64,000 nucleotides of DNA. Origin: Myxococcales bacterium (GTDB lineage Bacteria; Desulfobacterota; Binatia; UTPRO1; JBBIJE01). Within the stretch, counting starts at the first letter, position 1, and every line of letters starts with the position of its first letter. The notes beneath the pieces were generated by a model. The model worked only from the letters and a program-made list of their open reading frames with translations, was not told the DNA's origin and ran no database searches. Below are positions 1 through 64,000 of the stretch, piece after piece. The stretch is taken from the NCBI GenBank assembly GCA_037446155.1, contig JBBIJE010000002.1, forward strand, positions 9,171 to 73,170, given 5' to 3'. Position numbers and translations under genes: made by a program.

Positions 1-129
1 TCCCGCACCGGCCGCCGCCGCGCCCTTAGCCTGCGCAGCCGAGCTTTGCGGGAACCTGAGGTTCGTGAGCGTAAGGGCGAGCAAGCCCACCGCCGTGTTG
101 CCCAAAAATTCTCGCCTCGTTAGGTTCAT
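1..129 (-). CDS. Tat-signal protein, N-terminal 43 codons only (gene runs off window start); last gene of the Mo-enzyme operon
   Basis: Reverse complement of 1-129 reads MNLTRREFLGNTAVGLLALTLTNLRFPQSSAAQAKGAAAAGAG: an n-region, an RREFL twin-arginine motif and a hydrophobic h-region. AGGGGG lies 6-12 nt upstream of the ATG. It starts 23 nt downstream of the alpha1 stop. Confidence 0.5.
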   Translation of the reverse strand, partial: MNLTRREFLGNTAVGLLALTLTNLRFPQSSAAQAKGAAAAGAG

Positions 130-152
130 CGTCTGGCGCCCCCTGCCTTTTC

Positions 153-3068
153 TCAGACTGCTGCCTTCTCCATCTCTACGGCCGCCCCGCGCGGGGCCAT
201 GACCGGCGCGGCGTAATAGAAGCGGTAGTGGAGCTGACCGTAATCCCCGACAAGGTGGAGCGGCTTCCAGGGGCAAGCGACCGGCTCCTGATTGCCCTGC
301 CAATTGCGGAACTGGTAGGGCTCCCAAGCGTGATACACGATCACCTGCCCGGGCTGCACCGCCGGTGAAACTTTTACCTGCACCTCGAAGCTTCCGACGT
401 CGTTATAGATTCTCGCCCGATCCCCGTCTTTTATTCCCCGCGCCGCGCAATCGGCCGCCGCCGCGTACGCCACCGGCTCGCCCCTCTGCAGCTTTAGCAT
501 GTAAGCGTCGTCTCGCCATATGGCGTGGATGCTCCAGCGGGTGTGGCCGCCCGTCAGGCGAAGGGGATAGTCCCCGCCGCTTCGAGGAAGCTCTTTGTGG
601 GTGGGCAAGGCCTCGCCCAGCTCCAGGAACCAGGGGTGGTCGATGTAGAACTGCTGCCTCCCCGTAAGGGTGGGCCAAGGTTGTTTTCCTTCCACGAACC
701 AGCGCGAGGGAACGACCGTCTCGCCCTCCTTGAAATCGCTTGCGGTTGCGCACGTTGGACCGAACGATCCCGTGCTCTTGATGGGAACCATGCCCTCCTT
801 CGCGGCTTTGCTCCAACTCGCGCCGCGCGTGACCTCGGAGTCGCGAAGGAGGCGGTCCAACACCCCGGTATCGTCCTCGGGGGGATGCTTGCCATGGTCG
901 CTCCAGCGGTCGAATATGCTTGCCAGGCTCCTTTTCTTGCCGAGCGCGTCGGTGTACCCGTCCACACCTCGCGCTAAAGCCTGCTCCTGGATCGCCTTGG
1001 CCAAAAGGCCGAATATCTCCCACTCCCCTTTCGACTCGAAGAGCGGCTCCACCGCCCGATCGCCTACGACCACGTAAGGCAGATAGCTCTGCAAGTATTT
1101 GATACCTCGCTTCTCGTAGTAACCGGCCGCGGGGAGCAGAAGATCGGCCTTGAGCCCACTAGTGCACATCCTGAAATTGACGTCAACGATCAGCCTAAGC
1201 CGCCGCCAAAGCTCCCGCTCGACCACCTGCGGAGCCGGCCAGCGCCGAAGCGGGTTCGCCCCGGTGAAAATGAATATCTCGGGGGCCTTGGGGGGCGAAG
1301 GGTAAACCGGCATCCAGCCCTTCTCGAGCGCCTCCTCGACGTACCGGCGAAAGGGGCGCCTCAGTGCGCCGTCGTGGCCAGCTTCACCGTCCAGCACCGA
1401 GGCCAGGCCCCCGTGGAGGTAGAGCCAAAGAAGCGAGGGGGAGAAAACGAGCTCCTTTTTCGATACCTCGGTGTAGATCTCCTCGAGCTCGCGGGCACCC
1501 AAGCTCACGAACTTTAGCAGGAGCCGCTGCCACCACGCTGGCTCGATCCCCGTAGCCCACCTGTCCCCTCCGCTCATCCCGTACCACGCCGCAAGTCGCA
1601 TCCCCCCTCCCGGCCTCCCCTGGTTGCCGGTCAGCGCCATGAGAAGGATCAAAGCCCTCTGCATGAGGTCGCTATGGTAGTATTTGCAAGCGCCCCAGGA
1701 TGCGAAAATCATCGCGGCGGGAGCCCTGGCCATCTCCCTGGCCATTTGCCGAATGAGGCCGGGGCCCACACCTGTTATCTTCGCCGCCTCCTCCGGGGTA
1801 TAGCGTGCCAGATGCGCCTCGAGAAGCGAAAAGACGGTCGAAACCTCCAGCTTGTCGCCGCTTGCGCCGACGACGGTGAACCTCCCCTCGAGCGCCGGAT
1901 CGAGCCCATCGAGTCCGAGCCTTCCCTTTCCCAGGCCTTTGGAGCCAGGGCTCGGCTCGAGTCCCTGCCTTGCGCGATCCCAGAGGTAGAAAACGTCCTC
2001 CTTCCCGCCCTTTTCGAGATCGGATTGGCGCAGGAAGCGTCCATTGTCCAGGCGCACGAGAAGTGGGAGATCGGTCTGCTCCTTGACGTAGGCAGCATCG
2101 TAGAGCCCCTCGGACACGATCACCTGGGCGAGCGCAAGCGCCAGCGCGGGATCAGTCCCGACCTTGGGATTGACCCAGAGATCGGCCCTGGTGGCGGTGG
2201 CGTTGTAATCGGGCGCTACCACCACGAGCTTGGCGCCGCGGTAGCGCGCCTCGAGCATGAAGTGGAGGTCGGGGATCCTGGTGTAGGAAGGATTGCCCAT
2301 CCAGACGACTATGTAGTCGGAATTGAACCAATCATCCGAGGTGCCCTCGACATTGAACATGCCCCAGGTTTGCACCGCACCGATGGCAAGGTCGCCCACG
2401 CCGGCGTAGGAATCGAGAAAAGTCGCCCCCAAGAGGCTGAAGAGCCACATCTCGCCCAAGCTTGCCGGCCCGACGTCCAAGTTGGAGGTGCCGTGATCGT
2501 ATATTATACATTCAGGCCCCCGCTTCTCGTCGGCGCACACATCGACGATCGCCTCCGCGACCTCCCGAAGCGCCTCCTCCCAAGTGATCCGCTTGAAGCG
2601 CCCCGATCCCCTGGGGCCCAGGCGTTTTAGGGGATACTTCAAGCGGCTTGCGCTGTAGCTCAGGGCGCTGTAGCAGGCTCCCTTCTGGCAGCCGCGCGGC
2701 GAGAAATCGGGGACGGCGGCATGGGATCTTCCGTACGATCCCCGCTGCTCCTCGCGCCAAACCAGGCCGTCGCGAACGAACACGTCCCAAGCACAGGCGC
2801 TGAAGCAGTTGGCGCGAAGATGGGTGCATCGTACCACGCGATCCCACTTCCACTTTTGCCGGTAAAGATCCTCCCAGGAGCGGTACTCGTACCCCTCTGC
2901 TGCTTGCGGCGCGGTTCCATCTGGCGGGGAGGCGAGGGCGGCAAGCCTGAGATTTACGAGGGAGAGGAAAACCGCCCCGGCCGCACCCGCCGCGAGAAAC
3001 TGGCGCCTGCTCAGCCGAGGCTCCACCACCCCTCCCCTTCCGCCCGCCGCCACCGGCTCGAGGCCCAT
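153..3068 (-). CDS. Molybdopterin (bis-PGD) oxidoreductase catalytic subunit, type II DMSO-reductase family, paralog alpha1, Tat-exported
   Basis: ORF 153-3131; likely start at MGLEP (3068). Tat motif SRRQFLAAGAAGAV. The YRSWEDLYRQKWKWD...THLRANCFSACAW motif is an H-x4-C-x3-C FS0-type cluster site (residues 104-113 of the 992-aa ORF, about 2793-2822). Molybdopterin-oxidoreductase-like sequence throughout. Highly similar to alpha3 (e.g. FASWGACKYYHSDLMQRALILLMALTGNQGRPGGG vs FASWGSCKHYHSDLMQRAMILLVALTGNQGKPGGG). Confidence 0.9.
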   Translation of the reverse strand: MGLEPVAAGGRGGVVEPRLSRRQFLAAGAAGAVFLSLVNLRLAALASPPDGTAPQAAEGYEYRSWEDLYRQKWKWDRVVRCTHLRANCFSACAWDVFVRDGLVWREEQRGSYGRSHAAVPDFSPRGCQKGACYSALSYSASRLKYPLKRLGPRGSGRFKRITWEEALREVAEAIVDVCADEKRGPECIIYDHGTSNLDVGPASLGEMWLFSLLGATFLDSYAGVGDLAIGAVQTWGMFNVEGTSDDWFNSDYIVVWMGNPSYTRIPDLHFMLEARYRGAKLVVVAPDYNATATRADLWVNPKVGTDPALALALAQVIVSEGLYDAAYVKEQTDLPLLVRLDNGRFLRQSDLEKGGKEDVFYLWDRARQGLEPSPGSKGLGKGRLGLDGLDPALEGRFTVVGASGDKLEVSTVFSLLEAHLARYTPEEAAKITGVGPGLIRQMAREMARAPAAMIFASWGACKYYHSDLMQRALILLMALTGNQGRPGGGMRLAAWYGMSGGDRWATGIEPAWWQRLLLKFVSLGARELEEIYTEVSKKELVFSPSLLWLYLHGGLASVLDGEAGHDGALRRPFRRYVEEALEKGWMPVYPSPPKAPEIFIFTGANPLRRWPAPQVVERELWRRLRLIVDVNFRMCTSGLKADLLLPAAGYYEKRGIKYLQSYLPYVVVGDRAVEPLFESKGEWEIFGLLAKAIQEQALARGVDGYTDALGKKRSLASIFDRWSDHGKHPPEDDTGVLDRLLRDSEVTRGASWSKAAKEGMVPIKSTGSFGPTCATASDFKEGETVVPSRWFVEGKQPWPTLTGRQQFYIDHPWFLELGEALPTHKELPRSGGDYPLRLTGGHTRWSIHAIWRDDAYMLKLQRGEPVAYAAAADCAARGIKDGDRARIYNDVGSFEVQVKVSPAVQPGQVIVYHAWEPYQFRNWQGNQEPVACPWKPLHLVGDYGQLHYRFYYAAPVMAPRGAAVEMEKAAV

Positions 3069-3167
3069 GTCTCGCCGGGCCGACAGCCGCCCAAGCTCGT
3101 CCCCTTCTCGCAAGCCCTTACCCCATCGCACCAGGGGCGAGCCGGCGCGATCGCGGCCCGGCCGGGA

Positions 3168-5363
3168 TCAGTACTCATACGTGCTCCAGTCGATCTCTTC
3201 CTCCTCCCGCGGCTGCACCACGAGATGAGCCTCCAGGTCGTCCACCGCCATCATGAAATCCGTGACCGCATCGATTCGCCGCTCCGGCTCGGGCACCTTC
3301 GGGTATCCATCGATATCGTAGAATACCAGCGGCATGCGGGTCTCCAAGCCCGCCACCTTCTTCGGATTGCGCAAAAACTCCCTCACCCACTCGGGCCTGA
3401 GCCGCTTCTTGGTAAGCGCCAGATTGATCGAAAGATCGTCCGGATCGACGTCTTTCGGCAGGCCCTGCTCGATCGAGGCCGGGTGGCACTGCATGCATTT
3501 GTTCACGCGAAACACGCTGGCGCCGAGCTCCACGTTGTGCTGGTCTATCTTGGCGGGATCGACCTTCACGTAGTGGCGGGATTCGACTCCGGCCGACGCC
3601 GAGAAGTAATCCACGAGCGCCTCCGCGCTCGCGTCGTCGAAGTCGAAGTTCGGCATCCTCACCTTGAGCCATGGGCGCAGGGCTTCGGGCTTTTTCAGGT
3701 ATTCGAAGAGCCACTGGGGCTGTACTCTCGCGCCCTCGCCGGTAAGCGTGGGCGGGGCCCAGGTCTTGCGCTCGACGAACTCCTTCATGTTGCCCCCCTC
3801 GCCCTCGATCTCGTGGCAGCCGCGGCAGTGCAGGTGTGCAACCATGAGCCTGCCGCGCAAGAGAGCCTCCGTAGCGGGAGTCGCCCTTATGGTATAGGCT
3901 GCCGGCATCTCGGATCCGTCGAAGCTCAGGACGTATGTGACCAGGGCGCGAACGTCCTCCTCGGAAAGTTTGACCACGGGCATCCTGAGCTTGATGTTCT
4001 CCCGCTCGTAGGCCCTGGGCTCCGCAAGCTTCTTTACCAGCCAGTCCCACTTCGTTCGCGGCACGCCTTTCACCTCGCCGAAATCGAGCTCTTCCACCGG
4101 CCGCGCCGCGAACTCGCTCAAGTCGGGAACGCTGAGCGGCGTCTTCTCGAATCCTTTGATCTCGTGGCAGCCGAAGCACTCCATCTTCTCGACGAGCTTT
4201 TTCCCCTTCTCGGGATCCCCTCCCTCGGTAAGCTTGGCGAAATCGGCGAGCTTCTCCTCCCCCTGCTTCTGCTCGGCCAGATAGGCCACGATGTCGCGCC
4301 GCTCCTCTTCCGTGAGCTCGAGCTTGGGCATCGGAGTGGCGGGGTTGTATTTTTTCGGGTCCGCGATCCAGCGATCCAACCATTCCACGCTGACCTTGAC
4401 CCCGATTCCAGCCAGATGGGGAACGCGCCGGCTGACGCTCTTGTCCTGCGGCTCGACCGCGTGGCAGCCGCGACACCCCTTTTCCTTGAAAAGATTCTCG
4501 CCCCGGCTCGAAGAGGCGCCCGCCAGCGATACGCTCTCGAGCGGCGGCTGCTCGGGCATGGTGTCCAGGAAAGCGAGGAGGTCCCTCACCTCGTCTTCTT
4601 TCAGGAAGAAGTGAGGCATCACGGTGTCCTCCTTCGCCTTGGTCGGATCGGACACCCACATGGCGAGCCAGCGGCGGTCCTCGATCTTTCCCTTTATCGT
4701 GGAAAGCGAGGGAGCGAATTTCGGCAGAGCGAGCTTGCGCGCGGTGCGGTGGCATCCCTCGCATCCCAGCTCGACGAAGCGAACCTCCCCCTTTGCGGCG
4801 ACCTCCGCTCCCGCCAGCCCCTGGACGATCTCGTGGCAGCGAGCGCACCTCGCCTGGGCGTACTTGACCGGCAACATGGGCTGGGTTCCCTCGCCCACCA
4901 GGCCGTGCGCCGCCTCCACCGTGCTCCCCACTCCGAGGCCTCCATGGCACACGGTACAGCCGAACCTCGCCACCTGATGGGTTTTGAGATAGTCGCCCGA
5001 GTGGCTGCGAAAGGGCTGGGGCTCGTCGGCGAAGAGCGGATTATCGGTCGCGGCATGGCAGGTCGTGCAGTGATCCACCGCGCCGATCGCCGGAACGTAG
5101 ATCTGTTTTAGCTCCTCCTTCATCCCCGCCGCTTCGGCCTTCAGGCGCTCCAGCTTGGCGACCTCTTTCTCGTCGCCGGCCTCCTTCGCTTCCGCCGCCT
5201 TCCGCTCGAGAAGCTCCAGGTATCTGGCGCGAAAGTCGCTCTGGTATTTTCGCCAAGGCGGAGCGGTTTCTCGCACCACCGCCAGGGCGCAGAGAAGAAG
5301 AAATAGCGGGCCCGCGATCCCCATCGTGAAACGCAGACCCGGACTCCCACGCATCAAGCGCAA
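3168..5363 (-). CDS. Membrane-anchored octaheme c-type cytochrome
   Basis: Eight CxxCH motifs (CTTCH, CTVCH, CARCH, CEGCH, CRGCH, CFGCH, CRGCH, CMQCH). N-terminal hydrophobic anchor MGIAGPLFLLLCALAVV. Sits between the cytochrome b genes and alpha1. Confidence 0.85.
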   Translation of the reverse strand: MRLMRGSPGLRFTMGIAGPLFLLLCALAVVRETAPPWRKYQSDFRARYLELLERKAAEAKEAGDEKEVAKLERLKAEAAGMKEELKQIYVPAIGAVDHCTTCHAATDNPLFADEPQPFRSHSGDYLKTHQVARFGCTVCHGGLGVGSTVEAAHGLVGEGTQPMLPVKYAQARCARCHEIVQGLAGAEVAAKGEVRFVELGCEGCHRTARKLALPKFAPSLSTIKGKIEDRRWLAMWVSDPTKAKEDTVMPHFFLKEDEVRDLLAFLDTMPEQPPLESVSLAGASSSRGENLFKEKGCRGCHAVEPQDKSVSRRVPHLAGIGVKVSVEWLDRWIADPKKYNPATPMPKLELTEEERRDIVAYLAEQKQGEEKLADFAKLTEGGDPEKGKKLVEKMECFGCHEIKGFEKTPLSVPDLSEFAARPVEELDFGEVKGVPRTKWDWLVKKLAEPRAYERENIKLRMPVVKLSEEDVRALVTYVLSFDGSEMPAAYTIRATPATEALLRGRLMVAHLHCRGCHEIEGEGGNMKEFVERKTWAPPTLTGEGARVQPQWLFEYLKKPEALRPWLKVRMPNFDFDDASAEALVDYFSASAGVESRHYVKVDPAKIDQHNVELGASVFRVNKCMQCHPASIEQGLPKDVDPDDLSINLALTKKRLRPEWVREFLRNPKKVAGLETRMPLVFYDIDGYPKVPEPERRIDAVTDFMMAVDDLEAHLVVQPREEEEIDWSTYEY

Positions 5364-5381
5364 GCGCTCACCTCCCCGTCG

Positions 5382-6110
5382 CTAGATGTTGAACCAGGGC
5401 GTCACCAAGAGGTAACGCACACTGAGAAAGATCCTGAGCAGCATTTTTATCGGCACCGCGTACATGAGGAGCGTCAGGACCATCACGGTGTAATAGCGCC
5501 CAGCTCCGAGTCCCTGTTTGAGCCACGGCCAGCGCCTGGCCGGAAGGGCGATTCCCAGGCCGAAATACAAGAGGAGCAGCGGCCCGCCCACCCACCAGGG
5601 AAAGCTCCACAGGCTCTCCTCGGCCGGCTTTACCACCTCCCAGCTTTCCCACGGCCAGTAGAACTGCCAATTGGGGCCGCGCAACACCTGTCCTATGGCA
5701 ATGAGAACCCACCAGAGAGCGAAACCGAAGAGGAAATGGGCGATGGCGAGCCGCCTGCCGGCGAACTGGTACCGGCCGACCCCGACGGTGCTGGTGTCGA
5801 GAAAGGGTATGATCATGAGGCCCACGATTATGAGAGTCGGCAAGACGACCCCGGCGAACCAGGGGTCGAAATAAACGAGAAGCTCTTGCAAGCCGACGAA
5901 GTACCAGGGAGCCTTGGCTGGGTTCTCCGTGCGGTTGGGATCGGCCATGGCGCGAAGCGGGGCGTTTTGCACGAGCGCCCACACCATGAGGCCGCAGCTA
6001 ACGATCAGCGCGGCCAAGAATTCTTTGTAAACGAGCTCCGGGAAGACCGCGACCCGCCCCGGCCCGAATCCCTCGTCGTCGATCCTGCCTTGCTCGTTGC
6101 GCTCGCTCAT
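5382..6110 (-). CDS. Cytochrome b C-terminal half (subunit IV / PetD-like) of a Rieske/cytochrome b complex
   Basis: Within ORF 5382-6449. Start MSERNEQ at 6110 overlaps the upstream stop as ATGA. Motif [19 protein letters not shown] matches the PEWY region of cytochrome b/subunit IV. Several predicted TM helices with a C-terminal extension. Confidence 0.8.
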
Positions 6111-6910
6111 AGCGGACAGGAAATCCCGCCGTCCTTTCTCACGCGCCAGAAGTGGATGAACATGAGAATGCCAGCGATCAGGGGGAGCGCCACGCAGTGC
6201 AGGACATAGAAGCGAAGCAGCGCGTTGCCCCCCACACGAACGTCTCCCAAAAGGAGAAAGCGCGCGTCGTTGGTGGGCGTTACCCCTAGGAATTCGTGGA
6301 AGGGGCCCTCGGCGCCGATAAAGGGCGTAGCCGCCGCCATGTTGGTGCCGACCGTGATCGCCCAAAACGCCAGTTGATCCCAGGGGAGGAGATAGCCGGT
6401 GAAGCTCAAAAGCAGCGTGAGCACGAGCAGCACGACGCCGACCACCCAATTGAACTCCCGCGGGGGCCGGTAAGAACCGGTAAGAAAAACCCTGAGCATG
6501 TGGAGCATGACGAGCAGGACCATGAGGTGCGCTCCCCAGCGGTGGAGATTTCTAAGCGGCACTCCGAAGAGCACCCCATGTTCTAGAACCAGCATGTCGA
6601 GATAGGCCCACTCGGGAGTGGGCCGGTAATAGAACATGAGATAAACGCCCGTTATCGTCTCCACGATGAAGAGAAAGAGCGCAAGCCCCCCCAAGCAGAA
6701 GGTAAACCGCACCTTGAGGGCGGCTTTGGGGAGGCTCACCGGGTGCAGATGCAGAAAGAAGTTGCTCGTTACCTCGAGCGCGCGGTTTCTCACCGTGTCG
6801 GCATAGCCGTGCCGGAGCACCGCGGTCACCGGCTGACTCTCGCGGATCTTGCGCCCGACGCGGCGCAACCGCTCGCCGAATCTCTCCCTCCTAGGTGCCG
6901 GCCTGCTCAT
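6107..6910 (-). CDS. Cytochrome b6-like N-terminal half (di-heme cytochrome b)
   Basis: [25 protein letters not shown] and [28 protein letters not shown] carry the conserved heme-ligand His pairs of the cytochrome b N-terminal domain. The gene is split from the subunit-IV-like piece as in b6f/b6c complexes. Confidence 0.85.
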
Positions 6911-6934
6911 TTTGCTCTCTCGTTCCTCATCCCC

Positions 6935-7300
6935 TCAGTAGGGGAGCTCGCCGTGCTCGCGCTCCCACTGCTCGATCGGAACCATAGCGATCGCATCCCA
7001 GGGGCAGCCGGCCACGAAGCAACCCATCTGGCCCGAGGCAAGACAAGCGCGACAGCCGACGCACTTCAAGGGATCGACCCAGATCCTGCCGAACGGATAA
7101 GCATCGTCGGCCGGCTCGAGAATCATGCAATCCTCGACCGGGCAGAAAACCTGGCAGACCGGTGCGCCGGCGCAACCCGTGCACGCATCCGAAACGACGG
7201 CGATCGCCTTGGGCTTGCGCTTTCGCCTGCCGACCAACCGGCCGGCAGGGCCCTTGCCCGCTTTGGCGCTCGCAAGCGTCACTACCGCCCCCTGTTGCAC
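6935..7300 (-). CDS. 2[4Fe-4S] ferredoxin-domain protein
   Basis: Two cluster motifs: CTGCAGAPVCQVFCP and CVGCRACLASGQMGCFVAGCP. Lys/Arg-rich N-terminus. Placed between the Rieske and cytochrome b genes. Confidence 0.7.
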   Translation of the reverse strand: MQQGAVVTLASAKAGKGPAGRLVGRRKRKPKAIAVVSDACTGCAGAPVCQVFCPVEDCMILEPADDAYPFGRIWVDPLKCVGCRACLASGQMGCFVAGCPWDAIAMVPIEQWEREHGELPY

Positions 7301-7313
7301 ATCAGTCTCCCGC

Positions 7314-7913
7314 TCAGCCGAGAAGAACGAACGAATCGGGGTGGTCGAAGCTATCCGCCTCGAACACCTTGCTTGTGTCCACTACCAACATGCCGCTCAA
7401 GTCGACGCCGATTTTGAGCCTCGGCAACGGCCGGGGCGCGGGCCCGGAAAAGTTGACGCCGTTGCTATGGTACTCGCTGCCGTGGCAGGGGCAGCGGAAC
7501 TGCCTCGCCGAGGCGAACCAGTTGACCGTGCAGCCTAGATGAGTGCAGCGGCCCGACATGGCGAAGATCCGATCCTGCTGCCGGACGACGAAAAACCGGT
7601 AGCGGCGCTTCCAGGTCTCGTCCACTTCGATCACCCCGTAGGCGTCGGGGGTCCCGCCCCGCATGAACTCCTCGGGCGCCCCGATCCTGAACGTGGTGGG
7701 GGGCTGGTAAAGCACTCGGGGGAAGAAAAAGCGCAGGGTCTCGATCCCCGCCACCCCCAAAGTGGCGATAAACCCACCCCATCCCGCCAGGGTGAGGCCG
7801 CTCAGCAGAAGCTCGCGCCTGGCAAGCGACTCTTTGGCGCCCTCGCCGGCCTCTCCCGGCCCGACCAAGGCGCGGATCACCTTCGCAGCCGCATCGTCCA
7901 GTGGCATGCGCAA
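7314..7913 (-). CDS. Rieske [2Fe-2S] iron-sulfur protein, Tat-dependent
   Basis: CTHLGC and CPCHGS Rieske boxes. Tat motif ARRELLLSGLTLAGWGG followed by a TM helix. Start lies 4 nt after the chaperone stop. Confidence 0.85.
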   Translation of the reverse strand: MRMPLDDAAAKVIRALVGPGEAGEGAKESLARRELLLSGLTLAGWGGFIATLGVAGIETLRFFFPRVLYQPPTTFRIGAPEEFMRGGTPDAYGVIEVDETWKRRYRFFVVRQQDRIFAMSGRCTHLGCTVNWFASARQFRCPCHGSEYHSNGVNFSGPAPRPLPRLKIGVDLSGMLVVDTSKVFEADSFDHPDSFVLLG

Positions 7914-7917
7914 CCCT

Positions 7918-8580
7918 CTACTCAGCGCGCTTTAGAAGTCCCTCCACCCAATTTCGGTCACGGGTCGTGAACCCGACGGTCAAGGAAACCAGATCGGCGA
8001 AAAACTGGAGCGGCTCCTGCTTCGCGAGCTTGGCTGCCATGAGCGGCAGCCATTTCACGACTTGCCGCTCCAGAAAATCCCGCGTAGCCCGCCTGAAAGC
8101 GCCGCAATCATGACCTGCGTGGAGCGCGCGCGTTTCGCAAAAACTCAGGTAATGGAGAAACTCGAGCTCGGTGGTCAAATGGTCGGGAAGCTCGCGCTGG
8201 GTGCTCGACAGAGACAGCCCGAAGTGGCTGTAGAACCGCATCACTTCCTCCATCACCCGCATTCTCGCTCGCCCGTAGTGTCCCCCGTAGAGCGGACAGG
8301 GCGGGCCGCCCACCCCGACGTCGAACAGGCGAATGTACTCGGCCTGGAAGTCGTCGTACGAACAGGTGGCCGAAAGGGCGCCAAGCTCCCCGAAGTCGTA
8401 GGGAAGACCGGCCAAGAGGCCGCCGAGCTCATCGCGCAGCGTACCGCCAGCGACCGACGCGTGAAATTCCTCGGTGGGAAACCGGAAGCAGGAGGCGAGC
8501 GCCGCGTACACTCGGCTTCTCGCCGCAGCCGCCCTCTCCTCTTCCCCGCTTAGATCCCTGATTTCCACGTTCACGTCCAT
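7918..8580 (-). CDS. TorD/NarJ/EbdD-family cofactor-insertion chaperone (delta subunit)
   Basis: About 220 aa, Tat-proofreading-chaperone-like, with LPDHLTTELEFLHYL resembling the TorD-family signature. Overlaps the beta gene stop by 10 nt. Confidence 0.75.
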   Translation of the reverse strand: MDVNVEIRDLSGEEERAAAARSRVYAALASCFRFPTEEFHASVAGGTLRDELGGLLAGLPYDFGELGALSATCSYDDFQAEYIRLFDVGVGGPPCPLYGGHYGRARMRVMEEVMRFYSHFGLSLSSTQRELPDHLTTELEFLHYLSFCETRALHAGHDCGAFRRATRDFLERQVVKWLPLMAAKLAKQEPLQFFADLVSLTVGFTTRDRNWVEGLLKRAE

Positions 8581-9689
8581 CTAAGCTCCGCCGGATCCTG
8601 CGTGAGATGGCTGAATAGCTCCTTCCACTGGTAAACGATCAAGAGGTCCATGAGCTCGGACTTCTCGCCCCGGCGCGTCTTCGCCATCTCTCCCTTCAGC
8701 GTCTCGAGCGCCCGCTCGACCTCGTCCCCGAAGAGATACTGCAAGTACTTGAGCGGTATCCGGGGCTTGGTCTCGTCTATCTCCCCCCGTTCATTGAACC
8801 GCGGCGGCGCCAGCGGCGGCACGTAATAGACATTGGGCTCGGTTCCGGTCTCGGGGTGAAGCGGCAGCGCCACCTTCCACTCCTTTACCAGCTTGTAAAC
8901 GGGACTCGTCTCGTCGTCGAGCAATCCCACGAAACGAAGCCGGCCCGGGCACTGCCTGGCGCACGCCGGCGGCACCTTCTTCTCGACGCGCGGAAAACAA
9001 AAGATGCACTTTTGGGCCACCTTCTTCACATGATTGAAATATATCTTCTTGTAAGGGCAGGCCTCCATGCAAAACCGGTAGCCGCGACACCGCTTCTCGT
9101 CGATGAGCGTGATTCCGTCCTCTTTCCGCTTGTAGATGGCGTTACGGGGGCAAGCTTCCAAACAGGCCGGGTAGGAGCAATGGTTACAGATCCTCGGCAG
9201 GTAGAAATAGAAACTGTTGGGATACTGCCCGCCCCCCTGATCCTCGTCCCAGTTGGGACCCCACTTGGGCTCCTCGCCTTTTACTTTCAGATAAACGCCG
9301 TTCCCCTTCCCGCCTTGAAAGACCTCGTCGTAGTTGAACTCCCAGGCCGCTCCGAAATCGTCCACCAGCGGCAATTGCCCGGCTATAGGCTCCTTGAATT
9401 CCCCTCTGAAGCCGCCTCCCATCTTCTCCCAATCCTTGGGAGTGCCCTTGCCCGGCTGGGTGTTGACCGTCGCCCACCACATGTATTCCATACCCTCTTC
9501 GCGGGTCCACAGGGTCTTGCACGCTATGGTGCAGGTTTGGCATCCCAAGCACTTGTTCAAGTCGAACACCATCGCCAGTTGGTGATCTACCGTGCGAAGC
9601 TGCTCTTTCTTGGCCTTGGCTTCCCGCGCCAACTCCTCCTGCCGCTTCTTCTTTTCTTCCTCGAGCTGCTGCTGTGTCTTATCTGCCAT
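8571..9689 (-). CDS. Fe-S beta subunit of a type II Mo enzyme (NarH/EbdB-like, four Fe-S clusters)
   Basis: MVFDLNKCLGCQTCTIACK, CNHCSYPACLEACP, CRGYRFCMEACPY and CIFCFPR are the four ferredoxin-type Cys groups of NarH-family beta subunits. It also carries the family-specific insert (WEFNYDEVFQGG). Confidence 0.9.
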   Translation of the reverse strand: MADKTQQQLEEEKKKRQEELAREAKAKKEQLRTVDHQLAMVFDLNKCLGCQTCTIACKTLWTREEGMEYMWWATVNTQPGKGTPKDWEKMGGGFRGEFKEPIAGQLPLVDDFGAAWEFNYDEVFQGGKGNGVYLKVKGEEPKWGPNWDEDQGGGQYPNSFYFYLPRICNHCSYPACLEACPRNAIYKRKEDGITLIDEKRCRGYRFCMEACPYKKIYFNHVKKVAQKCIFCFPRVEKKVPPACARQCPGRLRFVGLLDDETSPVYKLVKEWKVALPLHPETGTEPNVYYVPPLAPPRFNERGEIDETKPRIPLKYLQYLFGDEVERALETLKGEMAKTRRGEKSELMDLLIVYQWKELFSHLTQDPAELRWT

Positions 9690-9750
9690 GGCTGCTCTCC
9701 TTCTCGCTCACTCGATCTCCCAAATCCGGGTTGATTCGCCTGCGCGCCGC

Positions 9751-10410
9751 CTATGCCTCCAACTCGAAGTCGCGCCATTCCTTGGAGAAGCTCTTGACTC
9801 CGGCGCGCTCGCCGTTTCCGCCTTCCCAAACGGCAAACCCGATCTTGGTCGGCTTTCCCACTTCGAGTTTGACCGACTCATCCGGCGGGCCCCCTACCGC
9901 CAAGTTCCTCGCCAGCACCACCTGCCACTTCCCGTTCTCCCAGCGGGACTTGGCCTTTATGAAGCTCTCTTCGCTGTAGTTGGTGGTGCTGAGGCCTTCG
10001 GCCCAAACGTTCTTCGGCTGATCGGCGAAATCGGCGCGCCAGTACCAGGCATTGACCCGCTCCTCCTTGCGCCCCATCTCGTCTATCGGAGGCTCGTCCT
10101 TGATGGGGAACAAGACGCCGGCACCATCCGGAAATGTGTTGGTTTCCGTTACCTCGAGATTGCGCGCCTCGTCCGCCCATTCGAGCCTCAAGAACACCTG
10201 CCCTCCGTTGTGACAGCATTTGACCTCGAGCTCCCTCACCTTCCCGATCTTCTTTTCGTCACGCGAAGCTTTGATGTACTCGGAAGGCTGATTCGCAAGC
10301 GGCGTCGCCGCCATCTCGATCTTCTCCCCCGCCACGCCGCTCCACTGCCCCGAGGTCGGATCGAGCAATTCCTCCAAACTCGCGCTTACCTTCTTTGCCT
10401 TTATCGCCAT
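9751..10410 (-). CDS. Heme-b gamma subunit, ethylbenzene-dehydrogenase (EB_dh) domain family (EbdC/SerC/NxrC-like)
   Basis: Within ORF 9751-10455; start MAIKAKK at 10410 overlaps the anchor stop. RVNAWYWRAD (W-x-W) and the C-terminal WEGGNGERAGVKSFS...FEL are reminiscent of the EB_dh heme-b domain. About 219 aa, as for EbdC-type subunits. Confidence 0.7.
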   Translation of the reverse strand: MAIKAKKVSASLEELLDPTSGQWSGVAGEKIEMAATPLANQPSEYIKASRDEKKIGKVRELEVKCCHNGGQVFLRLEWADEARNLEVTETNTFPDGAGVLFPIKDEPPIDEMGRKEERVNAWYWRADFADQPKNVWAEGLSTTNYSEESFIKAKSRWENGKWQVVLARNLAVGGPPDESVKLEVGKPTKIGFAVWEGGNGERAGVKSFSKEWRDFELEA

Positions 10411-10964
10411 CTCTCTCCTCCTATCTCTCGACGCAGACCGCTCGGCGCGGCCCACGCACGATCTAACGCCGCCGTTTTACCTCTAGCCCCCTCCCCTTCG
10501 CGCGCAAAAATCCAGCGCAGCGCTTTCAGTGCCCGCTCGGTACCCACTACTAAGATGTGCAAGCCCAGCACCGCCGCAGCGGCATAGGTGAGCCACTCGT
10601 GGATCGAAAACATCCGATCCGCAAGCTGAATGGAAAAATGGTCCGGCTTCCAGATGACGAGGCCGCTTGCACCGAAGATCAGGGTGACCCAGTAAGTGTA
10701 ACGCACGTGGATGCCCCGCCACCACCCCGTGAAGCGCCACGGGGGCATCTTGGGCCAGCGCCGCGCCCCGGCGTACACCACGAGAGGCACCACGAGCGAG
10801 ACGATGCCAAACCAGAGGTGGATCTCCTTGATCGTAGCGGAATAGCCGCCGACGAAGCGCGCCCGAAGCTCGGGAAAAAGGAGGAGGAGGGCGGTCCCGA
10901 AGGTCACCGTGAAAAGAGCGGCGTGACTCGTGTGCAAAACGAAAAGATAACTCGGCTTTCTCAT
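10401..10964 (-). CDS. His-rich polytopic membrane protein, putative heme-b membrane anchor/quinol-interacting subunit
   Basis: Within ORF 10401-11015; start MRKPSY at 10964. About 5 hydrophobic helices with His in or near them (LHTSHAALF, EIHLWFG, GIHVRY, SIHEWL, GLHILVV). First gene after the 200-bp gap downstream of alpha2. Confidence 0.5.
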   Translation of the reverse strand: MRKPSYLFVLHTSHAALFTVTFGTALLLLFPELRARFVGGYSATIKEIHLWFGIVSLVVPLVVYAGARRWPKMPPWRFTGWWRGIHVRYTYWVTLIFGASGLVIWKPDHFSIQLADRMFSIHEWLTYAAAAVLGLHILVVGTERALKALRWIFAREGEGARGKTAALDRAWAAPSGLRREIGGERWR

Positions 10965-11164
10965 CGGCCGCTCTGATCGAACCCCAAATTTGCGAACGGC
11001 AAGCGCCCATTGCATCGGCCGCCCCGCTCCGTTTCGCCTTCCCGTCCCCTTCCATAATCGCGCGCGCTGCAGGCGGCGCGCAATCCCCCGATCGGGGTAG
11101 CCCGTACATGCTTTCGATGAGCAGGAGCGAACGTACGGTTACACTCTTCCATCGGCCGTCCGGG

Positions 11165-14100
11165 TCAGATCTTCTGCACGTCCACTGCAACGGCGCGGTC
11201 CGCTTGCTGGGGCTGCCAGTTCCATCTCCAATACTTAAGATGCCCGTAATCGCCGGCCAGGTGCAGCCACTTCACCATGCCCGGAATCGCCGCGTCGTAA
11301 GGTACCTGGCCCGGGAACTGGTAGGGCTCCCAGGCGTGGTAAATGATCAACTGCCCCGGCCGGGCGGAGGGGGCAAGCTTGACCGACACTTTGAAGGACG
11401 AAAAGTCGTTGAAGACCTTGACGACCTCTCCATCCTTTATCGCCTTCTTCTTGGCGTCCTCCGGATTCATGAACATGAAAGGCTGCCCCCGGTGCGTCAT
11501 GAGCAAAACCTTGTTCGTCACCCAGATCGAATGGATGCTCCAGCGCTGATGCCCGCTCGTCATCCGAAATGGATAGTTGCCCCCCATGGTCGGATTGGGC
11601 TTGTGTACGGGAAGCGCTTCGCCCGCTTCCAGGAACCAGTCGTGGTCTATGTAGAACTGCGCCCGCCTGGTGAGGGTCGGATACGGTATCTTCTTCTCCG
11701 TATGGAAGGTGAGGCAGGACACCGTCTCGTTCGGCTTTATGTCGCCCGCTACGTTCAAGCTCACGGGGTCGTATTTCCCGAGGCTCGTGAACCTGACGAA
11801 ACCATCTTTGCGGTATTTCGCCAGATTGGAGCCGGGGGGAAAGAGCCCTTCGCGCACGCTGTCCTCGGCGAAAAGCTCGAGCGCCTTTTCCATTTCATTT
11901 TCTTTTATCTGCTCGCCGTAGGTATAACGGGTGTAAATTCGATCGAAGCGGCGCGTCCTCCCCATGACCGCCCCCTGCCCTGGGAAGAGGGCGCGAACCA
12001 CTCGCTCCCCGATTTCGGTCTCGGCCAGCCGAGAAAGCAGCGCCCCCAAGGTTCCGCCCGCCATGCTGATCAGCGCCTTGGGAACCGGGCGGGTGCGTTT
12101 GTACTCCTCGAGCCCCTGCGCCTTGGCGCGCTCGCCTATCTTTTTCGCGAGGCGGCCGAAGATCTCGAACTCCGTGAGCGACTCGCCCAGCGGATCTACG
12201 GCCTTGTCGGTGAATGTGTTGAAGGTCACGTGCGGCGTGAAGAAGCGAAAATCCGGCCGCTCGTAGAACCAGGCGACCGGCAGGACGTAATCGGAGTAAA
12301 GTGCGGTCGTGCTCATGCGCGGATCCACGGTGACGATGAGCTTGAGCTTCGGCCAGAGGTTCTGGAGCAGTTGCTTGTACCCGCCTCTGGTTCTTCTCAA
12401 GGTGCTCCCCGCCAAGCCGAAGAGCACCTCCGGGGGCCGAGTGGGTTCCGGCAGCACGTACCCTTCCCACCAGCCCTTCTCCAGCGCCTCTTTGTAGTAG
12501 TCGTCGAAGGAGCGCTTCATGCTCGGATCCGACCACTCCTTCTTGTTCCACACCTCGCGGTAGCCGGCATGGTGGTACCAGTAGAAGACCGGCGGAACGG
12601 TCCCCACGAGCGAGCTCGTCAAGCGGTCCCGCTCGATGGCGACCATCTCGTCGGTCATGGTAGGATCCTGGGCGCGGATTTTCTCGTTGAGGTCGTCCAT
12701 CAGCTTCGCCAGGCGCTCGTATTCCTCGACGGTGGCGACATTTCGGCCGAAGGTGAACTCCTTGGGGTCCCCCGATTCGTTCCAACCGCGGTTGCCGGTC
12801 CCCTTCTTCCCCCAGTTTCCGGTAAGACCGAGCAGCAGAGCCATCGAGCGCTCCATCAAGTCGCCATGGTAGTATTTATTGGAGTTCCAGCCCATGAGAA
12901 CGTTCGTCCGCTTGCTCGCTACCTTCTTGGCGAGCAGGCGAATGATCTGGGGGGAGGTCCCGCAGAGTTGCGAGGCCTGCTCGGGCGTGTAAGCCTTGAG
13001 ATGCTCCTTGAGAAGAGCGAATACCGGCTCCACCGTCACTTCCTTGCCGTCTTGCAGCTTGACCTGGACCGTGCCCTCCAGGGCCGGATCCACCCCTTCG
13101 AGCTCGAGCGTCGCCCGTGGCGCCTGCACGATCTTGCCCGACTTGGCGTCGAGAAAATAAAACTGGTCGTTGCGCCCGCCGCTTTCGAGATCGCTTTGGC
13201 GCAAGAACTTCTTGGTGTCCCTCCTGACCAGAAGGGGCAGGTCGGTTTGCTCCTTCACGAAGGCGGCGTTGTGGAGATTCTCGGTTACGATGACGTTGCA
13301 CATGCCGAGCGCCAGGGCGGCGTCGCAGCCGAAATTCACCGGCACGTAGAGATCGGCATGGATGCTGGATGCGTTGTAATCGGGCGCGATGCTCACCACC
13401 TCGGCACCATGGTAGCGACCCTCGGTAATGTAGTGGGCACCGGGTATCCTCGTATAGACGGGATTCATGTGCCATATCAGCGTAAGCTCCGCGTGGAACC
13501 AGTCGTCCTGGGAGCTGCAATGCTGGAACTTCCCGTAGGTTATGTAATTGCCGACGTTGAAGTCCCCGATGAGAGCGTCCACGTCGAGGGTCGTCGCACC
13601 CAGCGTGGTGGCGAAGCGGCCGACGCTGAGGGCCTGGAAGATGCCGATGTTCCCCGGCCCCATCTCGAATACGATCGACTCGGGCCCCTTCTCCTTGATG
13701 GTCGAGATCATTTGATCGGCTATGTCCGTCAGCGCCTCGTCCCAGCTCACCCTCTTCCACTTGCCCTGGCCGCGCTCGCCCACGCGCTTTAGCGGGTAGA
13801 GCACGCGCTCGGCACCGTAGGTGACTTTGCTGAAGGAGGCTCCCTTCTGGCAGCCTCTGGGATTCATGTCGGGCACGCCCGGTTCTATCACCGGATAGCG
13901 GGCCTGCTGCTCCTCCCTCAGTATCAGCCCGTCACGCACATATACGTGCCAGGCGCAGTTGCCCGGGTAGCAATCGACGCAGTGCGTGCCCTTCGTGACC
14001 TTGTCCCAGCGCCACTTCTCCCGGTAGAGATCCTCCCAGGAGCGGTAGGTGTAGCCCTGCGGCCCTACCACCGCCTCTTCGGCCACGGATGCGCGCGGCC

Positions 14101-14179
14101 TTAGCGATGTAAGCGAGAGCGCGAGCATTGTGGTGCCTGTTACCTTGAGGAAATCCCGCCGCGTGAACAACACTCCCAT
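11165..14179 (-). CDS. Molybdopterin oxidoreductase catalytic subunit, paralog alpha2 (divergent), Tat-exported
   Basis: Tat motif TRRDFLKVTGTTMLALSL. YRSWEDLYREKWRWDKV then THCVDCYPGNCAW (H-C-x2-C-x4-C, about 13955-13984) differs from the H-x4-C-x3-C of alpha1 and alpha3. 1004 aa. Molybdopterin-oxidoreductase-like sequence throughout. Confidence 0.9.
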   Translation of the reverse strand: MGVLFTRRDFLKVTGTTMLALSLTSLRPRASVAEEAVVGPQGYTYRSWEDLYREKWRWDKVTKGTHCVDCYPGNCAWHVYVRDGLILREEQQARYPVIEPGVPDMNPRGCQKGASFSKVTYGAERVLYPLKRVGERGQGKWKRVSWDEALTDIADQMISTIKEKGPESIVFEMGPGNIGIFQALSVGRFATTLGATTLDVDALIGDFNVGNYITYGKFQHCSSQDDWFHAELTLIWHMNPVYTRIPGAHYITEGRYHGAEVVSIAPDYNASSIHADLYVPVNFGCDAALALGMCNVIVTENLHNAAFVKEQTDLPLLVRRDTKKFLRQSDLESGGRNDQFYFLDAKSGKIVQAPRATLELEGVDPALEGTVQVKLQDGKEVTVEPVFALLKEHLKAYTPEQASQLCGTSPQIIRLLAKKVASKRTNVLMGWNSNKYYHGDLMERSMALLLGLTGNWGKKGTGNRGWNESGDPKEFTFGRNVATVEEYERLAKLMDDLNEKIRAQDPTMTDEMVAIERDRLTSSLVGTVPPVFYWYHHAGYREVWNKKEWSDPSMKRSFDDYYKEALEKGWWEGYVLPEPTRPPEVLFGLAGSTLRRTRGGYKQLLQNLWPKLKLIVTVDPRMSTTALYSDYVLPVAWFYERPDFRFFTPHVTFNTFTDKAVDPLGESLTEFEIFGRLAKKIGERAKAQGLEEYKRTRPVPKALISMAGGTLGALLSRLAETEIGERVVRALFPGQGAVMGRTRRFDRIYTRYTYGEQIKENEMEKALELFAEDSVREGLFPPGSNLAKYRKDGFVRFTSLGKYDPVSLNVAGDIKPNETVSCLTFHTEKKIPYPTLTRRAQFYIDHDWFLEAGEALPVHKPNPTMGGNYPFRMTSGHQRWSIHSIWVTNKVLLMTHRGQPFMFMNPEDAKKKAIKDGEVVKVFNDFSSFKVSVKLAPSARPGQLIIYHAWEPYQFPGQVPYDAAIPGMVKWLHLAGDYGHLKYWRWNWQPQQADRAVAVDVQKI

Positions 14180-14198
14180 CGACTCTTACCTCCCTTGC

Positions 14199-17066
14199 CT
14201 AGGTCCTGATCCTCTCCACCTCGACCGCCGTCGCCCTGGGCGTGTGGCTCGGCTGCGCGAGGAAAGTACGGTAGTGGAGCTGGCCGTAGTCGCCGACCAG
14301 GTGGAGAGGCTTCCAGGGCGAAGCCACGACTTCTTGGTTACCCTGCCACTTCGGGAACTGATAGGGCTCCCAGGCGTGGTAAACGACAACCTGGCCCGGC
14401 TGCAGCGTGGGCGTTACCTTGGCCCTGGCGGAGAAGCTCCCCACGTCGTTGTAGATCCTGACCCTGTCATGGTCGGAGATACCGCGAGCCTTGGCGTCCG
14501 AAGAGCCGATGTAAATTACCGGCTCGCCCCGCTGAAGCTGCAGCATAAAACGCTGGTCGCGCCAGATGGCGTGTATGCTCCAGCGGGTGTGGCCTCCCGT
14601 CAGGCGAAGCGGGTAATCCCCCCCCGCCAGAGGGGGGGGCTTGTGCGTGGGAAGGGCCTCCCCGAGTTCCAGATACCAGTCGTGATCGATCAAAAACTGC
14701 TGTCTTCCGGTGAGAGTCGGCCAGGGCTGTTTCCCCTTCACGAACCACTGCGAAGGAGAGACCGGCTCGCCCTCGATAAGATCGCTGCAAACCGCGTCGA
14801 TGCCGCTGTAGCGCCCGGTGCTCTTGATCTTGATTACCCCGAGCTTTCGCGCCTCGCTCCAGTTCGTGCCCGCCGTAACGGGAGACTCCTCGAGGATATA
14901 CTCCATCGGCTTCGCGTCATCCCCCGGCGCCCACTCCCCTCCCTTGCTCCACTCCTCGTAGATGGCCGTGAGATCGTGGCGATTGCCGAAGACGTCGGTG
15001 ACCTCGCGGATTCCCGCCTTCTCGGCCTGCTCGGCGATTTTTCGCGCCAAGAGCCCCGAGACCTCCCACTCCCCTTTGGATTCGAACAGCGGATCGACCG
15101 CCCGATCCCCGATCACGACATAGGGCAGGTAGGTCTGAGTGAACTTGATGCCGATCTTCTCGTAATAGCCTGCGGCGGGCAAAATGATGTCCGAGTAAAG
15201 GCCGGTCGTGGACATCCGAAAGTTTATGCTCACCGCCAGGTCGAGCTTGGGCCAGAGAACTTCGCGCGCGACCTGCGGCGTCGGCCAGCGCCTAAGCGGG
15301 TTGAGCCCGCTGAAGATATAGAGCTTCGGAGATTTGCCGTTGCGCGGATAAAAGGGCATCCAGCCCTTTTCGTCCGCCTCTCTTGCGTATTCGGAAAATG
15401 GCCGCTTGAGCGCCGGATCGTTGAATTCGGGGCGGCTTACCACCTTGTCGAAGCCGCCATGGTGGTAGAGGCTATAGAGCACGGAGGTGTAGGCGTAGCG
15501 CTCCCTCACCAGGCGGGTAAAGAATCCCTCGAAGTCCCTAACCGTCGGCTTGGCCATGCCGATGAGAAAGCGATCGATGAGGCTCAAGTCGTAAGCGTTG
15601 GCCATCCGCTCGAATCCCTCGAGGCTCCACCACGCTCCGATCCTCAATCCCCCGCCCGGCTTTCCCTGGTTGCCAGTGAGCGCCACCAAAAGGATCATCG
15701 CGCGTTGCATGAGGTCGCTATGGTAATGCTTACATGAACCCCAGGAGGCGAAGATCATGGCGGAGCGCGCCTCGGCGAACTCGCGGCCGAGCTGCCGGAT
15801 GAGCTTTGCGTCGATCCCGGTCTGCCGACCAGCGAGCTCCGGCGTGAAATTGGCGTCAAGGTGCTCCCGCAGGACCTCGAAAACCGGCCGGACCTCGACC
15901 TTTCGGCCGTCGGCGAGCTCCACCGTGAAGCGGCCCTCGAGCGCGGGTTTTCGCGTGTAGAGTTTCAAATTGCCGCGCTTTAGGCCCTCGCTTCCCGGTG
16001 CTCGGGCGAGTTCGTTGTTGCTCGAGTCCCAGAAGTAGAAGACGTTTTCCGCGCCTTTCCTCTCCACATCCGACTCGCGCAAGAACTTCTTGGTGTCCTG
16101 GCGCACGAGAAGCGGCAAATCGGTTTGTTCGCAGACGTACTCGCGATCGTAGAGACCCTCGGCAATGATTACCTGTGCGGCCCCGAGGGCGAGCGCGGCG
16201 TCGCTTCCGACCCTGGGATTGAGCCACAGGTCGGCGTGGATGGCGGTGGCGTTGTAATCAGGTGCAACCACCACCAACTTGGCGCCGCGATAGCGTGCCT
16301 CGAGCATGTAGTGCATCTCCGGTATTCGCGTGTAAACCGGGTTGCCGAGCCAAACCACGATGTAATCGGACCTGAACCAATCGTCCGAAGTCCCGTCCAC
16401 GTTGAACATGCCCCAGGTTTGGATGGCGCCCATCGGCAGGTCGCCGACCCCAGCCCAGGAATCGAGGAAGGTCACCCCGAGCAGGCTAAAGAGCCGCTGC
16501 TCCCCTCCCGTGCTCGGGCCGAAATCCACGTTGGTCGTTCCGTGATCGTACCAGATGCACTCGGGTCCCTCCTTGGCCGCGACCTCCACGAGCTTGCGTG
16601 CGATCTCCTCCAGCGCCTCGTCCCACGATACCCGCTTCCATTTCGCGGAGCCTCGCGGCCCCAGCCGCTTGAGCGGGTACTTGATGCGACTCGGACTGTA
16701 CATGAGGTCGCTGTAGCAGGCGCCCTTTTGGCATCCTCGCGGGCCGAAGTCGGGAATTTGCGGGTTGGTCTGCGCGTAGCGTCCGGATTGCTCCTCCCGC
16801 CAGACGATCCCATCCTTGACGTAGAGGTCCCACGCGCACGCGGCGATGCAGTCGGTCCGCAGGTGGGTGCCTCGTACCACTTTGTCCCAGCGCCACTTCT
16901 CGCGGTAGAGGTCCTCCCAGGAAGCATAGTCGTAGCCGTCGACGATCCTCCCGCCGCTTGCGCTTTGCTCGGCGCGCGCCTCCCGGGACACCTCCAGGTA
17001 GTGCAGGCAGAGCGCAAGGCCGGCTGCCGCCCCCGCCGCTTTCAGAAACTCTCTTCGGCTCAGCAC
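14199..17066 (-). CDS. Molybdopterin oxidoreductase catalytic subunit, paralog alpha3, Tat-exported
   Basis: Tat motif SRREFLKAAGAAAGLAL. YASWEDLYREKWRWDKVVRGTHLRTDCIAACAW (H-x4-C-x3-C, about 16836-16865). 955 aa. Closest to alpha1. Sits 20 nt upstream of alpha2. Confidence 0.9.
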   Translation of the reverse strand: MLSRREFLKAAGAAAGLALCLHYLEVSREARAEQSASGGRIVDGYDYASWEDLYREKWRWDKVVRGTHLRTDCIAACAWDLYVKDGIVWREEQSGRYAQTNPQIPDFGPRGCQKGACYSDLMYSPSRIKYPLKRLGPRGSAKWKRVSWDEALEEIARKLVEVAAKEGPECIWYDHGTTNVDFGPSTGGEQRLFSLLGVTFLDSWAGVGDLPMGAIQTWGMFNVDGTSDDWFRSDYIVVWLGNPVYTRIPEMHYMLEARYRGAKLVVVAPDYNATAIHADLWLNPRVGSDAALALGAAQVIIAEGLYDREYVCEQTDLPLLVRQDTKKFLRESDVERKGAENVFYFWDSSNNELARAPGSEGLKRGNLKLYTRKPALEGRFTVELADGRKVEVRPVFEVLREHLDANFTPELAGRQTGIDAKLIRQLGREFAEARSAMIFASWGSCKHYHSDLMQRAMILLVALTGNQGKPGGGLRIGAWWSLEGFERMANAYDLSLIDRFLIGMAKPTVRDFEGFFTRLVRERYAYTSVLYSLYHHGGFDKVVSRPEFNDPALKRPFSEYAREADEKGWMPFYPRNGKSPKLYIFSGLNPLRRWPTPQVAREVLWPKLDLAVSINFRMSTTGLYSDIILPAAGYYEKIGIKFTQTYLPYVVIGDRAVDPLFESKGEWEVSGLLARKIAEQAEKAGIREVTDVFGNRHDLTAIYEEWSKGGEWAPGDDAKPMEYILEESPVTAGTNWSEARKLGVIKIKSTGRYSGIDAVCSDLIEGEPVSPSQWFVKGKQPWPTLTGRQQFLIDHDWYLELGEALPTHKPPPLAGGDYPLRLTGGHTRWSIHAIWRDQRFMLQLQRGEPVIYIGSSDAKARGISDHDRVRIYNDVGSFSARAKVTPTLQPGQVVVYHAWEPYQFPKWQGNQEVVASPWKPLHLVGDYGQLHYRTFLAQPSHTPRATAVEVERIRT

Positions 17067-17731
17067 GCCTCCGAGACCTCCTGCCTCCCGGGAATCAAAG
17101 CGGCTTGGAAGAACCGCAAGGTTTCTTGCTTGATCCGCGCCACGCCCTGTGGCCCGAATGCATCGGAAAGCCAGGCCGGGGCCAGCATGGGCGCCGAAAT
17201 GAACGAGAAAATCACGATACCCATCACGGCGATGATGAGAAACATCGGGTCCCCACGCCTGAAAACCCTGGCGTCTTGCCCTTGAGAGATGAAATCTGTG
17301 ATGGCCTCGATTATGGGCCTGGCATGCTCTGCGAGCGTGCGTCCCAGCTCTTCTTCCTGATCCAGCGCCGCCCGCACGAGCATGTGAGCCCTTCCCGGGT
17401 GCGTCGCGACGGATTCTATGTAGGTCTCGATAAGCTTGAGAAGCCGCTCCTCGAAGGAGAGGCTCCCGGAAATCGCGCCGCGAATCTTATCCTCGAGTTC
17501 CCGGGTGGCGCGGTCGGTTACCTCTTCGTATATGCTCTGCTTGTTCTTGAAGTGGTGAAAGAGCGAGGCCTTGCGGATCCCCACTTTCGCGGCCAGTTTC
17601 TGAAGGCTGGTCCCATGGTAGCCGTGCGCTGCGAACATTTCCTCGGCGGTCTTGAGGATCGCTTCGCGGGTATCGGCGCGGCCTCTGCGTCTTGGCCGTT
17701 TTACCGGCCTGCTTTCGTCGACGTTAAGCAT
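17060..17731 (-). CDS. TetR/AcrR-family transcriptional regulator
   Basis: N-terminal HTH TREAILKTAEEMFAAHGYHGTSLQKLAAKVGIRKASLFHHFKNKQ. Start MLNVDES at 17731 (ORF extends to 17782). Its stop overlaps the alpha3 start by about 7 nt. Confidence 0.85.
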   Translation of the reverse strand: MLNVDESRPVKRPRRRGRADTREAILKTAEEMFAAHGYHGTSLQKLAAKVGIRKASLFHHFKNKQSIYEEVTDRATRELEDKIRGAISGSLSFEERLLKLIETYIESVATHPGRAHMLVRAALDQEEELGRTLAEHARPIIEAITDFISQGQDARVFRRGDPMFLIIAVMGIVIFSFISAPMLAPAWLSDAFGPQGVARIKQETLRFFQAALIPGRQEVSEAC

Positions 17732-17982
17732 GCTAACCTTCCTACCGGTCGGGAGGGTAGATTGTAAAGGGCGACGCGTCATCCAAGAATGTGATTTTTG
17801 TCAGTTTTTTCGACGGGCCTCTCCGCGCAAGAAAAACGGCGGCGGCGGACCGAGCCGACTATCGAGCCCAGCCAGACTGCCCCCCCGTCGGGCCAGCGAA
17901 GAGGCGAAGCGCCAGCCAGGGCTGGTCCGCGGAGCGCCGTCCCCTGGTGCCGCCCAGGCCCGCCTGCTAAGTACCCAAACCC

Positions 17983-18417
17983 ATGGAAGAGCGCCAACCA
18001 CCGCAACCGAGGGGCTCTCGCCTACGCGACCTTCTTTTCCCCGATCCGCCTCGAAGCCTTCCGGCCTCGCGGGGGATCAGAATCGCGTTCCGCACGGCGC
18101 ACATCGCAAGCTTTGGCATCGTGTTGGGTGGGCACTTCTTCGACATCGAGCCGGCCCGTTTGCTCTGGCCCCTTTACGCCAGCGTGGCCACGGGTGCGGG
18201 GCTCATCGCCGTGGAGCTCCACAAGAGCTGCCGGTGGGTCTATCAGGGAATGGGTGTGATGACGCTACTCAAGTGCGCTCTTTTGCTGACAATACCATGG
18301 GCTTGGAGCTGGCGCGTGCCGATCCTTCTCGGCGTGTTGGTGCTAGGGTCCGTCGGCTCGCACATGCCGAGCCGGTTTCGCTACTACTCCCTCATCCACC
18401 GCCGCCCCCTGGAGTAG
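17983..18417 (+). CDS. Hypothetical small membrane protein (uncertain)
   Basis: Hydrophobic segments (IASFGIVLGGHFF, LIAVELH, VPILLGVLVLGSV). Divergent from the TetR gene. Its 3' end overlaps the convergent tatA by 26 nt, which lowers confidence. Confidence 0.3.
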   Translation: MEERQPPQPRGSRLRDLLFPDPPRSLPASRGIRIAFRTAHIASFGIVLGGHFFDIEPARLLWPLYASVATGAGLIAVELHKSCRWVYQGMGVMTLLKCALLLTIPWAWSWRVPILLGVLVLGSVGSHMPSRFRYYSLIHRRPLE

Positions 18418-18700
18418 CCTCGGGCTTTTTGTCTGCGGGAGGCTCGCCCCGAGTTGCCGACTCGCCCCCTTTCGTGGGCGTCGCTTTTGCCGCCGACCCT
18501 CCCGCCTCGCCTTTCTCCGCTTCCCGTTCCGCCTCGGCAATGGCGGTTCGCACCTGGGTTTCGACATCCCTGGCTGCTTTGCGAAACTCGGCCAGCCCTT
18601 TTCCCAGGCTTCGCGCAACCTCGGGAAGCCTTTTTGGCCCGAGGACCAAAAGCGCCACTACGAGGATAACGATGAGCTCGGGAAGGCCAATGGGTCCCAT
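18392..18700 (-). CDS. tatA: Twin-arginine translocase subunit TatA/E
   Basis: MGPIGLPELIVILVVALLVLGPKRLPEVARSLGKGLAEFRKA is a typical TatA TM plus amphipathic helix, followed by a charged, low-complexity tail. Confidence 0.85.
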   Translation of the reverse strand: MGPIGLPELIVILVVALLVLGPKRLPEVARSLGKGLAEFRKAARDVETQVRTAIAEAEREAEKGEAGGSAAKATPTKGGESATRGEPPADKKPEATPGGGGG

Positions 18701-18830
18701 TCAAGAGCTATCCAATCAGGCGCGGCCTGCGAGACCGCCCGAGGTACCCAAGACAATGAAGAGCCAAAGCCCGCCAAACCTCCCTGACGAGTCCGCCGGC
18801 TGGGCAGGCGCGCGCCCGGCGCTCGCCCCG

Positions 18831-19073
18831 CTACTGGCCACCCCCGGCCCGCCCCTTCTCCTTGGACTTCTCCCCTCCCTTTTCGCTCTCCTGATTCGAG
18901 GAGCCTCCTTGCGCGGAAGGAGTCACGTCGATTGCGTCGTCGCGCAGGCCCTTGCGAAAAGCCGTAATCCCCTTGCCCAACCCGCTCATGAGCTCGGGTA
19001 CGCGAGAGGCGCCAAAGAGGAGAAGGACGATCAAGAGAATCACCAAAAGCTCGGGTAAGCCGAGGCCGAACAT
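18831..19073 (-). CDS. Second TatA/TatB-family translocase subunit
   Basis: [42 protein letters not shown]; paralog of the adjacent tatA. Confidence 0.8.
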
Positions 19074-19193
19074 TTACCGACACCTCCAGAGCCGCAACAT
19101 ATCAGGAAGAACCAGCAGGCACAACCACCCGGGATTCGGCCGGCGACAACGCCGCGCGCCGCCGCCTTCGACCACGCTTGCTCGCAAGCGGCC

Positions 19194-20024
19194 CTAGAGC
19201 CGCGGCCGCCTAAACGTCCTTTTACGCACGCATCTGCTGTCTAAGGCCCTGCCGCTTCCCCCTTCGCTTATGACGCGCATCATTACCGCGGGCGCCGTTA
19301 CCTCTACTCCACCCAGTACGCTCACCCCCCGCTCGAAGAGAGGCTCCGGCACCACGCTCGCTGTAGGGCCTACCACCGCTACTTCGCGCGCCCGCCCGCA
19401 CATGGGCAAAAGGCCGTCGAGCGACCCGTTGGCGAGGGCCGAGCCGGTGATGATCACGAGCGTGGAGACCCCGAGAAGCTCCGCCGCCTCCTCCTCCCGG
19501 CGAAGCCACCGCCGATGCTCATCCCTTACCATCGAGGAATCGCGCTCGAAAAGGTAAAGCTCCCGAACCCGCCCTTCGAGCCGCACGAGATAGGGCGTCA
19601 TCGCCCCCACGAGGCTCACGACGTCATCGGCCTCGGGGTGCAGAAGCTCGAAAGGATCCGCCGGCGCACCGGCGGCGTCGAATGCCTGGGGCCTTGGATT
19701 CTCTACGAGAACGTGGTTGCAGAGAGCGTTTAGAACCGCCATGCTGGCGGACCACAGGAGAGGGTCATCTTCGCCGCGAAGGGCGAGGAGCTCGAAGGCC
19801 GCCCTTTCGCAAAACGAGCCCGGCTCCGGCAAACCCCGGGAGGGTAAAGGGCAACACTGCCCCCTCGCCCTCTCCCCGTGCGAGACATACGCCAGTCCTG
19901 CCGATCCATCCTCGAGAACCGCTCCGGCCAGATAGACCCCGATGCGCAGATCCGCCACCGCCGGCCACCCAGCGGGAGGACCGAGCTCTCTTCGCACGGC
20001 CTCTTCGATTTCCGCTAGTAGGCT
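19194..20024 (-). CDS. DUF4213/DUF364-like protein (Rossmann-like putative metal-chelation domain)
   Basis: C-terminal 276 codons of ORF 19194-20570. The N-terminal R/G-rich part overlaps the Crp gene in another frame, so I discount it. Likely TTG start overlapping the Crp TGA. Region MAVLNALCNHVLV...TLVIITGSALANGSLDGLL...VAVVGPTASVVPEPLFERGVSVLGG. Confidence 0.45.
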   Translation of the reverse strand, partial: SLLAEIEEAVRRELGPPAGWPAVADLRIGVYLAGAVLEDGSAGLAYVSHGERARGQCCPLPSRGLPEPGSFCERAAFELLALRGEDDPLLWSASMAVLNALCNHVLVENPRPQAFDAAGAPADPFELLHPEADDVVSLVGAMTPYLVRLEGRVRELYLFERDSSMVRDEHRRWLRREEEAAELLGVSTLVIITGSALANGSLDGLLPMCGRAREVAVVGPTASVVPEPLFERGVSVLGGVEVTAPAVMMRVISEGGSGRALDSRCVRKRTFRRPRL

Positions 20025-20881
20025 CAACCCGCCGCCAAGCGCTCCAGCCGCGGGCGGTCGAGGATGGTCAACCGTCCACGCCCCGTCGCTATGACCTTTT
20101 TCTGCTTGAGCTTTCCGAGCAGGCGAATGACCGTCTCGGTCGCGACTCCTATGGCCTCCGCCAGCTCCCGGCGGCTGAGCGGCAAGATCAGCCGGTTCGC
20201 CTGCGCCGGATCCACGGCTCGATCCCCGAGCTGCAAGATCAGCGTGGCCAGTCGCGCCTCGGCCGATTTGAACGCGAGATCGTGAATCGCCAACCGGCTC
20301 GCCCGCAGCGCTTGGGAGAGCTGCGAGATGGTACGCATTGCCACAAGCGGCTGTTTCCGCACCAGTTCCATGAAACCGGCCCAGGGCAGGAACGATACCT
20401 GCGAATCCGTAAGCGCCTCGGCGGTGAGGGTAAGGACGCTCTTGGGCTCGATCGAAACCTCCCCCAGCAGCTCTCCCGGCCAGCACACGTGCACGATATG
20501 CTCCTCCCCCATTCGCCCGGTTCGCGACAACTTGACGGCGCCGTCGCAAAGGATATAGACGCCGAGACAAGGGCTACCCTCCCGAAAGATCGACTGATGG
20601 CGGCGGTAAAGCACGGTGGTCGCAAGCTCCAGGAAGGCCTCGAGGTCTTCCGGCGGCAGGTCGCAGAGAATACCGGTGTGGCGTACCTCGCAATGGTTGC
20701 AGGCTATTTTTTGCCGCGGCCTGCGGCCGCCGGATAGGGCGGACCGAGAGGGGGGCTGAGCCTCTTTGAGCGGCAAGCGCACCGTCACCGCGGGCCGCTT
20801 GCCTATTGGCGATGGCGGGCGAGAACCTGACGACTCTTTCATCTGATCACACGGCCTGTCCGGCCCCCTCTTTTCTAGCAC
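20024..20881 (-). CDS. Crp/Fnr-family transcriptional regulator with N-terminal Cys cluster (FNR-like sensor)
   Basis: cNMP-binding-like core (YRRHQSIFREGSPCLGVYILCDGAVKLS) and a Crp-type HTH (SRRELAEAIGVATETVIRLLGKLKQKKVI). N-terminal CNHCEVRHTGILC (C-x2-C-x8-C). Start is either GTG at 20881 or the internal MKESS. Confidence 0.85.
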   Translation of the reverse strand: MLEKRGPDRPCDQMKESSGSRPPSPIGKRPAVTVRLPLKEAQPPSRSALSGGRRPRQKIACNHCEVRHTGILCDLPPEDLEAFLELATTVLYRRHQSIFREGSPCLGVYILCDGAVKLSRTGRMGEEHIVHVCWPGELLGEVSIEPKSVLTLTAEALTDSQVSFLPWAGFMELVRKQPLVAMRTISQLSQALRASRLAIHDLAFKSAEARLATLILQLGDRAVDPAQANRLILPLSRRELAEAIGVATETVIRLLGKLKQKKVIATGRGRLTILDRPRLERLAAG

Positions 20882-20989
20882 GCGCCGGCGCCCACCGCTA
20901 GCACGCTTTCCGGTTCCGCAGGTGGTTTCTTGAGGCCAGTTTTGGGTGTACTAACGACGAACGGCCGATCTGCAATTTTGGGAGGTATG

Positions 20990-21796
20990 GAAATGAGCGC
21001 CAAGGTTATAACTGAGCGCAGGGGACACATCTGGATCGTCACGATCAACCGGCCCGAGCAGATGAACTGCGTCGACGGGGAGACAGCGCAGATGCTGGAG
21101 CAGGCGTGGAAGACCTTTCGGGACGACGACGACCTCTTCGTCGCCGTCTTGACCGGAGCGGGGGACGCGGCCTTTTGCGCGGGTGCCGATCTCAAGAATC
21201 TCGCAAGCCTCGGACCGCCCGCGCACGCTTCGGCCCACCAGCGGCGCCGCTTCATAACCAACGGCCCCGGTTATATGGGCTACACTCGGCAGACCGACAT
21301 CTTCAAGCCCATCATCTGTGCGGTCAACGGATACGCCTTCGCCGGCGGCCTGGAGCTCGCCTGCCTGGGCGATATCAGGGTCGCCAGTGAAAACGCCGAA
21401 TTTTGGGTGGCCTGCCGGCGTTGGAACGTGCCCTTGCTCGACGGCGGAACGCAACGGCTTCCGCGCATCGTAGGCATGGGGTGGGCGATGGAACTCATCG
21501 TCTTGGGCAAGAGAATCGATGCCCGCGAGGCGTATCGCATCGGGCTGGCGAACGAGGTCGTGCCGCGCGGAAAGGCCCTCGAGCGAGCCCTGGAGCTGGC
21601 CGAACAGATCTGCGCCTATCCCCAGGGCGCGATAAGGACCGACAAGCAGGCGGCTCTGATGGGCTTCGGCCGCCCCTTGGAAGAGGGCTTGCGGATCGAA
21701 TGCGAGGTCGGACAAACGGCGCTTCAAACGCACGACATTCGAGAAGGCGTAGAGGCGTTCGTGCAAAAGCGCCCTGCGACCTTTCGTCACGATTGA
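20990..21796 (+). CDS. Enoyl-CoA hydratase/isomerase (crotonase family)
   Basis: ITINRPEQMNCV...AFCAGADL...AVNGYAFAGGLELA crotonase-fold motifs. Start MEMSAK within ORF 20930-21796. Confidence 0.85.
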   Translation, partial: EMSAKVITERRGHIWIVTINRPEQMNCVDGETAQMLEQAWKTFRDDDDLFVAVLTGAGDAAFCAGADLKNLASLGPPAHASAHQRRRFITNGPGYMGYTRQTDIFKPIICAVNGYAFAGGLELACLGDIRVASENAEFWVACRRWNVPLLDGGTQRLPRIVGMGWAMELIVLGKRIDAREAYRIGLANEVVPRGKALERALELAEQICAYPQGAIRTDKQAALMGFGRPLEEGLRIECEVGQTALQTHDIREGVEAFVQKRPATFRHD

Positions 21797-22631
21797 AGGG
21801 ATCGGCTTTGCGAGGACAGCTTCGAGCGGTAGCGCTCCTTGACCTTTTTGCCGCGTCGCTCGAGAAGCGGCACCATGAGCTTCCTGAGCCTGGGGAACAG
21901 GTTGCCCACGGTGGCGAGATAACCCGTCGCGACCGGGATGGTTCGCTCCGGGCGCCCGTCCTTGGCGGACATCAAGACCAGCCTCGCCACCTCCTCGGCG
22001 CTACTCATCGGGTTGGCGAAAATGAGATCGGGGACATGGTCCAGGTCGCCTAGGATAAAGTCGGTGGCGACCGGTCCCGGCGAGACCACGCTGGCGTGGA
22101 TACCGCTGCCCTCGAGCTCCGCGCTAAGCGCGAACGTGAAAGCTCTGAGCCCAGCCTTGGTCGCGCAGTACACCGCCTCGTGGGCCACTGGAACTTTGCC
22201 CGCGATCGAGGCGACGTTCACGATGCTGCCACCTCCCCTCTCGCGCATCCGCGGCAGCGCAAGGCGTGCGAGCACTATCGGAGCGCTCAAGTTGACCGCC
22301 ACTTCGGCCGCCAGTTGATCTGCCTCGAATCTTTCGATCGGCCCCCGAAAGTTGACACCCGCGTTGTTGACCAAGATGTCCAGGCCGCCGAAGCGGCGGT
22401 GGGCTTCTTCCACCACCCGACGGCAGGCCTCCAGCGACGAGACATCCGCTACGACCGCGGCCGCCCTGCCGCCCCTGGCATCGATCTCGCTTGCTACGGC
22501 CTCCAGCACCTCCCGGCGCCTCGCCACCAGAACGACCGCCGCCCCCTCGGCGGCGAAAAGCCTGGCGCAGGCCGCTCCGATCCCCGAGGAGGCCCCGGTA
22601 ACTAGCACCACCTTGCCGTCGAAATCGCCCA
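21787..22631 (-). CDS. Short-chain dehydrogenase/reductase (SDR)
   Basis: GKVVLVTGASSGIGAA ... NNAGV ... Y..K SDR motifs. Probable TTG start at 22631 (GGGGGA upstream) within ORF 21787-22815. Confidence 0.8.
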
Positions 22632-22643
22632 AGCGGCTTCCCC

Positions 22644-23687
22644 CTATGGCTCTATCGCGATCTTGATCACGCCTTCTCGCCGCTCGCGAAACAACTCGTA
22701 GGCTTGGCAAATATCCGCAAGCCTCATCGTGTGGGTCCAAAGTGGCGTGAGATCGATCCGCCCGCAGCAAATAATCTCGATCATCCGGGCAAGCCGCGCC
22801 GGACCGCATGGACAAAGGGTGGTCACGTACCGCCGATGGTAAAAGCGCGTGGGATCGACGGGGATGGACAGGTTCGAAGGCAAGGCCCCGTAGGCCCCCA
22901 AACCGGAAATCGTGCCCCCCGGTCGCGTCACCTGAAAGCAGCCCGCCAACGCCGCTTCCTTACCCACCGCCTCCACCGCCACATCCACTCCATCTCCCGT
23001 CATGGATAGGATCTCCGCCACGGGGTCGCACTCCTCGGGATTGAGCACCATGTCCGCGCCAAGCCGCCTCGACATCGCGCATCTTTCCGGCACCGATTCC
23101 ACGGCTATTATCATCCCAGCGCCCAAAGCCTTGGCTGCGGCCGTGACGCACAACCCGAGCGGCCCCTGGGCGAAGATGGCCACGCGGTCTCCCACCCGAA
23201 GCGGCGCCCGCTCCAGGACGCCGATGGCGGTGGACATGATATCCGTGGCGAAAAGCACTTGGCGGTCCTCGAGTTCCCGCGGAATCTTGAAGAGATTCGC
23301 CTGTGCGTAAGGCACGAGGAGATATTCGGCCTGGCAGCCGTGGATCAGCATCCCGAAGCGATAGGCCCCCCCTTCGGTGGTGCAGATCTCCGGGTTTCCC
23401 GAAAGACACTGCGGGCACTGGCCGCAGGGAGTAAGACACGAAGTCAATACCCGGTCCCCCTTCTCGAAGCCGGTCACGCCCTCTCCGACCTCCTCGACGA
23501 CACCAGTCATCTCGTGGCCCATGACGACCCCAGAGATGGGAGTTTCGAGAACGTGCAAATCGGTCCCGCAGATCGTTGTAAGGGTTACCTTGAGAAGCGC
23601 CTGGCCAGGGCCGGGCAGAGGTCGCTCGAGATCCTGCAATTCGACCTTGCCTATGTCCACATGCACGCATCCGGTCATCTTGGCCAT
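22644..23687 (-). CDS. Zn-dependent alcohol dehydrogenase (MDR family)
   Basis: ICGTDLHV...GHEMTGVVEEVG plus structural-Zn Cys CLTPCGQCPQCLSG. Rossmann GPLGLCVTAAAKALGAG. Start MAKMTGC. Confidence 0.85.
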   Translation of the reverse strand: MAKMTGCVHVDIGKVELQDLERPLPGPGQALLKVTLTTICGTDLHVLETPISGVVMGHEMTGVVEEVGEGVTGFEKGDRVLTSCLTPCGQCPQCLSGNPEICTTEGGAYRFGMLIHGCQAEYLLVPYAQANLFKIPRELEDRQVLFATDIMSTAIGVLERAPLRVGDRVAIFAQGPLGLCVTAAAKALGAGMIIAVESVPERCAMSRRLGADMVLNPEECDPVAEILSMTGDGVDVAVEAVGKEAALAGCFQVTRPGGTISGLGAYGALPSNLSIPVDPTRFYHRRYVTTLCPCGPARLARMIEIICCGRIDLTPLWTHTMRLADICQAYELFRERREGVIKIAIEP

Positions 23688-23808
23688 GATCGGTCTCCTC
23701 TCGTGCCGAACTGTGCCCGCCACCTCGTAGCATCACAGCCCTAAACAGTCCATAGCGGAAGCTCCTCGAGCCCCCAGGCGGCACCTGCGCGGCGCCCCCG
23801 GCTCAGAC

Positions 23809-24684
23809 CTACCGGTTCGCTCTCCTCCAGGCCGGCCTTCTAGTAGGGGGTGTCTGGCGACCCAAGAGTCGCCGCAGCACCTTGAGGTTCTCGCGATCGG
23901 CGAAGCCATCGCCCTGCTTCGGGGTCTCCAGGATCTTGGGCACCCGCGCGAGCCTGGGATCGTTTACCAGCCGCCAGAAGGCCGACAGGCCGATGGTGCC
24001 CAGACCGATGTGCTCGTGCCTGTCGCGGTGGCTGCCCAACGGCAACTTGCAATCGTTCAAGTGCACCGCTGCGATCGAATCCATGCCGAGCAGAGCATCC
24101 CACTCGGCCAATGTCGCCTCGTAGCCACCCGCTTCCCGCAGATCGTAGCCGGCGGCAAAGGCGTGGCAGGTATCGAAACAAAAGGCGATCGAGTCCGGAT
24201 CTCGAACCAGATCCCTGATCGCCGCAAGCTGCGCGAACCTGTATCCGATACTTGTCCCCTGGCCCGCGCTGTTCTCCAGGAGGATCTTGACGCCCAAGGA
24301 CGCGGCTTGGCCGGTGACCTCATCGAGGCTTCGAGCCGCACGGCGGATGGCGAAGCGCTCCCCCGCCCCCCCGTGGCAGCCCGCGTGCACTACGAGCCCG
24401 CCGATGCCGAGCCGCCCGCAGCGGCCGACCTCGTCGAGAAGCGCCCGAATCGAGCGGCGCAGAATCCGCCCGTCGGGAGCACAGAGGTTTATGAGATAGC
24501 CGGCGTGTGCCAGGCAGCTAGAGATCTTGGCCTGCTCGAGCCGCGCACGAAAAAGGTCGGCCCGCTCCTGCCCGATCGGCTTTGCCTTCCAACGCGCGTT
24601 GTTGCCGGTAAAAATCTGGATCGCCCGGCACCCAACCTCTCGGCCGCGCCCAGGCGCCTTTTCCACCCCTCCGGCAATCGACAT
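23809..24684 (-). CDS. nfo: Endonuclease IV (AP endonuclease family 2)
   Basis: Start MSIAGG. HAGYLINL, LENSAGQG and CFDTCHAFAAGYD resemble the Nfo metal-binding signatures. Confidence 0.85.
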   Translation of the reverse strand: MSIAGGVEKAPGRGREVGCRAIQIFTGNNARWKAKPIGQERADLFRARLEQAKISSCLAHAGYLINLCAPDGRILRRSIRALLDEVGRCGRLGIGGLVVHAGCHGGAGERFAIRRAARSLDEVTGQAASLGVKILLENSAGQGTSIGYRFAQLAAIRDLVRDPDSIAFCFDTCHAFAAGYDLREAGGYEATLAEWDALLGMDSIAAVHLNDCKLPLGSHRDRHEHIGLGTIGLSAFWRLVNDPRLARVPKILETPKQGDGFADRENLKVLRRLLGRQTPPTRRPAWRRANR

Positions 24685-24823
24685 GTGAGCCCCGAGAAGG
24701 TCGGCTCCCTGTCGCCCGACTTCGCCATCCATCTCGACTGGTGAGCCTATCCCGGCGCCCCGGCGCGATCCAGCCCCGCCCCGAAAAAGACCGCGGCAGA
24801 GATAACCCCGCCCTTTGCCCCGG

Positions 24824-25153
24824 CTAAGAGGCCCCTTCGGCGTGCCGCCTCAAGTACTCGAGAAGCACCCGCTCCTCCTCGCGATCGAGCGCCACCTTGG
24901 CGCCGCGCTTGGCCCCCAGAACATGCATGCGCAAGTTGATCTCCCAAGTAGCCGACGTCATGGAGCCCGGGGCGAAGAGGCGATGACACTGCGAGCATCT
25001 TTGCCGGTAGAGAATCGCGCCCGGGGAATCCGGCTCGGGCAGCCTCGGGCCACACGACGCGGCGAGCCCAACGAGAAGGAGAGCGGCCCAGAGCCCAGGT
25101 GACCGTAGCCGAAGCGCGGCCCTCCATTTTGCCTCCGCTTCTCGACGAGCCAT
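24824..25153 (-). CDS. Small monoheme c-type cytochrome lipoprotein
   Basis: Start MARREAE. Signal peptide with lipobox LAASC. Single CSQCH plus candidate Met ligand (GSMTSATW). ORF extends to 25294 with a less likely start. Confidence 0.55.
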   Translation of the reverse strand: MARREAEAKWRAALRLRSPGLWAALLLVGLAASCGPRLPEPDSPGAILYRQRCSQCHRLFAPGSMTSATWEINLRMHVLGAKRGAKVALDREEERVLLEYLRRHAEGAS

Positions 25154-25226
25154 CCTGGTTTGACCCAGCCCCACCCACACCATTAGAATGCCTTCGATTC
25201 TTACACGACCCAGGAGGTGAGCACCA

Positions 25227-26768
25227 GTGATCATGGATATCGGACCGGCCGCCAACGCGCGCAACTTTCCCGATCGCACGGCCGTCGTTTTCAAGGAGGT
25301 ACGCTACACGTGGGCGCAGTGGAACAGCCGCATAAATCGGCTCGCTAACGCCCTTCTTCGCATCGGCCTTTCGCCCGGGGACAAGTGCGCCATGATGCTC
25401 AACAACTGCCATCAGTTCTTGGAGGTCATGCTGGCGAGCAGCAAGATCGGGGTTCTCGCGGTCCCGATGAGCTACCGCCTGCGCGCCCGGGAGATAGAGT
25501 ACGTACTTGCAAACTCCGACGCCCAAGCCTTCGTCTTCGAGCCACACTTCCTGAGCGAGGTACAGGCTGCCCTCGAGGGCCTCGCGCGCTTCCCCAAGGA
25601 GCGGCTGATCACGATAGGAGAGTCGGACAGAGCCGGCGGGCTCTCTTACGAAGCCCTGCTTGCGGACTCCGGCGAGGCCGAACCGCCAGGCGATGCGGGC
25701 CAGGCCCTGAACGCCATGATCTATACCTCCGGCACGACGGGCAATCCCAAGGGGGTTTACCGCACCAACGGGGTCGATCCCTCGATCGTAATGGGTATAA
25801 TCCAGGCCTTTTCGCTCATGCCGGGGGAGGTACACCTGGTTCCCGCGCCTCTCTACCATAGCGCTCCCACCCTGGGGTCGGTTTTGGCCATCGCCCTGGG
25901 CGGCACCGTGGTGATCATGCCGAGGTTCGACCCGATCGAGTTTCTCGAAGCCATCGAGCGCGAGCGCGTCACCTCGGCTATGGTAGTCCCCACCATAGTC
26001 AAGCGGATACTGGCGCTTCCCGAGGAGGTGCGCGCTCGTTTCGACATAAGCTCCATGCGCGCGTTGATCGTCGGTGCCGCCCCCTTTCCCGTCGAGACGA
26101 AACGCGCCGCGGTAGCCTACTTCCGCGACTGCGTGTACGAGTACTACGGCTCGACCGACGCGGGATTGAACACGGTTCTCAAGCCGAGCGAGCAACTGGA
26201 GCGCCCGGCCAGTTGCGGCAAGGCCCTGCCGGGGCAGGATATAAAGATCTTCGACGACGAGGGTAACGAACTGCCCCCCGGCGTGCAGGGCAACGTTTAC
26301 ATCGCAAGTCCCCTCGTCGCCGCCACGCAGTACTACAAGGATCCGGAGAAGACCAAGAGATCGCGCATTGGCGAGTACATGACCGTGGGGGACGTGGGCT
26401 ACCTCGACGAAGATGGTTATCTTTACATCTGCGACCGCAAGTCCGACATGGTGATCTCGGGAGGGGTGAATATCTACCCGGCCGAGATCGAGCAGGTGAT
26501 CCACGAACACCCGGCGGTCTTGGACGTCGCCGTGATCGGCGTTCCCAGCGAGGAATGGGGAGAGGAGCTCAAGGCGGTGGTGCAGCTAAAGCCCCAAGCC
26601 CGAGCGAGCGAAGAGGAGATCATCGACTTCTGCCGCCAGCGCCTGGCCGATTTCAAGCGCCCGCGGTCGGTCGATTTCGTCGCCGAGGTGCCCCGCAATC
26701 CCTCCGGCAAACTTCTCAAACGCGAGCTGCGGGAGCGCTACTGGGCGGGAAGGGAGCGAAGGGTCTGA
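25227..26768 (+). CDS. AMP-dependent acyl-CoA synthetase/ligase
   Basis: YTSGTTGNPKGV AMP-binding motif, GEYMTVGDVGYLDEDGYLYICDRKSDMVISGG, C-terminal PSGKLLKREL. Confidence 0.9.
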   Translation: MIMDIGPAANARNFPDRTAVVFKEVRYTWAQWNSRINRLANALLRIGLSPGDKCAMMLNNCHQFLEVMLASSKIGVLAVPMSYRLRAREIEYVLANSDAQAFVFEPHFLSEVQAALEGLARFPKERLITIGESDRAGGLSYEALLADSGEAEPPGDAGQALNAMIYTSGTTGNPKGVYRTNGVDPSIVMGIIQAFSLMPGEVHLVPAPLYHSAPTLGSVLAIALGGTVVIMPRFDPIEFLEAIERERVTSAMVVPTIVKRILALPEEVRARFDISSMRALIVGAAPFPVETKRAAVAYFRDCVYEYYGSTDAGLNTVLKPSEQLERPASCGKALPGQDIKIFDDEGNELPPGVQGNVYIASPLVAATQYYKDPEKTKRSRIGEYMTVGDVGYLDEDGYLYICDRKSDMVISGGVNIYPAEIEQVIHEHPAVLDVAVIGVPSEEWGEELKAVVQLKPQARASEEEIIDFCRQRLADFKRPRSVDFVAEVPRNPSGKLLKRELRERYWAGRERRV

Positions 26769-26855
26769 GGCCATCTTCCCCCCTCGCGCCGCAACTGCCG
26801 TTGCTCCGCCGATCCCTGGGCGCCCCCAAAAGAGGAATCGCCGTTTTGCCGAGGC

Positions 26856-27350
26856 CTACGTCAAGCGCACCCGGCAGTTGGCCGCCTGTCCGGTACTCTC
26901 TGCCACACCCACCTCCAATGACTCCAGGCCTTGGCGCATCCCGCTGCCAAGCTCCTCCTTGAGCCGGGTCGCGAGAAACCAAGCAAGCTCCTCCGCGGAG
27001 GTGTGCGCAATCGGAAGCAGGACGACGTCGGAGACCGGAAAGAGGAAACGCGAGCCGTCCCGGTGCACCACCTCCACGCTCTCGCCGAGTTCGCGAATGC
27101 TCAGGCAGTCGCTCCTCGCAGGAAGGAGGGTGCGCTCATCGAGCTCCCGGCACAGTCGCCTGCCCAAGTCTTTGACCAGGGCGAAGTCCATCACATAACC
27201 GTCCTCACCCAGGACGCCTTCCAGGCGAAGCGAAACCCGGTAGTTGTGCCCGTGCAGCCGCTCCCTGCCCTCTCCGTGGGCCATGAAATGAGCGGCGGAG
27301 AACTTGAGGTAATCCTTGGCTACCTGGATCGAAAATCTCTCGCCGGCCAC
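26856..27350 (-). CDS. 6-pyruvoyl-tetrahydropterin synthase / QueD-family protein
   Basis: FSAAHF...RLHGHNYRVSL resembles the PTPS/QueD Zn-binding His motif. 164 aa. Confidence 0.75.
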   Translation of the reverse strand: MAGERFSIQVAKDYLKFSAAHFMAHGEGRERLHGHNYRVSLRLEGVLGEDGYVMDFALVKDLGRRLCRELDERTLLPARSDCLSIRELGESVEVVHRDGSRFLFPVSDVVLLPIAHTSAEELAWFLATRLKEELGSGMRQGLESLEVGVAESTGQAANCRVRLT

Positions 27351-27357
27351 GCCATCC

Positions 27358-28053
27358 TCACCGTGCGCCCAGTGCTCGGAGAATGGACTCCATGTCGGTC
27401 CAATCGGGGAAGACCATGTCGGCGCCCAAGTCGGCCAAAGCAGAATAGGACGTGCGTCCGGTAGCGACCAGCATGGCGCGCATGCCGTTCGCCCGGGCGG
27501 CCGCGAGGTCCCTAGGGGTGTCTCCTACCACAACGCAACTTTCGGGCGGGATGCGCTCCCCCCAGTGTCGCTCCGCCCGCTTCCTCCCCAAATCGGCGAT
27601 CGCCGCGCGCTCGACATGATCGCTGCCGTACGCCCCCACGGCAAAGTACCGCGCCAGTCCGGCCGCTTGGAGCTTGATCGACGCAGCCAGCGCGAAATTA
27701 CCTGTCACCACGGCGAGCCGGTGCTGCGGGCTCGCTTCCAGCGCCTCGAGAATCTCCCGCACGCCTTTCTCCGGGCTGACGGTTATGGAGCCAGCCGCGA
27801 TCGCGGCGCGAAGACTGCGGCCGTGGACCTCTTCGAGCCGCTCGATTTCCGCCGCCGTCGCCACTCTCCCCGTTCCCAGCCGGCAGAGCACCTCTGTCAC
27901 GATGGCCTGGTCGGTCATCCCGTCGGTGCGAACCTCGCCAGGCTCGAAGCTCACTCCGAAGACCTCCCGCATCGCCTCGCTGAAGGCGCCGACGGCATTT
28001 GTCGCGTGGAGCAGGGTACCGTCGAGATCGAATAGTAGCAACGTGGTGCCCAC
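27358..28053 (-). CDS. HAD-superfamily hydrolase (phosphoglycolate-phosphatase-like)
   Basis: LLLFDLDGTLL motif I and the downstream VVGDTPRDLAAARANG motif IV. Confidence 0.8.
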   Translation of the reverse strand: MGTTLLLFDLDGTLLHATNAVGAFSEAMREVFGVSFEPGEVRTDGMTDQAIVTEVLCRLGTGRVATAAEIERLEEVHGRSLRAAIAAGSITVSPEKGVREILEALEASPQHRLAVVTGNFALAASIKLQAAGLARYFAVGAYGSDHVERAAIADLGRKRAERHWGERIPPESCVVVGDTPRDLAAARANGMRAMLVATGRTSYSALADLGADMVFPDWTDMESILRALGAR

Positions 28054-28130
28054 GGCGTCCCCAGCGCCGTCTCAGCCGCTCCCCAGGGCACCGGGACCGG
28101 CCCCAGCGATCGGCTCCGCCGGCAGACGAT

Positions 28131-28928
28131 TCATCTCGCATCCTCCTTTTTCTCGGCGCGCTCGGTCGAGCGCACGATCCGAACCGCTCGCCCCTCGTAC
28201 CCCAGCGTACCACGAAAAGCCAAGAATTGCCGCGAGGGGTCGTCCGCGAACCAAAAACGGTGAGCCGGCAGGAAGGATGCGAAAAGCACATTTCCTATGC
28301 CGCCCAGATCGGCTCGCAAGCGGACCTCGTAGGCCCTTTGCAGACCCGCCCCCAGATCCACGGCTTCCCGCTCGACCACCTCGGCGCGAAGCCTGTACAC
28401 CTTGGGCTCCGGGGTGAGGGCTACCGTGCTGAACTCTCCGAAACGGGTGGGATCCGCCGTAACCTGCGCCGAAGCCACCGCCAGCATCGGGCCGACGTAC
28501 GTATCGGGAGGCAGATCGAGCTCGTACTGCCTCGTCTCCCCCTTGATGGTAGTCTCCACAATGCCGGCTTGGAAGTCCATGTCCTGTCTCTCCGCCTCGC
28601 CGTTTTGGATCGCCCTCTTGTGGAACTCGAGCGGTTCCAAAATGCCGTTTATCCTCGCCGTAGCCTCCTCGCGCGAGCGTTCCCCATTGGTAAAGCGGCG
28701 ATCGAGCTCGAGGTGCAAGATCTCCCCTTCGCGCCATGCCCGCAGCCGCTGGACTCCCAGAGGCGCTCCTCCTTCGGCCGCCAAGACCAGATGCTCATCC
28801 TCCCGCACTCCCTCGAGCGAGCTTATGGCTTCGGGGACAGGAACGGGTGCGGCCGCCGCACGGCCGAAATAAATCGAAAGTGCGATCGCCAAAACGAGCC
28901 AGCCAGGAATTCTCGTGAACCACATCAT
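28131..28928 (-). CDS. Secreted hypothetical protein
   Basis: N-terminal signal peptide MMWFTRIPGWLVLAIALSIYFGRAAAAP. I recognise no domain. Stop overlaps the start of the next gene upstream. Confidence 0.55.
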   Translation of the reverse strand: MMWFTRIPGWLVLAIALSIYFGRAAAAPVPVPEAISSLEGVREDEHLVLAAEGGAPLGVQRLRAWREGEILHLELDRRFTNGERSREEATARINGILEPLEFHKRAIQNGEAERQDMDFQAGIVETTIKGETRQYELDLPPDTYVGPMLAVASAQVTADPTRFGEFSTVALTPEPKVYRLRAEVVEREAVDLGAGLQRAYEVRLRADLGGIGNVLFASFLPAHRFWFADDPSRQFLAFRGTLGYEGRAVRIVRSTERAEKKEDAR

Positions 28929-30682
28929 TTTTTCTCCAGCGCCACCTTAAGGGTGCGCATCCGGTTTATGGCCGCCCCAACCTCGAGCAGTCTCGGCATG
29001 GCGAGATCTTGAAGCCCTCCGCATACCGCCCTGAGGCCCTTCCTTCCGATCTCCTCGAACACCGCGCCCAGAAGCTCCCGGAGGTCGCTCGCGGATTGCC
29101 CGGAGCAGCGCTCGCCGAGGGCATGAATGAGAGCGCCGATCGCCCGAGTTTGGCTCGGATCGACCAGTTGTTCGAGCCCCTCGAGCTCGATAGCGGTAGT
29201 GCCGTAAAGAATGGTATGGAGTCCCTTTACCGAGATCTTCACTTCCCTTCGGCCCCGCCGCGCATCGAAACTCGACGGGTGCGGCCTGCGGCCCCGCAGG
29301 GCCGCCTCCCGTAGCGGCCTCCCCGGTCTCTCTCGCTGCCTCCTCGTCGGAATCTCCGCCACTATCGTTCGCGCTCTGTTCGTGAGGACCCTGGGCTCGT
29401 ACTCGACCATCGCGATCACCTGATCGGCCACCTCCAGGTAATCCCCCGATCCCCCCATTACCAGGATGGTGGATACGCCGAGATCCTCCTTGAGCTCCAC
29501 CACGCGATCCACGAAAGGCGTGATCGGCTCGCAGCTCTTGGGAATCAGCGCCTGCATCCGCGCGTCCCGAATCATGAAGTTCGTCGCCGAGGTATCCTCG
29601 TCCACCAGGAGCACCTCCGCCCCCGCCTCCAACGCCTCCATGATGTTGGCCGCCTGCGAGGTCGAACCGCTGGCATTGTCGGTCGAGAAAGCTCGAGTCG
29701 GGCGCCCCAGCGGAAGGCCGTCGATAAAAGGAGAGATGTCGACCTTCTCTACCCGCCGCCCGTCTTCCGCCCGGATCTTTACCGTCGCCGGATTCGATAC
29801 CACCCTCTCCCGCCCGTCGCCCGGGATGTGGTCGTAGATGCCGAGCGCAAGCGCCGACAAAAGCGTGGACTTGCCGTGAAAACCTCCGCCTACTATCAAA
29901 GTTATCCCCCGGGGGATTCCCATTCCCGATACCTCGCCCCCGTTGGGAGCGGGGATTTTTACCGCAAGCTCCGGCGGGGACTTGAAGGGGACCGCATCCG
30001 CAGACTTAAGCGGCCGAGGGTCCACCCCGCTCTGGCGGGGCAGCAAGGAGCCATCGGCAATGAACGCCACAAGCCCCAGCCCCGCAAGCGCGCCGCGCAG
30101 CGCCTGCTGATCCTCGATCGCGCGGACATGGCCCGCCAACGCCCCCAGATCGAGCGACTTGGCGACCAGGCTTCGGCGCACCAGGGCCGGGAGGGCGCGA
30201 AGGAGCATTTCCCGTGCCCCCTCTCCGTCTATGCGCCGGCCGAAGGCGGGCAGTCCCACGGCGAATCGGGCTTCCACGCAGCCGTCATGGATCTCGAGCG
30301 CCGTGCGCTTCAACACTTCTTGGCCTCCCGCGTCGATCGCGATGAGCCCGCTCGATCCCATCCCTCTGCGCTCCCTAATTTCCGAGCGAATGGCTCTTGA
30401 GAAGGCGCGGGCCAGGAAATCCTCCAGTGCCAGAAGCCGCGCCTGATTTCTCCAGAGCGCGGGCTCGAAGCTCGCCACCTCCGCCGGCACGCTGACCCTG
30501 GCGCGGGAAGGGCTGGCGAAGGGATCCCCCTGGATACGCTCGAGAAACAGGAGGAAATCCCCGAAGTCGTACCCGCCTCGGAGGTCTTCGTATGCTTTGT
30601 AGCCCTTACCTGAGATGCGGCCGATTAGGCGATCCAGGTCCTCGGCGCTACGCAGGCTCCGCTCGGTCACCGGCTGCGTCAC
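28925..30682 (-). CDS. Predicted ATPase of the ABC class (COG3044-like), uncharacterized
   Basis: 585 aa. Walker A GGGFHGKSTLLSALALGIY, and EVLLVDEDTSATNF resembling Walker B/D-loop. The overall layout matches the stand-alone ABC-ATPase family. Confidence 0.7.
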   Translation of the reverse strand: MTQPVTERSLRSAEDLDRLIGRISGKGYKAYEDLRGGYDFGDFLLFLERIQGDPFASPSRARVSVPAEVASFEPALWRNQARLLALEDFLARAFSRAIRSEIRERRGMGSSGLIAIDAGGQEVLKRTALEIHDGCVEARFAVGLPAFGRRIDGEGAREMLLRALPALVRRSLVAKSLDLGALAGHVRAIEDQQALRGALAGLGLVAFIADGSLLPRQSGVDPRPLKSADAVPFKSPPELAVKIPAPNGGEVSGMGIPRGITLIVGGGFHGKSTLLSALALGIYDHIPGDGRERVVSNPATVKIRAEDGRRVEKVDISPFIDGLPLGRPTRAFSTDNASGSTSQAANIMEALEAGAEVLLVDEDTSATNFMIRDARMQALIPKSCEPITPFVDRVVELKEDLGVSTILVMGGSGDYLEVADQVIAMVEYEPRVLTNRARTIVAEIPTRRQRERPGRPLREAALRGRRPHPSSFDARRGRREVKISVKGLHTILYGTTAIELEGLEQLVDPSQTRAIGALIHALGERCSGQSASDLRELLGAVFEEIGRKGLRAVCGGLQDLAMPRLLEVGAAINRMRTLKVALEKK

Positions 30683-31470
30683 TTGCCCTTGAAGGAAGCG
30701 GGGCGCTTCTGCAGAAAAGCCTCCATCCCCTCGATCCGATCGGCACTGTCGAAGAGGTCGGCAAACAAAGAACGCTCGAGCGCCAGTCCGTCCGCGAGGC
30801 CAAGGCTCAGGCCCTCGTCAATCGCCTGCTTCACCTTCGCCACCGCAAGCGGCCCCTTCTTGGCCAGAGTCTCGACCACCTGTTGGACGCACCGAGCCAG
30901 GTCCTCGGGAGGGACCACCCGGTTCACGAGGCCGATTCTCAGGGCTTCCTCGGCATCGATCGGCTCCCCGGTCATGCAGATCTGCTTGGCGATCCCTGGC
31001 CCAACGCGGCGCGCCAGACGCTGCGTGCCCCCGAAACCGGGGATGATACCCAGATTGACCTCCGGCTGCCCGAAGCGCGCCCGCGTCGAGGCGAAAATCA
31101 AATCGCACGCGAGCGCAAGCTCCAATCCTCCCCCGAGCGCATAGCCGCCTACCTGCGCGATCACCGGCAAGGGCAACGCCGCGAGCGCGTCCATGACGCC
31201 ATGGCCGAGCTCCCCGAACGCCCGCGCCTGCTCGGCATTCATCGCCCGCATTTCGGCGATGTCCGCGCCTGCCACGAATGCCTTCTCCCCGGCTCCGGTA
31301 ACTACCACCGCCCGAAGATCGCCCGCACGGGCGAGCTTGGCTGTCTCCTCGATCGCCGCTCTGAGTCCTTCGAGCACGGCGGTGTTGAGGGCGTTCAACT
31401 GCTTGGGCCGATTGACCGTGACGGTCGCCACCTGGCCCGCCCGCTCGAAGATTACCTCTTTATTCTCCAT
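30679..31470 (-). CDS. Enoyl-CoA hydratase (crotonase family)
   Basis: Start MENKEVIF (GGAGGA RBS) within ORF 30679-31746. VTVNRPKQLNALN...AFVAGADI...GYALGGGLELALACD. Confidence 0.9.
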   Translation of the reverse strand: MENKEVIFERAGQVATVTVNRPKQLNALNTAVLEGLRAAIEETAKLARAGDLRAVVVTGAGEKAFVAGADIAEMRAMNAEQARAFGELGHGVMDALAALPLPVIAQVGGYALGGGLELALACDLIFASTRARFGQPEVNLGIIPGFGGTQRLARRVGPGIAKQICMTGEPIDAEEALRIGLVNRVVPPEDLARCVQQVVETLAKKGPLAVAKVKQAIDEGLSLGLADGLALERSLFADLFDSADRIEGMEAFLQKRPASFKGK

Positions 31471-31481
31471 CGCGGATCCTC

Positions 31482-32345
31482 CTACTTCTTCTCCGCCGTG
31501 TAATCGTAAAAGCCCCGGCCGCTCTTGCGCCCGAGCCAGCCGGCGGCGACGTACTGGCGAAGGAGCGGACAGGGCCTGTACTTGTCTTCCCCGAGCTCCC
31601 GGTGCAGCACCTCGGCGATCGCCAGGCAGGTATCGAGCCCGATCAAGTCGGCGAGCTCGAAGGGGCCCATCGGGTGATTCAGCCCCAACTTGATGCCGCG
31701 GTCGATGTCCTCGCGGCTGGCCAGGCCTTCGTAGAGCGCGTAGCACGCCTCGTTCAAGAAAGGTATCAGGAGACGGTTCACGATAAAGCCGGGGATGTCC
31801 CGGCTGGTCACCACCGTCTTGCCCAGACGCTCCGCCAAGGAGACGGTCTCCCGATAGGTATCCTCGTCGGTGGCAAGCGACCTAATCACCTCCACGAGCT
31901 TCATGAGCGGCACGGGATTCATGAAATGCATCCCGATCACCTTGTGCGGCCGCTTGGTGGCCGCCCCGAGCCGGGTAATGGATATGGATGAGGTATTGGA
32001 CGCGATTATGGCGTTCGGCTTCAGAATCCCGTCGACCTCGGAAAAGATCTTGAGCTTTAGCTCCTCGTTCTCCGTCGCCGCCTCGATCACCATGTCCGCG
32101 GATGCCAGGCTCTTGGTGTTCTCGACCACCTCGATCTTCCCCAGGGCGTCATCGCGCGCGGATTGCTCCAACTTGCCGCGCTCGACGAGCTTGTCGAGTT
32201 GCTTGGCGATGCCGCCCTTGCCCCTTTCCGCCAGCTCTTTATTGGCGTCGGCAAGGAGAACCTTCACTCCGCTTCGGGCGCACACCTGGGCGATCCCTCC
32301 GCCCATTTGTCCCGCCCCTATGACGCCTACGCTCTCGATTGCCAT
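31482..32345 (-). CDS. 3-hydroxyacyl-CoA (3-hydroxybutyryl-CoA) dehydrogenase
   Basis: Start MAIESVGVIGAGQMGGGIAQV (NAD-binding GxGxxG) with GGAGG RBS. Typical HADH C-terminal domain. ORF extends to 32465. Confidence 0.9.
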   Translation of the reverse strand: MAIESVGVIGAGQMGGGIAQVCARSGVKVLLADANKELAERGKGGIAKQLDKLVERGKLEQSARDDALGKIEVVENTKSLASADMVIEAATENEELKLKIFSEVDGILKPNAIIASNTSSISITRLGAATKRPHKVIGMHFMNPVPLMKLVEVIRSLATDEDTYRETVSLAERLGKTVVTSRDIPGFIVNRLLIPFLNEACYALYEGLASREDIDRGIKLGLNHPMGPFELADLIGLDTCLAIAEVLHRELGEDKYRPCPLLRQYVAAGWLGRKSGRGFYDYTAEKK

Positions 32346-32534
32346 CTCAACCTCCTGCGCGAACCTCGCGCCCGGTTCAAAGCGAATGCGAGGGACCATA
32401 TACAGCCGCTCTTTGTGCGCGGCACGCCTGCCCCGCGCCTCGGCCAAGCGCGCGGGCCTGAGCACAACAGGGCAAAATCCTAGGTGGGGCTGCGCAACAG
32501 GTCAAGGGCACCCAGCTTGGCAGGCTCAAAGGCC

Positions 32535-34535
32535 CTAGGAGGGCAGGAGACCTTCGGTGAGCGCCACCGGCTCGATCAGCTTCTCCGACAGGCCCTCCAG
32601 GAAGCGCGACGGCGCGCCGAGCACTACCCCGCAGGAGCGGTCGTAAATCTCGATGGGATAAGCGATGAAAAGGTTCTCCTTCGCCCGCGTCACGGCAACG
32701 TACATGAGACGCCTCTCCTCCTCCATTTCATCCTCGTCGCGCACGCTATACCAGGCGGGAAACCTCCCCTCGGCGGCCCAGATGATGAAAACCGTGTGCC
32801 ACTCGAGCCCCTTGGCGGAATGAATGGTCGAGAGCGTGAGCAGCCCCTCGTCCTCCTTCTCGGCGGCCAGGATACCACCCACGCTGTCGCTCGGGGGCTC
32901 GAGTGCCATGTCCACGAGCATGCTGGGGAGGCTCCGGTAACGGTGCGCGATAGCGACGAGGTGCTCGAGATCGCGAAGTCTCTTCGGATAATCCTCTCGA
33001 TATTTTCTCTCCACGATCGGCTTGTAATGCTCCAGTACGAGCTCCATGCAGGAGGCGGGGGAGGGTGTGGCCGAAGCGATGCGGCGAAAGAGCTCGGCTA
33101 AGCGTGCAAGCTCCGCCCGTTTGCTCCCCTTGGCCGAAAAACTCTCCAAAGCCTCGGCTACCTCCCCGCGGGCGATCACCCAGGAGAGAATTTCGCGGCA
33201 TCCCTTGGGTCCCACCCCCTCGATCAAGAGGAGCAGGCGGTGCCAGGAGACCTCGTCTCTGGGGTTCACGACGACTCGCAGGTAAGCGAGCACATCCTTT
33301 ACGTGGGCGGTTTCGATGAACTTGAAGCCGCCCCGCTTGACGAAGGGGATGTCGCAACGGGCGAGCTCGATCTCCAGATCGAAGGAGTGGAAGCTCGAGC
33401 GGAAAAGCACGGCCATCTCCTCCAGTGGAACGCCCTCCTCGCGCAGCTCGAGGATCTTCTGGCAGACAAAACGGGACTGCCAGCGCTCGTCCGGAGCCTG
33501 CACCAACACAGGCCGGACACCGCCGCCTCGCTCCGTAAAAAGTACCTTAGTGTATTTCTCCGGAGCGCGATCTATGATCTCGTTGGCCAGATCCAGAATC
33601 GGCTGCGTGGAGCGGTAGTTTTCCTCGAGCTTGATGAGCTTGGCCCGAGGGAAGAGGCGCGGAAACTCCATGATGTTGCGGAAGTTGGCGCCGCGGAAGG
33701 AATAGATAGATTGGGCGTCGTCCCCCACCACCATCACGTTCTCGTGGCCTCGGGCGAGCAGGCGCACGATCTCCGCCTGGAGGTGGTTGGTGTCCTGGTA
33801 CTCGTCCACCATGATGTAACGGTAGGCGCTCGATAGCGTCTCGGCCAGCCGCTCGGAGCACCGCAGGCCGTCGCGCAACCTCACGAGAAGATCGTCGTAA
33901 TCGACCAGATGTTTATCCAGCTTGTAGCGCCGGTAGGCTTCCTCGAGCCCCACAAACGCCTCCAACTCGTCGAGCAGATGCGGGTAGCGCCGCTCGAGGA
34001 GTTCCGCCAGAGGAACGCCGCAATTGACCGCCATCGAGAGCACCTCGGCAATCAGGCCCTTCTTGGGGAACCTCCGCTCCCGGCGATCGAGGTGGAGGTC
34101 GCTTCGGATGAGGTTTATCACGTCCTCGGAGTCCCCCCGGTCGAGGATCGTGAAATCCCGGTCATAGCCGGCCAAGTGCCCGTATCTACTGAGCACCATG
34201 TTGCCGAACGCGTGAAAGGTTCCCCCCGCCACCCTGCCGCAATCCACCCCGACCAAAGTGGAGGCGCGTCTGAGCATTTCCTCTGCCGCGCGGCGGGTGA
34301 AGGTGAGAAGCAGGATGTTTCCTGGGCGAACCCCCTTCTCGAGGAGATAAGCCACACGATAGACGAGGGTGCGGGTCTTGCCGCTGCCCGCGCCGGCGAT
34401 CACGAGCACCGGTCCCTCGGTGGCGGTTACCGCCTCGTGCTGCGCCGGGTTGAGATCCCGCTCGTAGGAGATCCGGCTGCTGGGTGGCACGCCGGTGCCG
34501 CCCGGGCGCAGAGTGTAAGTTCGATTCGCCTTCAC
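32535..34535 (-). CDS. UvrD/PcrA/Rep-family ATP-dependent DNA helicase
   Basis: Walker A AGAGSGKTRTL, MVDEYQDTN (motif II), C-terminal VAVTRAKENLF. Confidence 0.9.
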   Translation of the reverse strand: MKANRTYTLRPGGTGVPPSSRISYERDLNPAQHEAVTATEGPVLVIAGAGSGKTRTLVYRVAYLLEKGVRPGNILLLTFTRRAAEEMLRRASTLVGVDCGRVAGGTFHAFGNMVLSRYGHLAGYDRDFTILDRGDSEDVINLIRSDLHLDRRERRFPKKGLIAEVLSMAVNCGVPLAELLERRYPHLLDELEAFVGLEEAYRRYKLDKHLVDYDDLLVRLRDGLRCSERLAETLSSAYRYIMVDEYQDTNHLQAEIVRLLARGHENVMVVGDDAQSIYSFRGANFRNIMEFPRLFPRAKLIKLEENYRSTQPILDLANEIIDRAPEKYTKVLFTERGGGVRPVLVQAPDERWQSRFVCQKILELREEGVPLEEMAVLFRSSFHSFDLEIELARCDIPFVKRGGFKFIETAHVKDVLAYLRVVVNPRDEVSWHRLLLLIEGVGPKGCREILSWVIARGEVAEALESFSAKGSKRAELARLAELFRRIASATPSPASCMELVLEHYKPIVERKYREDYPKRLRDLEHLVAIAHRYRSLPSMLVDMALEPPSDSVGGILAAEKEDEGLLTLSTIHSAKGLEWHTVFIIWAAEGRFPAWYSVRDEDEMEEERRLMYVAVTRAKENLFIAYPIEIYDRSCGVVLGAPSRFLEGLSEKLIEPVALTEGLLPS

Positions 34536-34675
34536 GCTCGAGCGAGCCTAGTTTGAGCCGCGCCAAATTGCAACTTGACTCACTGCTCTTCCCAGGAGCG
34601 GATCGCAGCGGGTATATTCGTAAGCGCAAATTGGCGGGGCCACATGACGCCAGCCGAACAGAGGAGGTCTCGATC

Positions 34676-35029
34676 ATGGGCGCGGAGTCTCGAGGGAGCG
34701 ATCCGGGCGCAGGAGCCCCGGCGGGATCGGAGCCGGGTGCCAAGGGGCAGCGTCTCACCATTCAAGCCGACCCCGCGACCGCCCAAGGGGTGTATTCGAA
34801 CCTGATGATGGTCAGCCATCGCAAGGAGGAGTTCGTCCTCGATTTCCTTTTCGTTCAGCCAGCAACGAGCGCCCCGGGCGGGCAGTTGGCGTCGCTGCGC
34901 TCCCGCGTAATAACTACACCCGAGCACGTCAAGCGAATCGTTCGCGCGATCAAGGAAAACATCGAACGCTACGAGGCGAAGTTCGGCGCCATCCAGGAGG
35001 CGACGGATCTGCCAAAGCTCGTGCATTAG
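34676..35029 (+). CDS. DUF3467-like small protein
   Basis: Start MGAESRG with GAGGAGG RBS, within ORF 34484-35029. GVYSNLMMVSHRKEEFVLDFLFV matches the conserved core of that family, as I recall it. Confidence 0.55.
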   Translation: MGAESRGSDPGAGAPAGSEPGAKGQRLTIQADPATAQGVYSNLMMVSHRKEEFVLDFLFVQPATSAPGGQLASLRSRVITTPEHVKRIVRAIKENIERYEAKFGAIQEATDLPKLVH

Positions 35030-35047
35030 CGGAAGGGGTCGCACGCC

Positions 35048-36505
35048 TTGGGGGGCGAAAACGGGGAAGTGCGATATCTCCGGGCAGAGCGAAGCCGCTA
35101 CGAGGCCAAGGGTTACGTGAAGCGGGATCGGAAGAGGAAAGGGCGCGGCGGGAGGGGCCCGATTCTGCCGATCGCGGGTCTCGTGGCGTTAGCGGTCCTC
35201 GTTACCATTGGCCTGCGCCGCCCCTCCCTTGAGAAGCCGAAGCCGGCGCAGGGGAAACAACGCGCGGTGGAGGTCGAGGAGGCGGCGGCGAGTCTCCCCG
35301 AGGCCTTGTCCGAAACAGAGCCCGAGCTCGAAGATCCTATCCTCCGACTCAACAATCGCGCCGCGCAGCTCTCGGCAGCCGGCGATTTCGCGGGGGCCGC
35401 AAAGCTTCTCGATCAGGCTTTGGCGCGCAGCCCCTCCGACGAGGCGCTCCAGCGCAACCTTCAAGCGGTTCTCATAAATTGGGGTTACGCCAGTCTTCGG
35501 GCGGAGGACTTTTCCTCGGCCATAAGCCGTTTCATCAAGGCCCAGGCCCTGGGCGACAGAGTCGAGATCGAGCGCGGGCTAGGCTATTCCTATTTCCGCC
35601 AGGGGCGCCTCGAGCTAGCGCGCGCGGCCCTAGAGGCTGCCATCGCGCTCGATCCGGCGGACGAGGAGAGCCTGGTCACGCTGGGCCAGACCCTGCTCAA
35701 GTTGCGCGACCATGCGGGAGCGCTGGAAGCCTTCGAGCGAGCACTGGCGCTCGGGTCCACCTACCCGGGCGTGAGCCGGGCGGTCGAGAAGCTTCGCCGA
35801 GATGCGCAAACCGAGCGAACCTATACACGCCTGGAGAGCTCTCACTTCACGATAAAATTCGAGGGAAGGGAAAACGTTCTGGCAGGGCGGACCATCTTGA
35901 ACGGCCTCGAGGAAGCGTACAGAACCGTCGGGGCACGCTTCGGCCACTACCCGACCCGGCGGCTCGAGGCGGTTCTTTATACCGATCAAGTGTTCGACGA
36001 GGTGATAAACTCGCCGGGCTGGAGCGGGGCCATCTTCGATGGAAGGATCAAGATCCCCGCCAGGGGAATCACCCGCGGGAGCGAGCGCTTGCAGCGCACG
36101 CTGCGCCACGAGTACGCCCATAGCGTCATTCTCGAGCTCACCCAGGGCAAGGTGCCGGCGTGGCTCAACGAAGGCCTGGCGCAACTTTGCGAAGGAGAAG
36201 GGGACCGGGGCCGCGGCGAGTACTTGCGCAGAGTGCTGAGGGCGGGCGAGCTTTTGCCCCTGGGGGAACTCGAGCGACCCTTTATCCATCTCGGTGGGGA
36301 ACGAGCCAAGCTCGCCTACGCGCAAGCGTACTTCGCCGCTCTCTACCTCACCGAGTCGAAGGGACGCCACAACGTGGCCAGGCTGCTAAAAGCGTTAGGT
36401 ACAGGCGACGACTTCGCGCGCGTCTTCGAACAGACCATGCACCTGAGCTACGCCGATTTCCAGGAGGGGTTTTTCGACCACTTGCAGCGGCGCTTCGGTT
36501 CGTAA
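35048..36505 (+). CDS. Membrane-anchored TPR-repeat protein with C-terminal HExxH peptidase-like domain
   Basis: N-terminal TM (ILPIAGLVALAVLVTIGL). TPR-like repeats (AAKLLDQALARSP..., AISRFIKAQALGD...). HEYAHSV zincin-type motif. Confidence 0.7.
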   Translation: MGGENGEVRYLRAERSRYEAKGYVKRDRKRKGRGGRGPILPIAGLVALAVLVTIGLRRPSLEKPKPAQGKQRAVEVEEAAASLPEALSETEPELEDPILRLNNRAAQLSAAGDFAGAAKLLDQALARSPSDEALQRNLQAVLINWGYASLRAEDFSSAISRFIKAQALGDRVEIERGLGYSYFRQGRLELARAALEAAIALDPADEESLVTLGQTLLKLRDHAGALEAFERALALGSTYPGVSRAVEKLRRDAQTERTYTRLESSHFTIKFEGRENVLAGRTILNGLEEAYRTVGARFGHYPTRRLEAVLYTDQVFDEVINSPGWSGAIFDGRIKIPARGITRGSERLQRTLRHEYAHSVILELTQGKVPAWLNEGLAQLCEGEGDRGRGEYLRRVLRAGELLPLGELERPFIHLGGERAKLAYAQAYFAALYLTESKGRHNVARLLKALGTGDDFARVFEQTMHLSYADFQEGFFDHLQRRFGS

Positions 36506-36694
36506 CGCTTCCCGGCTGGGGTGGTTGCAATCGGAGGCGAACAGGCGTTATCTGGAAGCGCCCAGGGCGGCCTTTGTCGAGCAGGGCTCGAAGAGGAACG
36601 TCGAGAGAAAGAGGAACGAGAACCCGAGAGAGAGGGTCGGGGGCGCTCGGTGGAACCGCAGTCGGCACGGGGGCCCGAGTAAGGAGGACGAGCG

Positions 36695-37300
36695 ATGAAG
36701 CTTTACGACTTTGCGCTAGCGCCGAATCCGAGAAAGGTACGGATCTACCTCGCGGAAAAGGGCATCGATATCCCCCGCCAAGAGATCAATCTCGCCGCCG
36801 GGGAACAGCGCTCGCCCGAGTTCCTCAAGATCAATCCTTTGGGACAGGTGCCAGTTCTGGAGCTGGACGATGGGAGTCATCTCCCAGAGTCGCTGGCTAT
36901 TATAGAGTACCTCGAGGAGCTGCATCCGGATCCGCCGCTCCTGGGCACGGACCCGGTCAGCCGGGCGCGCATAAGGGCGGCGGAGCGGGCCTGCGAGTTC
37001 GGCGTGCTCCTGCCGGCAGCCATGATTTTTCAGCACACGAGCCAGTTTTTCGCCAAACGCATACGGCAGATCCCCGAGGTCGCCGAGACCGCGAAGGGGA
37101 TGCTCGCCAAGAGATGGGCCCTTCTCGACGAGCGCTTGGCGGACCGGGAGTGGGTGTGTGGCGGTTATTCCATAGCCGACATCACGCTCCTCGTCGGCGT
37201 CGACTTCGCTGCGGCTTCGGGCGTGCGTCCCGATCCATCCCTCTCGCATCTTTTGCGCTGGCACCGCTCGGCCAGCGCACGCCCGAGCGCCAAGGCGTGA
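36695..37300 (+). CDS. Glutathione S-transferase
   Basis: MKLYDFALAPNPRKVRIYLAEKGI...GQVPVLELDDGSHLPESLAIIEYLEE thioredoxin-like GST N-domain. AAGGAGGA RBS. Confidence 0.85.
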   Translation: MKLYDFALAPNPRKVRIYLAEKGIDIPRQEINLAAGEQRSPEFLKINPLGQVPVLELDDGSHLPESLAIIEYLEELHPDPPLLGTDPVSRARIRAAERACEFGVLLPAAMIFQHTSQFFAKRIRQIPEVAETAKGMLAKRWALLDERLADREWVCGGYSIADITLLVGVDFAAASGVRPDPSLSHLLRWHRSASARPSAKA

Positions 37301-37331
37301 GAAGCTGCTGGTCGCTTCCCCCGCGCTGTCA

Positions 37332-38378
37332 CTAGGCCGAGCGAGCCGGGGGCGCCTCGAGTACGATCGCCTTGCGTCTCGACTCCTTCACGAATCCGCG
37401 CGCAAGCAGCCACTCGATCGTGCGCCGCAGCACTTCCTTGCAGGGGAGGAAGCGGTAGCCGAGCTCGCGGCGTGCCTTCTCCGAGCTGAAGTAGCCATAG
37501 GTGCCGTGGAACTCGGCCACCTGCTCGGTAGTGACCATGGGAGTCGCTCCGAACAGACGCCCCCCTGCCTCCATGAGAGCGGCGGCGATTCGAAAAACCA
37601 GCTTGGGAGCGCGCCCGCGAGGGGCGGGTAGGCCGGTGAGCTCGGCGATCGTCTCGTAGAAGGCCCGCACCGTCACGTTCTCTCCGGCCAGGATGTATCT
37701 TTCACCAGCCCGCCCCTTCTTTTCAGCCGCCAGGCAGCCTCGCGCCACGTCCTCGACGTCCACCACGCTGAACCCACCGTCGAAGTAAACCGGGGTAGGA
37801 AAATTGATGAAGTCGAGGACCAGCTTCACCGAAGAGCTCACGCCGTAGAATCCGGGACCGAGGATCAGGCCGGGAAGGACGAAGACGACCGGCAAACCGC
37901 TCCTTTTTTGCGCTTCGACCGCGGCGCGCTCCGCCGCTAGCTTGGCCCGTAAATACGCGGTGCGCCACTCCGTGGCATGGTGACTTTCATCCCGGCACTG
38001 CGTTGGCCCGCGGCCGAATCCGATCGTACCCGCGGTGCTCACGTAGACCGCGCGCTCCACCCCGTGGCGCTCGATTGCACGGATTATGGCCCTGCTTCCT
38101 TCGACCGTGGGCCGCACGATTTCTCGCTCCGCATCCCTCGCCCAGAAAAGGAAAGCCGCGGCAGCGTGATAAACTGCGGCGCAACCGCGCACCGCGCGGT
38201 CCATGGCCTCCGCGTCGAGGAGGTCCCCGTAGACCCGCTCGACATCCAATCCCTCCAGGGGCGTCAGGTTGCTGGTGCGCCGCACCATTACCCTGACCTC
38301 CCGGCCTTCTGCCAAAAGCATCCGCACGATGTTGTTGCCGAGATGACCATTGGCACCGGTGACCAACACTTTGCCCAT
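37332..38378 (-). CDS. NAD-dependent epimerase/dehydratase (extended SDR)
   Basis: MGKVLVTGANGHLGNNIVRML Rossmann motif and a YxxxK region. Confidence 0.85.
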   Translation of the reverse strand: MGKVLVTGANGHLGNNIVRMLLAEGREVRVMVRRTSNLTPLEGLDVERVYGDLLDAEAMDRAVRGCAAVYHAAAAFLFWARDAEREIVRPTVEGSRAIIRAIERHGVERAVYVSTAGTIGFGRGPTQCRDESHHATEWRTAYLRAKLAAERAAVEAQKRSGLPVVFVLPGLILGPGFYGVSSSVKLVLDFINFPTPVYFDGGFSVVDVEDVARGCLAAEKKGRAGERYILAGENVTVRAFYETIAELTGLPAPRGRAPKLVFRIAAALMEAGGRLFGATPMVTTEQVAEFHGTYGYFSSEKARRELGYRFLPCKEVLRRTIEWLLARGFVKESRRKAIVLEAPPARSA

Positions 38379-38401
38379 ACGCGCCCCTCCTCGAGCCGCC
38401 C

Positions 38402-38431
38402 CCGGGCAGGCCGACGCGAAAGCCTGCCCGG
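38402..38431 (-). promoter_or_regulatory. GC-rich hairpin (10-bp perfect stem CCGGGCAGGC/GCCTGCCCGG, 10-nt loop) in the 5' leader of the epimerase gene, downstream of the methyltransferase gene
   Basis: Read directly: cccgggcaggc-cgacgcgaaa-gcctgcccgg. No U-tract follows on the transcribed strand, so it is not a classic intrinsic terminator. Confidence 0.3.
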
Positions 38432-38548
38432 CTCGGAGCCGCTGAACTTGCAGCTAATCAAGCCCGAGCACGGCTTACAAGACCCGCAGCGACGCCCTGC
38501 TCGCGCGCACGCGCCGAGCCACCGCCTCTGGTCCCCAGTGCGACGCGG

Positions 38549-39256
38549 CTAGGGCTTTTGCGCAATCAGAAGGATCTCCGGCTTGAGAAGACGAGCGGCC
38601 AGCAAGTTGAGGGGATAATAACGAAACATCGAGCCGCTGCGGTAGAGCTCGACGACAGCAAAATATCTCTCCACGAGAGACCTGAACTCGGCCAGGGTCC
38701 ACTCGTGAAGGTGGGTGTCGTCGTAGAGGAAGCGATGAAACGAGAATTCGTAGTCGAAGGTGGTGAATACCGCTCGGCCGCCCTTCTTCAAAACGCGCCT
38801 CGCCTCCCCCAGCAGCGCCTCAGGCTCGCGTACGTGCTCTATCGTATTGACACAGCAGACTCGATCGAAGCTCTGCGAAGAGAAGCCCAAGCGAGCGGCA
38901 TCCATCCTGGCGAGAACGAGCGAGGGGGGCCCGAGCCCTGCGGCCTCGAGCCAACGGTCGACGCCGACAGCCTCGCAACCCATGCGCTCGAGCTCGGCGC
39001 AGTAGTCGCCCACGCCGCATCCGAGATCCAGTACTCGCATACCCGACTCGAGCTTCAACGCCGCGAGGACCTCTCTCATCTGCGGATCCGTACGCGGGGT
39101 GCGCTCGAAATATCCCTTCCGTCCGCCGAAGCGCCGCTCATGATAGCCTCCGTAAGAAGGCCATGCGACCGTGGCCGACTCGAAACCGCATCGGCGGCAG
39201 CGGGCCCCCCTCGAAGCGAGAAAGAAATAGGGCCGATTACAGGAAGGGCAGCGCAT
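38549..39256 (-). CDS. Class I SAM-dependent methyltransferase with N-terminal Zn-ribbon
   Basis: CPSCNRPY...CRRCG zinc ribbon, then VLDLGCGVGDY (motif I). Confidence 0.8.
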   Translation of the reverse strand: MRCPSCNRPYFFLASRGARCRRCGFESATVAWPSYGGYHERRFGGRKGYFERTPRTDPQMREVLAALKLESGMRVLDLGCGVGDYCAELERMGCEAVGVDRWLEAAGLGPPSLVLARMDAARLGFSSQSFDRVCCVNTIEHVREPEALLGEARRVLKKGGRAVFTTFDYEFSFHRFLYDDTHLHEWTLAEFRSLVERYFAVVELYRSGSMFRYYPLNLLAARLLKPEILLIAQKP

Positions 39257-39395
39257 CCCGCAGCCTACTCACTCTACAGGAAAGACCTTGCCAGGTGGAA
39301 CATACCAAAAGAGAGGAAAAGCCGAACATGCCTCTTACCCGGGGCGCTCGCCCGCCCGCGCTTCGTTGCTCGAGTTCCTCGGGTCTGGTAGAGGT

Positions 39396-39650
39396 ATGAC
39401 GATGCGGCCAAAAGAGGAGAGTTCGCGAGCACCCGACCTGATCGTCGATCTTCGGGGAGTGCGCTGCCCGCTCAACTGGGCTAGAGCCAAGGTAACGCTG
39501 GAGGGATTGGAGCCGGGGGCGCTCGTCGCCTTTCGCCTGGACGACGAGCGAGGCGTGCGGGACATGCCTCGGGCGGCGGAGGCCGAAGGGCACCAGGTCG
39601 TCGAAGTGCGAGAAGAGGATGGGGGCTGGGTCATAGCGATAGAGAAGTAA
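39396..39650 (+). CDS. TusA-like sulfurtransferase (SirA/YedF family)
   Basis: DLRGVRCPLNWARAKVTL carries the CPxP motif. Start MTMRPK within ORF 39288-39650. Confidence 0.7.
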   Translation: MTMRPKEESSRAPDLIVDLRGVRCPLNWARAKVTLEGLEPGALVAFRLDDERGVRDMPRAAEAEGHQVVEVREEDGGWVIAIEK

Positions 39651-39698
39651 CGCCTGGCGCCTTCGCGGCTGCTCCCAACAGGCTCGCCGTCACCCCTC

Positions 39699-40142
39699 TC
39701 AATAGGGACAAGGGTAGCGGGGAAGAGGACCGTACCACCAGTAAAACAGAGGTGGTCCGTACCACCACCAACAATCGGCGAAAGGATACGCGCGGTCTGC
39801 GATTTCCCCCTGGCGGCGCAACTGCTCGAGGTAAGCATCCTGGATCTCGTCGATCACCTTGGTGCTCACGCCGGCCGAATGAAGCGCGATCACCTCGTCG
39901 GCAGAGAGCCGGTAGAAGGTTCCTGAAGACCTTATTTTGTCGATGATCTCGGCATCCCCCACCCCCTCCTGGCTCATTCTGATAATCTCGTCCAGCCCAA
40001 GCGGTGGTGGCGGCTTCGGCCGCGCCGTCAGGGGGGCGCAGGCCGCAACGGAGATAACGACGAAAAGGAAGAGGAGGCAAAGCTTGCCCCTCCTCTCCTG
40101 CCGCTCTCCAACCTCGCATCCTGACCGATAGCGCATGGTCAT
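39699..40142 (-). CDS. Hypothetical lipoprotein with aromatic/Pro-rich C-terminus
   Basis: Start MTMRYRS within ORF 39699-40556. Signal peptide plus lipobox VAAC. C-terminus CWWWYGPPLFYWWYGPLPRYPCPY. Confidence 0.5.
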   Translation of the reverse strand: MTMRYRSGCEVGERQERRGKLCLLFLFVVISVAACAPLTARPKPPPPLGLDEIIRMSQEGVGDAEIIDKIRSSGTFYRLSADEVIALHSAGVSTKVIDEIQDAYLEQLRRQGEIADRAYPFADCWWWYGPPLFYWWYGPLPRYPCPY

Positions 40143-40474
40143 TGCCGCGGTGCCTCGCGGTCCTCGCCGCTTGGGAGCCCCGCCAGCGGGCCTGCCGCGC
40201 CCGTTCGGTCGAGCAAGCGGGCGAGGGGGAGAAAAAGGGCCGGTAAGACGATCGCCGCAATGCCGGAGGCGACCGTCCCGAGCAGCAAAGCCATGTGCCG
40301 AGCCCTGGCGATCTGATAGTCCGCCTGATAGAGCAAATGTCCGGGGTGGCGTTCCAAGGCGAGAACGGCCCGGCGGTACGCATCGTCTCGCGCAAGTTCC
40401 AAGCCGAAAAAGACTCCGGCGCCGGCGCCAGAAAGAAAGAAGGCGAGGGCGAGGATGCGTAGGGCTTTGCTCAC
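40139..40474 (-). CDS. Hypothetical small 2-TM membrane protein (uncertain)
   Basis: Hydrophobic stretches ILALAFFLSGAGAGVFFGL and LLLGTVASGIAAIVLPALFLPL. Possible GTG start with a 4-nt overlap on the ArgA-like gene. Confidence 0.25.
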   Translation of the reverse strand: MSKALRILALAFFLSGAGAGVFFGLELARDDAYRRAVLALERHPGHLLYQADYQIARARHMALLLGTVASGIAAIVLPALFLPLARLLDRTGAAGPLAGLPSGEDREAPRQ

Positions 40475-41583
40475 AGATCCAACCTGAGTGTCGTGATGCG
40501 GGCGCGCCGCTCCCGATCGTAGTCGCGCCACTTCTCGGGGGGCACCTGGGCTGCATCCACGGTCCTGAAACCCTGGTGGAGGAAAAACTCGACCGCGTGG
40601 GGATTGGCGGTGCAGGCGAACAGGTAGGAAAGGCCTAGCCTCCTGGCCTCCCGCACCACGGCGCCGAGCAGCCTAGAGCCTACCCCCCCTCCCTTGAACC
40701 GGCTCACCGTGCAAAGGGCGACGACCTCTCCAGCCGCCACCTCCCGGCTTCGGTACTGCCCCAGGGCACATACTCCCGCCAGCCGATGCGAGCCGACAGT
40801 GGCTCCCCACGTATCCGGCAAGAGGGCCGCTATCTCGGCCTCCGATCTAGGCTTGAGAAATCCTTCCTCCTGCCCTCTGCGGATGAAGCTCTCCACCTCT
40901 CGCGCATCGTCTATACCCACCCGACTCACCCGGCAGTAGTCCTCCATGGTGCACACGGTTCCAGTCCCTTGATAACTGAAAAGCTCACCGGCCAGGCCCT
41001 CCAGCGTGCAGATGCTGACCGATTCGACCCCGCCCCTTAGCGCAGCGCACGCCGCCTCCACCACCTCGCGCCTGTCCCCCTGCTCGACGAGATCCGACAG
41101 GCCGACCACGTCGACGAAGGAGCAAAGCTCCCCTTTGGCGTTGCGCAGGCCACCCTGCCGGTCCACTATTACGAGCTTGTGTACTCTGAGGCGCGCGCAT
41201 ATCGCGGAGGCTTCATTGACGGCCGCCTGCCGACTGACGTGCCCTAGGGTTACCAAAACCATGCTGTGTTCTCGAGCCGCCTGCCAGATTGCCCGCACCG
41301 TGGCATCGGCCGCCGCTTCTGAGGCCATCTCGACCGACGCCAGTCGCGCGCGAGCGCAAGACGCGATCGAACCAGCTACCCTTTCCGCCTCGCCCCTGTC
41401 CAGGCCATCCAGGAAGAATATCACTCTGGTTGAATTGGCTACCAGATCGGACGCCACGTCGGCCAAGGCGCCAGAGCGCTCGCGAAGGCAGCCAGCGCCG
41501 ACGGCAACCGCCAGCGTCTTGCCACGGAACTCTTCGAGGTAGAACTCCTTTTCGGCAAAATCGCCCGACTGGCATGGCTCCAT
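40471..41583 (-). CDS. Amino-acid N-acetyltransferase (N-acetylglutamate-synthase-like: amino-acid-kinase fold + GNAT)
   Basis: N-terminal kinase-like domain (RVIFFLDGLDRGEAERV..., MVLVTLGHVSRQAAVNEASA) and C-terminal GNAT (ALCTVSRFKGGGVGSRLL). Confidence 0.75.
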   Translation of the reverse strand: MEPCQSGDFAEKEFYLEEFRGKTLAVAVGAGCLRERSGALADVASDLVANSTRVIFFLDGLDRGEAERVAGSIASCARARLASVEMASEAAADATVRAIWQAAREHSMVLVTLGHVSRQAAVNEASAICARLRVHKLVIVDRQGGLRNAKGELCSFVDVVGLSDLVEQGDRREVVEAACAALRGGVESVSICTLEGLAGELFSYQGTGTVCTMEDYCRVSRVGIDDAREVESFIRRGQEEGFLKPRSEAEIAALLPDTWGATVGSHRLAGVCALGQYRSREVAAGEVVALCTVSRFKGGGVGSRLLGAVVREARRLGLSYLFACTANPHAVEFFLHQGFRTVDAAQVPPEKWRDYDRERRARITTLRLDL

Positions 41584-41626
41584 CGCTCACCCCACTGTCC
41601 TCCCCAATGCCCTAAAGCGGCGCCGG

Positions 41627-43372
41627 TTGCAATCGGCCGCGGCGCGCCTTACAAGAGTGCCCATGCTCCGCCGCGCTCGCCGCCTCTTCGCGGCTTGTTT
41701 CTCGTCGATCCTCGCCGTCGCTTGCACGGCTCTTGCCGCCGGCACGAGCTCGCCACCGCCAGGGGCGCGCGCAGCGGTAGCCGCGGAGGATCCGCGGGCG
41801 GCTGAAATCGGCGCCGCAGCGTTCGCAGCCGGCGGCGGCGTAGTCGACGCCGCAGTGGCCACCGCCTTTGCAGTCTGCGTATTGCATCTATCCTCGTGCG
41901 GTCCGGGCGGCGGAGGGTTCATGCTCGCTTACGATGCCTCGGCGGGCGAGGCCTACGCCCTGGATTTTCGCGAAGTCGCCCCTTCGGCTTTGGAAGAAAG
42001 ATTGGTGCTTACCGCCGGCGAGCCCGATCCGGCGAAGCTACGGCGTGGGGGACTGGCGGTTGGCGTGCCTGGTTTCGTGGCAGGGCTTCTCGCCGCTCAT
42101 GCGCGCTTTGGCAAGCTCAGCCTTTCGCGGCTTCTCGCTCCATCCGTCGAGCTTGCAGAAAAAGGGTTCCCCATAGGGGAGCATCTGGCTGCCCAGATCA
42201 GCCGCGAGCGCGAGGGTCTGGCGGAATCGCCCGAGCTGCGCGCGCTATTTTTCGACGAAGGGGGAGAGCCTAAAGGAGCAGGCGCAACGCTGGCGTGGCC
42301 CGCATTGGCCGAAACCCTTAGGTCCGTGGCGAGCGCGGGAGAGGACGCCTTTTACCGGGGCGGTACGGCCTCCTCGATCGTGTCCGCCGTCAAAGCGGCC
42401 GGCGGCGTGATAACCGCGCGCGATCTAGAAAGTTATCGGCCGCTGTGGCGCCGGCCGCTCGCCGGCAGATATCGGGGACTTACGCTTCTCACCATGCCGC
42501 CGCCGGGCTCGGGAGGCGTAGTCATCGAGATCCTCAACGTGCTCAGCGCTTACGAGCTAGCCTCCCTCGGTAGCGATTCCCCAACCTACCTCCACCTTCT
42601 TGCCGAAGCCATGCGGGTCGGTTTTTCGGATCGCGCCTTGTGGTATGGAGATCCAGCATACACGGAAGTCCCCCTCGAGCGGCTGCTCTCGGCGAGTCAT
42701 GCCGCGAAGCTGCGAAGCTCGATCTCGCACCTGCGGGCGGGCGACGCGAGAGAAACCGAACAGCCGGCCGACTCAGGCACCTCCCACCTCTCGGTCATCG
42801 ACGAGAGAGGCAACGCGGCCGCAATCACCGTGACGATCAACACGGCCTTCGGGTCGCTTCTCGCGGTTCCCGAAACCGGCATCATCTTGAACAACGAAAT
42901 GGATGACTTCTCGCTCCCGAAGCGAACATCCAATTTCTACGGATTGACGGGAGCGGAGCCAAACAGGATCGCGCCGGGCAAACGACCCTTGAGCAGCATG
43001 TCGCCCACCATTGCGGTGGCAGAGGGGAAGGCGACGCTCGCGATCGGAGCATCGGGGGGACCGAGGATAATCAGTTCGATCGTCCAGGTCCTCATCGAAA
43101 TCGTGGACTTCGGGCGAAGCAGCCAACATGCCGTCGCCTCCTCCCGCATCCACCATCAGGGAGTCCCGTCGAAGCTTTTCTTCGAGCCGCGCCTGCCCCC
43201 GTTGAGCGGGCTTAGGCTGCGCAGAATGGGACACGAGCTTGCGCTCGAGCCAGAACTGGGTGCGGTCCAGGTGGCCCAGCGGTTCGCCGCAGGCCTTGCC
43301 GCGGCCGCCGATCCCAGAAAACACGGAGGGGTCGCCTACTGGGCGCCAGCCACCGACCCGGCCACTCGCTAA
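41627..43372 (+). CDS. ggt: Gamma-glutamyltranspeptidase
   Basis: Signal peptide. Catalytic Thr in SGTSHLSVID. GNAAAITVTINTAFGS and GIILNNEMDDFS. Confidence 0.9.
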   Translation: MQSAAARLTRVPMLRRARRLFAACFSSILAVACTALAAGTSSPPPGARAAVAAEDPRAAEIGAAAFAAGGGVVDAAVATAFAVCVLHLSSCGPGGGGFMLAYDASAGEAYALDFREVAPSALEERLVLTAGEPDPAKLRRGGLAVGVPGFVAGLLAAHARFGKLSLSRLLAPSVELAEKGFPIGEHLAAQISREREGLAESPELRALFFDEGGEPKGAGATLAWPALAETLRSVASAGEDAFYRGGTASSIVSAVKAAGGVITARDLESYRPLWRRPLAGRYRGLTLLTMPPPGSGGVVIEILNVLSAYELASLGSDSPTYLHLLAEAMRVGFSDRALWYGDPAYTEVPLERLLSASHAAKLRSSISHLRAGDARETEQPADSGTSHLSVIDERGNAAAITVTINTAFGSLLAVPETGIILNNEMDDFSLPKRTSNFYGLTGAEPNRIAPGKRPLSSMSPTIAVAEGKATLAIGASGGPRIISSIVQVLIEIVDFGRSSQHAVASSRIHHQGVPSKLFFEPRLPPLSGLRLRRMGHELALEPELGAVQVAQRFAAGLAAAADPRKHGGVAYWAPATDPATR

Positions 43373-43411
43373 GCGCCGAGATGGCGGCTGGCAGGAGCCC
43401 GTTCGACTTCC

Positions 43412-44689
43412 TTACAGCCGGATCGTCTGCTCGCGGCCGGCACCGACCGAAATCATGCACACCCTGGTGCCGGTCAACTCTTCCAGCCGGTGTATGTACC
43501 GCCGAGCCGCTGCCGGCAGCTCCTCCAGGCGCCTCAGATCCCCCAAGGGCTCCTTCCACCCTGGCAGATCCTCGAAGACCGGCTCGACCGCCGCCATTAC
43601 CCTCTCATTTGCCGGCACGTGCGCGAACTCGGCCCCGTCGTATCGATAGGCTCGGCAAACGCGAATCGGATCGATGCCCGAAAGCACGTCGAGCTTGGTG
43701 ATGGCCAAACCGGTGAGCCCGTTCAAGCGCGCGGCTTGGCGCACCACCACGGCATCGAACCATCCGCAGCGGCGCGGCCGGCCGGTGGTCGATCCGAATT
43801 CCCTCCCTTCCTCTCGCAGACGCTCCCCGAGCTCGTTATCGAGCTCGGTCGGAAACGGCCCGCTTCCCACTCTGGTAGTATATGCCTTACAGATCCCGAT
43901 CACCTCGTCTACCATTCGAGGCGATATGCCGGCGCCGGCGCACACACCCCCGGCAACCGTGTTGGAAGAGGTGACGAAGGGATAGGTCCCGTGATCGACG
44001 TCGAGCATCATGCCCTGTGCCCCTTCGAACAACACGCGTTTCCCTTCGCCGATCGCCCGGTGGAGGTAAAGCGCCGTATCGGTCACATACTGGCCGAGGA
44101 GGTCGCGAAAGCGAAGGTACCTGGAGAGGATCTCCTCACCGCTCATCTCTTTCTCCTCGAGGACGCAGCGCAGATAGAGATTTTTCTCCCGCAAATTGCG
44201 CTCGAGCTTGGCGCGAAAGAGCGTTTCGTCGATGAGATCCACGAAGCGGATGCCGGTGCGCGCCACCTTATCTTCGTAAGCTGGCCCTATTCCCCTCCCT
44301 GTCGTTCCGATCTTCCCGCTTCCTCTTCTTTTCTCGCGCGCCAGATCGATGGCTTTGTGGTAGGGCATGATCAAGTGCGCCTGCTCGCTTATCTTGAGGG
44401 AGCTCGGGTCGGATAGGAAGCCCCGCTTGCGCAGGGACTCTATCTCCTCGATCAAGACCTCCGGATCGACTACCGTGCCACCGGCTATGACGCAGACCTT
44501 GCCGGCGTGAAGCACCCCCGACGGTACCAGATGAAGCACCGTCAGCTCGGATCCTACCATGAGCGTGTGTCCGGCGTTGTTCCCCCCATGGAAGCGAACG
44601 ACCACATCCGCTTCGCTGGCGAGCAGGTCCACGACCTTGCCCTTGCCTTCATCGCCCCACTGGGCTCCAACGACCACGATGGTACCCAT
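43412..44689 (-). CDS. purA: Adenylosuccinate synthetase
   Basis: MGTIVVVGAQWGDEGKGKVVDLL P-loop, GGNNAGHT, TTGRGIGPAYEDK. Confidence 0.95.
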   Translation of the reverse strand: MGTIVVVGAQWGDEGKGKVVDLLASEADVVVRFHGGNNAGHTLMVGSELTVLHLVPSGVLHAGKVCVIAGGTVVDPEVLIEEIESLRKRGFLSDPSSLKISEQAHLIMPYHKAIDLAREKRRGSGKIGTTGRGIGPAYEDKVARTGIRFVDLIDETLFRAKLERNLREKNLYLRCVLEEKEMSGEEILSRYLRFRDLLGQYVTDTALYLHRAIGEGKRVLFEGAQGMMLDVDHGTYPFVTSSNTVAGGVCAGAGISPRMVDEVIGICKAYTTRVGSGPFPTELDNELGERLREEGREFGSTTGRPRRCGWFDAVVVRQAARLNGLTGLAITKLDVLSGIDPIRVCRAYRYDGAEFAHVPANERVMAAVEPVFEDLPGWKEPLGDLRRLEELPAAARRYIHRLEELTGTRVCMISVGAGREQTIRL

Positions 44690-44695
44690 CGTCTT

Positions 44696-45694
44696 TCAAG
44701 CCTCGAGCCGCCTCGCCTCGAGCTTGCCCGAAAGTGGCGGCACGTTTACAGCATACCTCAGCTCCCCGCCCTCGAAAAAGCGCCTGATCTCGCCCGCAAG
44801 CTCGACCGCAAGCCGGGCCTGCGCCTCGCGGGTTCTGGAGCCCAAGTGCGGCGTGAGCACGACGTTATCCATGGAGAGGAGCGGGTGCCCAGGCGGAGGC
44901 GGCTCCCGCGAGAAGACATCCAGAGCCACACCCCCCAGATGCCCGTCGGCTAGCGCCGCCGCCAACGCGGCTTCGTCCACGATCCCGCCGCGCGAGCAGT
45001 TGACGAGGCGAGCTCCCCGTTTCATCTTTGCTATCGCTCGCTCGCCGATGAGCCCGCGCGTCGCGGGGGTCAAAGGGACGTGAAGCGATACGAAATCGGC
45101 TCTGGCAAGGAGGGTATCGAGATCCACGAGCTCTACCGCGGCCCTCGTCGCGCCCCCCATCGCCGCCGCCGGGTCGTGGCCCACCACGCGCATGCCGATC
45201 GCCGAAGCCAGCTCGGCCACGATGCTCCCTATCCTCCCCAGCCCGATCACTCCCATCACCTTGCCTCGCAGCTCGCAACCCGTGAGCCCGGCCCTGGACC
45301 AGCCGCCGGCCTTTACCATCGCATCGCCCTGAGGAATCTTTCGCGCCAAGGCGAGGACCATCCCTATGGTATGTTCTGCCGTCGAAACCGCGCTTCCGCT
45401 GGGCGCGTTGACAACCGGTATCTTGCGGCGGGTCGCCTCCTCGACGTCGATGTTGTCCACACCGATACCCGCCCGACCGATCACGCACAGTCGCGAGGCC
45501 GCCGCCAGCACATCCGCGTCCACCCGCGTAGCCCCGCGCACGATCAAGCCGTGCACCCCACCGACACGCCGCAAAAGATCCCTCTTCGCCAACCCTGGCG
45601 CCAGTTCGATATCGAGGGTGCCCGCGGCGTCCAAGACGGCGCCGCCGGCGGCCGGGAAGGGATCGGTTATCAGTACCTGGAACTTAGCCAACAT
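44696..45694 (-). CDS. D-isomer-specific 2-hydroxyacid dehydrogenase (SerA / hydroxypyruvate-reductase-like)
   Basis: NAD-binding GVIGLGRIGSIVA. Catalytic region NCSRGGIVDEAAL. Confidence 0.85.
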   Translation of the reverse strand: MLAKFQVLITDPFPAAGGAVLDAAGTLDIELAPGLAKRDLLRRVGGVHGLIVRGATRVDADVLAAASRLCVIGRAGIGVDNIDVEEATRRKIPVVNAPSGSAVSTAEHTIGMVLALARKIPQGDAMVKAGGWSRAGLTGCELRGKVMGVIGLGRIGSIVAELASAIGMRVVGHDPAAAMGGATRAAVELVDLDTLLARADFVSLHVPLTPATRGLIGERAIAKMKRGARLVNCSRGGIVDEAALAAALADGHLGGVALDVFSREPPPPGHPLLSMDNVVLTPHLGSRTREAQARLAVELAGEIRRFFEGGELRYAVNVPPLSGKLEARRLEA

Positions 45695-45729
45695 GCCGCC
45701 AGCGCGGCGAGCTCCCGCACGGGCTCGTT

Positions 45730-46875
45730 CTAGGCCGGCATGCCCTCCATCAGCACGGCCTGCGCCGCACCGACCGACTTGCCGAACTCCACGGGGTAGC
45801 CGAAGCGCGCCAACGCCATCTCGAGCGCTCCGAGCCCGACGATCAGGTCGAAGGTTCCCGCGTATCCGATGTGGGCTATCCTCACGATCTTGCCCTTGAG
45901 GTGATCCTGCCCGCCGGCGAAGGTGACTCCCATCTTGTCCCGCAAGTAGCTCACGAGCTTCTTGCCGTCCACCTTCTCCGGCACGAGAATCGCCGTGAGG
46001 GCTGGACTGGGGCTCTCCGGCGCAAGAAGCTTGAGCCCTATCGCCTGCGCGCCGGCTCTGCCAGCCCGGGCCAGTCGGTCGTGGCGGGCGAAGACCTGCT
46101 TGAGCCCCTCCCCCAGGATCAGCTTGAGAGCGGCTCGCAGTCCCACGATCATAGATATCGCCGGCGTGTAGGCCGTGGTATGCTTTGCCTGATTGTCCCG
46201 TTCCCGGGTTAGGTCGAAATAGAACTTGGGGAGCCTCGCTTTCTTGGTGGCCTCCCAGGCGCGCTCGCTGAGACTTATGAAAGCCAGACCGGGGGGGAGC
46301 ATGAGCGCCTTCTGAGACCCGGTAACGAGCACATCCACGCCCCAGTCGTCCATGGGCAGATCCACCACGCCGACCGCCGTTATCCCATCTACGATGAGGA
46401 GGGTTTGGCTGCGACGGGTGAGAGCGGCTATCTCCTTTACCGGGTGCAGCACGCCGGTAGAGGTTTCGCTGGCCTGGATGAGGAGCGCCCGAGCGGGGCC
46501 GCGGCTGAGCGCTGCTTCGACCTCGGCCACGCTCACCGCCTTACCCCACTCTACCTTGATCTCGTCCACCGCAACGCCATACGATCCGCAGATCTTAGCC
46601 CACCGCTCGCCGAATTTCCCGCCGTTCACCACGATCACGCGATCGTCGGGAGAAAGGGTGTTGCTGACGGCAGCTTCCATCGCCCCGGTGCCGGAAGCGG
46701 CCAACACCAGGACATCCTGCGTGGTTTGAAATAGCTTTTTCAAGTCCTCCTGAGCCTCGGCGAAAATAGCCTCGAACTGGGGGGTTCGATGATGAATCAC
46801 CGGCTCCGCCATGGCCAAGAGCACTCCTGCCGGGACCGGCGTCGGACCCGGCGCCATGAGGTATCTCTTGATCAT
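45730..46875 (-). CDS. Class V aminotransferase (serine-glyoxylate / alanine-glyoxylate type)
   Basis: MAPGPTPVPAGVL N-terminus and the PLP-lysine region DVLVTGSQKALMLPPG. Confidence 0.85.
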   Translation of the reverse strand: MIKRYLMAPGPTPVPAGVLLAMAEPVIHHRTPQFEAIFAEAQEDLKKLFQTTQDVLVLAASGTGAMEAAVSNTLSPDDRVIVVNGGKFGERWAKICGSYGVAVDEIKVEWGKAVSVAEVEAALSRGPARALLIQASETSTGVLHPVKEIAALTRRSQTLLIVDGITAVGVVDLPMDDWGVDVLVTGSQKALMLPPGLAFISLSERAWEATKKARLPKFYFDLTRERDNQAKHTTAYTPAISMIVGLRAALKLILGEGLKQVFARHDRLARAGRAGAQAIGLKLLAPESPSPALTAILVPEKVDGKKLVSYLRDKMGVTFAGGQDHLKGKIVRIAHIGYAGTFDLIVGLGALEMALARFGYPVEFGKSVGAAQAVLMEGMPA

Positions 46876-47088
46876 ACGCCTCTTCCTCCGAAGTGGCGGC
46901 GCGGCGGGAACGAAAAAAGCCCGGCTACCCCTCCTTTGGCCTCCGAGGCGCCGGGCTCACCGATCGGCTGCACCTTCCAAGGTATTCCTAACTATCAAAA
47001 ACGCGACCCGCGCCGACCCAACCGATTGAGTAAAAACCCGAAACAAGCTAACGGAAGGCCTAGGCGAAGTCAAGGCTAGCAAGGAGGT

Positions 47089-48843
47089 TTGGCGATGAAC
47101 TGGGGGTATGCGTTAACGTTCTCTCTCCTGCTTTCTCTCGCGGCGTTCAATCCAGTGGCGCAGGCGGTGGAAGACTCGGCGCAAGATTTACCTGGGGCGG
47201 CCCGAAGCTTGAGCGCCGAATCGGAGCTCGAGCAGCTTCGCCGCCGGCCGCAGGCCGCCGCGATCCTCTGGCACCAGTGGCGCCCCGCATCGGAAGCGAT
47301 TGCCCGCGGCGAATTCGCAAGGCTCGGCCCGAGCCGCGAAGCAGCGCTTCGGCTTACGTTGAAGGAGGCAGTCGCCACCGCCCTAGGCAACAACCCGGGC
47401 ATCGCCGCCCAGCGACTTAGCCCGCTGATCGGACGCGAGAACGTGCGCCAGGCCCTCTCCGCGTTCGATCCGGTGGCTTCGCTGGAGGTGAGCAAAGCAC
47501 GCCGAGAAAGTCCCAACCCTTCGGCGCTGGCCGGAACGCTGGCGAATGTGAACACCAACTTCGATGCTAATTTTCGCCTCGGCAAGCTCACTCGATCGGG
47601 AGCGCAGCTCGCGCTCGACTTCACCAACAACCGCCTGCGCTCGAACGCCATCTTCGAGAGCTTGGTCCCACGCTTGACCTCGGAGCTGACTCTTTCCCTG
47701 ACCCAGCCTCTGCTGCGAGACTTCGGCTACGACTTCAGCTACCTTCTGGTACGCATCAACCGCGTAAGCAGCAAAGCGCAGCATTACGCGTACGAAGCGG
47801 CGCTCAACGCCTTCGTCAAGAGAATAGTCGAGGCGTACTGGAACCTCGTCTTCGCCCGCGAAAACCTCAAAGTGCAGGAGGAATCGTTGCGGCTCGCTCG
47901 CGAGATCGTGAAACAGAACAGGGCGAGGGTCGACGTGGGACTGCTTCCTCCGGTTGCGGTGAAGGAGGCCGAGACGGAAGCGGCTCTGCGCGAGGAACAG
48001 GTGATCGAGGCCGCCAATGCCCTCGACCTCGCCGAAAAGACGCTGCGTCAGGTAACCCACCTCGAAGAGCCCGGAGCGCTGCGTCCCCGCGCCATAGAAC
48101 CGGCGGAAGACCCCTCGATCGAACCGGTGACGGTCGATCCCCAGGAGGCGCTGGCGACGGCGCTCGAGCGACGGCCCGAAATGCTCGCCTCGGCTCTGGA
48201 ACTCAAGGCCGCGGAGCTTACGGTAAGGCTAAGAGAAAACCAACTGCTGCCCCGGCTCGACTTGGTCGGCTCGGCTGGTCTCAACGGCCTGGCCGGCGAC
48301 GCGAAGATCGTAGAATTCGGCGGACAGCAGTTCTCCACCAGGTTCGACGGCGACTATCTGGACACCCTGGACCGGCTTGGCAGTACTGATTTCTATTCCT
48401 TTTCGGCCGGCGTGCGCGTAGAGGTACCGCTCGGGAACGCGGCAGCCAAGAGCGATTACACCAAGAGCAAGATCGAGCTTTCGCGCTCCGAGCTGCAGCG
48501 GCGCCAGCTCGTTTCCGACATTTCCCTGGAGGTAGACAAAGCAGCCGGGGACGTGACCTCGGCTCTCAAGCGAGTGGCGGCCAGCCGGCTGGCGCGCGAA
48601 CTGGCCGAGGAGAATCTGAGAAACCAGCAGAAGCGATTCGAAGTCGGCATGGCGACCACCACCGACATACTGGACTTCCAGGAGGATCTCACCAAAGCGC
48701 GGGCGGCGGAGGTAAAGGCAGCCATCGACTACAATGTCTCTCTGGCCGACTTGGAACGGGCCAAAGGAACTCTCCTGGAACGATATTCGATCGTATTGGA
48801 GGAGCCGGGCGAAGAGTACGTTCCTTGGTGGGCGAGGCTTTAG
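47089..48843 (+). CDS. TolC-family outer-membrane efflux protein
   Basis: Signal peptide. Two TolC-like repeat halves and coiled-coil segments. C-terminal DYNVSLADLERAKGTL. Confidence 0.85.
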   Translation: MAMNWGYALTFSLLLSLAAFNPVAQAVEDSAQDLPGAARSLSAESELEQLRRRPQAAAILWHQWRPASEAIARGEFARLGPSREAALRLTLKEAVATALGNNPGIAAQRLSPLIGRENVRQALSAFDPVASLEVSKARRESPNPSALAGTLANVNTNFDANFRLGKLTRSGAQLALDFTNNRLRSNAIFESLVPRLTSELTLSLTQPLLRDFGYDFSYLLVRINRVSSKAQHYAYEAALNAFVKRIVEAYWNLVFARENLKVQEESLRLAREIVKQNRARVDVGLLPPVAVKEAETEAALREEQVIEAANALDLAEKTLRQVTHLEEPGALRPRAIEPAEDPSIEPVTVDPQEALATALERRPEMLASALELKAAELTVRLRENQLLPRLDLVGSAGLNGLAGDAKIVEFGGQQFSTRFDGDYLDTLDRLGSTDFYSFSAGVRVEVPLGNAAAKSDYTKSKIELSRSELQRRQLVSDISLEVDKAAGDVTSALKRVAASRLARELAEENLRNQQKRFEVGMATTTDILDFQEDLTKARAAEVKAAIDYNVSLADLERAKGTLLERYSIVLEEPGEEYVPWWARL

Positions 48844-49086
48844 GCGCCACCCCGGTCCGAGCCGGGAACTCATCCTCGCCGAAAACCTCCGCTCGACGGG
48901 AAACTACGAGCCGGCGCGTAAGGGGAGTCATCTTCTGCCGGCCGCCCCTTGTGGTCTTGTGCCGCGCAGTGATGCTCGATCGGGGGCGCAGCGCGCGAGC
49001 AGGCTGCCGATACCCCGGGTCGTGCGCGCTCGACAGATCATCCGAGCGACAAGAACCGGCAATCGTCCGAGCCGGAGGTCGCGGCC

Positions 49087-49365
49087 ATGGCCGACCGATC
49101 CGGCATCGGCCGCAAAAGGCCTCTACTCGTCCAGCTCTCGCGATTCGACCGCTTCGAGGATCCCTCGGCGCCAGTCAGGGCCTATCGCGCGGTACGGCAG
49201 ACCTTCGATTGCAAGCTCCTTCTCCTCGGCGCAGGGGCGCAGGACGATCCGAAGGGGGCAAGGGTGCTCGCGGAAGCGAGGGAGCCTTTGGCCGAAAACC
49301 CAGGCATTTGCGTTCCGGGGCCGGCGGTCGAGAGCGGGTCAGCAGGCCCCCTCAACGCTGGATGA
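49087..49365 (+). pseudogene. Remnant of a GT4-family glycosyltransferase (C-terminal-domain fragment only)
   Basis: RPLLVQLSRFDRFEDPSAPVRAYRAVRQTFDCKLLLLGAGAQDDPKGARVLAEAREPLAENPGI resembles the conserved C-terminal Rossmann half of GT4 enzymes. Only 92 codons, no N-terminal domain, and the end overlaps folE. Confidence 0.4.
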
Positions 49366-49900
49366 GATTCATGAACTCCTCGCGGGTCTCTCGCCGAGTG
49401 CGAAACACGCCGAGGCATGCGCTGGTAACTATGACCGAGTTCTGCTTTTCCACGCCGCGCATTCTCATGCACAGATGCTCCGCCTCGAGAACCACTCCCA
49501 CACCCATGGGCTCGAGCTCGGTCATCAGGGTGCTGGCGATCTGCGTGGTGAGACGCTCCTGCACCTGCAGGCGGCGGGCGTAAATCTCGACCAACCGGGC
49601 GAGCTTGCTCACCCCGATTATGCGCCGCTTGGGGATGTAAGCCACGCTGGCACGCCCGAAAAACGGCAGCATGTGATGCTCGCAGAGAGAGAAGAAATCG
49701 AGATTCTTGAGGAGGATCATCTCCTCGTAGTCTTCCACGAAGAGGGCGCCGTTTATGACCTGCCTAGGCTCCTCATGGTAGCCCTTCGTAAGATAGCGAA
49801 GCGCCTTCTCGACCCGTTGGGGAGTCCTGCGAAGCCCTTCTCGGTCCGGGTCCTCCCCCATTTCCCGCAGAATCGCGCGGACGTTATCCTGTATGTTCAT
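49352..49900 (-). CDS. folE: GTP cyclohydrolase I
   Basis: Start MNIQDNV. FSLCEHHMLPFFG (Zn-binding CEHH) and AYIP. ORF extends to 50029. Confidence 0.9.
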   Translation of the reverse strand: MNIQDNVRAILREMGEDPDREGLRRTPQRVEKALRYLTKGYHEEPRQVINGALFVEDYEEMILLKNLDFFSLCEHHMLPFFGRASVAYIPKRRIIGVSKLARLVEIYARRLQVQERLTTQIASTLMTELEPMGVGVVLEAEHLCMRMRGVEKQNSVIVTSACLGVFRTRRETREEFMNLIQR

Positions 49901-50025
49901 AGCGGGGCGATTATAACGGAGCGGCTGAACGGGGCAACTACCGTTCAGGGCGGTGCTCTGCGCCGTGTCGGGCACCGAATCGGGAAGAGGACCGGCGGGT
50001 TCGGCGGACCCTCGAGGCCTGCCCT

Positions 50026-51063
50026 TCAACCCCTGCTCTTCTTCTCCAATGCCCGCACACGCTGGTACTTGCGGTAGTCGTAGCCGGTCGCCATGGCCAT
50101 GAGAAGCCCTTCCATGCCCCCCTCCTTCTCCCGCCGCAAGATCGAGAGCCGGTCGAAGAACTCGTGGAAATCCTTGTTCACGCGCCGCTCGTCGCTCATC
50201 GGGGAGAGGAAGAAATCTTTGAGCCGCGTCACCGTAAAGCGCAACGCCGAGAAACGGAGCTCGTTAGGAAACGCGTCCCATTCGGCCAAGGAAAGGGTGC
50301 GCACCTGCTCGTAACCCCCGAGGATGGCCTCGAATTTCTCGAGAATGTATCTGCCACCTTCGAAACACAAAGCATTGACGGCGGTGGCCAGGTCGAAAAT
50401 GAACTTGCCGCGACAGGAGGCTTCGAAATCGAGCACCGCCGTCAAGCGATCTCCGCGAAAGAGCAGGTTGTCGAAAAAGAGATCGCCGTGGATTATACCC
50501 TTCGGCAGTTTTCCCTCGAGGTAGTTCTGCAGATATTCTATCTCCTCGTCGAGCGTGCGGACCATCCTCTTGAAATAGGCCGGCAAGCTACGACGCACGT
50601 CTCTGTAGATCTCCAGAACCCGCTCGAAACTGAACCGGTTGTCTATTCCCTTTTTGTAGATCTTACCTAAGACATGCAGGTCGGCTAGGACTCTTCCGAT
50701 GGTCTCGAGCTGCCCGAGCGTGAGCTTCTCCGGGCGAACCGCCTTGCCCTCCACGTACTTGTAGACCGACACGCACTTCCCCCCCAACTCCTGGTAATAG
50801 CGCCCGTGGCAATCAGCCAGTGGCTGGGGACAGGGAAATCCGTGTTTCTGCAGGTAGAGCAGCAGTTCTAGCTCCCGCTTGACCTCGAGCTCGCCCTTCA
50901 CCTCGTCTATCTTGAGGAAGAACTTGCCCTTGGTGCACTCGAGCCGGTAGTTCGTGTTGACCGAGCCGGTCGTCACGCCGTTGGCGCTAATCAACCGGCC
51001 GAGCCCATAATCCTCGGCGATTCTCAGCAGGTGCTGCCTGTCTACGAAGGTATAAACTGCCAC
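50026..51063 (-). CDS. Type II homoserine kinase-like protein (aminoglycoside-phosphotransferase/protein-kinase fold)
   Basis: IIHGDLFFDNLLF catalytic loop and DFE motif. Lower GC and a Lys-rich protein relative to its neighbours. Confidence 0.7.
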   Translation of the reverse strand: MAVYTFVDRQHLLRIAEDYGLGRLISANGVTTGSVNTNYRLECTKGKFFLKIDEVKGELEVKRELELLLYLQKHGFPCPQPLADCHGRYYQELGGKCVSVYKYVEGKAVRPEKLTLGQLETIGRVLADLHVLGKIYKKGIDNRFSFERVLEIYRDVRRSLPAYFKRMVRTLDEEIEYLQNYLEGKLPKGIIHGDLFFDNLLFRGDRLTAVLDFEASCRGKFIFDLATAVNALCFEGGRYILEKFEAILGGYEQVRTLSLAEWDAFPNELRFSALRFTVTRLKDFFLSPMSDERRVNKDFHEFFDRLSILRREKEGGMEGLLMAMATGYDYRKYQRVRALEKKSRG

Positions 51064-51182
51064 TTGAGCGATTAGGCCCGCCTTTCGAGGCCACCTAGCT
51101 TATACCTGTAAGTATGCGATTGTCAAGAGAAAAATGAACACCCGCGAATTATCAAGGCTTTTCGCGGCAGCCGCGCCCATCG

Positions 51183-51851
51183 CTACAAAAGCTTCGGGCA
51201 AAGTCGCTCGAGGGGGCAACGGGGACAGTCGGGCGCGCGAGCCTTGCAGACCCTTCTTCCGTGGTGAATCACGCGATGCGAAAAGTGGGTCCACTGGCGC
51301 GCGGGCAGGAGTTTTTGGAGATCGATCTCGATCTTGTCCGGGTCGCCGTCGCTGGTAAGGCCGAGCCTCGTCGCCACGCGCTTGACGTGCCGGTCAACCA
51401 TGATGGCGGGGACACCCAAAGCCGTCCCCAAGACAACGTTGGCCGTTTTGCGTCCCACACCGCCGAGCTTTACCAGCGCATCGATGCTCGTTGGCACCTC
51501 GCCTGCGTGCCGCTCGACGAGCGCACGCATGCACGCGGTTATGGCCTTCGCTTTCTGCCGGAAAAAACCGGTGGGACGAATGACGTCTTCGAGCTCGTGC
51601 AGGTTGGCACTCGCAAGCGCCTGGGGGGTGGCGTATTTCTCGAACAGGGCCGGCGTCACCTCGTTCACCCTTTCGTCGGTGCATTGTGCCGAGAGAATCG
51701 TCGCCACCAGAAGCTCCCAGGGGGAGCGATAGTTGAGCGCACACCAGGCGTCGGGATAGGCCTTGGCGAGGGCCGAAGCGATCTTGCGCGCCCTCTCCCG
51801 GCGCTCTTCTTCGCTCTCCCGCCGCTTTGGACTGCGCCCCTTACCTTTCAC
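51183..51851 (-). CDS. nth: Endonuclease III (DNA glycosylase/AP lyase)
   Basis: Probable GTG start at 51851 with GGGAGG RBS, within ORF 51183-52193. HhH-GPD (LVKLGGVGRKTANVVL) and C-terminal CxxxxxxCxxCxxxxxC 4Fe-4S loop. Confidence 0.85.
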   Translation of the reverse strand: MKGKGRSPKRRESEEERRERARKIASALAKAYPDAWCALNYRSPWELLVATILSAQCTDERVNEVTPALFEKYATPQALASANLHELEDVIRPTGFFRQKAKAITACMRALVERHAGEVPTSIDALVKLGGVGRKTANVVLGTALGVPAIMVDRHVKRVATRLGLTSDGDPDKIEIDLQKLLPARQWTHFSHRVIHHGRRVCKARAPDCPRCPLERLCPKLL

Positions 51852-53512
51852 CCTGCTCCCTCCCGCATGTGGCAGCGTTCGCTCTCCAGCGACCCGCGAT
51901 ACCTGCCAAGCTCCTCCTCTCGGGCGCGCGCGTCCCACAAGAGGAGCCCGGCTAAGGTATCGACCACCGCGCGAGCCCGACTCAAGCCCGCATCCGGAGC
52001 TCTGAAAGCTATCTGCGTTCGCCTGCGAAAAACATCTTCCAGGGTAGCCGCGAACTCGCCCGCCACCGCGTAAACCAGCTCCGCCCAAATGTAGGGGAGC
52101 CCTTCTATGACCGGTTCTCGTTGCGCCGGATCGCTCAACAGAGAAGCGAGTTCCACGGCCCTGGCCCCGTACGTCTGGACGATATGTTCCCACACTTCCT
52201 TGGGAAGATCGGCGGGCGGGTGCGGTGGCGGCCCGTTAGAACCCCAGCCTCCCGCCCCGGGGAGAGGCTCGATCGCCGTCTTGCACGGAGCGAAGGAGCG
52301 CCGAGGGTCTTTTCGAGAAAGCAACTTGACCACGCGGTCGGTTGCCTGCTCCGCCATCCTGCGGTACGTGGTGAGTTTCCCTCCCGCCACCGATATGAGT
52401 CCCGAGGGGCTCTCGATCATCGCCTCTTCGCGGGAGACGCGAGACGGCTCCAACCGCCGGCGCGAGGTGGATTCGACTAGCGGGCGCACACCGGCGTAAC
52501 TTGCCACTACGTCGCTCTCTCGAAGCGAAGCGCCGGGAAAGTAGTGGTTCACCGTCTCCAAGATATACTCCACGTCGGCGGGCTCGGACGAGACGGCATC
52601 TGGAAGTTCGTCGAAATCGGTATCGGTGGTACCCAGCAAAGCCTGCTCCTGCCAGGGGATGACGAACATCACGCGGCGGTCCCGCACCCCCCTTATGGCG
52701 ACCGCGCAGCGGTTTCCCACCCTTTGCCTGGGCACGAGTAAATGCACTCCCTTGGTCGGGCGCAAAAGGGGCTTGGAAGCGGGGTCATCCAGGGCGCGCA
52801 CCCGATCCACCCAAGGGCCCGTGGCGTTTATCACTATCGACGCTCGAACCCTCAGTCCCTCCCCGCTCAACTGGTCCTCCAACTGCACCGACTCTATCTT
52901 CCCGGTATCGCCGTGGGTAAACCCCACCACACTCATGTGGTTGCAGGCGACGGCGCCATGAGCGCAAGCGGAAATCACGTTTTCGAGGGTGAGCCGCGCG
53001 TCGTCGGTCCAGCAATCGTAATACAACATCGCGCCCCGAAGCCCGCTCCGTTTCAATCCCGGCTCCACCCCCTCGACCCGCTCCCGGCCGAGATAACGAT
53101 GCAGCCCCACGTTGCGGAACGCCGAAAGAGCATCGTACAACCACATAGCGGCGCCAAGCCGCCACCGCCCGACCGGATCCCCGGCAAAGATGGGAAAGAC
53201 GAACGGCAGCGGCCGCACCAGGTGTGGCGCCAGGCGCCGGCGGAGCAAGTCACGTTCCCGGCACGCATCCAAAACGAGCTTGATGTCGAACTGCTCCAGG
53301 TAACGTAACCCACCATGCACCAGCTTCGACGACCGGCTGCTCGTTCCCGAGGCGAAATCGCCCTTGTCCACCAACGCCACGCTCATCCCCCTCATTTGCG
53401 CGTCGCGCGCGATGCCGGCGCCGGTTATGCCTCCGCCGATCACCAACAGATCGAACTGCCGCCGAGCCAGCGCCTCTTTGGCGTCGGCCCGCCTCTCGCG
53501 CAAGCTCTTCAC
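51848..53512 (-). CDS. glpD: FAD-dependent glycerol-3-phosphate dehydrogenase
   Basis: FDLLVIGGGITGAGIARDAQMRG FAD-binding motif and DKGDFASGTSSRSSKLVHGGLRYLE. Confidence 0.85.
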   Translation of the reverse strand: MKSLRERRADAKEALARRQFDLLVIGGGITGAGIARDAQMRGMSVALVDKGDFASGTSSRSSKLVHGGLRYLEQFDIKLVLDACRERDLLRRRLAPHLVRPLPFVFPIFAGDPVGRWRLGAAMWLYDALSAFRNVGLHRYLGRERVEGVEPGLKRSGLRGAMLYYDCWTDDARLTLENVISACAHGAVACNHMSVVGFTHGDTGKIESVQLEDQLSGEGLRVRASIVINATGPWVDRVRALDDPASKPLLRPTKGVHLLVPRQRVGNRCAVAIRGVRDRRVMFVIPWQEQALLGTTDTDFDELPDAVSSEPADVEYILETVNHYFPGASLRESDVVASYAGVRPLVESTSRRRLEPSRVSREEAMIESPSGLISVAGGKLTTYRRMAEQATDRVVKLLSRKDPRRSFAPCKTAIEPLPGAGGWGSNGPPPHPPADLPKEVWEHIVQTYGARAVELASLLSDPAQREPVIEGLPYIWAELVYAVAGEFAATLEDVFRRRTQIAFRAPDAGLSRARAVVDTLAGLLLWDARAREEELGRYRGSLESERCHMREGAG

Positions 53513-54273
53513 CTGAAGCCCAAAAGCTTGTGAAGCTGGGGAACGACCCGCACATCGCCGTGGCGCTCCGCCCCCGCGCGAGTGAACTCCTCGAGGCGGG
53601 CGAGCGGGAAGCTCAGCCGACCCTCACCTGGCGGCCAGATAGGCTGAATGAACATGGGAACGTCGCCGCAGACCTCCGACACGAGCTCGGCGGCTTTGGC
53701 TACTTCGCCTGGATTGGTATCCTCATCCACAGGAAGCTTTACGTATAACGTGAGGCCGCCGCCGAGGCGAGAGGCGGCGAGGCGAAGCGACGCCTCGTGC
53801 TCCGCCCAAAGCGGCCGCTCTCCCGAGTTCGACGGTAGTTTGATATCGAGGCTCAAGAAATCCACGACCGGCAGTACGCGCTCGAGGGCATCCGGCAGAG
53901 TCCCGTTCGTCTCCAACAGAATAGCTAGCTCCCGATCGAGCGCCGCTGCCACAGCGATGACGAAGCCCGGCTGCGCAAGCGGCTCCCCGCCGGTTATGGC
54001 CAGAGTACGAGCGGCAGGCTCCTTGGCGCGCAAGGGTCGCAGTTTGTCCGCCAACACCCCAGCCTCGATGGGGTTTTCCAGGAGCGCAGCCGTCCCATTT
54101 CCCATCCAGACGCGGCACACAGGGACCGGCACGAGGCTCTCCGGGGTGTCGCAATAACGGCAGCGAAGATTGCAGCCGGCAAGCCGCAGGAAAATGTGCC
54201 GCTGCCCCACCAGCAGCCCCTCTCCCTGGAAAGACGCGAATATCTCGGATACGTTCCCCCGACTCATGCTCAT
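53509..54273 (-). CDS. queE: 7-carboxy-7-deazaguanine synthase (radical SAM)
   Basis: EIFASFQGEG...RLAGCNLRCRYCDT (CxxxCxxC next to the QueE-type N-terminus). Confidence 0.75.
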   Translation of the reverse strand: MSMSRGNVSEIFASFQGEGLLVGQRHIFLRLAGCNLRCRYCDTPESLVPVPVCRVWMGNGTAALLENPIEAGVLADKLRPLRAKEPAARTLAITGGEPLAQPGFVIAVAAALDRELAILLETNGTLPDALERVLPVVDFLSLDIKLPSNSGERPLWAEHEASLRLAASRLGGGLTLYVKLPVDEDTNPGEVAKAAELVSEVCGDVPMFIQPIWPPGEGRLSFPLARLEEFTRAGAERHGDVRVVPQLHKLLGFR

Positions 54274-54342
54274 GCTTGCGACCGCCGCCCCCGCGATGCC
54301 TTCCGGGCCACGATAGAACTTAACATACGACCGCTGCGGTCG

Positions 54343-55728
54343 CTATCCGGTCGGGGGAAGGGCGAGAACGAGTTTGAGATCCATCACGTTGACGCCAGTA
54401 GGGCCGGGTCGGAAAAGGTCTCCCAGCGCCCCAAAGAACGCGTAGGAATCGTTTCGGGAAAGGAAGGCGCGCCAGTCGAGCCCCAGCGCGCGCGCCCGCG
54501 CCAGGGTAGTGCCATCGACGAACGCCCCGGCCGCGTCGGTAGGGCCGTCGATCCCGTCCGTTCCTGCGCTCAGCAAGACCACCCGTGGTAGCGCTGCCAA
54601 GGCCTCTGCGGCGACCAGGGCGAACTCCTGGTTGCGTCCCCCCAGCCCGCGGCCACGGACCTCGACCGTCGTTTCCCCCCCCGCGACCATGAGAAGGGGC
54701 GAGCAACCCTTTAGAAGCGCCCCCACCTTGGCCGCCACCCCTGTGGCGAACCCCCGCGCGGAAGCAGCCGTGTCCCCGCTCAGGCAGCAGCCCATATCCA
54801 GCACTTGAAACCCGCGCGCGAGCCCGGCTCGCACGGCCCCCTCCCGGGCGGTATGGTTGGTCGCCAAGGTAACGAGAAGCCGCCGTCTTCGCGTGCCCCT
54901 GGCAACCGCGGACGGTTGCTTTGGTGTATCTTTTACCTTGCCGGCGAGGCCGCGGCTCAAATGCTCCCGCACCGCCTCCCCCGCTCGCTCCCACAAGCCG
55001 TAGCGACGTAGCACCGCCACCGCGTCCGCGAACGTGGTCCTGTCGGGAACCGTCGGGCCCGAGCCCACCACCGCCGGGTCGTCCCCCATCACGTCGGAGA
55101 CCAGAAGCGTCAGGCAAGGCCTCCTGCCGAGCAGCCTGCCGAGCTGACCCCCTTTTACCGAGGAAAGATGCTTGCGAACCGCGTTGATCTCCCCGATATC
55201 CGCCCCCGACTCAAGAAGCGCCCGCGTGACCGCCACCTTCTCGCCCAGCGGGATTCCCGGGGCGGGCGCGACCAATAGACTCGACGCGCCTCCGGTGATA
55301 ACTACAATCACGGGGGTATCTTCGGAGAGGCCGGCGATTTTCGCTACGAGGGCTCGGGTGGCGTTTTCGCCGCGCTCGTCGGGCAGGGGATGGGAAGCGA
55401 CCCTTTGCTCGACCCGTTCGAGCTTCGCTTCGTACCCATCCGGAACTATGACCAAACCACCGGCGATGCGAGCGCCGAGCGACTCTTCGAGGACGGCCGC
55501 CACCGACGCCGCCCCCTTGCCCGCCCCGAAGACCATAGCCTTCGCGTTACTCGCTACCTTCCACACCCGACCGCCGGCTGGATCGCGAACACCCCAGCCT
55601 TCCTCAGTGCAAAAAACCAGAGGAGGTACGAGGCGCCTGGGATGGACTGCCGCAACCGCAGAAAAGTAGATCTTCTCCAGTTCGACTCGCGCCGCCGATG
55701 CATCCTGGGGCGTCATCCCTGGACCCAC
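54343..55728 (-). CDS. Glycerate kinase (MOFRL family)
   Basis: Two-domain layout with VVITGGASSLLVAP and MVAGGETTVEVRGRGLGGRNQEFAL. Confidence 0.8.
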   Translation of the reverse strand: MGPGMTPQDASAARVELEKIYFSAVAAVHPRRLVPPLVFCTEEGWGVRDPAGGRVWKVASNAKAMVFGAGKGAASVAAVLEESLGARIAGGLVIVPDGYEAKLERVEQRVASHPLPDERGENATRALVAKIAGLSEDTPVIVVITGGASSLLVAPAPGIPLGEKVAVTRALLESGADIGEINAVRKHLSSVKGGQLGRLLGRRPCLTLLVSDVMGDDPAVVGSGPTVPDRTTFADAVAVLRRYGLWERAGEAVREHLSRGLAGKVKDTPKQPSAVARGTRRRRLLVTLATNHTAREGAVRAGLARGFQVLDMGCCLSGDTAASARGFATGVAAKVGALLKGCSPLLMVAGGETTVEVRGRGLGGRNQEFALVAAEALAALPRVVLLSAGTDGIDGPTDAAGAFVDGTTLARARALGLDWRAFLSRNDSYAFFGALGDLFRPGPTGVNVMDLKLVLALPPTG

Positions 55729-55803
55729 GGAAGCCTGCCTCCTGCCTTGCCCGCCACTAACCTTTGACGTATAAGCCTACCCCTGACCGAGAGGAGGGTA
55801 ACC

Positions 55804-56328
55804 ATGGCTGACGGCCGAACCTTTCGTCGCCTTTTTGAGGCATGGCGTCAAGTCCTTACCGACCCCGCAGGATTTTTCCAAGAGATGCCTGTAACCGGCG
55901 GTCTTGGGACTCCGCTGGCTTTTCTCGCCGCGTGCGCGGTCCTCTTCGCGGTGGGGATCGTGCTGGTCAGCGGAAACTTCGGCTGGGGGCTAGGGCTTTT
56001 GATCTGGGCCATCGTAAAGGTTGCGATCGGGGCGGCCATAATCCGCCTAGCCGCCAGCTCTCTTTTCGATGGGCAGGCCGGCTACGAGGCGACTTTTCGC
56101 GCCTGCTCGTATGCGGCCGCGCCCATAGTGTTCCTGTGGATCCCGGTCATCCAGTACTTCGCGGCCCTTTACTTGGCATACCTATTGGCCAAGGGGATCG
56201 AACGGGTGAACGGATTTCGGATGGCCGAGGCGCTCTTGAGCCTCGTGGCGGCCGGTGCGGTGGGAGCGTGCGTCCTGCTGGCCCTCGGGCTTGCGGACTG
56301 GATCCCTGCCTATCCGATCTTTCGTTGA
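55804..56328 (+). CDS. Yip1-domain membrane protein
   Basis: About 5 TM helices, 174 aa, N-terminal cytosolic segment. Weak family-level recognition only. Confidence 0.5.
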   Translation: MADGRTFRRLFEAWRQVLTDPAGFFQEMPVTGGLGTPLAFLAACAVLFAVGIVLVSGNFGWGLGLLIWAIVKVAIGAAIIRLAASSLFDGQAGYEATFRACSYAAAPIVFLWIPVIQYFAALYLAYLLAKGIERVNGFRMAEALLSLVAAGAVGACVLLALGLADWIPAYPIFR

Positions 56329-56359
56329 GGGCGCCGGCCCCTCGAGCGCCCCGCCGAGG

Positions 56360-56785
56360 CTAGCTACCTTCCTCGTCCAAATCTTGGGTTCCCAGGCGCC
56401 GGTAGGTTCTATCTTCATCGAAACGGCGCTCGAGCTTTTCGCGCCGCTCCTGCTCCCCCTGGCACTGCACGCAAAGCAGCGTGAAGGGCATCGCTTTCAA
56501 GCGGGCTTCGGTGATCTCGCCCTCGCAGGACTCGCATATCCCATAGGTGCCATTTTCTATTCTCTGCAAAGCGTCTTCGATGGCCTTGAGCTTCTCGCGG
56601 TCGCGGCCACTGAGGATCAAGCTCATTTCCCGGTTGCGCTCCTCGCTAGCGAGATCGTACGCGTCCATCCCTTCTTCGCGCCCGCCTGCCCGGCCAGCCC
56701 TAAGGCCGGTCTTGATATCCTTGAGGAGCTGCTCCTTGGCGCTCTCCAGCGTAGCCCTTGCGCTCTGTAGGAAATCCTTCCTCAT
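56360..56785 (-). CDS. DksA/TraR-family C4 zinc-finger regulator
   Basis: Coiled-coil N-terminus and CESCEGEI...CVQC zinc finger. Confidence 0.75.
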   Translation of the reverse strand: MRKDFLQSARATLESAKEQLLKDIKTGLRAGRAGGREEGMDAYDLASEERNREMSLILSGRDREKLKAIEDALQRIENGTYGICESCEGEITEARLKAMPFTLLCVQCQGEQERREKLERRFDEDRTYRRLGTQDLDEEGS

Positions 56786-56874
56786 ATTTCACCTTGAGGG
56801 CAAAAATCTAGGGGCTGCCGGATCGCAAGTCAACATACTTTTTGCGCGCGCCCCGCGACCCGAGATGCTTCCAG

Positions 56875-57363
56875 CTAATCGCGGTAGTTGACGAATTGCA
56901 AGGGGATGCCCAGGTCCTCGCCTCGCAGCCGCGCTATCACCGCCTGCAGGTCGTCGCGCTTCTTTCCGCTAATTCTCACCTGCGCTTCGAGCACCTGCGC
57001 TTGAACCTTGAGTCCGAGCCCCTTTACCACCTTGACGATCTCGCGCGCCTTGTCGGCATCTATTCCCTGCTGAACCCGAATCACCTGGCGGGCTCGGCCG
57101 CTAGGGGAGCTTTCGAGCGGCCCGTAATCGAGCGCTTTGAGCGGCACCCCTCGGCGGGCGAGCTTCCCCTGTACGACCTCGACGGCCGCCTTTACCCGGT
57201 ACTCGTCTTTGGAGGTTACGACCATCTCGCCTTTGGCATCCCACTCTATTTGCGTGTTGGTCCCTTTGAAATCGTAACGCTGGACGATCTCTTTGCGGGC
57301 CTGATTGAGGGCATTGTCTACCTCTTGCAGGTCGACCCGCGACACTATGTCGAATGAGGGCAT
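56875..57363 (-). CDS. yajQ: YajQ-family (UPF0234) nucleotide-binding protein
   Basis: MPSFDIVSRVDLQEVDNALNQ...YDFKG N-terminus as I recall for YajQ, 162 aa. Confidence 0.85.
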   Translation of the reverse strand: MPSFDIVSRVDLQEVDNALNQARKEIVQRYDFKGTNTQIEWDAKGEMVVTSKDEYRVKAAVEVVQGKLARRGVPLKALDYGPLESSPSGRARQVIRVQQGIDADKAREIVKVVKGLGLKVQAQVLEAQVRISGKKRDDLQAVIARLRGEDLGIPLQFVNYRD

Positions 57364-57373
57364 TTCCCACCAC

Positions 57374-58036
57374 CTACGAGCCCGGAGGGACCACGATGTC
57401 TACCCCGGGCGGGGGCCGGAACTCGAAGAGGCTCGGGGCCAGCGCAGCCTGGGTATCGATCTTTTCGAAACTGATCCTGGTTACGTTTCCTGTCACGTCT
57501 TTGGTTTCTATACCAACGACATCGAAGCTCCCACGATCCACCGTGAGCATCACCCCCTCGCCGCCCTCGTCCTCTCTCGGCTTCAGGCTCAACTTGACCC
57601 GCTCTCCAGTACAACTGGACTCGTCCAACTCGACCTCGAAATCCCGATCTATCCGGGCGGCCCCCAAAAGCAGCGCATAAGGAGCCGACGACGCGAAGGC
57701 GGACTCGAGCCTTAGCTTCACCACCTGGCGCTCCGTAGGCTCGTACAGCCACACAGCCGCACCGTCTGCAACTATCAGCCGCTGCTCTTCCCCGAGGTAC
57801 TCCCAGCGCATTCTCCCGGGCTTCTTGAAGTACACTACACCCTTCCTCTCTTCGCGCTTGTCGAGCGCGGCAAAGGTAGTTTCCTGGCGAAAATCCGCTT
57901 GCCAGCTTTCGGTGCTATCGTACCGGTGCTGCAGCCCTGCCACCACTTCGTTAGCGGCCACAGGGCAGGGGTCGGCCGCATGGGCCGGGCCGGGCCAGAC
58001 CAGCATCGCCAGAAAACAGAGAAAGATGTCAATCAT
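57374..58036 (-). CDS. lolA: Outer-membrane lipoprotein carrier LolA
   Basis: Signal peptide. FRQETTFAALDKREERKGVVYFKKPGRMRWEY resembles the LolA beta-barrel core. Confidence 0.75.
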   Translation of the reverse strand: MIDIFLCFLAMLVWPGPAHAADPCPVAANEVVAGLQHRYDSTESWQADFRQETTFAALDKREERKGVVYFKKPGRMRWEYLGEEQRLIVADGAAVWLYEPTERQVVKLRLESAFASSAPYALLLGAARIDRDFEVELDESSCTGERVKLSLKPREDEGGEGVMLTVDRGSFDVVGIETKDVTGNVTRISFEKIDTQAALAPSLFEFRPPPGVDIVVPPGS

Positions 58037-60296
58037 CGCCGATCGGGGGGGCGAGGATTTCTCTTGGCCTAGCGCCCTCGGCGCGGCTTACGACCCCTTC
58101 CCGCTCCATTCTCTCGATCATCCTGGCCGCCCGGTTGTAGCCGACGCGAAGCCTCCTCTGTAACCAAGATATCGACGCTTGGCGGCTCTCGGTGACGAGC
58201 TGCACCGCCTGGTCGTACATCTCGTCGTAATCGTCGTCTACGTCACCTTCGGCCGCCTCGGGCTTCTGGTCTTTGAGCAGCTCCAGCTGATAGCTCGGGC
58301 TCTCCTGCGCTTTCCAAAAATCGACCACCCGCCGGATCTCGGTTTCCGATACGAAGGGGCCGTGTATCCTCTGCACCCTTGCAGTTCCGGGGGGGAGGTA
58401 CAACATGTCCCCCTCCCCGAGCAGCCGCTCCCCGCCGATCGTGTCGAGGATGGTCCGTGAATCCACCCTCGAGGTCACCTGAAAGGAGATCCGAGCCGGG
58501 AAGTTCGCCTTGATCAACCCGGTGATCACGTCGACCGAAGGCCGTTGGGTCGCCAATATGAGGTGAATTCCGGCGGCCCTCGCCTTCTGGGCGAGCCGGG
58601 TCACCGATTCCTCGATGTCGCGTCCCACCGTCATCATCAGATCGGCGAGCTCGTCGACCACGATCACGATCCTGGGCAAGTGCTGGTGCAGGAGAGGCTG
58701 CGCATCGTCGCCGGCGTCGTCCATTACCCAACTATCGTCATCGTCGCTCTCCGTCTCGGTAAGCTCGATCACACCGGCGCGCCGCTCCTCCTCTTCCCGC
58801 TCGAGGACCCGATTGTAGCTGTCTATGTTGCGCACCTTCTTGTCCCGCATCAATCTGTAGCGGTAATCCATCTGGCGCATCACGTTCGCCAGGGCGGCGG
58901 CGGCTCGCTTCGGGTCTGTCACGACCGGCACGAGCTGGTGTGGAATGCCATCGTACACCGAAAGCTCGAGCATCTTCGGATCGATCATGATGAACCGAAC
59001 GTCCCGGGGGGAGCACCGGTAGAGTATGCTTAGAACCATACAATTTATGGAAACCGACTTGCCCGTGCCGGTTGCACCGGCGATCAGCAGGTGAGGCATC
59101 CGGGTGAGGTCCGCCACCACCGGAGTCCCGGTCGTGTCCTTGCCGAGTCCGAGGAGAAGCTTGGCGTCGCTCCCTGTAAACTGCGGACTTGCCAGGATCT
59201 CGTGCAGGAGGACCTTCTCGCGGCGCTGATTGGCGACCTCGATTCCCACTACCGACTTCCCCGGGATCGGAGCCAAGATACGCACACTCATCGCCCGCAG
59301 GGCCATGGAGAGATCGTCCGCGAGATTGACGATACGGTTCACCTTCACTCCCGGCGCCGGCTCGAACTCGAAAGTCGTTATGACGGGCCCCGGCCGGACG
59401 GCGACCACGTTCCCCTCGATGGCGAAATCCGCGAGCTTGCTCTCCAAGATGTGGGAGCTTGCAACGAGCGCCTCCTTGTCGATGGGGCTCCCGCCCCTGA
59501 CAGGGGGGTCGAGGAAAGAGAGCGGGGGAAGCTCGTAGCTCTGATCGAAGCGCAACTCGGACTGCTTGGCAGCGGCCGCTTTCGAAGCGGGCTCCCGCTT
59601 TTTGGGGGTTTCCTCCTCCAAGAGGATAACGGGGGAGTCGCTGCGGGGTTTCCATCCCGGGGCAGCGAGCGTCTTCTTTTCGGGCGCGGCGCTCAAAGCG
59701 ACCACCGGCCGTCGCATCACCGTCACCCGCCGCTTCGCCCAACTCGCTATCCTGCGAGCTCCATGGCCTGCCGTGCGCCCGGCTCGGCCCGCCCAGGCGG
59801 CCGCACCCGAGAGGGATCCGCCAGTCACGAGCAATCCCGCCAGCAATGTACCCGTTGTAACTAGCACCAGCGCGCCCGCCCTGCCGAAAAGATCGCCAAG
59901 CGTCGCGGCCGCAAAGCCTCCTAGCCAGCCCCCGGCCTCTGCAACCGGTTGCGCCTCCCCGAGGATGCCGAAGAACGCGGCCACACAAAGGAGCAAGAGC
60001 CCCGCGGCGGCGACTCTGGCTGGGGAAAGCAGGAGCGGAGTCTTCCTTATCAACGTAAGAGCAGCACCGAGAAGGAAGAGCGGCAGAAGGTAAGCGCTCC
60101 TACCAAACGCCGGCATCAGCAGATCGGCGAGAAGGTGCCCTATCGGTCCCCCCAAGTTGGCCGTCGGCTGTGCCGGCACGTAGGAGCCCAGGGCAAGCAA
60201 GCAGTAAGCCGCCATACCTACGGCCACGATGCCGCCGAGCTCCCTCGACGCCCCCTTTTCCTTCAGCCTCGCCTGCTTCGCTGCCTCTCTCGCCAC
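58029..60296 (-). CDS. ftsK: DNA translocase FtsK/SpoIIIE
   Basis: N-terminal TM helices. Walker A LLIAGATGTGKSVSIN. Motor domain and C-terminal winged-helix (gamma) region. Confidence 0.9.
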   Translation of the reverse strand: MAREAAKQARLKEKGASRELGGIVAVGMAAYCLLALGSYVPAQPTANLGGPIGHLLADLLMPAFGRSAYLLPLFLLGAALTLIRKTPLLLSPARVAAAGLLLLCVAAFFGILGEAQPVAEAGGWLGGFAAATLGDLFGRAGALVLVTTGTLLAGLLVTGGSLSGAAAWAGRAGRTAGHGARRIASWAKRRVTVMRRPVVALSAAPEKKTLAAPGWKPRSDSPVILLEEETPKKREPASKAAAAKQSELRFDQSYELPPLSFLDPPVRGGSPIDKEALVASSHILESKLADFAIEGNVVAVRPGPVITTFEFEPAPGVKVNRIVNLADDLSMALRAMSVRILAPIPGKSVVGIEVANQRREKVLLHEILASPQFTGSDAKLLLGLGKDTTGTPVVADLTRMPHLLIAGATGTGKSVSINCMVLSILYRCSPRDVRFIMIDPKMLELSVYDGIPHQLVPVVTDPKRAAAALANVMRQMDYRYRLMRDKKVRNIDSYNRVLEREEEERRAGVIELTETESDDDDSWVMDDAGDDAQPLLHQHLPRIVIVVDELADLMMTVGRDIEESVTRLAQKARAAGIHLILATQRPSVDVITGLIKANFPARISFQVTSRVDSRTILDTIGGERLLGEGDMLYLPPGTARVQRIHGPFVSETEIRRVVDFWKAQESPSYQLELLKDQKPEAAEGDVDDDYDEMYDQAVQLVTESRQASISWLQRRLRVGYNRAARMIERMEREGVVSRAEGARPREILAPPIGDD

Positions 60297-60326
60297 CTCC
60301 CCTACCCCCCTTCGAACTGCGGCAAC

Positions 60327-61991
60327 TCAAAGCTCCATAATAACCGGCAGGATAACGGGGCGTCTACCCAGCGTGCGCCGGAAGTAGCGGCTCATGGCCT
60401 TGCGAAGCTCTTCCTTGACCTCCAGTCCGTCGGATCTCGAGCCGGGAGCGAGCGCCGCGAGCGTCTCCAGGACCACGGCTCGAGCTCCCTCGAGCAGCGC
60501 ACGGCTGTCCGCCTCGAGCGCGAAACCGCGCGAGATCAGGTCGGGACCGTTTACGATCTCGCCCGTGTCGCGGTTCAGGGCCACAACCGCCAGCACCATT
60601 CCATCCGCCGACAGGTGTCGGCGGTCGCGCAGAACCAGGTCGCCCACGTCCCCTATTCCCTTACCATCCACGAGCACCCTGCCGCTTGCGACCCGCTCGC
60701 ATCGCCGCGCGGCTTCCTCGCTAACCTCCAGGCGATCCCCGTCTTCGAGGAGGAAACAGCGCTCGCTCGCAACTCCCATTTCCCGCGCCAGCTTGACGTG
60801 CTTGGCGAGCTGGCGGTATTCACCGTGCAGCGGTACGAAATACTTTGGCCTCACCAGCGCAAGCATCAGCCTCAGTTCCTCCCGGTACGCATGTCCTGAG
60901 GTGTGCACTCGAGCTATCCGCTCGTGGAGCACTTCACCGCCGCTTCTAGCTATGTTGTTGATCATCCGATTTACCGCGCTTTCGTTCCCCGGTATCACAC
61001 GCGAAGAAAGGATCACGGTATCGCCCGGCTCCACCCGGATCTGCTTGTGCTCTCCCATGGCGATCCGCGTGAGCGCGGAAAGCGGTTCCCCTTGGCTTCC
61101 AGTGGTAAGAAACGCCAGGCAACTGGGGGGCAGCTCGCCGATCCCCTCCGGCGGCACCAGCGTGGTCGGAGAAAATCGCAGGTAGCCGAGTCTCGCCCCA
61201 AGCTCGATGCTGGTGAGCAAACTGGTCCCGACGACGCAAACCTTGCGGCCCTGCCCCTCGCACAGGTCGAAGATCTCCTGGATCCGGTGTATGTGGGAGG
61301 CGAACGTGGCCACGAAGATCCGCCCCGTGACGCCCCGGAAGATCTCGCCAAGACTGCGCCCTACGGCGGTTTCCGAAAGCGTGAATCCCTCCACCTCGGA
61401 GTTCGTGGAGTCCGACAAGAGAAGCAGAACGCCCGCATTGCCGACCTTCGCCAGGCGCCCGAAATCGGACGGCCTGCCGTCGACGGGGCTTTGGTCGAAC
61501 TTGAAATCGCCCGTGTGAAGAATGGTGCCAGCGGGAGTCGAGATGGCCAGAGCCACGGAATCCACAATCGAGTGGGTAACGTGGATAGCCTCGAGCCGAA
61601 AGGGGCCGACCTGCCAGGTATCTCCTGCCACGACCTCCTCTAGCGGCAACCCCGCAAGCTCGTGCTCCCGAAGCTTCTCCTCCAGAAGAGCCAATGTGAA
61701 GCGGGTGCCGTACGTCGGCACTCGCAACTCTCGCGCGAGATAAGGATAGGCCCCGATGTGGTCCTCGTGTCCATGGGTAAGGATCACCGCCTCGAGTCTC
61801 TCGCCCAGTTCTCTTAGGTAAGCGAAATCGGGGATCACGAGATCTATTCCGAGCATCTGAGCATCGGGGAACATGACACCGCAGTCGATGGCTATCGCCG
61901 CATCCCCCCATTCGATCACGAGCAGGTTGAGACCGATCTCGCCCAAACCACCGAGCGGGACGATGTGAAACGGCGCCGAGCGCGCACCCAT
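60327..61991 (-). CDS. rnj: Ribonuclease J (metallo-beta-lactamase/beta-CASP)
   Basis: Start MGARSAPFH at 61991, whose ATG overlaps the plsC TGA. HGHEDHIG Zn motif. ORF extends to 62585 but that part is R-rich shadow sequence. Confidence 0.9.
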   Translation of the reverse strand: MGARSAPFHIVPLGGLGEIGLNLLVIEWGDAAIAIDCGVMFPDAQMLGIDLVIPDFAYLRELGERLEAVILTHGHEDHIGAYPYLARELRVPTYGTRFTLALLEEKLREHELAGLPLEEVVAGDTWQVGPFRLEAIHVTHSIVDSVALAISTPAGTILHTGDFKFDQSPVDGRPSDFGRLAKVGNAGVLLLLSDSTNSEVEGFTLSETAVGRSLGEIFRGVTGRIFVATFASHIHRIQEIFDLCEGQGRKVCVVGTSLLTSIELGARLGYLRFSPTTLVPPEGIGELPPSCLAFLTTGSQGEPLSALTRIAMGEHKQIRVEPGDTVILSSRVIPGNESAVNRMINNIARSGGEVLHERIARVHTSGHAYREELRLMLALVRPKYFVPLHGEYRQLAKHVKLAREMGVASERCFLLEDGDRLEVSEEAARRCERVASGRVLVDGKGIGDVGDLVLRDRRHLSADGMVLAVVALNRDTGEIVNGPDLISRGFALEADSRALLEGARAVVLETLAALAPGSRSDGLEVKEELRKAMSRYFRRTLGRRPVILPVIMEL

Positions 61992-62752
61992 CAGCGCTCG
62001 CCTCTCATTTGCGGCCGGTGGGCCGCGAGAATCGCGTTGCGAACCTCTTCCATGAGCTGCTCCTTCGAAGCCGGCCCGTAGCGCGACGGGTCGATCGGCT
62101 TGCCCACGATTACCTCCACCTCCCCGGGCTCTGGGCGCCAACTCCCCCGAGGGAGCATCCGCCCCGTTCCATTCACGATCACGGGCACGATAGGGGCTTT
62201 GGTTTCCATGGCGAAGACGAAGCCCCCTTTCTTGAAGGGGAGCAGGCTGCCGTCGCGACTTCGCGTCCCCTCGGGGAAAAAGATGACCGAAATCCCTCGG
62301 GAGATTTTCTCTTGGGCCCGTCTCAAGCTCTCGATCGCGCGGCGCTGATCCGATCTGTCGATGATCACATGCTTCGTGGCCTTCAGGGCCCATCCGAAAA
62401 ACGGCACCCTCACCAGCTCCTTCTTGGCAACCCAGCGCAACTGATACCGCTTCAGTGCGGCTACGAGCACCGCGGCGTCGAGGTTGCTTGCGTGGTTCGA
62501 CATGAAAACATAGGCCTTGTCTCGGTCGAGGTTCTCGAGTCCCTGCACTCGAAGGCGCACCCCACAAAGCCGAAGAATGGACCACACCCAGAAGCGCGTG
62601 ACCAGGTACGCCAGCCGCGCCTCCCGGTCAAGGAACGAAAGGACGATAGCGACGGGGGCGCACAGTAGCGTGTTCGCCAGGAAGACCAGATACTTGACAA
62701 ACAGCACGGGGATCCCTCTCCCTCCACCCCTCAGCCTAGCCCGCCGCGCCAA
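61991..62752 (-). CDS. plsC: 1-acyl-sn-glycerol-3-phosphate acyltransferase
   Basis: NHASNLD (HxxxxD) and FPEGTRS motifs. Exact start uncertain. Confidence 0.8.
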   Translation of the reverse strand: MARRARLRGGGRGIPVLFVKYLVFLANTLLCAPVAIVLSFLDREARLAYLVTRFWVWSILRLCGVRLRVQGLENLDRDKAYVFMSNHASNLDAAVLVAALKRYQLRWVAKKELVRVPFFGWALKATKHVIIDRSDQRRAIESLRRAQEKISRGISVIFFPEGTRSRDGSLLPFKKGGFVFAMETKAPIVPVIVNGTGRMLPRGSWRPEPGEVEVIVGKPIDPSRYGPASKEQLMEEVRNAILAAHRPQMRGER

Positions 62753-62773
62753 CTATAGGTCCGCCGAACCGAC

Positions 62774-62829
62774 GAAGTCAACCGAGCTCCGCTCCTCGGC
62801 CGCCAATGAATAACAGTAACGTTGACTTC
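62774..62829. repeat. 9-bp perfect inverted repeat GAAGTCAAC ... GTTGACTTC (38-bp spacer) in the plsC/ssb divergent region
   Basis: Read directly at 62774-62782 and 62821-62829. Confidence 0.3.
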
Positions 62830-62991
62830 CCTCGCGGGCATTGTATTGTTGGGCTCGCGCGAATGACCCCAAAGGCGCCAGCCGTGGGGGCAACGCGGGG
62901 CACCCTGGCAGGTTGACCCCTGGACCTGCAGGGGATCGGGTCAGCGCGCCGGAGAAACCCGGAGCGAACTGGAACCCCGAGTGGAGGAAAA

Positions 62992-63405
62992 ATGTCGGTC
63001 AATAGAGTCATCATCATCGGAAACCTCGGCCGCGACCCCGAGGTACGCTTCACGGCAAGCGGCAAGCCGGTCGCCAATTTCCCGGTTGCGACCTCCGAGG
63101 TTTGGACCGACGCGGAGGGAAACCGCCAGGAGCGAACCGAGTGGCATAACATAGTGGTTTGGGGCAAGCAGGCGGAGGCGTGCGGCCAGTACCTGGCCAA
63201 GGGAAGGCAGGTTTATGTCGAAGGCTCGATCCGCACTCGCCAATACGACGACAAGGAGGGAAATCGCAGATACATGACAGAGATCGTCGCTCAGCGAGTG
63301 CAGTTCCTGGGTGGCGGCAGAACCGCCGCCGAACCCGCGCCAGAGCCGCCCGCCACAGAGGAACCCGCAGCCCCGTCCACAGAGGACGACGACATCCCGT
63401 TCTAA
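62992..63405 (+). CDS. ssb: Single-stranded DNA-binding protein
   Basis: [22 protein letters not shown]-fold start and acidic tail DDDIPF. Confidence 0.95.
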
Positions 63406-63530
63406 TCCGACGCCCTGGAAATTTCGCCGCCCCGCTCTGGTGGCCAGCGATACCAGTTCCGCCTACTAGCCTTCGACACCGCCGAAGACAGCAAGCCCTC
63501 GCGGGCCCCAGTCGCCTGCGCGAGCGCCGC

Positions 63531-63986
63531 CTACAGCAACCCCTCCTCAGCCAGGCTCACGTAACATCCGTCGCCTACGATCACGTGATCCAGCACCCGC
63601 ACCCCTAGGATCTCGCCCACTTGCTTCAAGCGCCTGGTTATCTCGATGTCCTCCTTGCTCGGTGCGGGATCGCCGCTCGGGTGGTTGTGTACCAGAATCA
63701 AGGCCGCCGCGGACTCCTCGATCACCGGAACGAAGACCTCGCGCGGATGAACCAGGGAGGTGGTGAGCGACCCCTCGGAAACTCGGGCGTCCTTCAGCAC
63801 CCGGTTCTTGCCGTCGAGCAAGACCACCCGGAAGACCTCTTTCTTCAGATGGGCAAGCGAGTGGCAGCAGTGGCGGAACACATCGGCACTGGATCGCACT
63901 ACCGCCCCACGCTCTAGCCGCCTTTCCCCCAAGCGCTTGCCGAGCTCGAAGGCTCCCCCGAGGATTGCGGCCCTGGCCGGTCCCAT
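63531..63986 (-). CDS. radC: RadC-family JAB/MPN-domain protein
   Basis: HNHPSGDPAPSKEDIEITRRL (JAMM motif). ATG at 63986 with GAGAGGGGA RBS. The gene may extend beyond the window if the upstream N-terminal domain is fused. Confidence 0.8.
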   Translation of the reverse strand: MGPARAAILGGAFELGKRLGERRLERGAVVRSSADVFRHCCHSLAHLKKEVFRVVLLDGKNRVLKDARVSEGSLTTSLVHPREVFVPVIEESAAALILVHNHPSGDPAPSKEDIEITRRLKQVGEILGVRVLDHVIVGDGCYVSLAEEGLL

Positions 63987-64000
63987 TCCCCTCTCTCGCT

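Follow-up and report, generated by a model that had tools for sequence, protein, structure and literature searches.

A molybdenum-enzyme gene block that joins several catalytic subunits and their shared electron-transfer core to a predicted b6-type Rieske/cytochrome b complex

Gene content and layout

The minus strand of the window (the whole 64,000-nucleotide stretch of DNA analysed here) carries 14 co-directional, tightly packed genes, including a truncated fourth alpha gene (Table 1). In transcription order they encode TetR, alpha3, alpha2, anchor, gamma, beta, delta, Rieske, ferredoxin, cytochrome b6, subunit IV, octahaem cytochrome, alpha1 and alpha4. All of the genes listed in the first-pass annotation were found at their places on this strand, with families assigned by Pfam and NCBIfam. 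The host is an uncultured diderm from soil or sediment; among named genomes it is closest to Binatia / 'Deltaproteobacteria' metagenome-assembled genomes.

Table 1. Features of the gene block and of the region just upstream of it (window positions)
Feature	Position	Strand	Evidence
alpha4 N-terminus, 43 codons, Tat motif TRREFL, cut off by window start	1..129	-	translation MNLTRREFLGNTAVG...
alpha1, 957 aa, Tat signal, subfamily I	153..3026	-	PF00384, PF01568
Octahaem cytochrome c, membrane-anchored, 731 aa	3168..5363	-	Pfam Cytochrom_C in 4 stretches; c7/NrfB-like matches
Subunit-IV-like, C-terminal half of split cytochrome b, 242 aa	5382..6110	-	PF00032; ~5 predicted transmembrane helices
Cytochrome b6-type subunit, 267 aa	6107..6910	-	PF00033
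2[4Fe-4S] ferredoxin-like, 121 aa	6935..7300	-	Fer4 family matches, two Cys clusters
Rieske [2Fe-2S], N-terminal transmembrane/Tat anchor	7314..7907	-	PF00355
delta, TorD/NarJ-type assembly chaperone	7918..8580	-	PF02613; TIGR03482 179 bits (cut-off 152)
beta, NarH-type, four-cluster Fe-S, 372 aa	8571..9689	-	TIGR03478 524.6 bits (cut-off 480.7); Fer4_11
gamma, EbdC-type haem b, 219 aa	9751..10410	-	PF09459 EB_dh
Membrane anchor, cytochrome b561/FdnI-like, 187 aa	10401..10964	-	PF01292 34.6 bits (cut-off 30.1)
alpha2, 1004 aa, Tat signal, EbdA-like, subfamily III	11165..14179	-	TIGR03479 999.6 bits, above cut-off
alpha3, 955 aa, Tat signal, subfamily I	14199..17066	-	TIGR03479 1005.9 bits, above cut-off
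TetR-family regulator, first gene of unit	17060..17782	-	PF00440, TetR_C_29
Two TatA/B/E-family genes, just upstream of unit	18392-18700, 18831-19073 (18392..19073)	-	PF02416 (both)

The spacings, in nucleotides, are -7 (TetR/alpha3), 19 (alpha3/alpha2), 200 (alpha2/anchor), -10 (anchor/gamma, where the anchor gene overlaps the gamma start), 61 (gamma/beta), -10 (beta/delta), 10 (delta/Rieske), 13 (Rieske/ferredoxin), 24 (ferredoxin/cytochrome b6), -4 (b6/subunit IV, an ATGA overlap), 18 (subunit IV/octahaem), 141 (octahaem/alpha1) and 23 (alpha1/alpha4). An overlap or a gap of no more than 24 nt is found at 9 or more of the 13 junctions. The 200-nt gap after alpha2 was originally thought to be the only larger one. 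It is indeed present, but if the Tat-motif GTG is taken as the start of alpha1, as gene callers did on relatives, another larger gap, of 141 nt, precedes that gene. Terminator-like and promoter-like sites were not found in any intergenic gap, with site counts matching the shuffled expectation, and neither the 200-nt nor the 141-nt gap folds better than its shuffled versions.

The proposal that the Rieske, cytochrome b6, subunit IV and octahaem genes share a packed unit with the molybdenum (Mo) enzyme is borne out, and delta and Rieske lie 10 nt apart. Because the gaps are short or replaced by overlaps, intergenic terminator and promoter sites were not found, and Mo-enzyme genes flank the bc genes on both sides, the block resembles a single transcription unit. 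In nearly all related loci that extend far enough, anchor-gamma-beta-delta is likewise preceded by a TetR homologue; the exception is L052, in which no TetR was detected. The TatA/B/E pair might help, as accessory components, to export the Tat-dependent subunits, and the same gene pair is present on L023.

Shared core and catalytic subunits

The enzyme was initially given the alpha-beta-gamma-delta make-up of periplasmic members of the type II DMSO-reductase family, and the Pfam matches of gamma (PF09459) and delta (PF02613) agree with this assignment. Alignment to 2ivf_C indicates that gamma keeps the haem ligands Met108 and Lys201, a motif that is constant across loci; the Met/Lys haem b of EbdC is a high-potential haem. 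In the anchor, three helices exceed the hydropathy threshold (29-47, 65-83 and 141-159) and a fourth is predicted around His103. Four histidines (His28, His66, His139 and His153, numbered on the 204-aa ORF) do not vary among 18 homologues, and the protein is probably a di-haem cytochrome b of the FdnI type.

The alphas, previously called triplicated, number four and come from three old subfamilies with mutual identities of 39-61%; they are not a recent triplication. Alpha1 shares 61% identity with alpha3, alpha2 shares 39-40% with each of these two, and alpha4 shows 43-47% identity to the others. The fragment at 1-129, first taken for another Tat-signal protein, matches the N-terminus of the molybdopterin protein (954 aa) encoded after alpha1 on L114, a contig with 93% DNA identity to the window, and is therefore the start of a fourth alpha; on L114 this alpha is the last gene of the operon.

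The inference that the enzyme lies outside NarG and NxrA is well supported, since the narG model gives 294-348 bits against a cut-off of 1084 and NxrA only ~160 bits. The narrower placement in the Ebd/Ser/Clr/C25DH branch survives in part. Alpha2 is clearly of the Ebd type (836 bits for EbdA, 2ivf_A, versus 504 for PcrA), whereas alpha1 and alpha3 show little preference between EbdA and PcrA (615 versus 561 bits and 643 versus 620 bits, respectively). In a trimmed alignment, alpha1 and alpha3 are 39-41% identical to haloarchaeal pNarG versus 36-37% to EbdA, and alpha1 scores just below the TIGR03479 cut-off (956 against 985 bits). Alpha2 keeps the Mo-ligand Asp (EbdA Asp223) and Lys450, and has Pro in place of EbdA His192, a proposed catalytic residue of ethylbenzene dehydrogenase. 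At PcrA sites, alpha3 keeps Trp461 and carries Ser and Trp at the gate residues Phe164 and Tyr165. One subfamily-I relative is labelled 'steroid C-25 hydroxylase alpha subunit' by JGI.

The bc module

The Rieske cluster boxes, CTHLGC and CPCHGSEY, are kept across loci, and the Ser and Tyr positions present in box II are said to raise the potential (PMC3509893). The ferredoxin-like protein looks cytoplasmic, with neither a signal peptide nor a predicted transmembrane helix, and copies that are 56-62% identical lie between the Rieske and b6 genes in every bc-linked locus that reaches there. The cytochrome b6-type subunit has haem-ligand His residues at 123/137 and 238/253 as well as a cysteine (Cys72) that aligns with b6 Cys35, the haem ci Cys; its best solved relatives are the b6 subunits of b6f complexes. 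In the Qo motif of the long subunit IV, PEWY is replaced by APWY, which is constant across loci. The octahaem cytochrome consists of an N-terminal transmembrane helix (12-30), four closely spaced CxxCH motifs (99, 136, 173 and 201) and then four class-I cytochrome c domains (CxxCH at 297, 396, 513 and 623), and none of the 8 motifs is lost in any related locus. To judge from these motifs, the Rieske, b6, subunit IV and ferredoxin proteins, with the octahaem cytochrome as c subunit, probably make up a complete b6-type Rieske/cytochrome b complex.

Conservation of the linkage

The gene order of the window recurs in two independent assemblies, L023 and L114. Eleven further metagenome loci have bc genes beside TetR-anchor-gamma-beta-delta, with betas that are 74-78% identical. 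The order in these 11 is bc-TetR-anchor-gamma-beta-delta, except that L033 has the window order; at L036 only the octahaem gene is visible, at the contig end. Their flanks are unrelated, and include GlmS, AcrB, FeoB, restriction-modification genes and MoaA. In the beta tree, a single clade contains all of the bc-linked loci. The functional coupling of the Mo enzyme and the bc complex, which was originally inferred from the window, is strengthened by the persistence of this linkage through rearrangement in 11 further loci.

The alphas behave differently. A search at E<0.1 detected no alpha-like sequence in 12 bc-linked core loci of up to 21 kb, while orphan subfamily-I alphas lacking beta or gamma occur at L115 (a Binatia genome) and L116, and as many as six alphas accompany a single gamma-beta pair at L024. 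Because the linkage is kept where no alpha is nearby and orphan alphas are found elsewhere, the core would seem to be a shared platform that serves plug-in alphas. The comparison thus suggests that the conserved unit is beta/gamma/delta/anchor plus the bc platform, with the alphas as the variable part, often encoded elsewhere.

Direction of electron flow

Any physical supercomplex and any direction of electron flow are inferences here, with substrate oxidation (oxygen-independent hydroxylation) as the favoured direction. The core would be a common socket for plug-in alphas, with periplasmic hydroxylation feeding the octahaem cytochrome at its class-I haem domains; we put the probability of this reading at roughly 0.55. 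The alphas would hydroxylate hydrophobic organic substrates with water in the periplasm, and electrons would pass from Mo through FS0-FS4 and the gamma haem b to the C-terminal class-I haem domains. The octahaem cytochrome would also accept electrons from the Rieske centre, and would be a shared wire that carries hydroxylase and quinol-pool electrons to terminal oxidases/reductases encoded elsewhere. The resulting alcohols could be handled by the enzymes of neighbouring genes (alcohol dehydrogenase, short-chain dehydrogenase, enoyl-CoA hydratase and CoA ligase), and the di-haem anchor may act as a tether to the membrane or as another connection to quinone.

Several lines of evidence point to oxidation. 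Alpha2 groups with EbdA, and the neighbouring genes encode a Zn-alcohol dehydrogenase, a short-chain dehydrogenase, two enoyl-CoA hydratases, a 3-hydroxyacyl-CoA dehydrogenase and a CoA ligase. The orphan alpha at L116 has a thiolase, a CoA ligase and a 3-beta-HSD-like protein as neighbours; together with the JGI steroid label and the TetR gene, these neighbourhoods suggest organic substrates, TetR regulators being typical of catabolic operons for hydrophobic compounds. Donation from gamma to class-I c domains is suggested by L025, L053 and L035, where the gene directly after delta or alpha encodes a 460-485-aa cytochrome c that is homologous to residues 315-731 of the octahaem protein; bc genes are absent from L025 and L053. 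The Ser and Tyr of Rieske box II and the Met/Lys ligation in gamma are consistent with matched potentials. Against oxidation, alpha2 is missing EbdA His192; alpha1 and alpha3 score almost as well against PcrA as against EbdA and are slightly nearer to pNarG than to EbdA; and each described precedent for Rieske/cytochrome b genes in a Mo cluster is a quinol-fed reductase. The di-haem FdnI-like anchor also fits poorly in a purely oxidative scheme that has a high-potential gamma haem, the conserved ferredoxin has no role in the oxidation model, and the window encodes no terminal oxidase or reductase.

The module could instead work as a reductase like haloarchaeal pNar, with electrons passing from quinol through Rieske/b6 (Q-cycle), octahaem, gamma and beta to the alphas, and the fact that all published Rieske/cytochrome b genes within Mo-enzyme clusters serve reductases (PMC3509893, PMC5317091; L112) speaks for it. 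Periplasmic nitrate, chlorate, perchlorate, selenate, iodate or similar would then be the acceptors, the several alphas would reflect several acceptor specificities, and quinol would have a second, non-conserving way in at the b561 anchor. The position of alpha1 and alpha3 between PcrA, EbdA and pNarG fits this scheme, as does Trp461 in alpha3. Ser/Clr-type reductases also carry Met/Lys haem b, and the di-haem FdnI-type anchor of PhsABC delivers quinol electrons outward. We nevertheless consider a reductase rather unlikely, given the clear EbdA likeness of alpha2, the replaced PcrA gate in alpha3, and the presence of 4-6 paralogous alphas per beta-gamma, a pattern of steroid C25 dehydrogenase unlike known oxyanion reductases. 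Moreover, chlorite dismutase, nitrite reductase and oxyanion transporter genes are absent nearby (the chlorate cluster L113 has cld); the genes close by encode alcohol, CoA-ester and beta-oxidation enzymes as well as the TetR regulator, and orphan alphas adjoin thiolase and CoA ligase genes.

Uphill operation, in which pmf would drive electrons of C-H hydroxylation from gamma/octahaem back through Rieske/b6 into the quinone pool, would free hydroxylation from the need for a high-potential terminal acceptor. A low-potential electron might join from the 2[4Fe-4S] protein via haem ci (a confurcating reverse Q cycle), which would suit the conserved, signal-peptide-less ferredoxin, the haem-ci cysteine and the unusual APWY motif. 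The bc complex also appears dedicated, being co-inherited with beta-gamma-delta and not simply housekeeping, and at L033 a second Rieske-cytochrome b6 pair adjoins the bc module. Iron and nitrite oxidisers are known to run bc complexes in reverse. Such operation has been discussed for Nitrospina (PMC3578206). We find it quite improbable here, however: Binatota genomes are reported to have aerobic chains including complex IV (PMC8262859), so that high-potential acceptors are probably available, and Binatia have cytochrome b6-subunit IV-octahaem homologues, without Mo genes or ferredoxin, that fit an ordinary forward complex III. Such stand-alone modules might also mean that the bc genes are a general complex III with no specific functional link to the Mo enzyme, as might L043 and L049, which are without nearby bc genes in the same beta clade, and the ordinary alpha-(anchor)-gamma-beta-delta clusters of more distant beta relatives. 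A coincidental neighbourhood is hardly credible, however, when 13 loci besides the window retain the linkage, across two gene orders and amid unrelated flanks; when Mo-enzyme genes enclose the bc genes in the window lineage, at spacings of 10-24 nt or with 4 nt of overlap; and when a homologue of the octahaem C-terminal half accompanies beta-gamma-delta even without bc genes.

Relationship to known systems

The suggestion that joining a Mo enzyme to bc genes is new was overstated. Haloarchaeal pNar, described since 2007-2012, has a type II Mo enzyme, an EbdC-like gamma, a TorD-like delta and its own Rieske/cytochrome b genes (PMC3509893); the Haloferax mediterranei cluster was retrieved as L112 for comparison. 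A Rieske/cytochrome b pair is also contained in the Caldithrix Nap cluster (PMC5317091). No description was found in the literature of the particular combination seen here, namely multiple alphas, a shared core and a b6-type complex with an octahaem cytochrome. One operon would unite several interchangeable Mo catalytic subunits, one electron-transfer core and a complete b6-type complex. Haloarchaeal pNar and Caldithrix Nap, both quinol-fed reductases, resemble the window in having Rieske/cytochrome b genes in the cluster. The sharing of one beta-gamma pair by multiple alphas, as proposed for the platform, has its counterpart in steroid C25 dehydrogenase (PMC6016249).

Organization of the operon

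The operon comprises 14 genes, identified by Pfam and NCBIfam assignment, which all run in the same direction on the minus strand from 17782 down to the start of the window. Every gene family listed in the first-pass annotation was found with these models: a TetR regulator, three catalytic (alpha) subunits, a cytochrome b561/Ni_hydr_CYTB membrane anchor, an EB_dh gamma subunit, a NarH-type beta subunit, a TorD/NarJ-type delta chaperone, a Rieske protein, a 2[4Fe-4S] protein, a cytochrome b6, a subunit-IV-like protein and a 731-aa cytochrome c. The last gene, described there as another Tat-signal protein after alpha1, is instead the N-terminus (43 codons) of a fourth alpha, which leaves the window at its start. 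On L114, a near-identical relative with 93% DNA identity to the window, the alpha4 counterpart follows alpha1 and has the same N-terminus, and opposite-strand genes come after it. With the fourth alpha counted, the operon measures about 20.7 kb rather than 17.8 kb.

Gene starts were refined by the gene calls on near-identical contigs, and the junctions in transcription order are then -7, 19, 200, -10, 61, -10, 10, 13, 24, -4, 18, 141 and 23 nt. A terminator and promoter between the delta and Rieske genes, the arrangement that had been named as evidence against a single unit, have no room in a gap of 10 nt. In a promoter and terminator consensus scan of the window, match counts equalled the shuffled rate and no match fell in the intergenic gaps, although internal promoters of a non-sigma-70 type may exist; the two long gaps (200 and 141 nt) fold no differently from shuffled sequence. 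The gene order is identical on L023 and L114, which are independent assemblies from the lineage of the window.

Positions of individual genes and reading frames in the window and on comparison contigs
Feature	Contig	Position	Strand	Remark
alpha4, N-terminal part	window	1-129	-	continues beyond the window
alpha4 counterpart	L114	12925-15789		954 aa
Subunit-IV-like protein	window	5382-6110	-	242 aa
Cytochrome b6	window	6107-6910	-
Ferredoxin-like protein	window	6935-7300	-	121 aa
ORF, no Pfam match	window	17983-18417	+	144 aa, divergent from TetR gene; 144-aa gene called at same position on L023
TatA/B/E-family genes (two)	window	18392-19073	-	directly upstream of TetR gene; also on L023
DUF364/DUF4213 gene ('putative heavy-metal chelation')	window	within 19194-20570	-	directly upstream, with the TatA/B/E genes; arrangement shared by L023
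Crp/FNR-family regulator	window	20024-20881	-	upstream of operon
ORF, no Pfam match	window	27316-28035	+
ORF, no Pfam match	window	28131-28928	-
ORF, no Pfam match	window	39237-40556	-
MoaA-type gene	L041	3880-5268		directly after delta
Second Rieske-cytochrome b6 pair	L033	18362-19688		same strand as octahaem gene
Cytochrome b fusion ORF	L052	18941-20620		559 aa

Linkage of the core and the bc module in other loci

A metagenome scan with the beta subunit as query returned 80 loci. Within a clade whose betas are 74-78% identical, 11 contigs from wetland, peat and sediment metagenomes (L033-L036, L038, L039, L044-L046, L051 and L052) carry bc genes beside TetR-anchor-gamma-beta-delta. The usual order is Rieske-ferredoxin-cytochrome b6-subunit IV-octahaem-TetR-anchor-gamma-beta-delta; L033 instead has the order of the window, L036 has the octahaem gene alone of the bc set (at the contig end), and TetR was not detected on L052. 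The flanks of the bc-linked loci are unrelated to one another (radical SAM, restriction-modification, GlmS, AcrB, FeoB and MoaA genes). No alpha-like sequence was found in the 12 loci examined (up to 21 kb), even at E<0.1. In a beta tree every bc-linked locus falls in one clade, and the window lineage forms a deep sister branch. The cofactor motifs of alpha2, gamma, anchor, b6, subunit IV, Rieske, ferredoxin and octahaem c are kept in the related loci, apart from the Qo motif of L044.

Other relatives have alphas close by or lack the bc genes. In a subclade of four loci (L040, L043, L048 and L049) an alpha follows delta; the bc genes are demonstrably absent from L043 and L049, and the L040 and L048 contigs are too short to show the point. 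In more distant beta relatives the cluster is of the ordinary alpha-(anchor)-gamma-beta-(alpha)-delta kind, where a single gamma-beta pair can have as many as six alphas; the ratio of alphas to beta-gamma pairs is six to one on L024 and four to one in the window lineage. Orphan alphas related to alpha1 and alpha3, with neither beta nor gamma, occur on L115 (a contig of a Binatia genome) and on L116, where the neighbours are thiolase, CoA ligase and 3-beta-HSD-like genes. The bc genes also have relatives of their own: Binatia genomes carry a cytochrome b6 (61-62% identical) followed by subunit IV and octahaem c, and no Rieske, ferredoxin or molybdenum genes were found near these modules. A scan of genome contigs with the octahaem cytochrome reached Binatia genomes only, at about 32% identity and away from molybdenum genes.

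Judged from these gene neighbourhoods, evolution keeps anchor, gamma, beta and delta (with TetR) together with the bc module, while the alphas seem to be exchangeable and are often encoded elsewhere. The alpha-less core and the scattered orphan alphas suggest one electron-transfer platform for many catalytic subunits. On L041, another alpha-less core locus, the gene after delta is of the MoaA type (Radical_SAM plus Mob_synth_C), which fits a core serving molybdenum enzymes encoded elsewhere.

Two of the bc-linked contigs have further unusual genes. On L033 the octahaem gene is followed, about 2.7 kb downstream, by another Rieske-cytochrome b6 pair that has diverged further (39% and 62% identity to the proteins of the window), so that two bc modules lie side by side. 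About 7 kb downstream of the alpha-less core of L052 is an ORF that joins a cytochrome b (PF00033), a 4Fe-4S dicluster and an MvhD/FlpD-like domain, an unusual combination.

The alpha subunits

The alphas had been described as a triplication, a term that does not suit them: there are four, and with identities of 39-61% they represent old subfamilies rather than recent copies. The identity is 61% between alpha1 and alpha3, 39-40% between alpha2 and either of these, and 43-47% between alpha4 and the others. A neighbour-joining tree divides them into subfamilies I (alpha1 and alpha3), II (alpha4) and III (alpha2 with EbdA); it is indicative only, since its references are limited to EbdA (rebuilt from an alignment), ClrA and Haloferax pNarG, full-length or nearly so, and S25dA, CmdA, SerA, DdhA and PcrA are not among them. 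P0293, a protein with the JGI name 'steroid C-25 hydroxylase alpha subunit', is 54% identical to alpha1 and groups with alpha1 and alpha3 in the tree. Many subfamily-I alphas come from Binatia genomes.

All four N-termini carry an RR motif. Against the 'DMSO reductase family type II' model TIGR03479 (cut-off 985 bits), alpha3 (1006) and alpha2 (1000) score above the cut-off and alpha1 (956) just below it. Taken with the matches of beta, gamma and delta, these scores place the enzyme, as predicted, in the type II DMSO reductase family. Among the alphas, clear likeness to EbdA is limited to alpha2, which scores 836 bits against EbdA and 504 against PcrA; the corresponding values are 615 and 561 for alpha1 and 643 and 620 for alpha3, and in the trimmed alignment the alphas show 36-41% identity to Haloferax pNarG, which for alpha1 and alpha3 is similar to their identity to EbdA. 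In alignment, alpha2 keeps the FS0 motif H-x3-C-x4-C...C, the Mo-ligand Asp (EbdA Asp223) and Lys450, and has Pro at the position of EbdA His192; in EBDH, His192, Asp223 and Lys450 are active-site residues. The PcrA gate residues Phe164/Tyr165/Trp461 are Ser/Trp/Trp in alpha3.

A canonical NarGHJI or NXR enzyme was rejected on the basis of scores, sizes and Tat signals. The alphas (955-1004 aa, where NarG and NxrA have about 1150-1250) reach 294-348 bits with the narG model TIGR01580, whose cut-off is 1084; among PDB chains, NarG gives 257-304 bits, NxrA 158-164 and EbdA 615-836.

The electron-transfer subunits and the membrane anchor

The beta subunit is of the NarH type (TIGR03478, 524.6 bits vs a cut-off of 480.7) and delta of the TorD/NarJ type (TIGR03482, 179 vs 152). 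The gamma subunit matches PF09459 with 112 bits vs 33 and TIGR03477 with 157 bits, slightly under the cut-off of 170, and it keeps the EbdC haem ligands Met108 and Lys201.

The anchor matches PF01292 (34.6 bits vs a cut-off of 30.1). A hydropathy scan finds three transmembrane helices, and a fourth presumably lies around His103. Four His residues are invariant among 18 homologues. Because their spacing matches that of the FdnI haem ligands His 18, 57, 155 and 169, the anchor is read as a di-haem transmembrane cytochrome b. A comparison with PDB sequences found no match, and hence no solved relative detectable by sequence; the single-sequence AlphaFold2 model (pLDDT 49.5) was unusable.

The bc module

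The nearest solved relatives of the cytochrome b6 are the b6 subunits of b6f complexes. Both His pairs are present, and a Cys aligns with b6 Cys35, the attachment site of haem ci. The Rieske protein has the boxes CTHLGC and CPCHGSEY, whose Ser and Tyr positions are reported to raise the potential (PMC3509893). The module thus shares with b6f complexes the Rieske CxH...CxxH boxes, the two His pairs, the split into b6 and subunit IV, and the haem-ci Cys. It has neither a PEWY Qo motif nor a c subunit of the cytochrome f or c1 type, that role being taken by the octahaem protein with its N-terminal anchor. In place of PEWY/PDWY the Qo motif reads APWY, which is invariant in the related loci and Binatia homologues except for AAWY in L044. 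The subunit-IV-like protein has about 5 helices, about two of them extra at the C-terminus. An alternative complex III was rejected: there are no ActB/ActC-type genes, and a true Rieske/cytochrome b pair is present.

The ferredoxin-like protein has two Cys clusters and neither signal peptide nor transmembrane helix; its matches among PDB sequences are weak, generic 2[4Fe-4S] ones and nothing else. A ferredoxin 56-62% identical lies between the Rieske and b6 genes in L023, L114, L033-L035, L038, L039, L045, L046, L051 and L052, and is absent from the related Binatia modules. It may be an N-side partner of haem ci.

The octahaem cytochrome has eight CxxCH motifs in 731 aa: an N-terminal helix is followed by four closely spaced haem motifs (c7/NrfB-like) and then by four class-I cytochrome c domains. 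On L025, L053 and L035 a cytochrome c of 460-485 aa, homologous to octahaem residues 315-731, comes directly after delta or alpha; L025 and L053 lack the bc genes. This recurrence of the C-terminal type beside beta-gamma-delta suggests that gamma docks onto the class-I domains.

The cytochrome b6 also scores 267.6 bits against the NCBIfam ExtP model, just under the cut-off of 290, and the octahaem protein has a weak match to ExtS. According to the NCBIfam model, ExtP is the b-type cytochrome of the Geobacter selenite/tellurite reduction (ext) cluster. The two matches suggest that b6-type modules attached to periplasmic redox systems may form a wider family.

Genes surrounding the operon

The TatA/B/E and DUF364/DUF4213 genes adjoin an operon that encodes at least five Tat-dependent proteins. 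The long ORF of the Crp/FNR regulator includes an N-terminal extension with C-x2-C-x8-C and more Cys residues, reminiscent of the FNR oxygen-sensing cluster; the shorter start called on L023 would drop this extension. Directly upstream there are also genes for an enoyl-CoA hydratase, a short-chain dehydrogenase, a Zn-alcohol dehydrogenase, a xylose-isomerase-like TIM-barrel protein and an acyl-CoA ligase and, past three genes without a catabolic assignment, for a second enoyl-CoA hydratase and a 3-hydroxyacyl-CoA dehydrogenase.

The remainder of the window holds housekeeping genes (UvrD, PurA, FtsK, RNase J, LolA and SSB). A diderm cell with a periplasm is indicated by LolA and an outer-membrane efflux protein. 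The nearest named relatives of PurA, 68-69% identical, are in genomes labelled 'Deltaproteobacteria bacterium' and 'Candidatus Binatia'; the source organism is uncultured. An Rfam scan of the whole window gave no match, and hence no rRNA or tRNA. The four ORFs without a Pfam match have a coding-like GC3.

Direction of electron flow

We favour the oxidative direction, with a probability of about 0.55. It is favoured because alpha2 is EbdA-like, because several alphas together with orphan alphas are the pattern of hydroxylases, because a TetR regulator and genes for alcohol, CoA-ester and beta-oxidation metabolism adjoin, and because genes for chlorite dismutase, nitrite reductase or the like are missing (the chlorate cluster L113 does have cld). 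The octahaem cytochrome would then serve as a shared wire, which takes electrons from the hydroxylases and, via the Rieske centre, from quinol, and would deliver them to terminal oxidases or reductases whose genes lie elsewhere. For the Binatota, aerobic chains with complex IV have been reported (PMC8262859).

Electrons might instead run reductively, from quinol to the enzyme. Every described precedent of Rieske/cytochrome b genes within molybdenum-enzyme clusters is a reductase, alpha1 and alpha3 resemble PcrA and pNarG about as closely as they do EbdA, and a di-haem anchor of the FdnI type suits quinol-to-enzyme flow better than the reverse; these points leave this direction a low but real probability. 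A reverse, possibly ferredoxin-assisted, Q cycle is less likely again, although the conserved ferredoxin, the haem-ci Cys and the odd Qo motif would each find a role in it. An elaboration that we regard as a little more doubtful still sees in the conserved core of ten genes (Rieske, ferredoxin, b6, subunit IV, octahaem c, TetR, di-haem anchor, gamma, beta and delta) more than a wire, namely a machine dedicated to energy conversion: oxygen-independent C-H hydroxylation would supply high-potential electrons by way of gamma and octahaem c, and a Q cycle running in reverse through haem ci, perhaps with help from the ferredoxin (confurcation), would push them into the quinone pool. If so, a whole set of plug-in hydroxylases could work without a high-potential terminal acceptor. 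That the bc and molybdenum genes are neighbours by coincidence is the least credible of these alternatives, since the conserved linkage between core and bc genes argues strongly against mere adjacency.

The preferred, oxidative reading bears on a general problem, namely how the high-potential electrons of EBDH/S25DH-like enzymes re-enter respiration in vivo; these enzymes are the only known route to water-based hydroxylation of unactivated C-H bonds. Co-inheritance of the beta-gamma core with one specific bc complex, together with a cytochrome c of several domains, offers a concrete, testable physiological partner, and with such a conserved platform the acceptor that these hydroxylases use in vivo can be put to a direct test. 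The idea of one platform bears on the prediction of hydrocarbon, sterol and isoprenoid turnover from wetland, peat and sediment metagenomes; in hydroxylase engineering, one beta-gamma-delta chassis could carry many alphas. A ferredoxin gene inside a b6-type complex with a haem-ci Cys is interesting in its own right, as a lead on the role of haem ci outside photosynthesis.

Relationship to known systems

The first-pass annotation was not aware of any description of this genetic fusion. As a claim of novelty that is too strong, because haloarchaeal pNar, Caldithrix Nap, Methanoperedens and the multi-alpha S25DH are precedents. The literature searched, with several key subscription reviews outside its coverage, describes neither an EBDH/S25DH-like core joined to a b6-type complex that has an octahaem cytochrome nor a core that lacks alphas.

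EBDH (EbdABCD of Aromatoleum aromaticum, PDB 2ivf) resembles the window enzyme most in alpha2, which is 44% identical to EbdA over the trimmed alignment and keeps the Asp, Lys450 and the FS0 motif, and in the gamma ligands; His192 is not kept. The EbdB, EbdC and EbdD models are the best NCBIfam matches of beta, gamma and delta behind the type II subfamily models, and scores are far below the cut-offs throughout: 895 (alpha2), 681 (alpha3) and 640 (alpha1) vs 2000 bits for EbdA, 460 vs 740 for EbdB, 161 vs 400 for EbdC and 116 vs 360 for EbdD. EBDH is soluble and has a single alpha, whereas the window has several. A separate cytochrome c is the presumed electron acceptor of EBDH.

S25DH of Sterolibacterium denitrificans, a type II alpha-beta-gamma enzyme of the periplasm, uses water for hydroxylation, and its eight paralogous alphas share a smaller number of beta-gamma pairs (PMC6016249). 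In the window, too, alphas outnumber beta-gamma pairs, and the conserved core with exchangeable alphas extends the shared beta-gamma principle of S25DH. However, PMC6016249 does not report a Rieske/cytochrome b complex, a membrane anchor or a multihaem cytochrome linked to S25DH.

The bc module resembles b6f and the Firmicute-type b6c complexes in its split cytochrome b, four His ligands, haem-ci Cys and Rieske boxes, and differs from them in the APWY motif, the long subunit IV, the 731-aa octahaem c subunit and the ferredoxin gene between Rieske and b6. The anchor, like FdnI and PhsC (PF01292), is encoded beside the electron-transfer subunits of a periplasmic molybdenum enzyme and has four invariant His; unlike them, it would dock the haem b gamma and not beta directly. 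The Nap cluster of Caldithrix abyssi also combines Rieske/cytochrome b genes with a periplasmic molybdenum enzyme, and a multihaem cytochrome c has been proposed as the link (PMC5317091), but NapA belongs to another molybdenum-enzyme family, and the system has no gamma haem b, has one catalytic subunit and is reductive. In Methanoperedens, a Rieske/cytochrome b complex with multihaem cytochromes has been proposed to feed Nar.

The closest described system is the haloarchaeal Rieske/cytochrome b-NAR cluster of Haloferax mediterranei and Haloarcula marismortui (Martinez-Espinosa 2007, Yoshimatsu 2007, Baymann 2012; PMC3509893). The H. mediterranei cluster (L112) and the window have in common a periplasm-facing type II enzyme, a NarH-type beta, an EbdC-related haem b protein, a TorD-type chaperone, and their own Rieske protein and cytochrome b, all encoded in one cluster, and an adjoining TetR gene. 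The haloarchaeal cluster has a single alpha, pNarG (33-41% identical to the window alphas), an unsplit cytochrome b of 485 aa, and no c-type cytochrome, ferredoxin or b561 anchor, and its electrons flow reductively from quinol to nitrate. In the window, by contrast, the four alphas belong to other subfamilies and the cytochrome b is split into b6, with the haem-ci Cys, and subunit IV; an octahaem c, a ferredoxin and a di-haem anchor are encoded as well.

What the first reader, a model, noticed from the sequence alone, without database searches (positions are those of the whole stretch)
3168..7913. Unusual Rieske/cytochrome b module: split b6 plus subunit IV, an inserted 2[4Fe-4S] ferredoxin, and a membrane-anchored octaheme cytochrome c
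The cytochrome b is split as in b6f/b6c complexes (b6-like 267 aa, then a subunit-IV-like piece of about 243 aa with a C-terminal extension). A ferredoxin-like protein with two CxxCxxC...CP motifs sits between Rieske and b6. The c-type partner carries eight CxxCH motifs and its own TM anchor, rather than the mono- or di-heme c1/f usually found. Multiheme-cytochrome-containing bc complexes are known from anammox bacteria and Geobacter-type Cbc complexes. An Fe-S ferredoxin subunit plus an octaheme inside a Mo-enzyme operon is, to my knowledge, atypical.
Basis: partly seen in the sequence, partly recalled or inferred. Interest (0 to 1): 0.68.

Follow-up and report, generated by a model that had tools for sequence, protein, structure and literature searches.

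The report
Ferredoxin-bearing Rieske/b6 complex with octaheme
This is a real five-gene respiratory "complex III" of the split cytochrome-b6 type, which carries an eight-heme cytochrome already known from nitrite oxidisers and anammox bacteria plus a small iron-sulfur ferredoxin gene that I could not find described for such complexes; it sits inside an operon for a periplasmic molybdenum enzyme, and the ferredoxin may link membrane quinol chemistry to low-potential cytoplasmic electrons.

Summary
On the minus strand, 3168-7913 encodes Rieske, a 121-aa 2[4Fe-4S] ferredoxin (Fd), cytochrome b6, an enlarged subunit IV (SUIV) and a membrane-anchored cytochrome c with eight CxxCH motifs.

All five are conserved genes. 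The module lies inside a 13-gene operon with an ethylbenzene-dehydrogenase-type (type II DMSO-reductase family) periplasmic Mo enzyme: three alpha paralogs and one beta, gamma and chaperone.

The octaheme is not a catalytic HAO/OTR/MccA-type enzyme. It is an electron wire of three bis-His hemes plus five His/Met class I domains. It is the standard partner of the "APWY" clade of Rieske/b6 complexes, also found in Nitrospinota and other phyla.

The distinctive part is the ferredoxin.
- It has no signal peptide or TM helix.
- It is under purifying selection.
- It sits between Rieske and b6 in 19/19 Binatia-type loci.
- Two other MAGs interleave the operon: Rieske-Fd-Mo enzyme-b6-SUIV-cyt c.
- It is 50-60% identical in Planctomycetota, where it is often next to the Rieske/b6 operon or to cytochrome c maturation genes.

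Most likely it is a cytoplasmic-side Fe-S subunit filling the slot of the NAD(P) oxidoreductase in anammox and Nitrospinota complexes. That role is inferred, not shown. Verdict: new variant of a known kind.

The parts
7314..7913 (-). Rieske [2Fe-2S] subunit (199 aa from the TTG; the gene call in the close relative L075 is 197 aa).
   Evidence: Pfam PF00355 E=5.6e-11. Boxes CTHLGC and CPCHGSEY, the 'SY' signature. RR motif plus a hydrophobic anchor. 56-62% identical orthologs directly upstream of the Fd gene in 16 Binatia-type loci; it lies off the contig end in L013, and the frameshifted L067 copy matches over only part of its length.
6935..7300 (-). 121-aa 2[4Fe-4S] ferredoxin-like protein, predicted cytoplasmic.
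   Evidence: GTG start with a GGGAGA ribosome-binding site. Pfam Fer4_2 25.4 bits against a cut-off of 24.5. Cysteines 40, 43, 49, 53, 58, 80, 83, 86 and 99 are conserved: all nine invariant in the 26-sequence alignment, all at least 90% conserved among 138 sequences. No TM helix or signal peptide; the N-terminus is basic, 9 K/R and 0 D/E in the first 36 residues. 171 homologs found. dN/dS 0.29 against L075. AF2 pLDDT 80.9, with only a generic ferredoxin fold.
6107..6910 (-). Cytochrome b6 (267 aa, 4 TM helices).
   Evidence: Pfam PF00033 E=6.7e-41. His123/137 and His238/253; Cys72 in the FCLGG motif. NCBIfam cytb_ExtP 267.6 bits, cut-off 290. N-terminal extension with a conserved 'RH' histidine, His34; the motif is FRH in relatives and LRH here.
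5382..6110 (-). Subunit IV-like protein (242 aa, 5 predicted TM helices), Qo motif APWY.
   Evidence: Pfam PF00032 E=4.3e-6. TM prediction. The sequence [12 protein letters not shown] is found in all relatives examined. The L075 gene call is 242 aa.
3168..5363 (-). Membrane-anchored octaheme cytochrome c: TM helix, coiled region, a three-heme bis-His module and five His/Met class I domains.
   Evidence: Eight CxxCH motifs. Pfam Cytochrom_C E=4.6e-38 and weak Cytochrome_C7/NrfB-like hits. His121, His129, His153 and Met249, Met345, Met461, Met570, Met677 are invariant in 39 sequences. The identical database protein P0121 is 728 aa.
7918..8580 (-). Type II DMSO-reductase-family chaperone (NarJ/EbdD-like), directly upstream of Rieske with a 4-nt gap.
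   Evidence: Pfam Nitrate_red_del E=4e-19. TIGR03482 179 bits, cut-off 152.
8571..9689 (-). Fe-S beta subunit of the Mo enzyme.
   Evidence: TIGR03478 524.6 bits, cut-off 480.7. Pfam Fer4_11.
9751..10455 (-). Heme-b gamma subunit (EB_dh). The real start is probably about 10410 (MAIKAKK...).
   Evidence: Pfam EB_dh E=4.2e-32. TIGR03477 157 bits, cut-off 169.85. The L075 gene call is 219 aa.
10401..11015 (-). b561-like membrane cytochrome b.
   Evidence: Pfam Ni_hydr_CYTB 34.6 bits, cut-off 30.1. Three predicted TM helices. Present next to the gamma gene in many Binatia loci.
11165..14179 (-). Mo alpha subunit 2 (1004 aa, TAT signal), the most EBDH-like of the three.
   Evidence: 836 bits to ethylbenzene dehydrogenase alpha (2IVF_A) against 504 bits to PcrA; the Asp Mo ligand aligns. 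TIGR03479 999.6 bits. Its orthologs sit inside the interleaved operons of L066 and L072.
14199..17066 (-). Mo alpha subunit 1 (955 aa, TAT signal).
   Evidence: TIGR03479 1005.9 bits. EBDH 643 bits against PcrA 620 bits. 61% identical to alpha 3.
153..3131 (-). Mo alpha subunit 3 (TAT signal; the real start is probably downstream, as the L075 gene call is 957 aa), directly downstream of the octaheme gene.
   Evidence: Pfam Molybdopterin and Molydop_binding. TIGR03479 955.8 bits, just under the cut-off of 984.75.
17060..17782 (-). TetR-family regulator, first gene of the operon; it overlaps the start of alpha 1.
   Evidence: Pfam TetR_N E=1.9e-15. The same gene accompanies the module in other Binatia loci.

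Best explanation
The region encodes a complete Rieske/cytochrome b6 quinol:cytochrome c oxidoreductase of the 'APWY' clade.

SHOWN BY SEQUENCE
- Rieske, b6 (two b-heme His pairs plus the heme-ci cysteine motif) and an enlarged five-helix subunit IV form the membrane core.
- On the periplasmic side, a membrane-anchored octaheme cytochrome (three bis-His plus five His/Met hemes) takes the place of cytochrome c1/f.
- A small 2[4Fe-4S] ferredoxin without any export signal is encoded between Rieske and b6.
- The module is one transcription unit with a periplasmic (TAT-exported) ethylbenzene-dehydrogenase-type Mo enzyme. That enzyme has three alternative catalytic alpha subunits sharing one Fe-S beta, one heme-b gamma and one chaperone.

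INFERRED
- The ferredoxin is a stoichiometric subunit docked on the cytoplasmic (n) side of b6/SUIV. This is the slot filled by an Fe-S/FAD NAD(P) oxidoreductase in anammox complexes. In a Nitrospinota locus, NfnA- and GltD-like Fe-S flavoprotein genes lie directly upstream of Rieske, in the equivalent operon position.
- The ferredoxin gives the low-potential heme chain (bL, bH, ci) an electron exit to, or entry from, cytoplasmic low-potential carriers.
- The octaheme is the periplasmic junction where electrons of the Mo enzyme's heme b meet the Rieske centre.

MOST LIKELY OPERATION
1. The Mo enzyme acts as a water-dependent hydroxylase or dehydrogenase.
2. Its high-potential electrons enter the octaheme.
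3. From there they go either to a terminal oxidase or reductase, or through the complex running in reverse into the menaquinone pool.
4. In the reverse case, the ferredoxin would supply the low-potential electron at the Qo site (electron confurcation). This is the mirror image of the bifurcation proposed for anammox.

The direction of electron flow and the redox role of the ferredoxin are hypotheses.
For: Gene content and motifs.

The genes form a tight operon with gaps of 4-36 nt or overlaps from the chaperone through the octaheme gene.

Distribution of the ferredoxin:
- It is a conserved family: 171 hits in one search, 332 clusters at 50% identity in another, with nine conserved cysteines.
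- The order Rieske-Fd-b6-SUIV-octaheme holds in 19/19 Binatia-type loci. Most lie next to TetR-b561-gamma-beta-chaperone genes and up to five alpha paralogs.
- L066 (Thermodesulfobacteriota) and L072 have Rieske-Fd-alpha-gamma-beta-chaperone-b6-SUIV-octaheme. The Mo enzyme and the Rieske/b6 complex are therefore one genetic unit there, and the Fd stays with Rieske.
- Planctomycetota carry a 50-60% identical Fd. It lies directly upstream of Rieske in 8 loci and within 10 kb of the Rieske/b6 operon in 19 of 46.

Location and selection:
- No signal peptide or TM helix.
- dN/dS 0.29.

The analogous slot in relatives:
- The Nitrospinota relative L069 has NfnA-like and GltD-like Fe-S flavoprotein genes directly upstream of Rieske.
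- Anammox complexes carry a cytoplasmic NAD(P) reductase with an Fe-S chain. Their Rieske proteins measure +303 and +335 mV despite a menaquinone pool (PMC12954380).
- The Rieske here has the 'SY' signature, which correlates with 300-350 mV (PMC3509893).

Direction of flow:
- The APWY clade has been proposed to run in reverse, fed by a periplasmic hydroxylase in Geobacter metallireducens (PMC4122944).
- Alpha 2 is about 50% identical to ethylbenzene dehydrogenase (836 bits) with the Asp Mo ligand kept.
- Enoyl-CoA hydratase, Zn-alcohol dehydrogenase and acyl-CoA ligase genes lie just upstream.
Against: - There is no experimental or structural evidence that the ferredoxin binds the complex. No multimer model could be made with these tools.
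- In about half of the Planctomycetota loci the Fd is not near the Rieske/b6 genes. In 13 loci it is embedded among CcmF/CcmE/CcmH-like genes, and in others it lies near ResB/CcsA. This fits a cytochrome-maturation role as well.
- Related complexes in L070, L071 and L073 have no Fd within 8-10 kb, so the Fd is not needed by the whole clade.
- The Fd has a higher dN/dS than its neighbours.
- Alpha 1 and alpha 3 score almost equally to ethylbenzene dehydrogenase and to perchlorate reductase. A reductase reading with forward electron flow is therefore open.
- The quinone type of the organism is unknown.
- The Foldseek result is only generic.
Confidence: 0.55

Rival explanations
1. The ferredoxin is an assembly or maturation factor rather than a permanent redox subunit. 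It would supply reducing power or act as a chaperone during heme attachment or assembly of the multiheme cytochrome and the Rieske/b6 complex.
For: Gene neighbourhoods in Planctomycetota:
- 13 loci place the Fd between CcmF/CcmE-like genes and a TPR protein that passes the Pfam threshold for the CcmH/CycH TPR domain.
- Seven loci have ResB/CcsA (System II) 2-5 kb upstream; five of these also carry the Rieske/b6 operon within the locus.
- 24 loci have a conserved block: a 168-aa membrane protein, a Cys-less thioredoxin-fold protein, then the Fd.

Two further points fit this reading. Some relatives of the complex lack a nearby Fd. Its dN/dS is higher than that of the core subunits.
Against: - In Binatia-type loci no ccm genes are near, and the gene lies between two core subunits with 13- and 24-nt gaps.
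- The specific version of this idea, attachment of heme ci, is excluded. The b6 proteins linked to the Fd in Planctomycetota lack the CxGG cysteine (WGMGG), while the Binatia ones have it.
- To my knowledge, no ferredoxin is a component of cytochrome c maturation Systems I, II or IV.
Confidence: 0.2
2. The Mo enzyme is a periplasmic reductase (for example of an oxyanion), and the Rieske/b6 complex runs forward. Quinol would reduce Rieske, then the octaheme, then gamma heme b, beta and alpha. This is the scheme proposed for haloarchaeal pNar. The three alpha subunits would give three alternative terminal acceptors. The ferredoxin's role would be secondary or unrelated.
For: - Haloarchaeal Rieske/cytb-pNar clusters provide the model (PMC3509893).
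- Alpha 1 and alpha 3 score almost equally to perchlorate reductase PcrA (620 bits) and to ethylbenzene dehydrogenase (643 bits).
- The Rieske 'SY' signature suits a high-potential acceptor chain.
Against: - Alpha 2, the paralog conserved inside the interleaved operons of L066 and L072, is clearly EBDH-like (836 against 504 bits).
- From general knowledge, several alpha paralogs sharing one beta/gamma set is the pattern of the steroid and alkyl-chain hydroxylases of this family.
- Neighbouring alcohol dehydrogenase, enoyl-CoA hydratase and CoA-ligase genes suggest substrate oxidation.
- The APWY clade has been linked to reverse operation.
Confidence: 0.25
3. The ferredoxin is periplasmic. It would be exported folded by hitch-hiking on a TAT substrate (Rieske or the Mo enzyme alpha/beta pair) and would wire the Rieske/octaheme side to the Mo enzyme.
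For: - In L066 and L072 the Fd lies between Rieske and the alpha subunit.
- The beta and gamma subunits of this enzyme family also lack signal peptides and are presumably co-exported (general knowledge of EBDH).
Against: - Planctomycetota keep the Fd with the Rieske/b6 genes, and none of the window's Mo-enzyme proteins found a match in those loci.
- The relatives' equivalent partners (NAD(P) reductase in anammox, Nfn/GltD-like genes in Nitrospinota) are cytoplasmic.
- The periplasmic side already has eight hemes to do this job.
- The basic N-terminal tail is not a TAT signal.
Confidence: 0.07
4. The ferredoxin is an ordinary soluble ferredoxin that merely happens to be encoded in this operon.
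For: It is small, has only a generic fold and sits in varying contexts in Planctomycetota.
Against: - Its position is fixed in 19/19 Binatia-type loci.
- It stays next to Rieske in rearranged operons.
- It is linked to the Rieske/b6 genes in three phyla.
- It shows 50-60% identity across phyla, including family-specific N- and C-terminal extensions (GRRxKKPK and EWExxHGxLPY).
Confidence: 0.05

Closest known systems
Anammox Rieske/cytochrome b complexes Kuste4569-4574 and Kustd1480-1485 of Kuenenia stuttgartiensis (PMC12954380)
   Same: Both have a b6-like four-helix cytochrome b plus an SUIV-like subunit. Both use a hexa- or octaheme cytochrome c instead of cytochrome f/c1. Both have a high-potential-type Rieske. 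Both have an extra Fe-S protein that is, or here is predicted to be, on the cytoplasmic side.
   Different: Here the extra protein is a 121-aa 2[4Fe-4S] ferredoxin with no FAD or NAD(P) domain. There is no HAO-like octaheme enzyme. The partner enzyme is an EBDH-type Mo enzyme.
Nitrospina/Nitrospinota b6-type complex with an 'atypical octaheme cytochrome c' (PMC3578206; locus L069)
   Same: The operon core is the same: Rieske-b6-SUIV-octaheme. All eight heme sites align, the APWY motif is present and the CxGG cysteine is kept.
   Different: L069 has NfnA-like and GltD-like flavoprotein genes upstream of Rieske and no ferredoxin of this family. No type II Mo-enzyme alpha, beta or chaperone genes are adjacent, although an EB_dh/cytochrome c fusion gene lies about 7 kb downstream of the octaheme gene.
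Geobacter Cbc6 / ExtOPQS cluster (GSU2930-2935)
   Same: These are the closest named relatives of b6 (ExtP model, 267.6 bits) and SUIV (ExtQ model). The cluster also combines Rieske, b6, an SUIV-like protein and multiheme cytochromes.
   Different: Scores are below the NCBIfam cut-offs. The Geobacter cluster has 12-, 10- and 4-heme cytochromes, no ferredoxin and no Mo enzyme.
Haloarchaeal Rieske/cytb-pNar gene clusters, and the Geobacter metallireducens p-cresol methylhydroxylase/APWY bc cluster
   Same: In both, a Rieske/cytochrome b complex is encoded together with a periplasmic redox enzyme: a type II Mo enzyme with an EB_dh-type heme-b subunit, or a water-dependent hydroxylase. For the Geobacter case a reversed Q cycle was proposed.
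   Different: The haloarchaeal complex has an unsplit cytochrome b of a different clade and, in the published model, a high-potential b-type cytochrome as the periplasmic link rather than a multiheme c. The Geobacter enzyme is a flavocytochrome. Neither source I read mentions a ferredoxin, but I could not read the primary papers on either cluster.
Chloroplast and cyanobacterial cytochrome b6f
   Same: Split b6/SUIV, b6-type His spacing and the CxGG heme-ci motif. A debated electron input from ferredoxin/FNR at the n side is a functional parallel (PMC5600118).
   Different: APWY instead of PEWY. SUIV has five helices. An octaheme replaces cytochrome f. The ferredoxin is encoded within the operon.

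Membership tests
Rieske/cytochrome b6-type (b6f/b6c) complex | Rieske protein with CxHxGC and CxCH cluster-binding boxes and a membrane anchor. | tested here: met
   C123THLGC and C141PCHGSEY; RR motif plus hydrophobic N-terminus; Pfam E=5.6e-11.
Rieske/cytochrome b6-type (b6f/b6c) complex | Four-helix cytochrome b with two His pairs on helices B and D, with b6-type spacing. | tested here: met
   His123/137 (14 apart) and His238/253 (15 apart); four predicted TM helices; Pfam E=6.7e-41.
Rieske/cytochrome b6-type (b6f/b6c) complex | Separate subunit IV carrying the Qo (PEWY-type) motif. | tested here: met
   242-aa protein, Pfam Cytochrom_B_C, motif APWY at residue 67.
Rieske/cytochrome b6-type (b6f/b6c) complex | CxGG cysteine for covalent heme ci. 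| tested here: met
   FC72LGG. Actual heme attachment cannot be tested here.
Rieske/cytochrome b6-type (b6f/b6c) complex | Quinol:cytochrome c oxidoreductase activity with a Q cycle. | not testable with these tools
   Needs biochemistry.
APWY clade of Rieske/cyt b complexes (Kao and Hunte 2014) | APWY as the Qo motif, on a split cytochrome b. | tested here: met
   [12 protein letters not shown] in the window and in all relatives examined (PMC4122944).
Anammox-type NAD(P)-reductase-bearing Rieske/b complexes | Cytoplasmic subunit with an Fe-S chain plus FAD and NAD(P) binding domains. | tested here: not met
   The extra protein is 121 aa with only 2[4Fe-4S] motifs. No flavin or nucleotide domain occurs in the operon.
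Anammox-type NAD(P)-reductase-bearing Rieske/b complexes | b6 plus SUIV plus a hexa- or octaheme cytochrome c, with a high-potential Rieske. | tested here: inconclusive
   The architecture is met. The Rieske potential is only inferred from the 'SY' signature.
Geobacter Cbc6/Ext complex | Proteins reaching the NCBIfam equivalog cut-offs for ExtP, ExtQ and ExtS. | tested here: not met
   ExtP 267.6 against 290; ExtQ 46.8 against 150; ExtS 41.8 against 100.
Catalytic octaheme cytochromes (HAO, OTR, MccA) | A family-specific fold or HMM match, and unusual heme motifs (CxxCK, long-spacer CX15CH) or a crosslinking Tyr. | tested here: not met
   Only Cytochrom_C, CBB3 and weak c7/NrfB-like matches. 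No CxxCK or long-spacer motif. Five invariant Met ligands in class I domains.
Bacterial-type 2[4Fe-4S] ferredoxin | Two cysteine motifs, each ending in Cys-Pro, that together ligate two cubane clusters. | tested here: met
   C40x2C43x5C49x3C53P and C80x2C83x2C86x12C99P, conserved across the family: invariant in 26 sequences, at least 90% in 138. Fer4_2 is above the Pfam cut-off. The spacing is atypical. Cluster content is not testable here.
Type II DMSO-reductase family, EBDH-like enzymes (operon partner) | TAT-exported alpha with an Asp Mo ligand, NarH-like beta, EB_dh heme-b gamma and a dedicated chaperone. | tested here: met
   TIGR03479, TIGR03478 and TIGR03482 are above their cut-offs for alpha 1, alpha 2, beta and the chaperone. 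Alpha 3 and gamma are just below. RR signals are present and the Asp is kept. The EbdA equivalog cut-off (2000) is not reached, so the substrate is unknown.

The most novel reading that the evidence does not exclude
The complex may be a natural Rieske/b6 enzyme with a built-in ferredoxin that couples three pools: quinone, a high-potential periplasmic heme chain and low-potential cytoplasmic Fe-S electrons.

Running forward, it would bifurcate menaquinol electrons. One would go to the octaheme and one, via bL/bH(/ci), to the ferredoxin.

Running backward, it would confurcate one ferredoxin electron and one electron from the periplasmic Mo-hydroxylase onto menaquinone. This would solve the problem of feeding roughly +250 mV hydroxylase electrons into a roughly -70 mV quinone pool without spending proton-motive force.

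The ferredoxin family is widespread in Planctomycetota as well as in Binatia. It would therefore be a common, overlooked type of complex III. It would also be a natural model for the long-debated ferredoxin-to-quinone route at the n side of b6f.
Probability: 0.25. Interest if true: 0.85.

Novelty: new variant of a known kind. Interest (0 to 1): 0.6.

Why it matters
Rieske/cytochrome b complexes are normally closed on the cytoplasmic side, where electrons return to quinone. The only proposed exceptions are the anammox complexes with an NAD(P) reductase, and these are still unproven.

A second, simpler and much more widespread solution would show that tapping the low-potential branch of the Q cycle is a general evolutionary option. 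Here that solution is a 121-aa ferredoxin encoded with the core subunits in Binatia-type MAGs and two further MAGs, one assigned to Thermodesulfobacteriota, and genetically linked to the complex in Planctomycetota.

It would give tractable test organisms, because cultured, aerobic planctomycetes exist (general knowledge; whether those strains carry this ferredoxin was not checked). Two questions could be addressed with them: quinone-based bifurcation or confurcation, and ferredoxin-quinone electron transfer at heme bH/ci.

The fusion with an EBDH-type Mo enzyme also suggests how anaerobic or micro-oxic hydrocarbon or alkyl hydroxylases hand their electrons to the respiratory chain. For this enzyme family that step is, to my knowledge, largely unknown.

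Tried and rejected
1. The ferredoxin as a factor attaching heme ci to b6. This idea came from the ccm neighbourhoods and from the statement that heme-cn attachment outside cyanobacteria is a mystery. Rejected: all Planctomycetota b6 proteins linked to the Fd have WGMGG with no cysteine, whereas the Binatia ones have FCLGG.

2. A Geobacter Cbc6/Ext ferredoxin. I recalled ExtM as an Fe-S protein. The paper shows that ExtM is a 12-heme cytochrome and that the cluster has no ferredoxin.

3. A correlation between the conserved n-side His (FRH) of b6 and the presence of the Fd. The His is present in all 38 Fd-linked b6 proteins and absent in L069 and L070. However, it is also present in L071 and L073, which have no nearby Fd. 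Inconclusive.

4. Rosetta-stone fusions of the Fd with other domains. None was convincing; the longer proteins look like mis-called starts or chimeras.

5. The structure route. The first AF2 model, from 26 sequences, was unusable (pLDDT 53). A 138-sequence alignment gave pLDDT 80.9. Foldseek then returned only weak generic hits, with best E=0.09: FwdF polyferredoxin, PsaC, NuoI and PscB. A pseudo-multimer of Fd+b6+SUIV was prepared from 36 paired loci.

6. Exact-match look-ups of the window's own b6 and Fd found no record. The source is inferred only from relatives named Candidatus Binatia.

7. Substrate of the Mo enzyme. Homologs carry only generic names, so it remains unresolved.

8. Papers on Binatia/Binatota with Rieske or molybdopterin: none relevant. 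The primary papers on the Geobacter p-cresol cluster are not held.

Full report
**1. What is there**

The window has 60-66% G+C across 2-kb windows. The region lies in a long run of minus-strand genes. From upstream to downstream the genes are:

| Gene | Coordinates | Notes |
|---|---|---|
| TetR regulator | 17060-17782 | |
| Mo alpha 1 | 14199-17066 | |
| Mo alpha 2 | 11165-14179 | |
| b561-like membrane cytochrome | 10401-11015 | |
| EB_dh heme-b gamma | 9751-10455 | |
| Fe-S beta | 8571-9689 | |
| NarJ-like chaperone | 7918-8580 | |
| Rieske | 7314-7913 | |
| Ferredoxin (Fd) | 6935-7300 | |
| Cytochrome b6 | 6107-6910 | |
| Subunit IV (SUIV) | 5382-6110 | |
| Octaheme cytochrome c | 3168-5363 | |
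| Mo alpha 3 | 153-3131 | |

Assignments come from Pfam and NCBIfam. Gaps from the chaperone to the octaheme gene are 4-27 nt or overlaps. A relative with 92-94% nucleotide identity (L075, Logan SRR24236065) has the same 13 genes in the same order.

**2. The five proteins of the finding**

- *Rieske.* It has both cluster boxes, C123THLGC and C141PCHGSEY, and an RR-containing anchor. The Ser and Tyr after box II form the 'SY' signature. In PMC3509893 this signature correlates with a 300-350 mV potential.
- *b6.* It has four predicted helices. The His pairs 123/137 and 238/253 have b6-type spacing. Cys72 lies in FCLGG, the CxGG heme-ci motif.
- *SUIV.* It is 242 aa with five predicted helices, two more than the canonical three. 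Its Qo motif is APWY.
- *Cytochrome c.* It has one N-terminal helix, a charged coiled stretch and eight CxxCH motifs. In an alignment of 39 family members from several phyla, His121, His129 and His153 are invariant, as are Met249, Met345, Met461, Met570 and Met677. I read this as three bis-His hemes followed by five His/Met class I domains, each with an 'MP' motif. There is no CxxCK or long-spacer motif and no match to a catalytic octaheme family.
- *Ferredoxin.* It has a GTG start behind a GGGAGA site. It has no TM helix or signal peptide, and its N-terminal tail is basic. Nine cysteines are conserved: all nine are invariant among the 26 sequences, and four are invariant with the other five at 90% or more among the 138. 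They form C40x2C43x5C49x3C53P and C80x2C83x2C86x12C99P, plus Cys58.

**3. Is the ferredoxin a real gene?**

Yes, on three grounds.
- A database search found 171 homologs; the 120 best listed are all at least 54% identical.
- A profile search of representatives at 50% identity found 332 clusters, 37 of them below E=1e-30.
- Against L075 its dN/dS is 0.29, compared with 0.03-0.10 for the neighbouring genes. Four of the ten amino-acid changes fall in the variable N-terminal tail and none touches a cysteine.

**4. Distribution and context**

A scan of one genome per species returned 65 loci. I mapped the window's proteins onto them.

*Binatia-type loci.* Nineteen loci have Rieske-Fd-b6-SUIV-octaheme in this order. 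They are mostly named Candidatus Binatia or 'Deltaproteobacteria bacterium'. Many are flanked by TetR-b561-gamma-beta-chaperone genes and by one to five alpha paralogs (L004 has at least five).

*Interleaved operons.* L066 (Thermodesulfobacteriota) and L072 have Rieske-Fd-alpha-gamma-beta-chaperone-b6-SUIV-octaheme. The alpha there is the alpha 2 type, 51-53% identical. In L072 the Fd ORF had not been called by the gene finder. I consider this interleaving the strongest evidence that the Mo enzyme and the Rieske/b6 complex work together, and it shows that the Fd travels with Rieske.

*Planctomycetota (46 loci).* The Fd is 50-60% identical to the window's.
- It lies directly upstream of Rieske in 8 loci.
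- It lies within 10 kb of the Rieske/b6 operon in 19 loci.
- In 24 loci it follows a conserved pair: a 168-aa membrane protein and a one-helix thioredoxin-fold protein without any cysteine. Some of these are also close to ResB/CcsA.
- In 13 loci it sits among CcmF, a CcmE-like gene, a HAD hydrolase and a CcmH-type TPR protein, with no Rieske/b6 genes nearby.

*More distant relatives of the octaheme.* These show the same core without this Fd.
- A Nitrospinota locus has NfnA-like and GltD-like flavoprotein genes directly upstream of Rieske (L069).
- Three loci have a HEAT-repeat gene upstream of Rieske (L070, L073 and one locus without DNA); L071 has no such accessory gene upstream.

**5. What is known**

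- An octaheme partner of a split b6 complex was noted for Nitrospina and anammox (PMC3578206).
- The Kuenenia complexes Kuste4569-4574 and Kustd1480-1485 combine b6, SUIV, hexa- or octaheme cytochromes and a cytoplasmic NAD(P) reductase with an Fe-S chain. Their Rieske proteins are at +303 and +335 mV although the quinone is menaquinone. A bifurcation that reduces NAD(P)+ has been proposed. AlphaFold3 models place an extra heme b at the dimer interface, ligated by an N-terminal His of b6 (PMC12954380).
- According to Kao and Hunte, no member of the APWY clade has been characterised. One Geobacter metallireducens member is clustered with p-cresol methylhydroxylase, and a reversed Q cycle was proposed for it (PMC4122944).
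- Haloarchaea cluster a Rieske/cytb complex with periplasmic Nar (PMC3509893).
- The Geobacter Ext/Cbc6 cluster gives the best named matches to b6 and SUIV, but below the family cut-offs, and it has no ferredoxin.
- I found no paper describing a small ferredoxin encoded with a Rieske/b complex. The held library is incomplete, so this is not proof of absence.

**6. The Mo enzyme**

All three alpha subunits have RR signals and keep the Asp Mo ligand. Alpha 2 scores 836 bits to ethylbenzene dehydrogenase against 504 bits to perchlorate reductase. Alpha 1 and alpha 3 are 61% identical to each other and score about equally to both enzymes. The substrate is unknown, because homologs carry only generic names. 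Enoyl-CoA hydratase, Zn-alcohol dehydrogenase and acyl-CoA ligase genes lie a few kb upstream. This weakly favours an oxidative, hydroxylase role.

**7. Interpretation**

*Shown:* a complete APWY-type Rieske/b6 complex with a conserved octaheme wire; a conserved ferredoxin gene without an export signal in the operon; and genetic fusion with an EBDH-type Mo enzyme.

*Inferred:* the ferredoxin is an n-side Fe-S subunit, analogous in position to the anammox and Nitrospinota flavoprotein. The octaheme joins the Mo enzyme's heme b to the Rieske centre. Electrons from substrate hydroxylation then go to a terminal oxidase or, by reverse or confurcating operation, into the quinone pool.

The main rival is that the Fd is an assembly or maturation factor, as the planctomycete ccm neighbourhoods suggest. 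The specific heme-ci version of that idea is excluded, because the planctomycete b6 proteins lack the cysteine. A forward-running, reductase-feeding chain of the haloarchaeal pNar type also remains possible.

**8. Limits**

- No multimer modelling was possible.
- The Fd monomer model (pLDDT 80.9) matches only generic ferredoxin folds.
- The organism is known only by similarity to Binatia MAGs.
- The quinone type and the direction of electron flow are unknown.

**9. Verdict**

The octaheme and the clustering with a periplasmic redox enzyme have precedents. As far as I could find, the ferredoxin subunit does not. This is a new variant of a known kind, of moderate to high interest.

Noticed in passing
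window 153-3131, 11165-14179, 14199-17066; L004:1-9234 and 17593-20313; L067: Three paralogous Mo alpha subunits share one beta/gamma/chaperone set in the window. L004 has at least five alpha paralogs around the module. L067 shows many fragmented alpha matches, which look like frameshifts or assembly errors.
   Followed up: partly
window 10401-11015: A b561/Ni_hydr_CYTB-like membrane cytochrome b is encoded just upstream of the EB_dh gamma subunit and overlaps it. It recurs in many Binatia loci but not in L066 or L072. It could be a second, direct link between the Mo enzyme and the quinone pool.
   Followed up: partly
L030:7850-10312; L021-L055 (24 loci): In Planctomycetota the ferredoxin is preceded by a conserved block: a 168-aa membrane protein and a one-helix thioredoxin-fold protein with no cysteines. 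The thioredoxin-fold domain is predicted to be cytoplasmic. A membrane-anchored HEAT-repeat protein often lies nearby. These may be further accessory subunits or assembly factors.
   Followed up: partly
L031, L033, L037, L040, L045, L046, L058, L059, L061, L062, L068: In a second planctomycete lineage the ferredoxin lies between CcmF/CcmE-like/HAD genes and a TPR protein that passes the Pfam CcmH/CycH TPR threshold, followed by rpsT. No Rieske/b6 genes occur within 10 kb.
   Followed up: partly
L070:4530-5393; L073:6393-7328; the locus of P0221 (no DNA): A HEAT-repeat protein is encoded directly upstream of Rieske in more distant members of the same octaheme Rieske/b6 family that have no nearby ferredoxin.
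   Followed up: no
b6 alignment, window b6 residues 25-85: The b6 proteins of Planctomycetota in this family have WGMGG instead of the CxGG heme-ci motif, so they probably lack covalent heme ci. A conserved n-side histidine (FRH in relatives, LRH in the window; window His34) is present in all Fd-linked b6 proteins. It is absent in L069 and L070 but present in L071 and L073.
   Followed up: partly
L069:2691-5012: In a Nitrospinota MAG, NfnA-like (DHODB Fe-S) and GltD-like (Fer4_20/Pyr_redox_2) genes sit directly upstream of Rieske-b6-SUIV-octaheme. They are followed by a cytochrome bd-like/cytochrome c fusion and by Mrp/Nuo-type antiporter-like genes.
   Followed up: no
L072:398-655: An 86-aa ferredoxin ORF, 44% identical to the window's, lies between Rieske and the Mo alpha subunit. 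The collection's gene finder did not call it, so this family is probably under-annotated.
   Followed up: yes
window 19194-27000; L075:500-5805: Upstream of the operon lie a DUF364/DUF4213 protein, an enoyl-CoA hydratase, a Zn-alcohol dehydrogenase and an acyl-CoA ligase. In the close relative L075, TatA/B genes, a Crp-family regulator and a short-chain dehydrogenase also lie there. This may be a catabolic pathway for the Mo enzyme's product.
   Followed up: partly
window 9751-10455: The gamma (EB_dh) subunit has no recognisable signal peptide. I presume it is co-exported with the TAT-signal alpha/beta pair, as I recall is assumed for ethylbenzene dehydrogenase.
   Followed up: no
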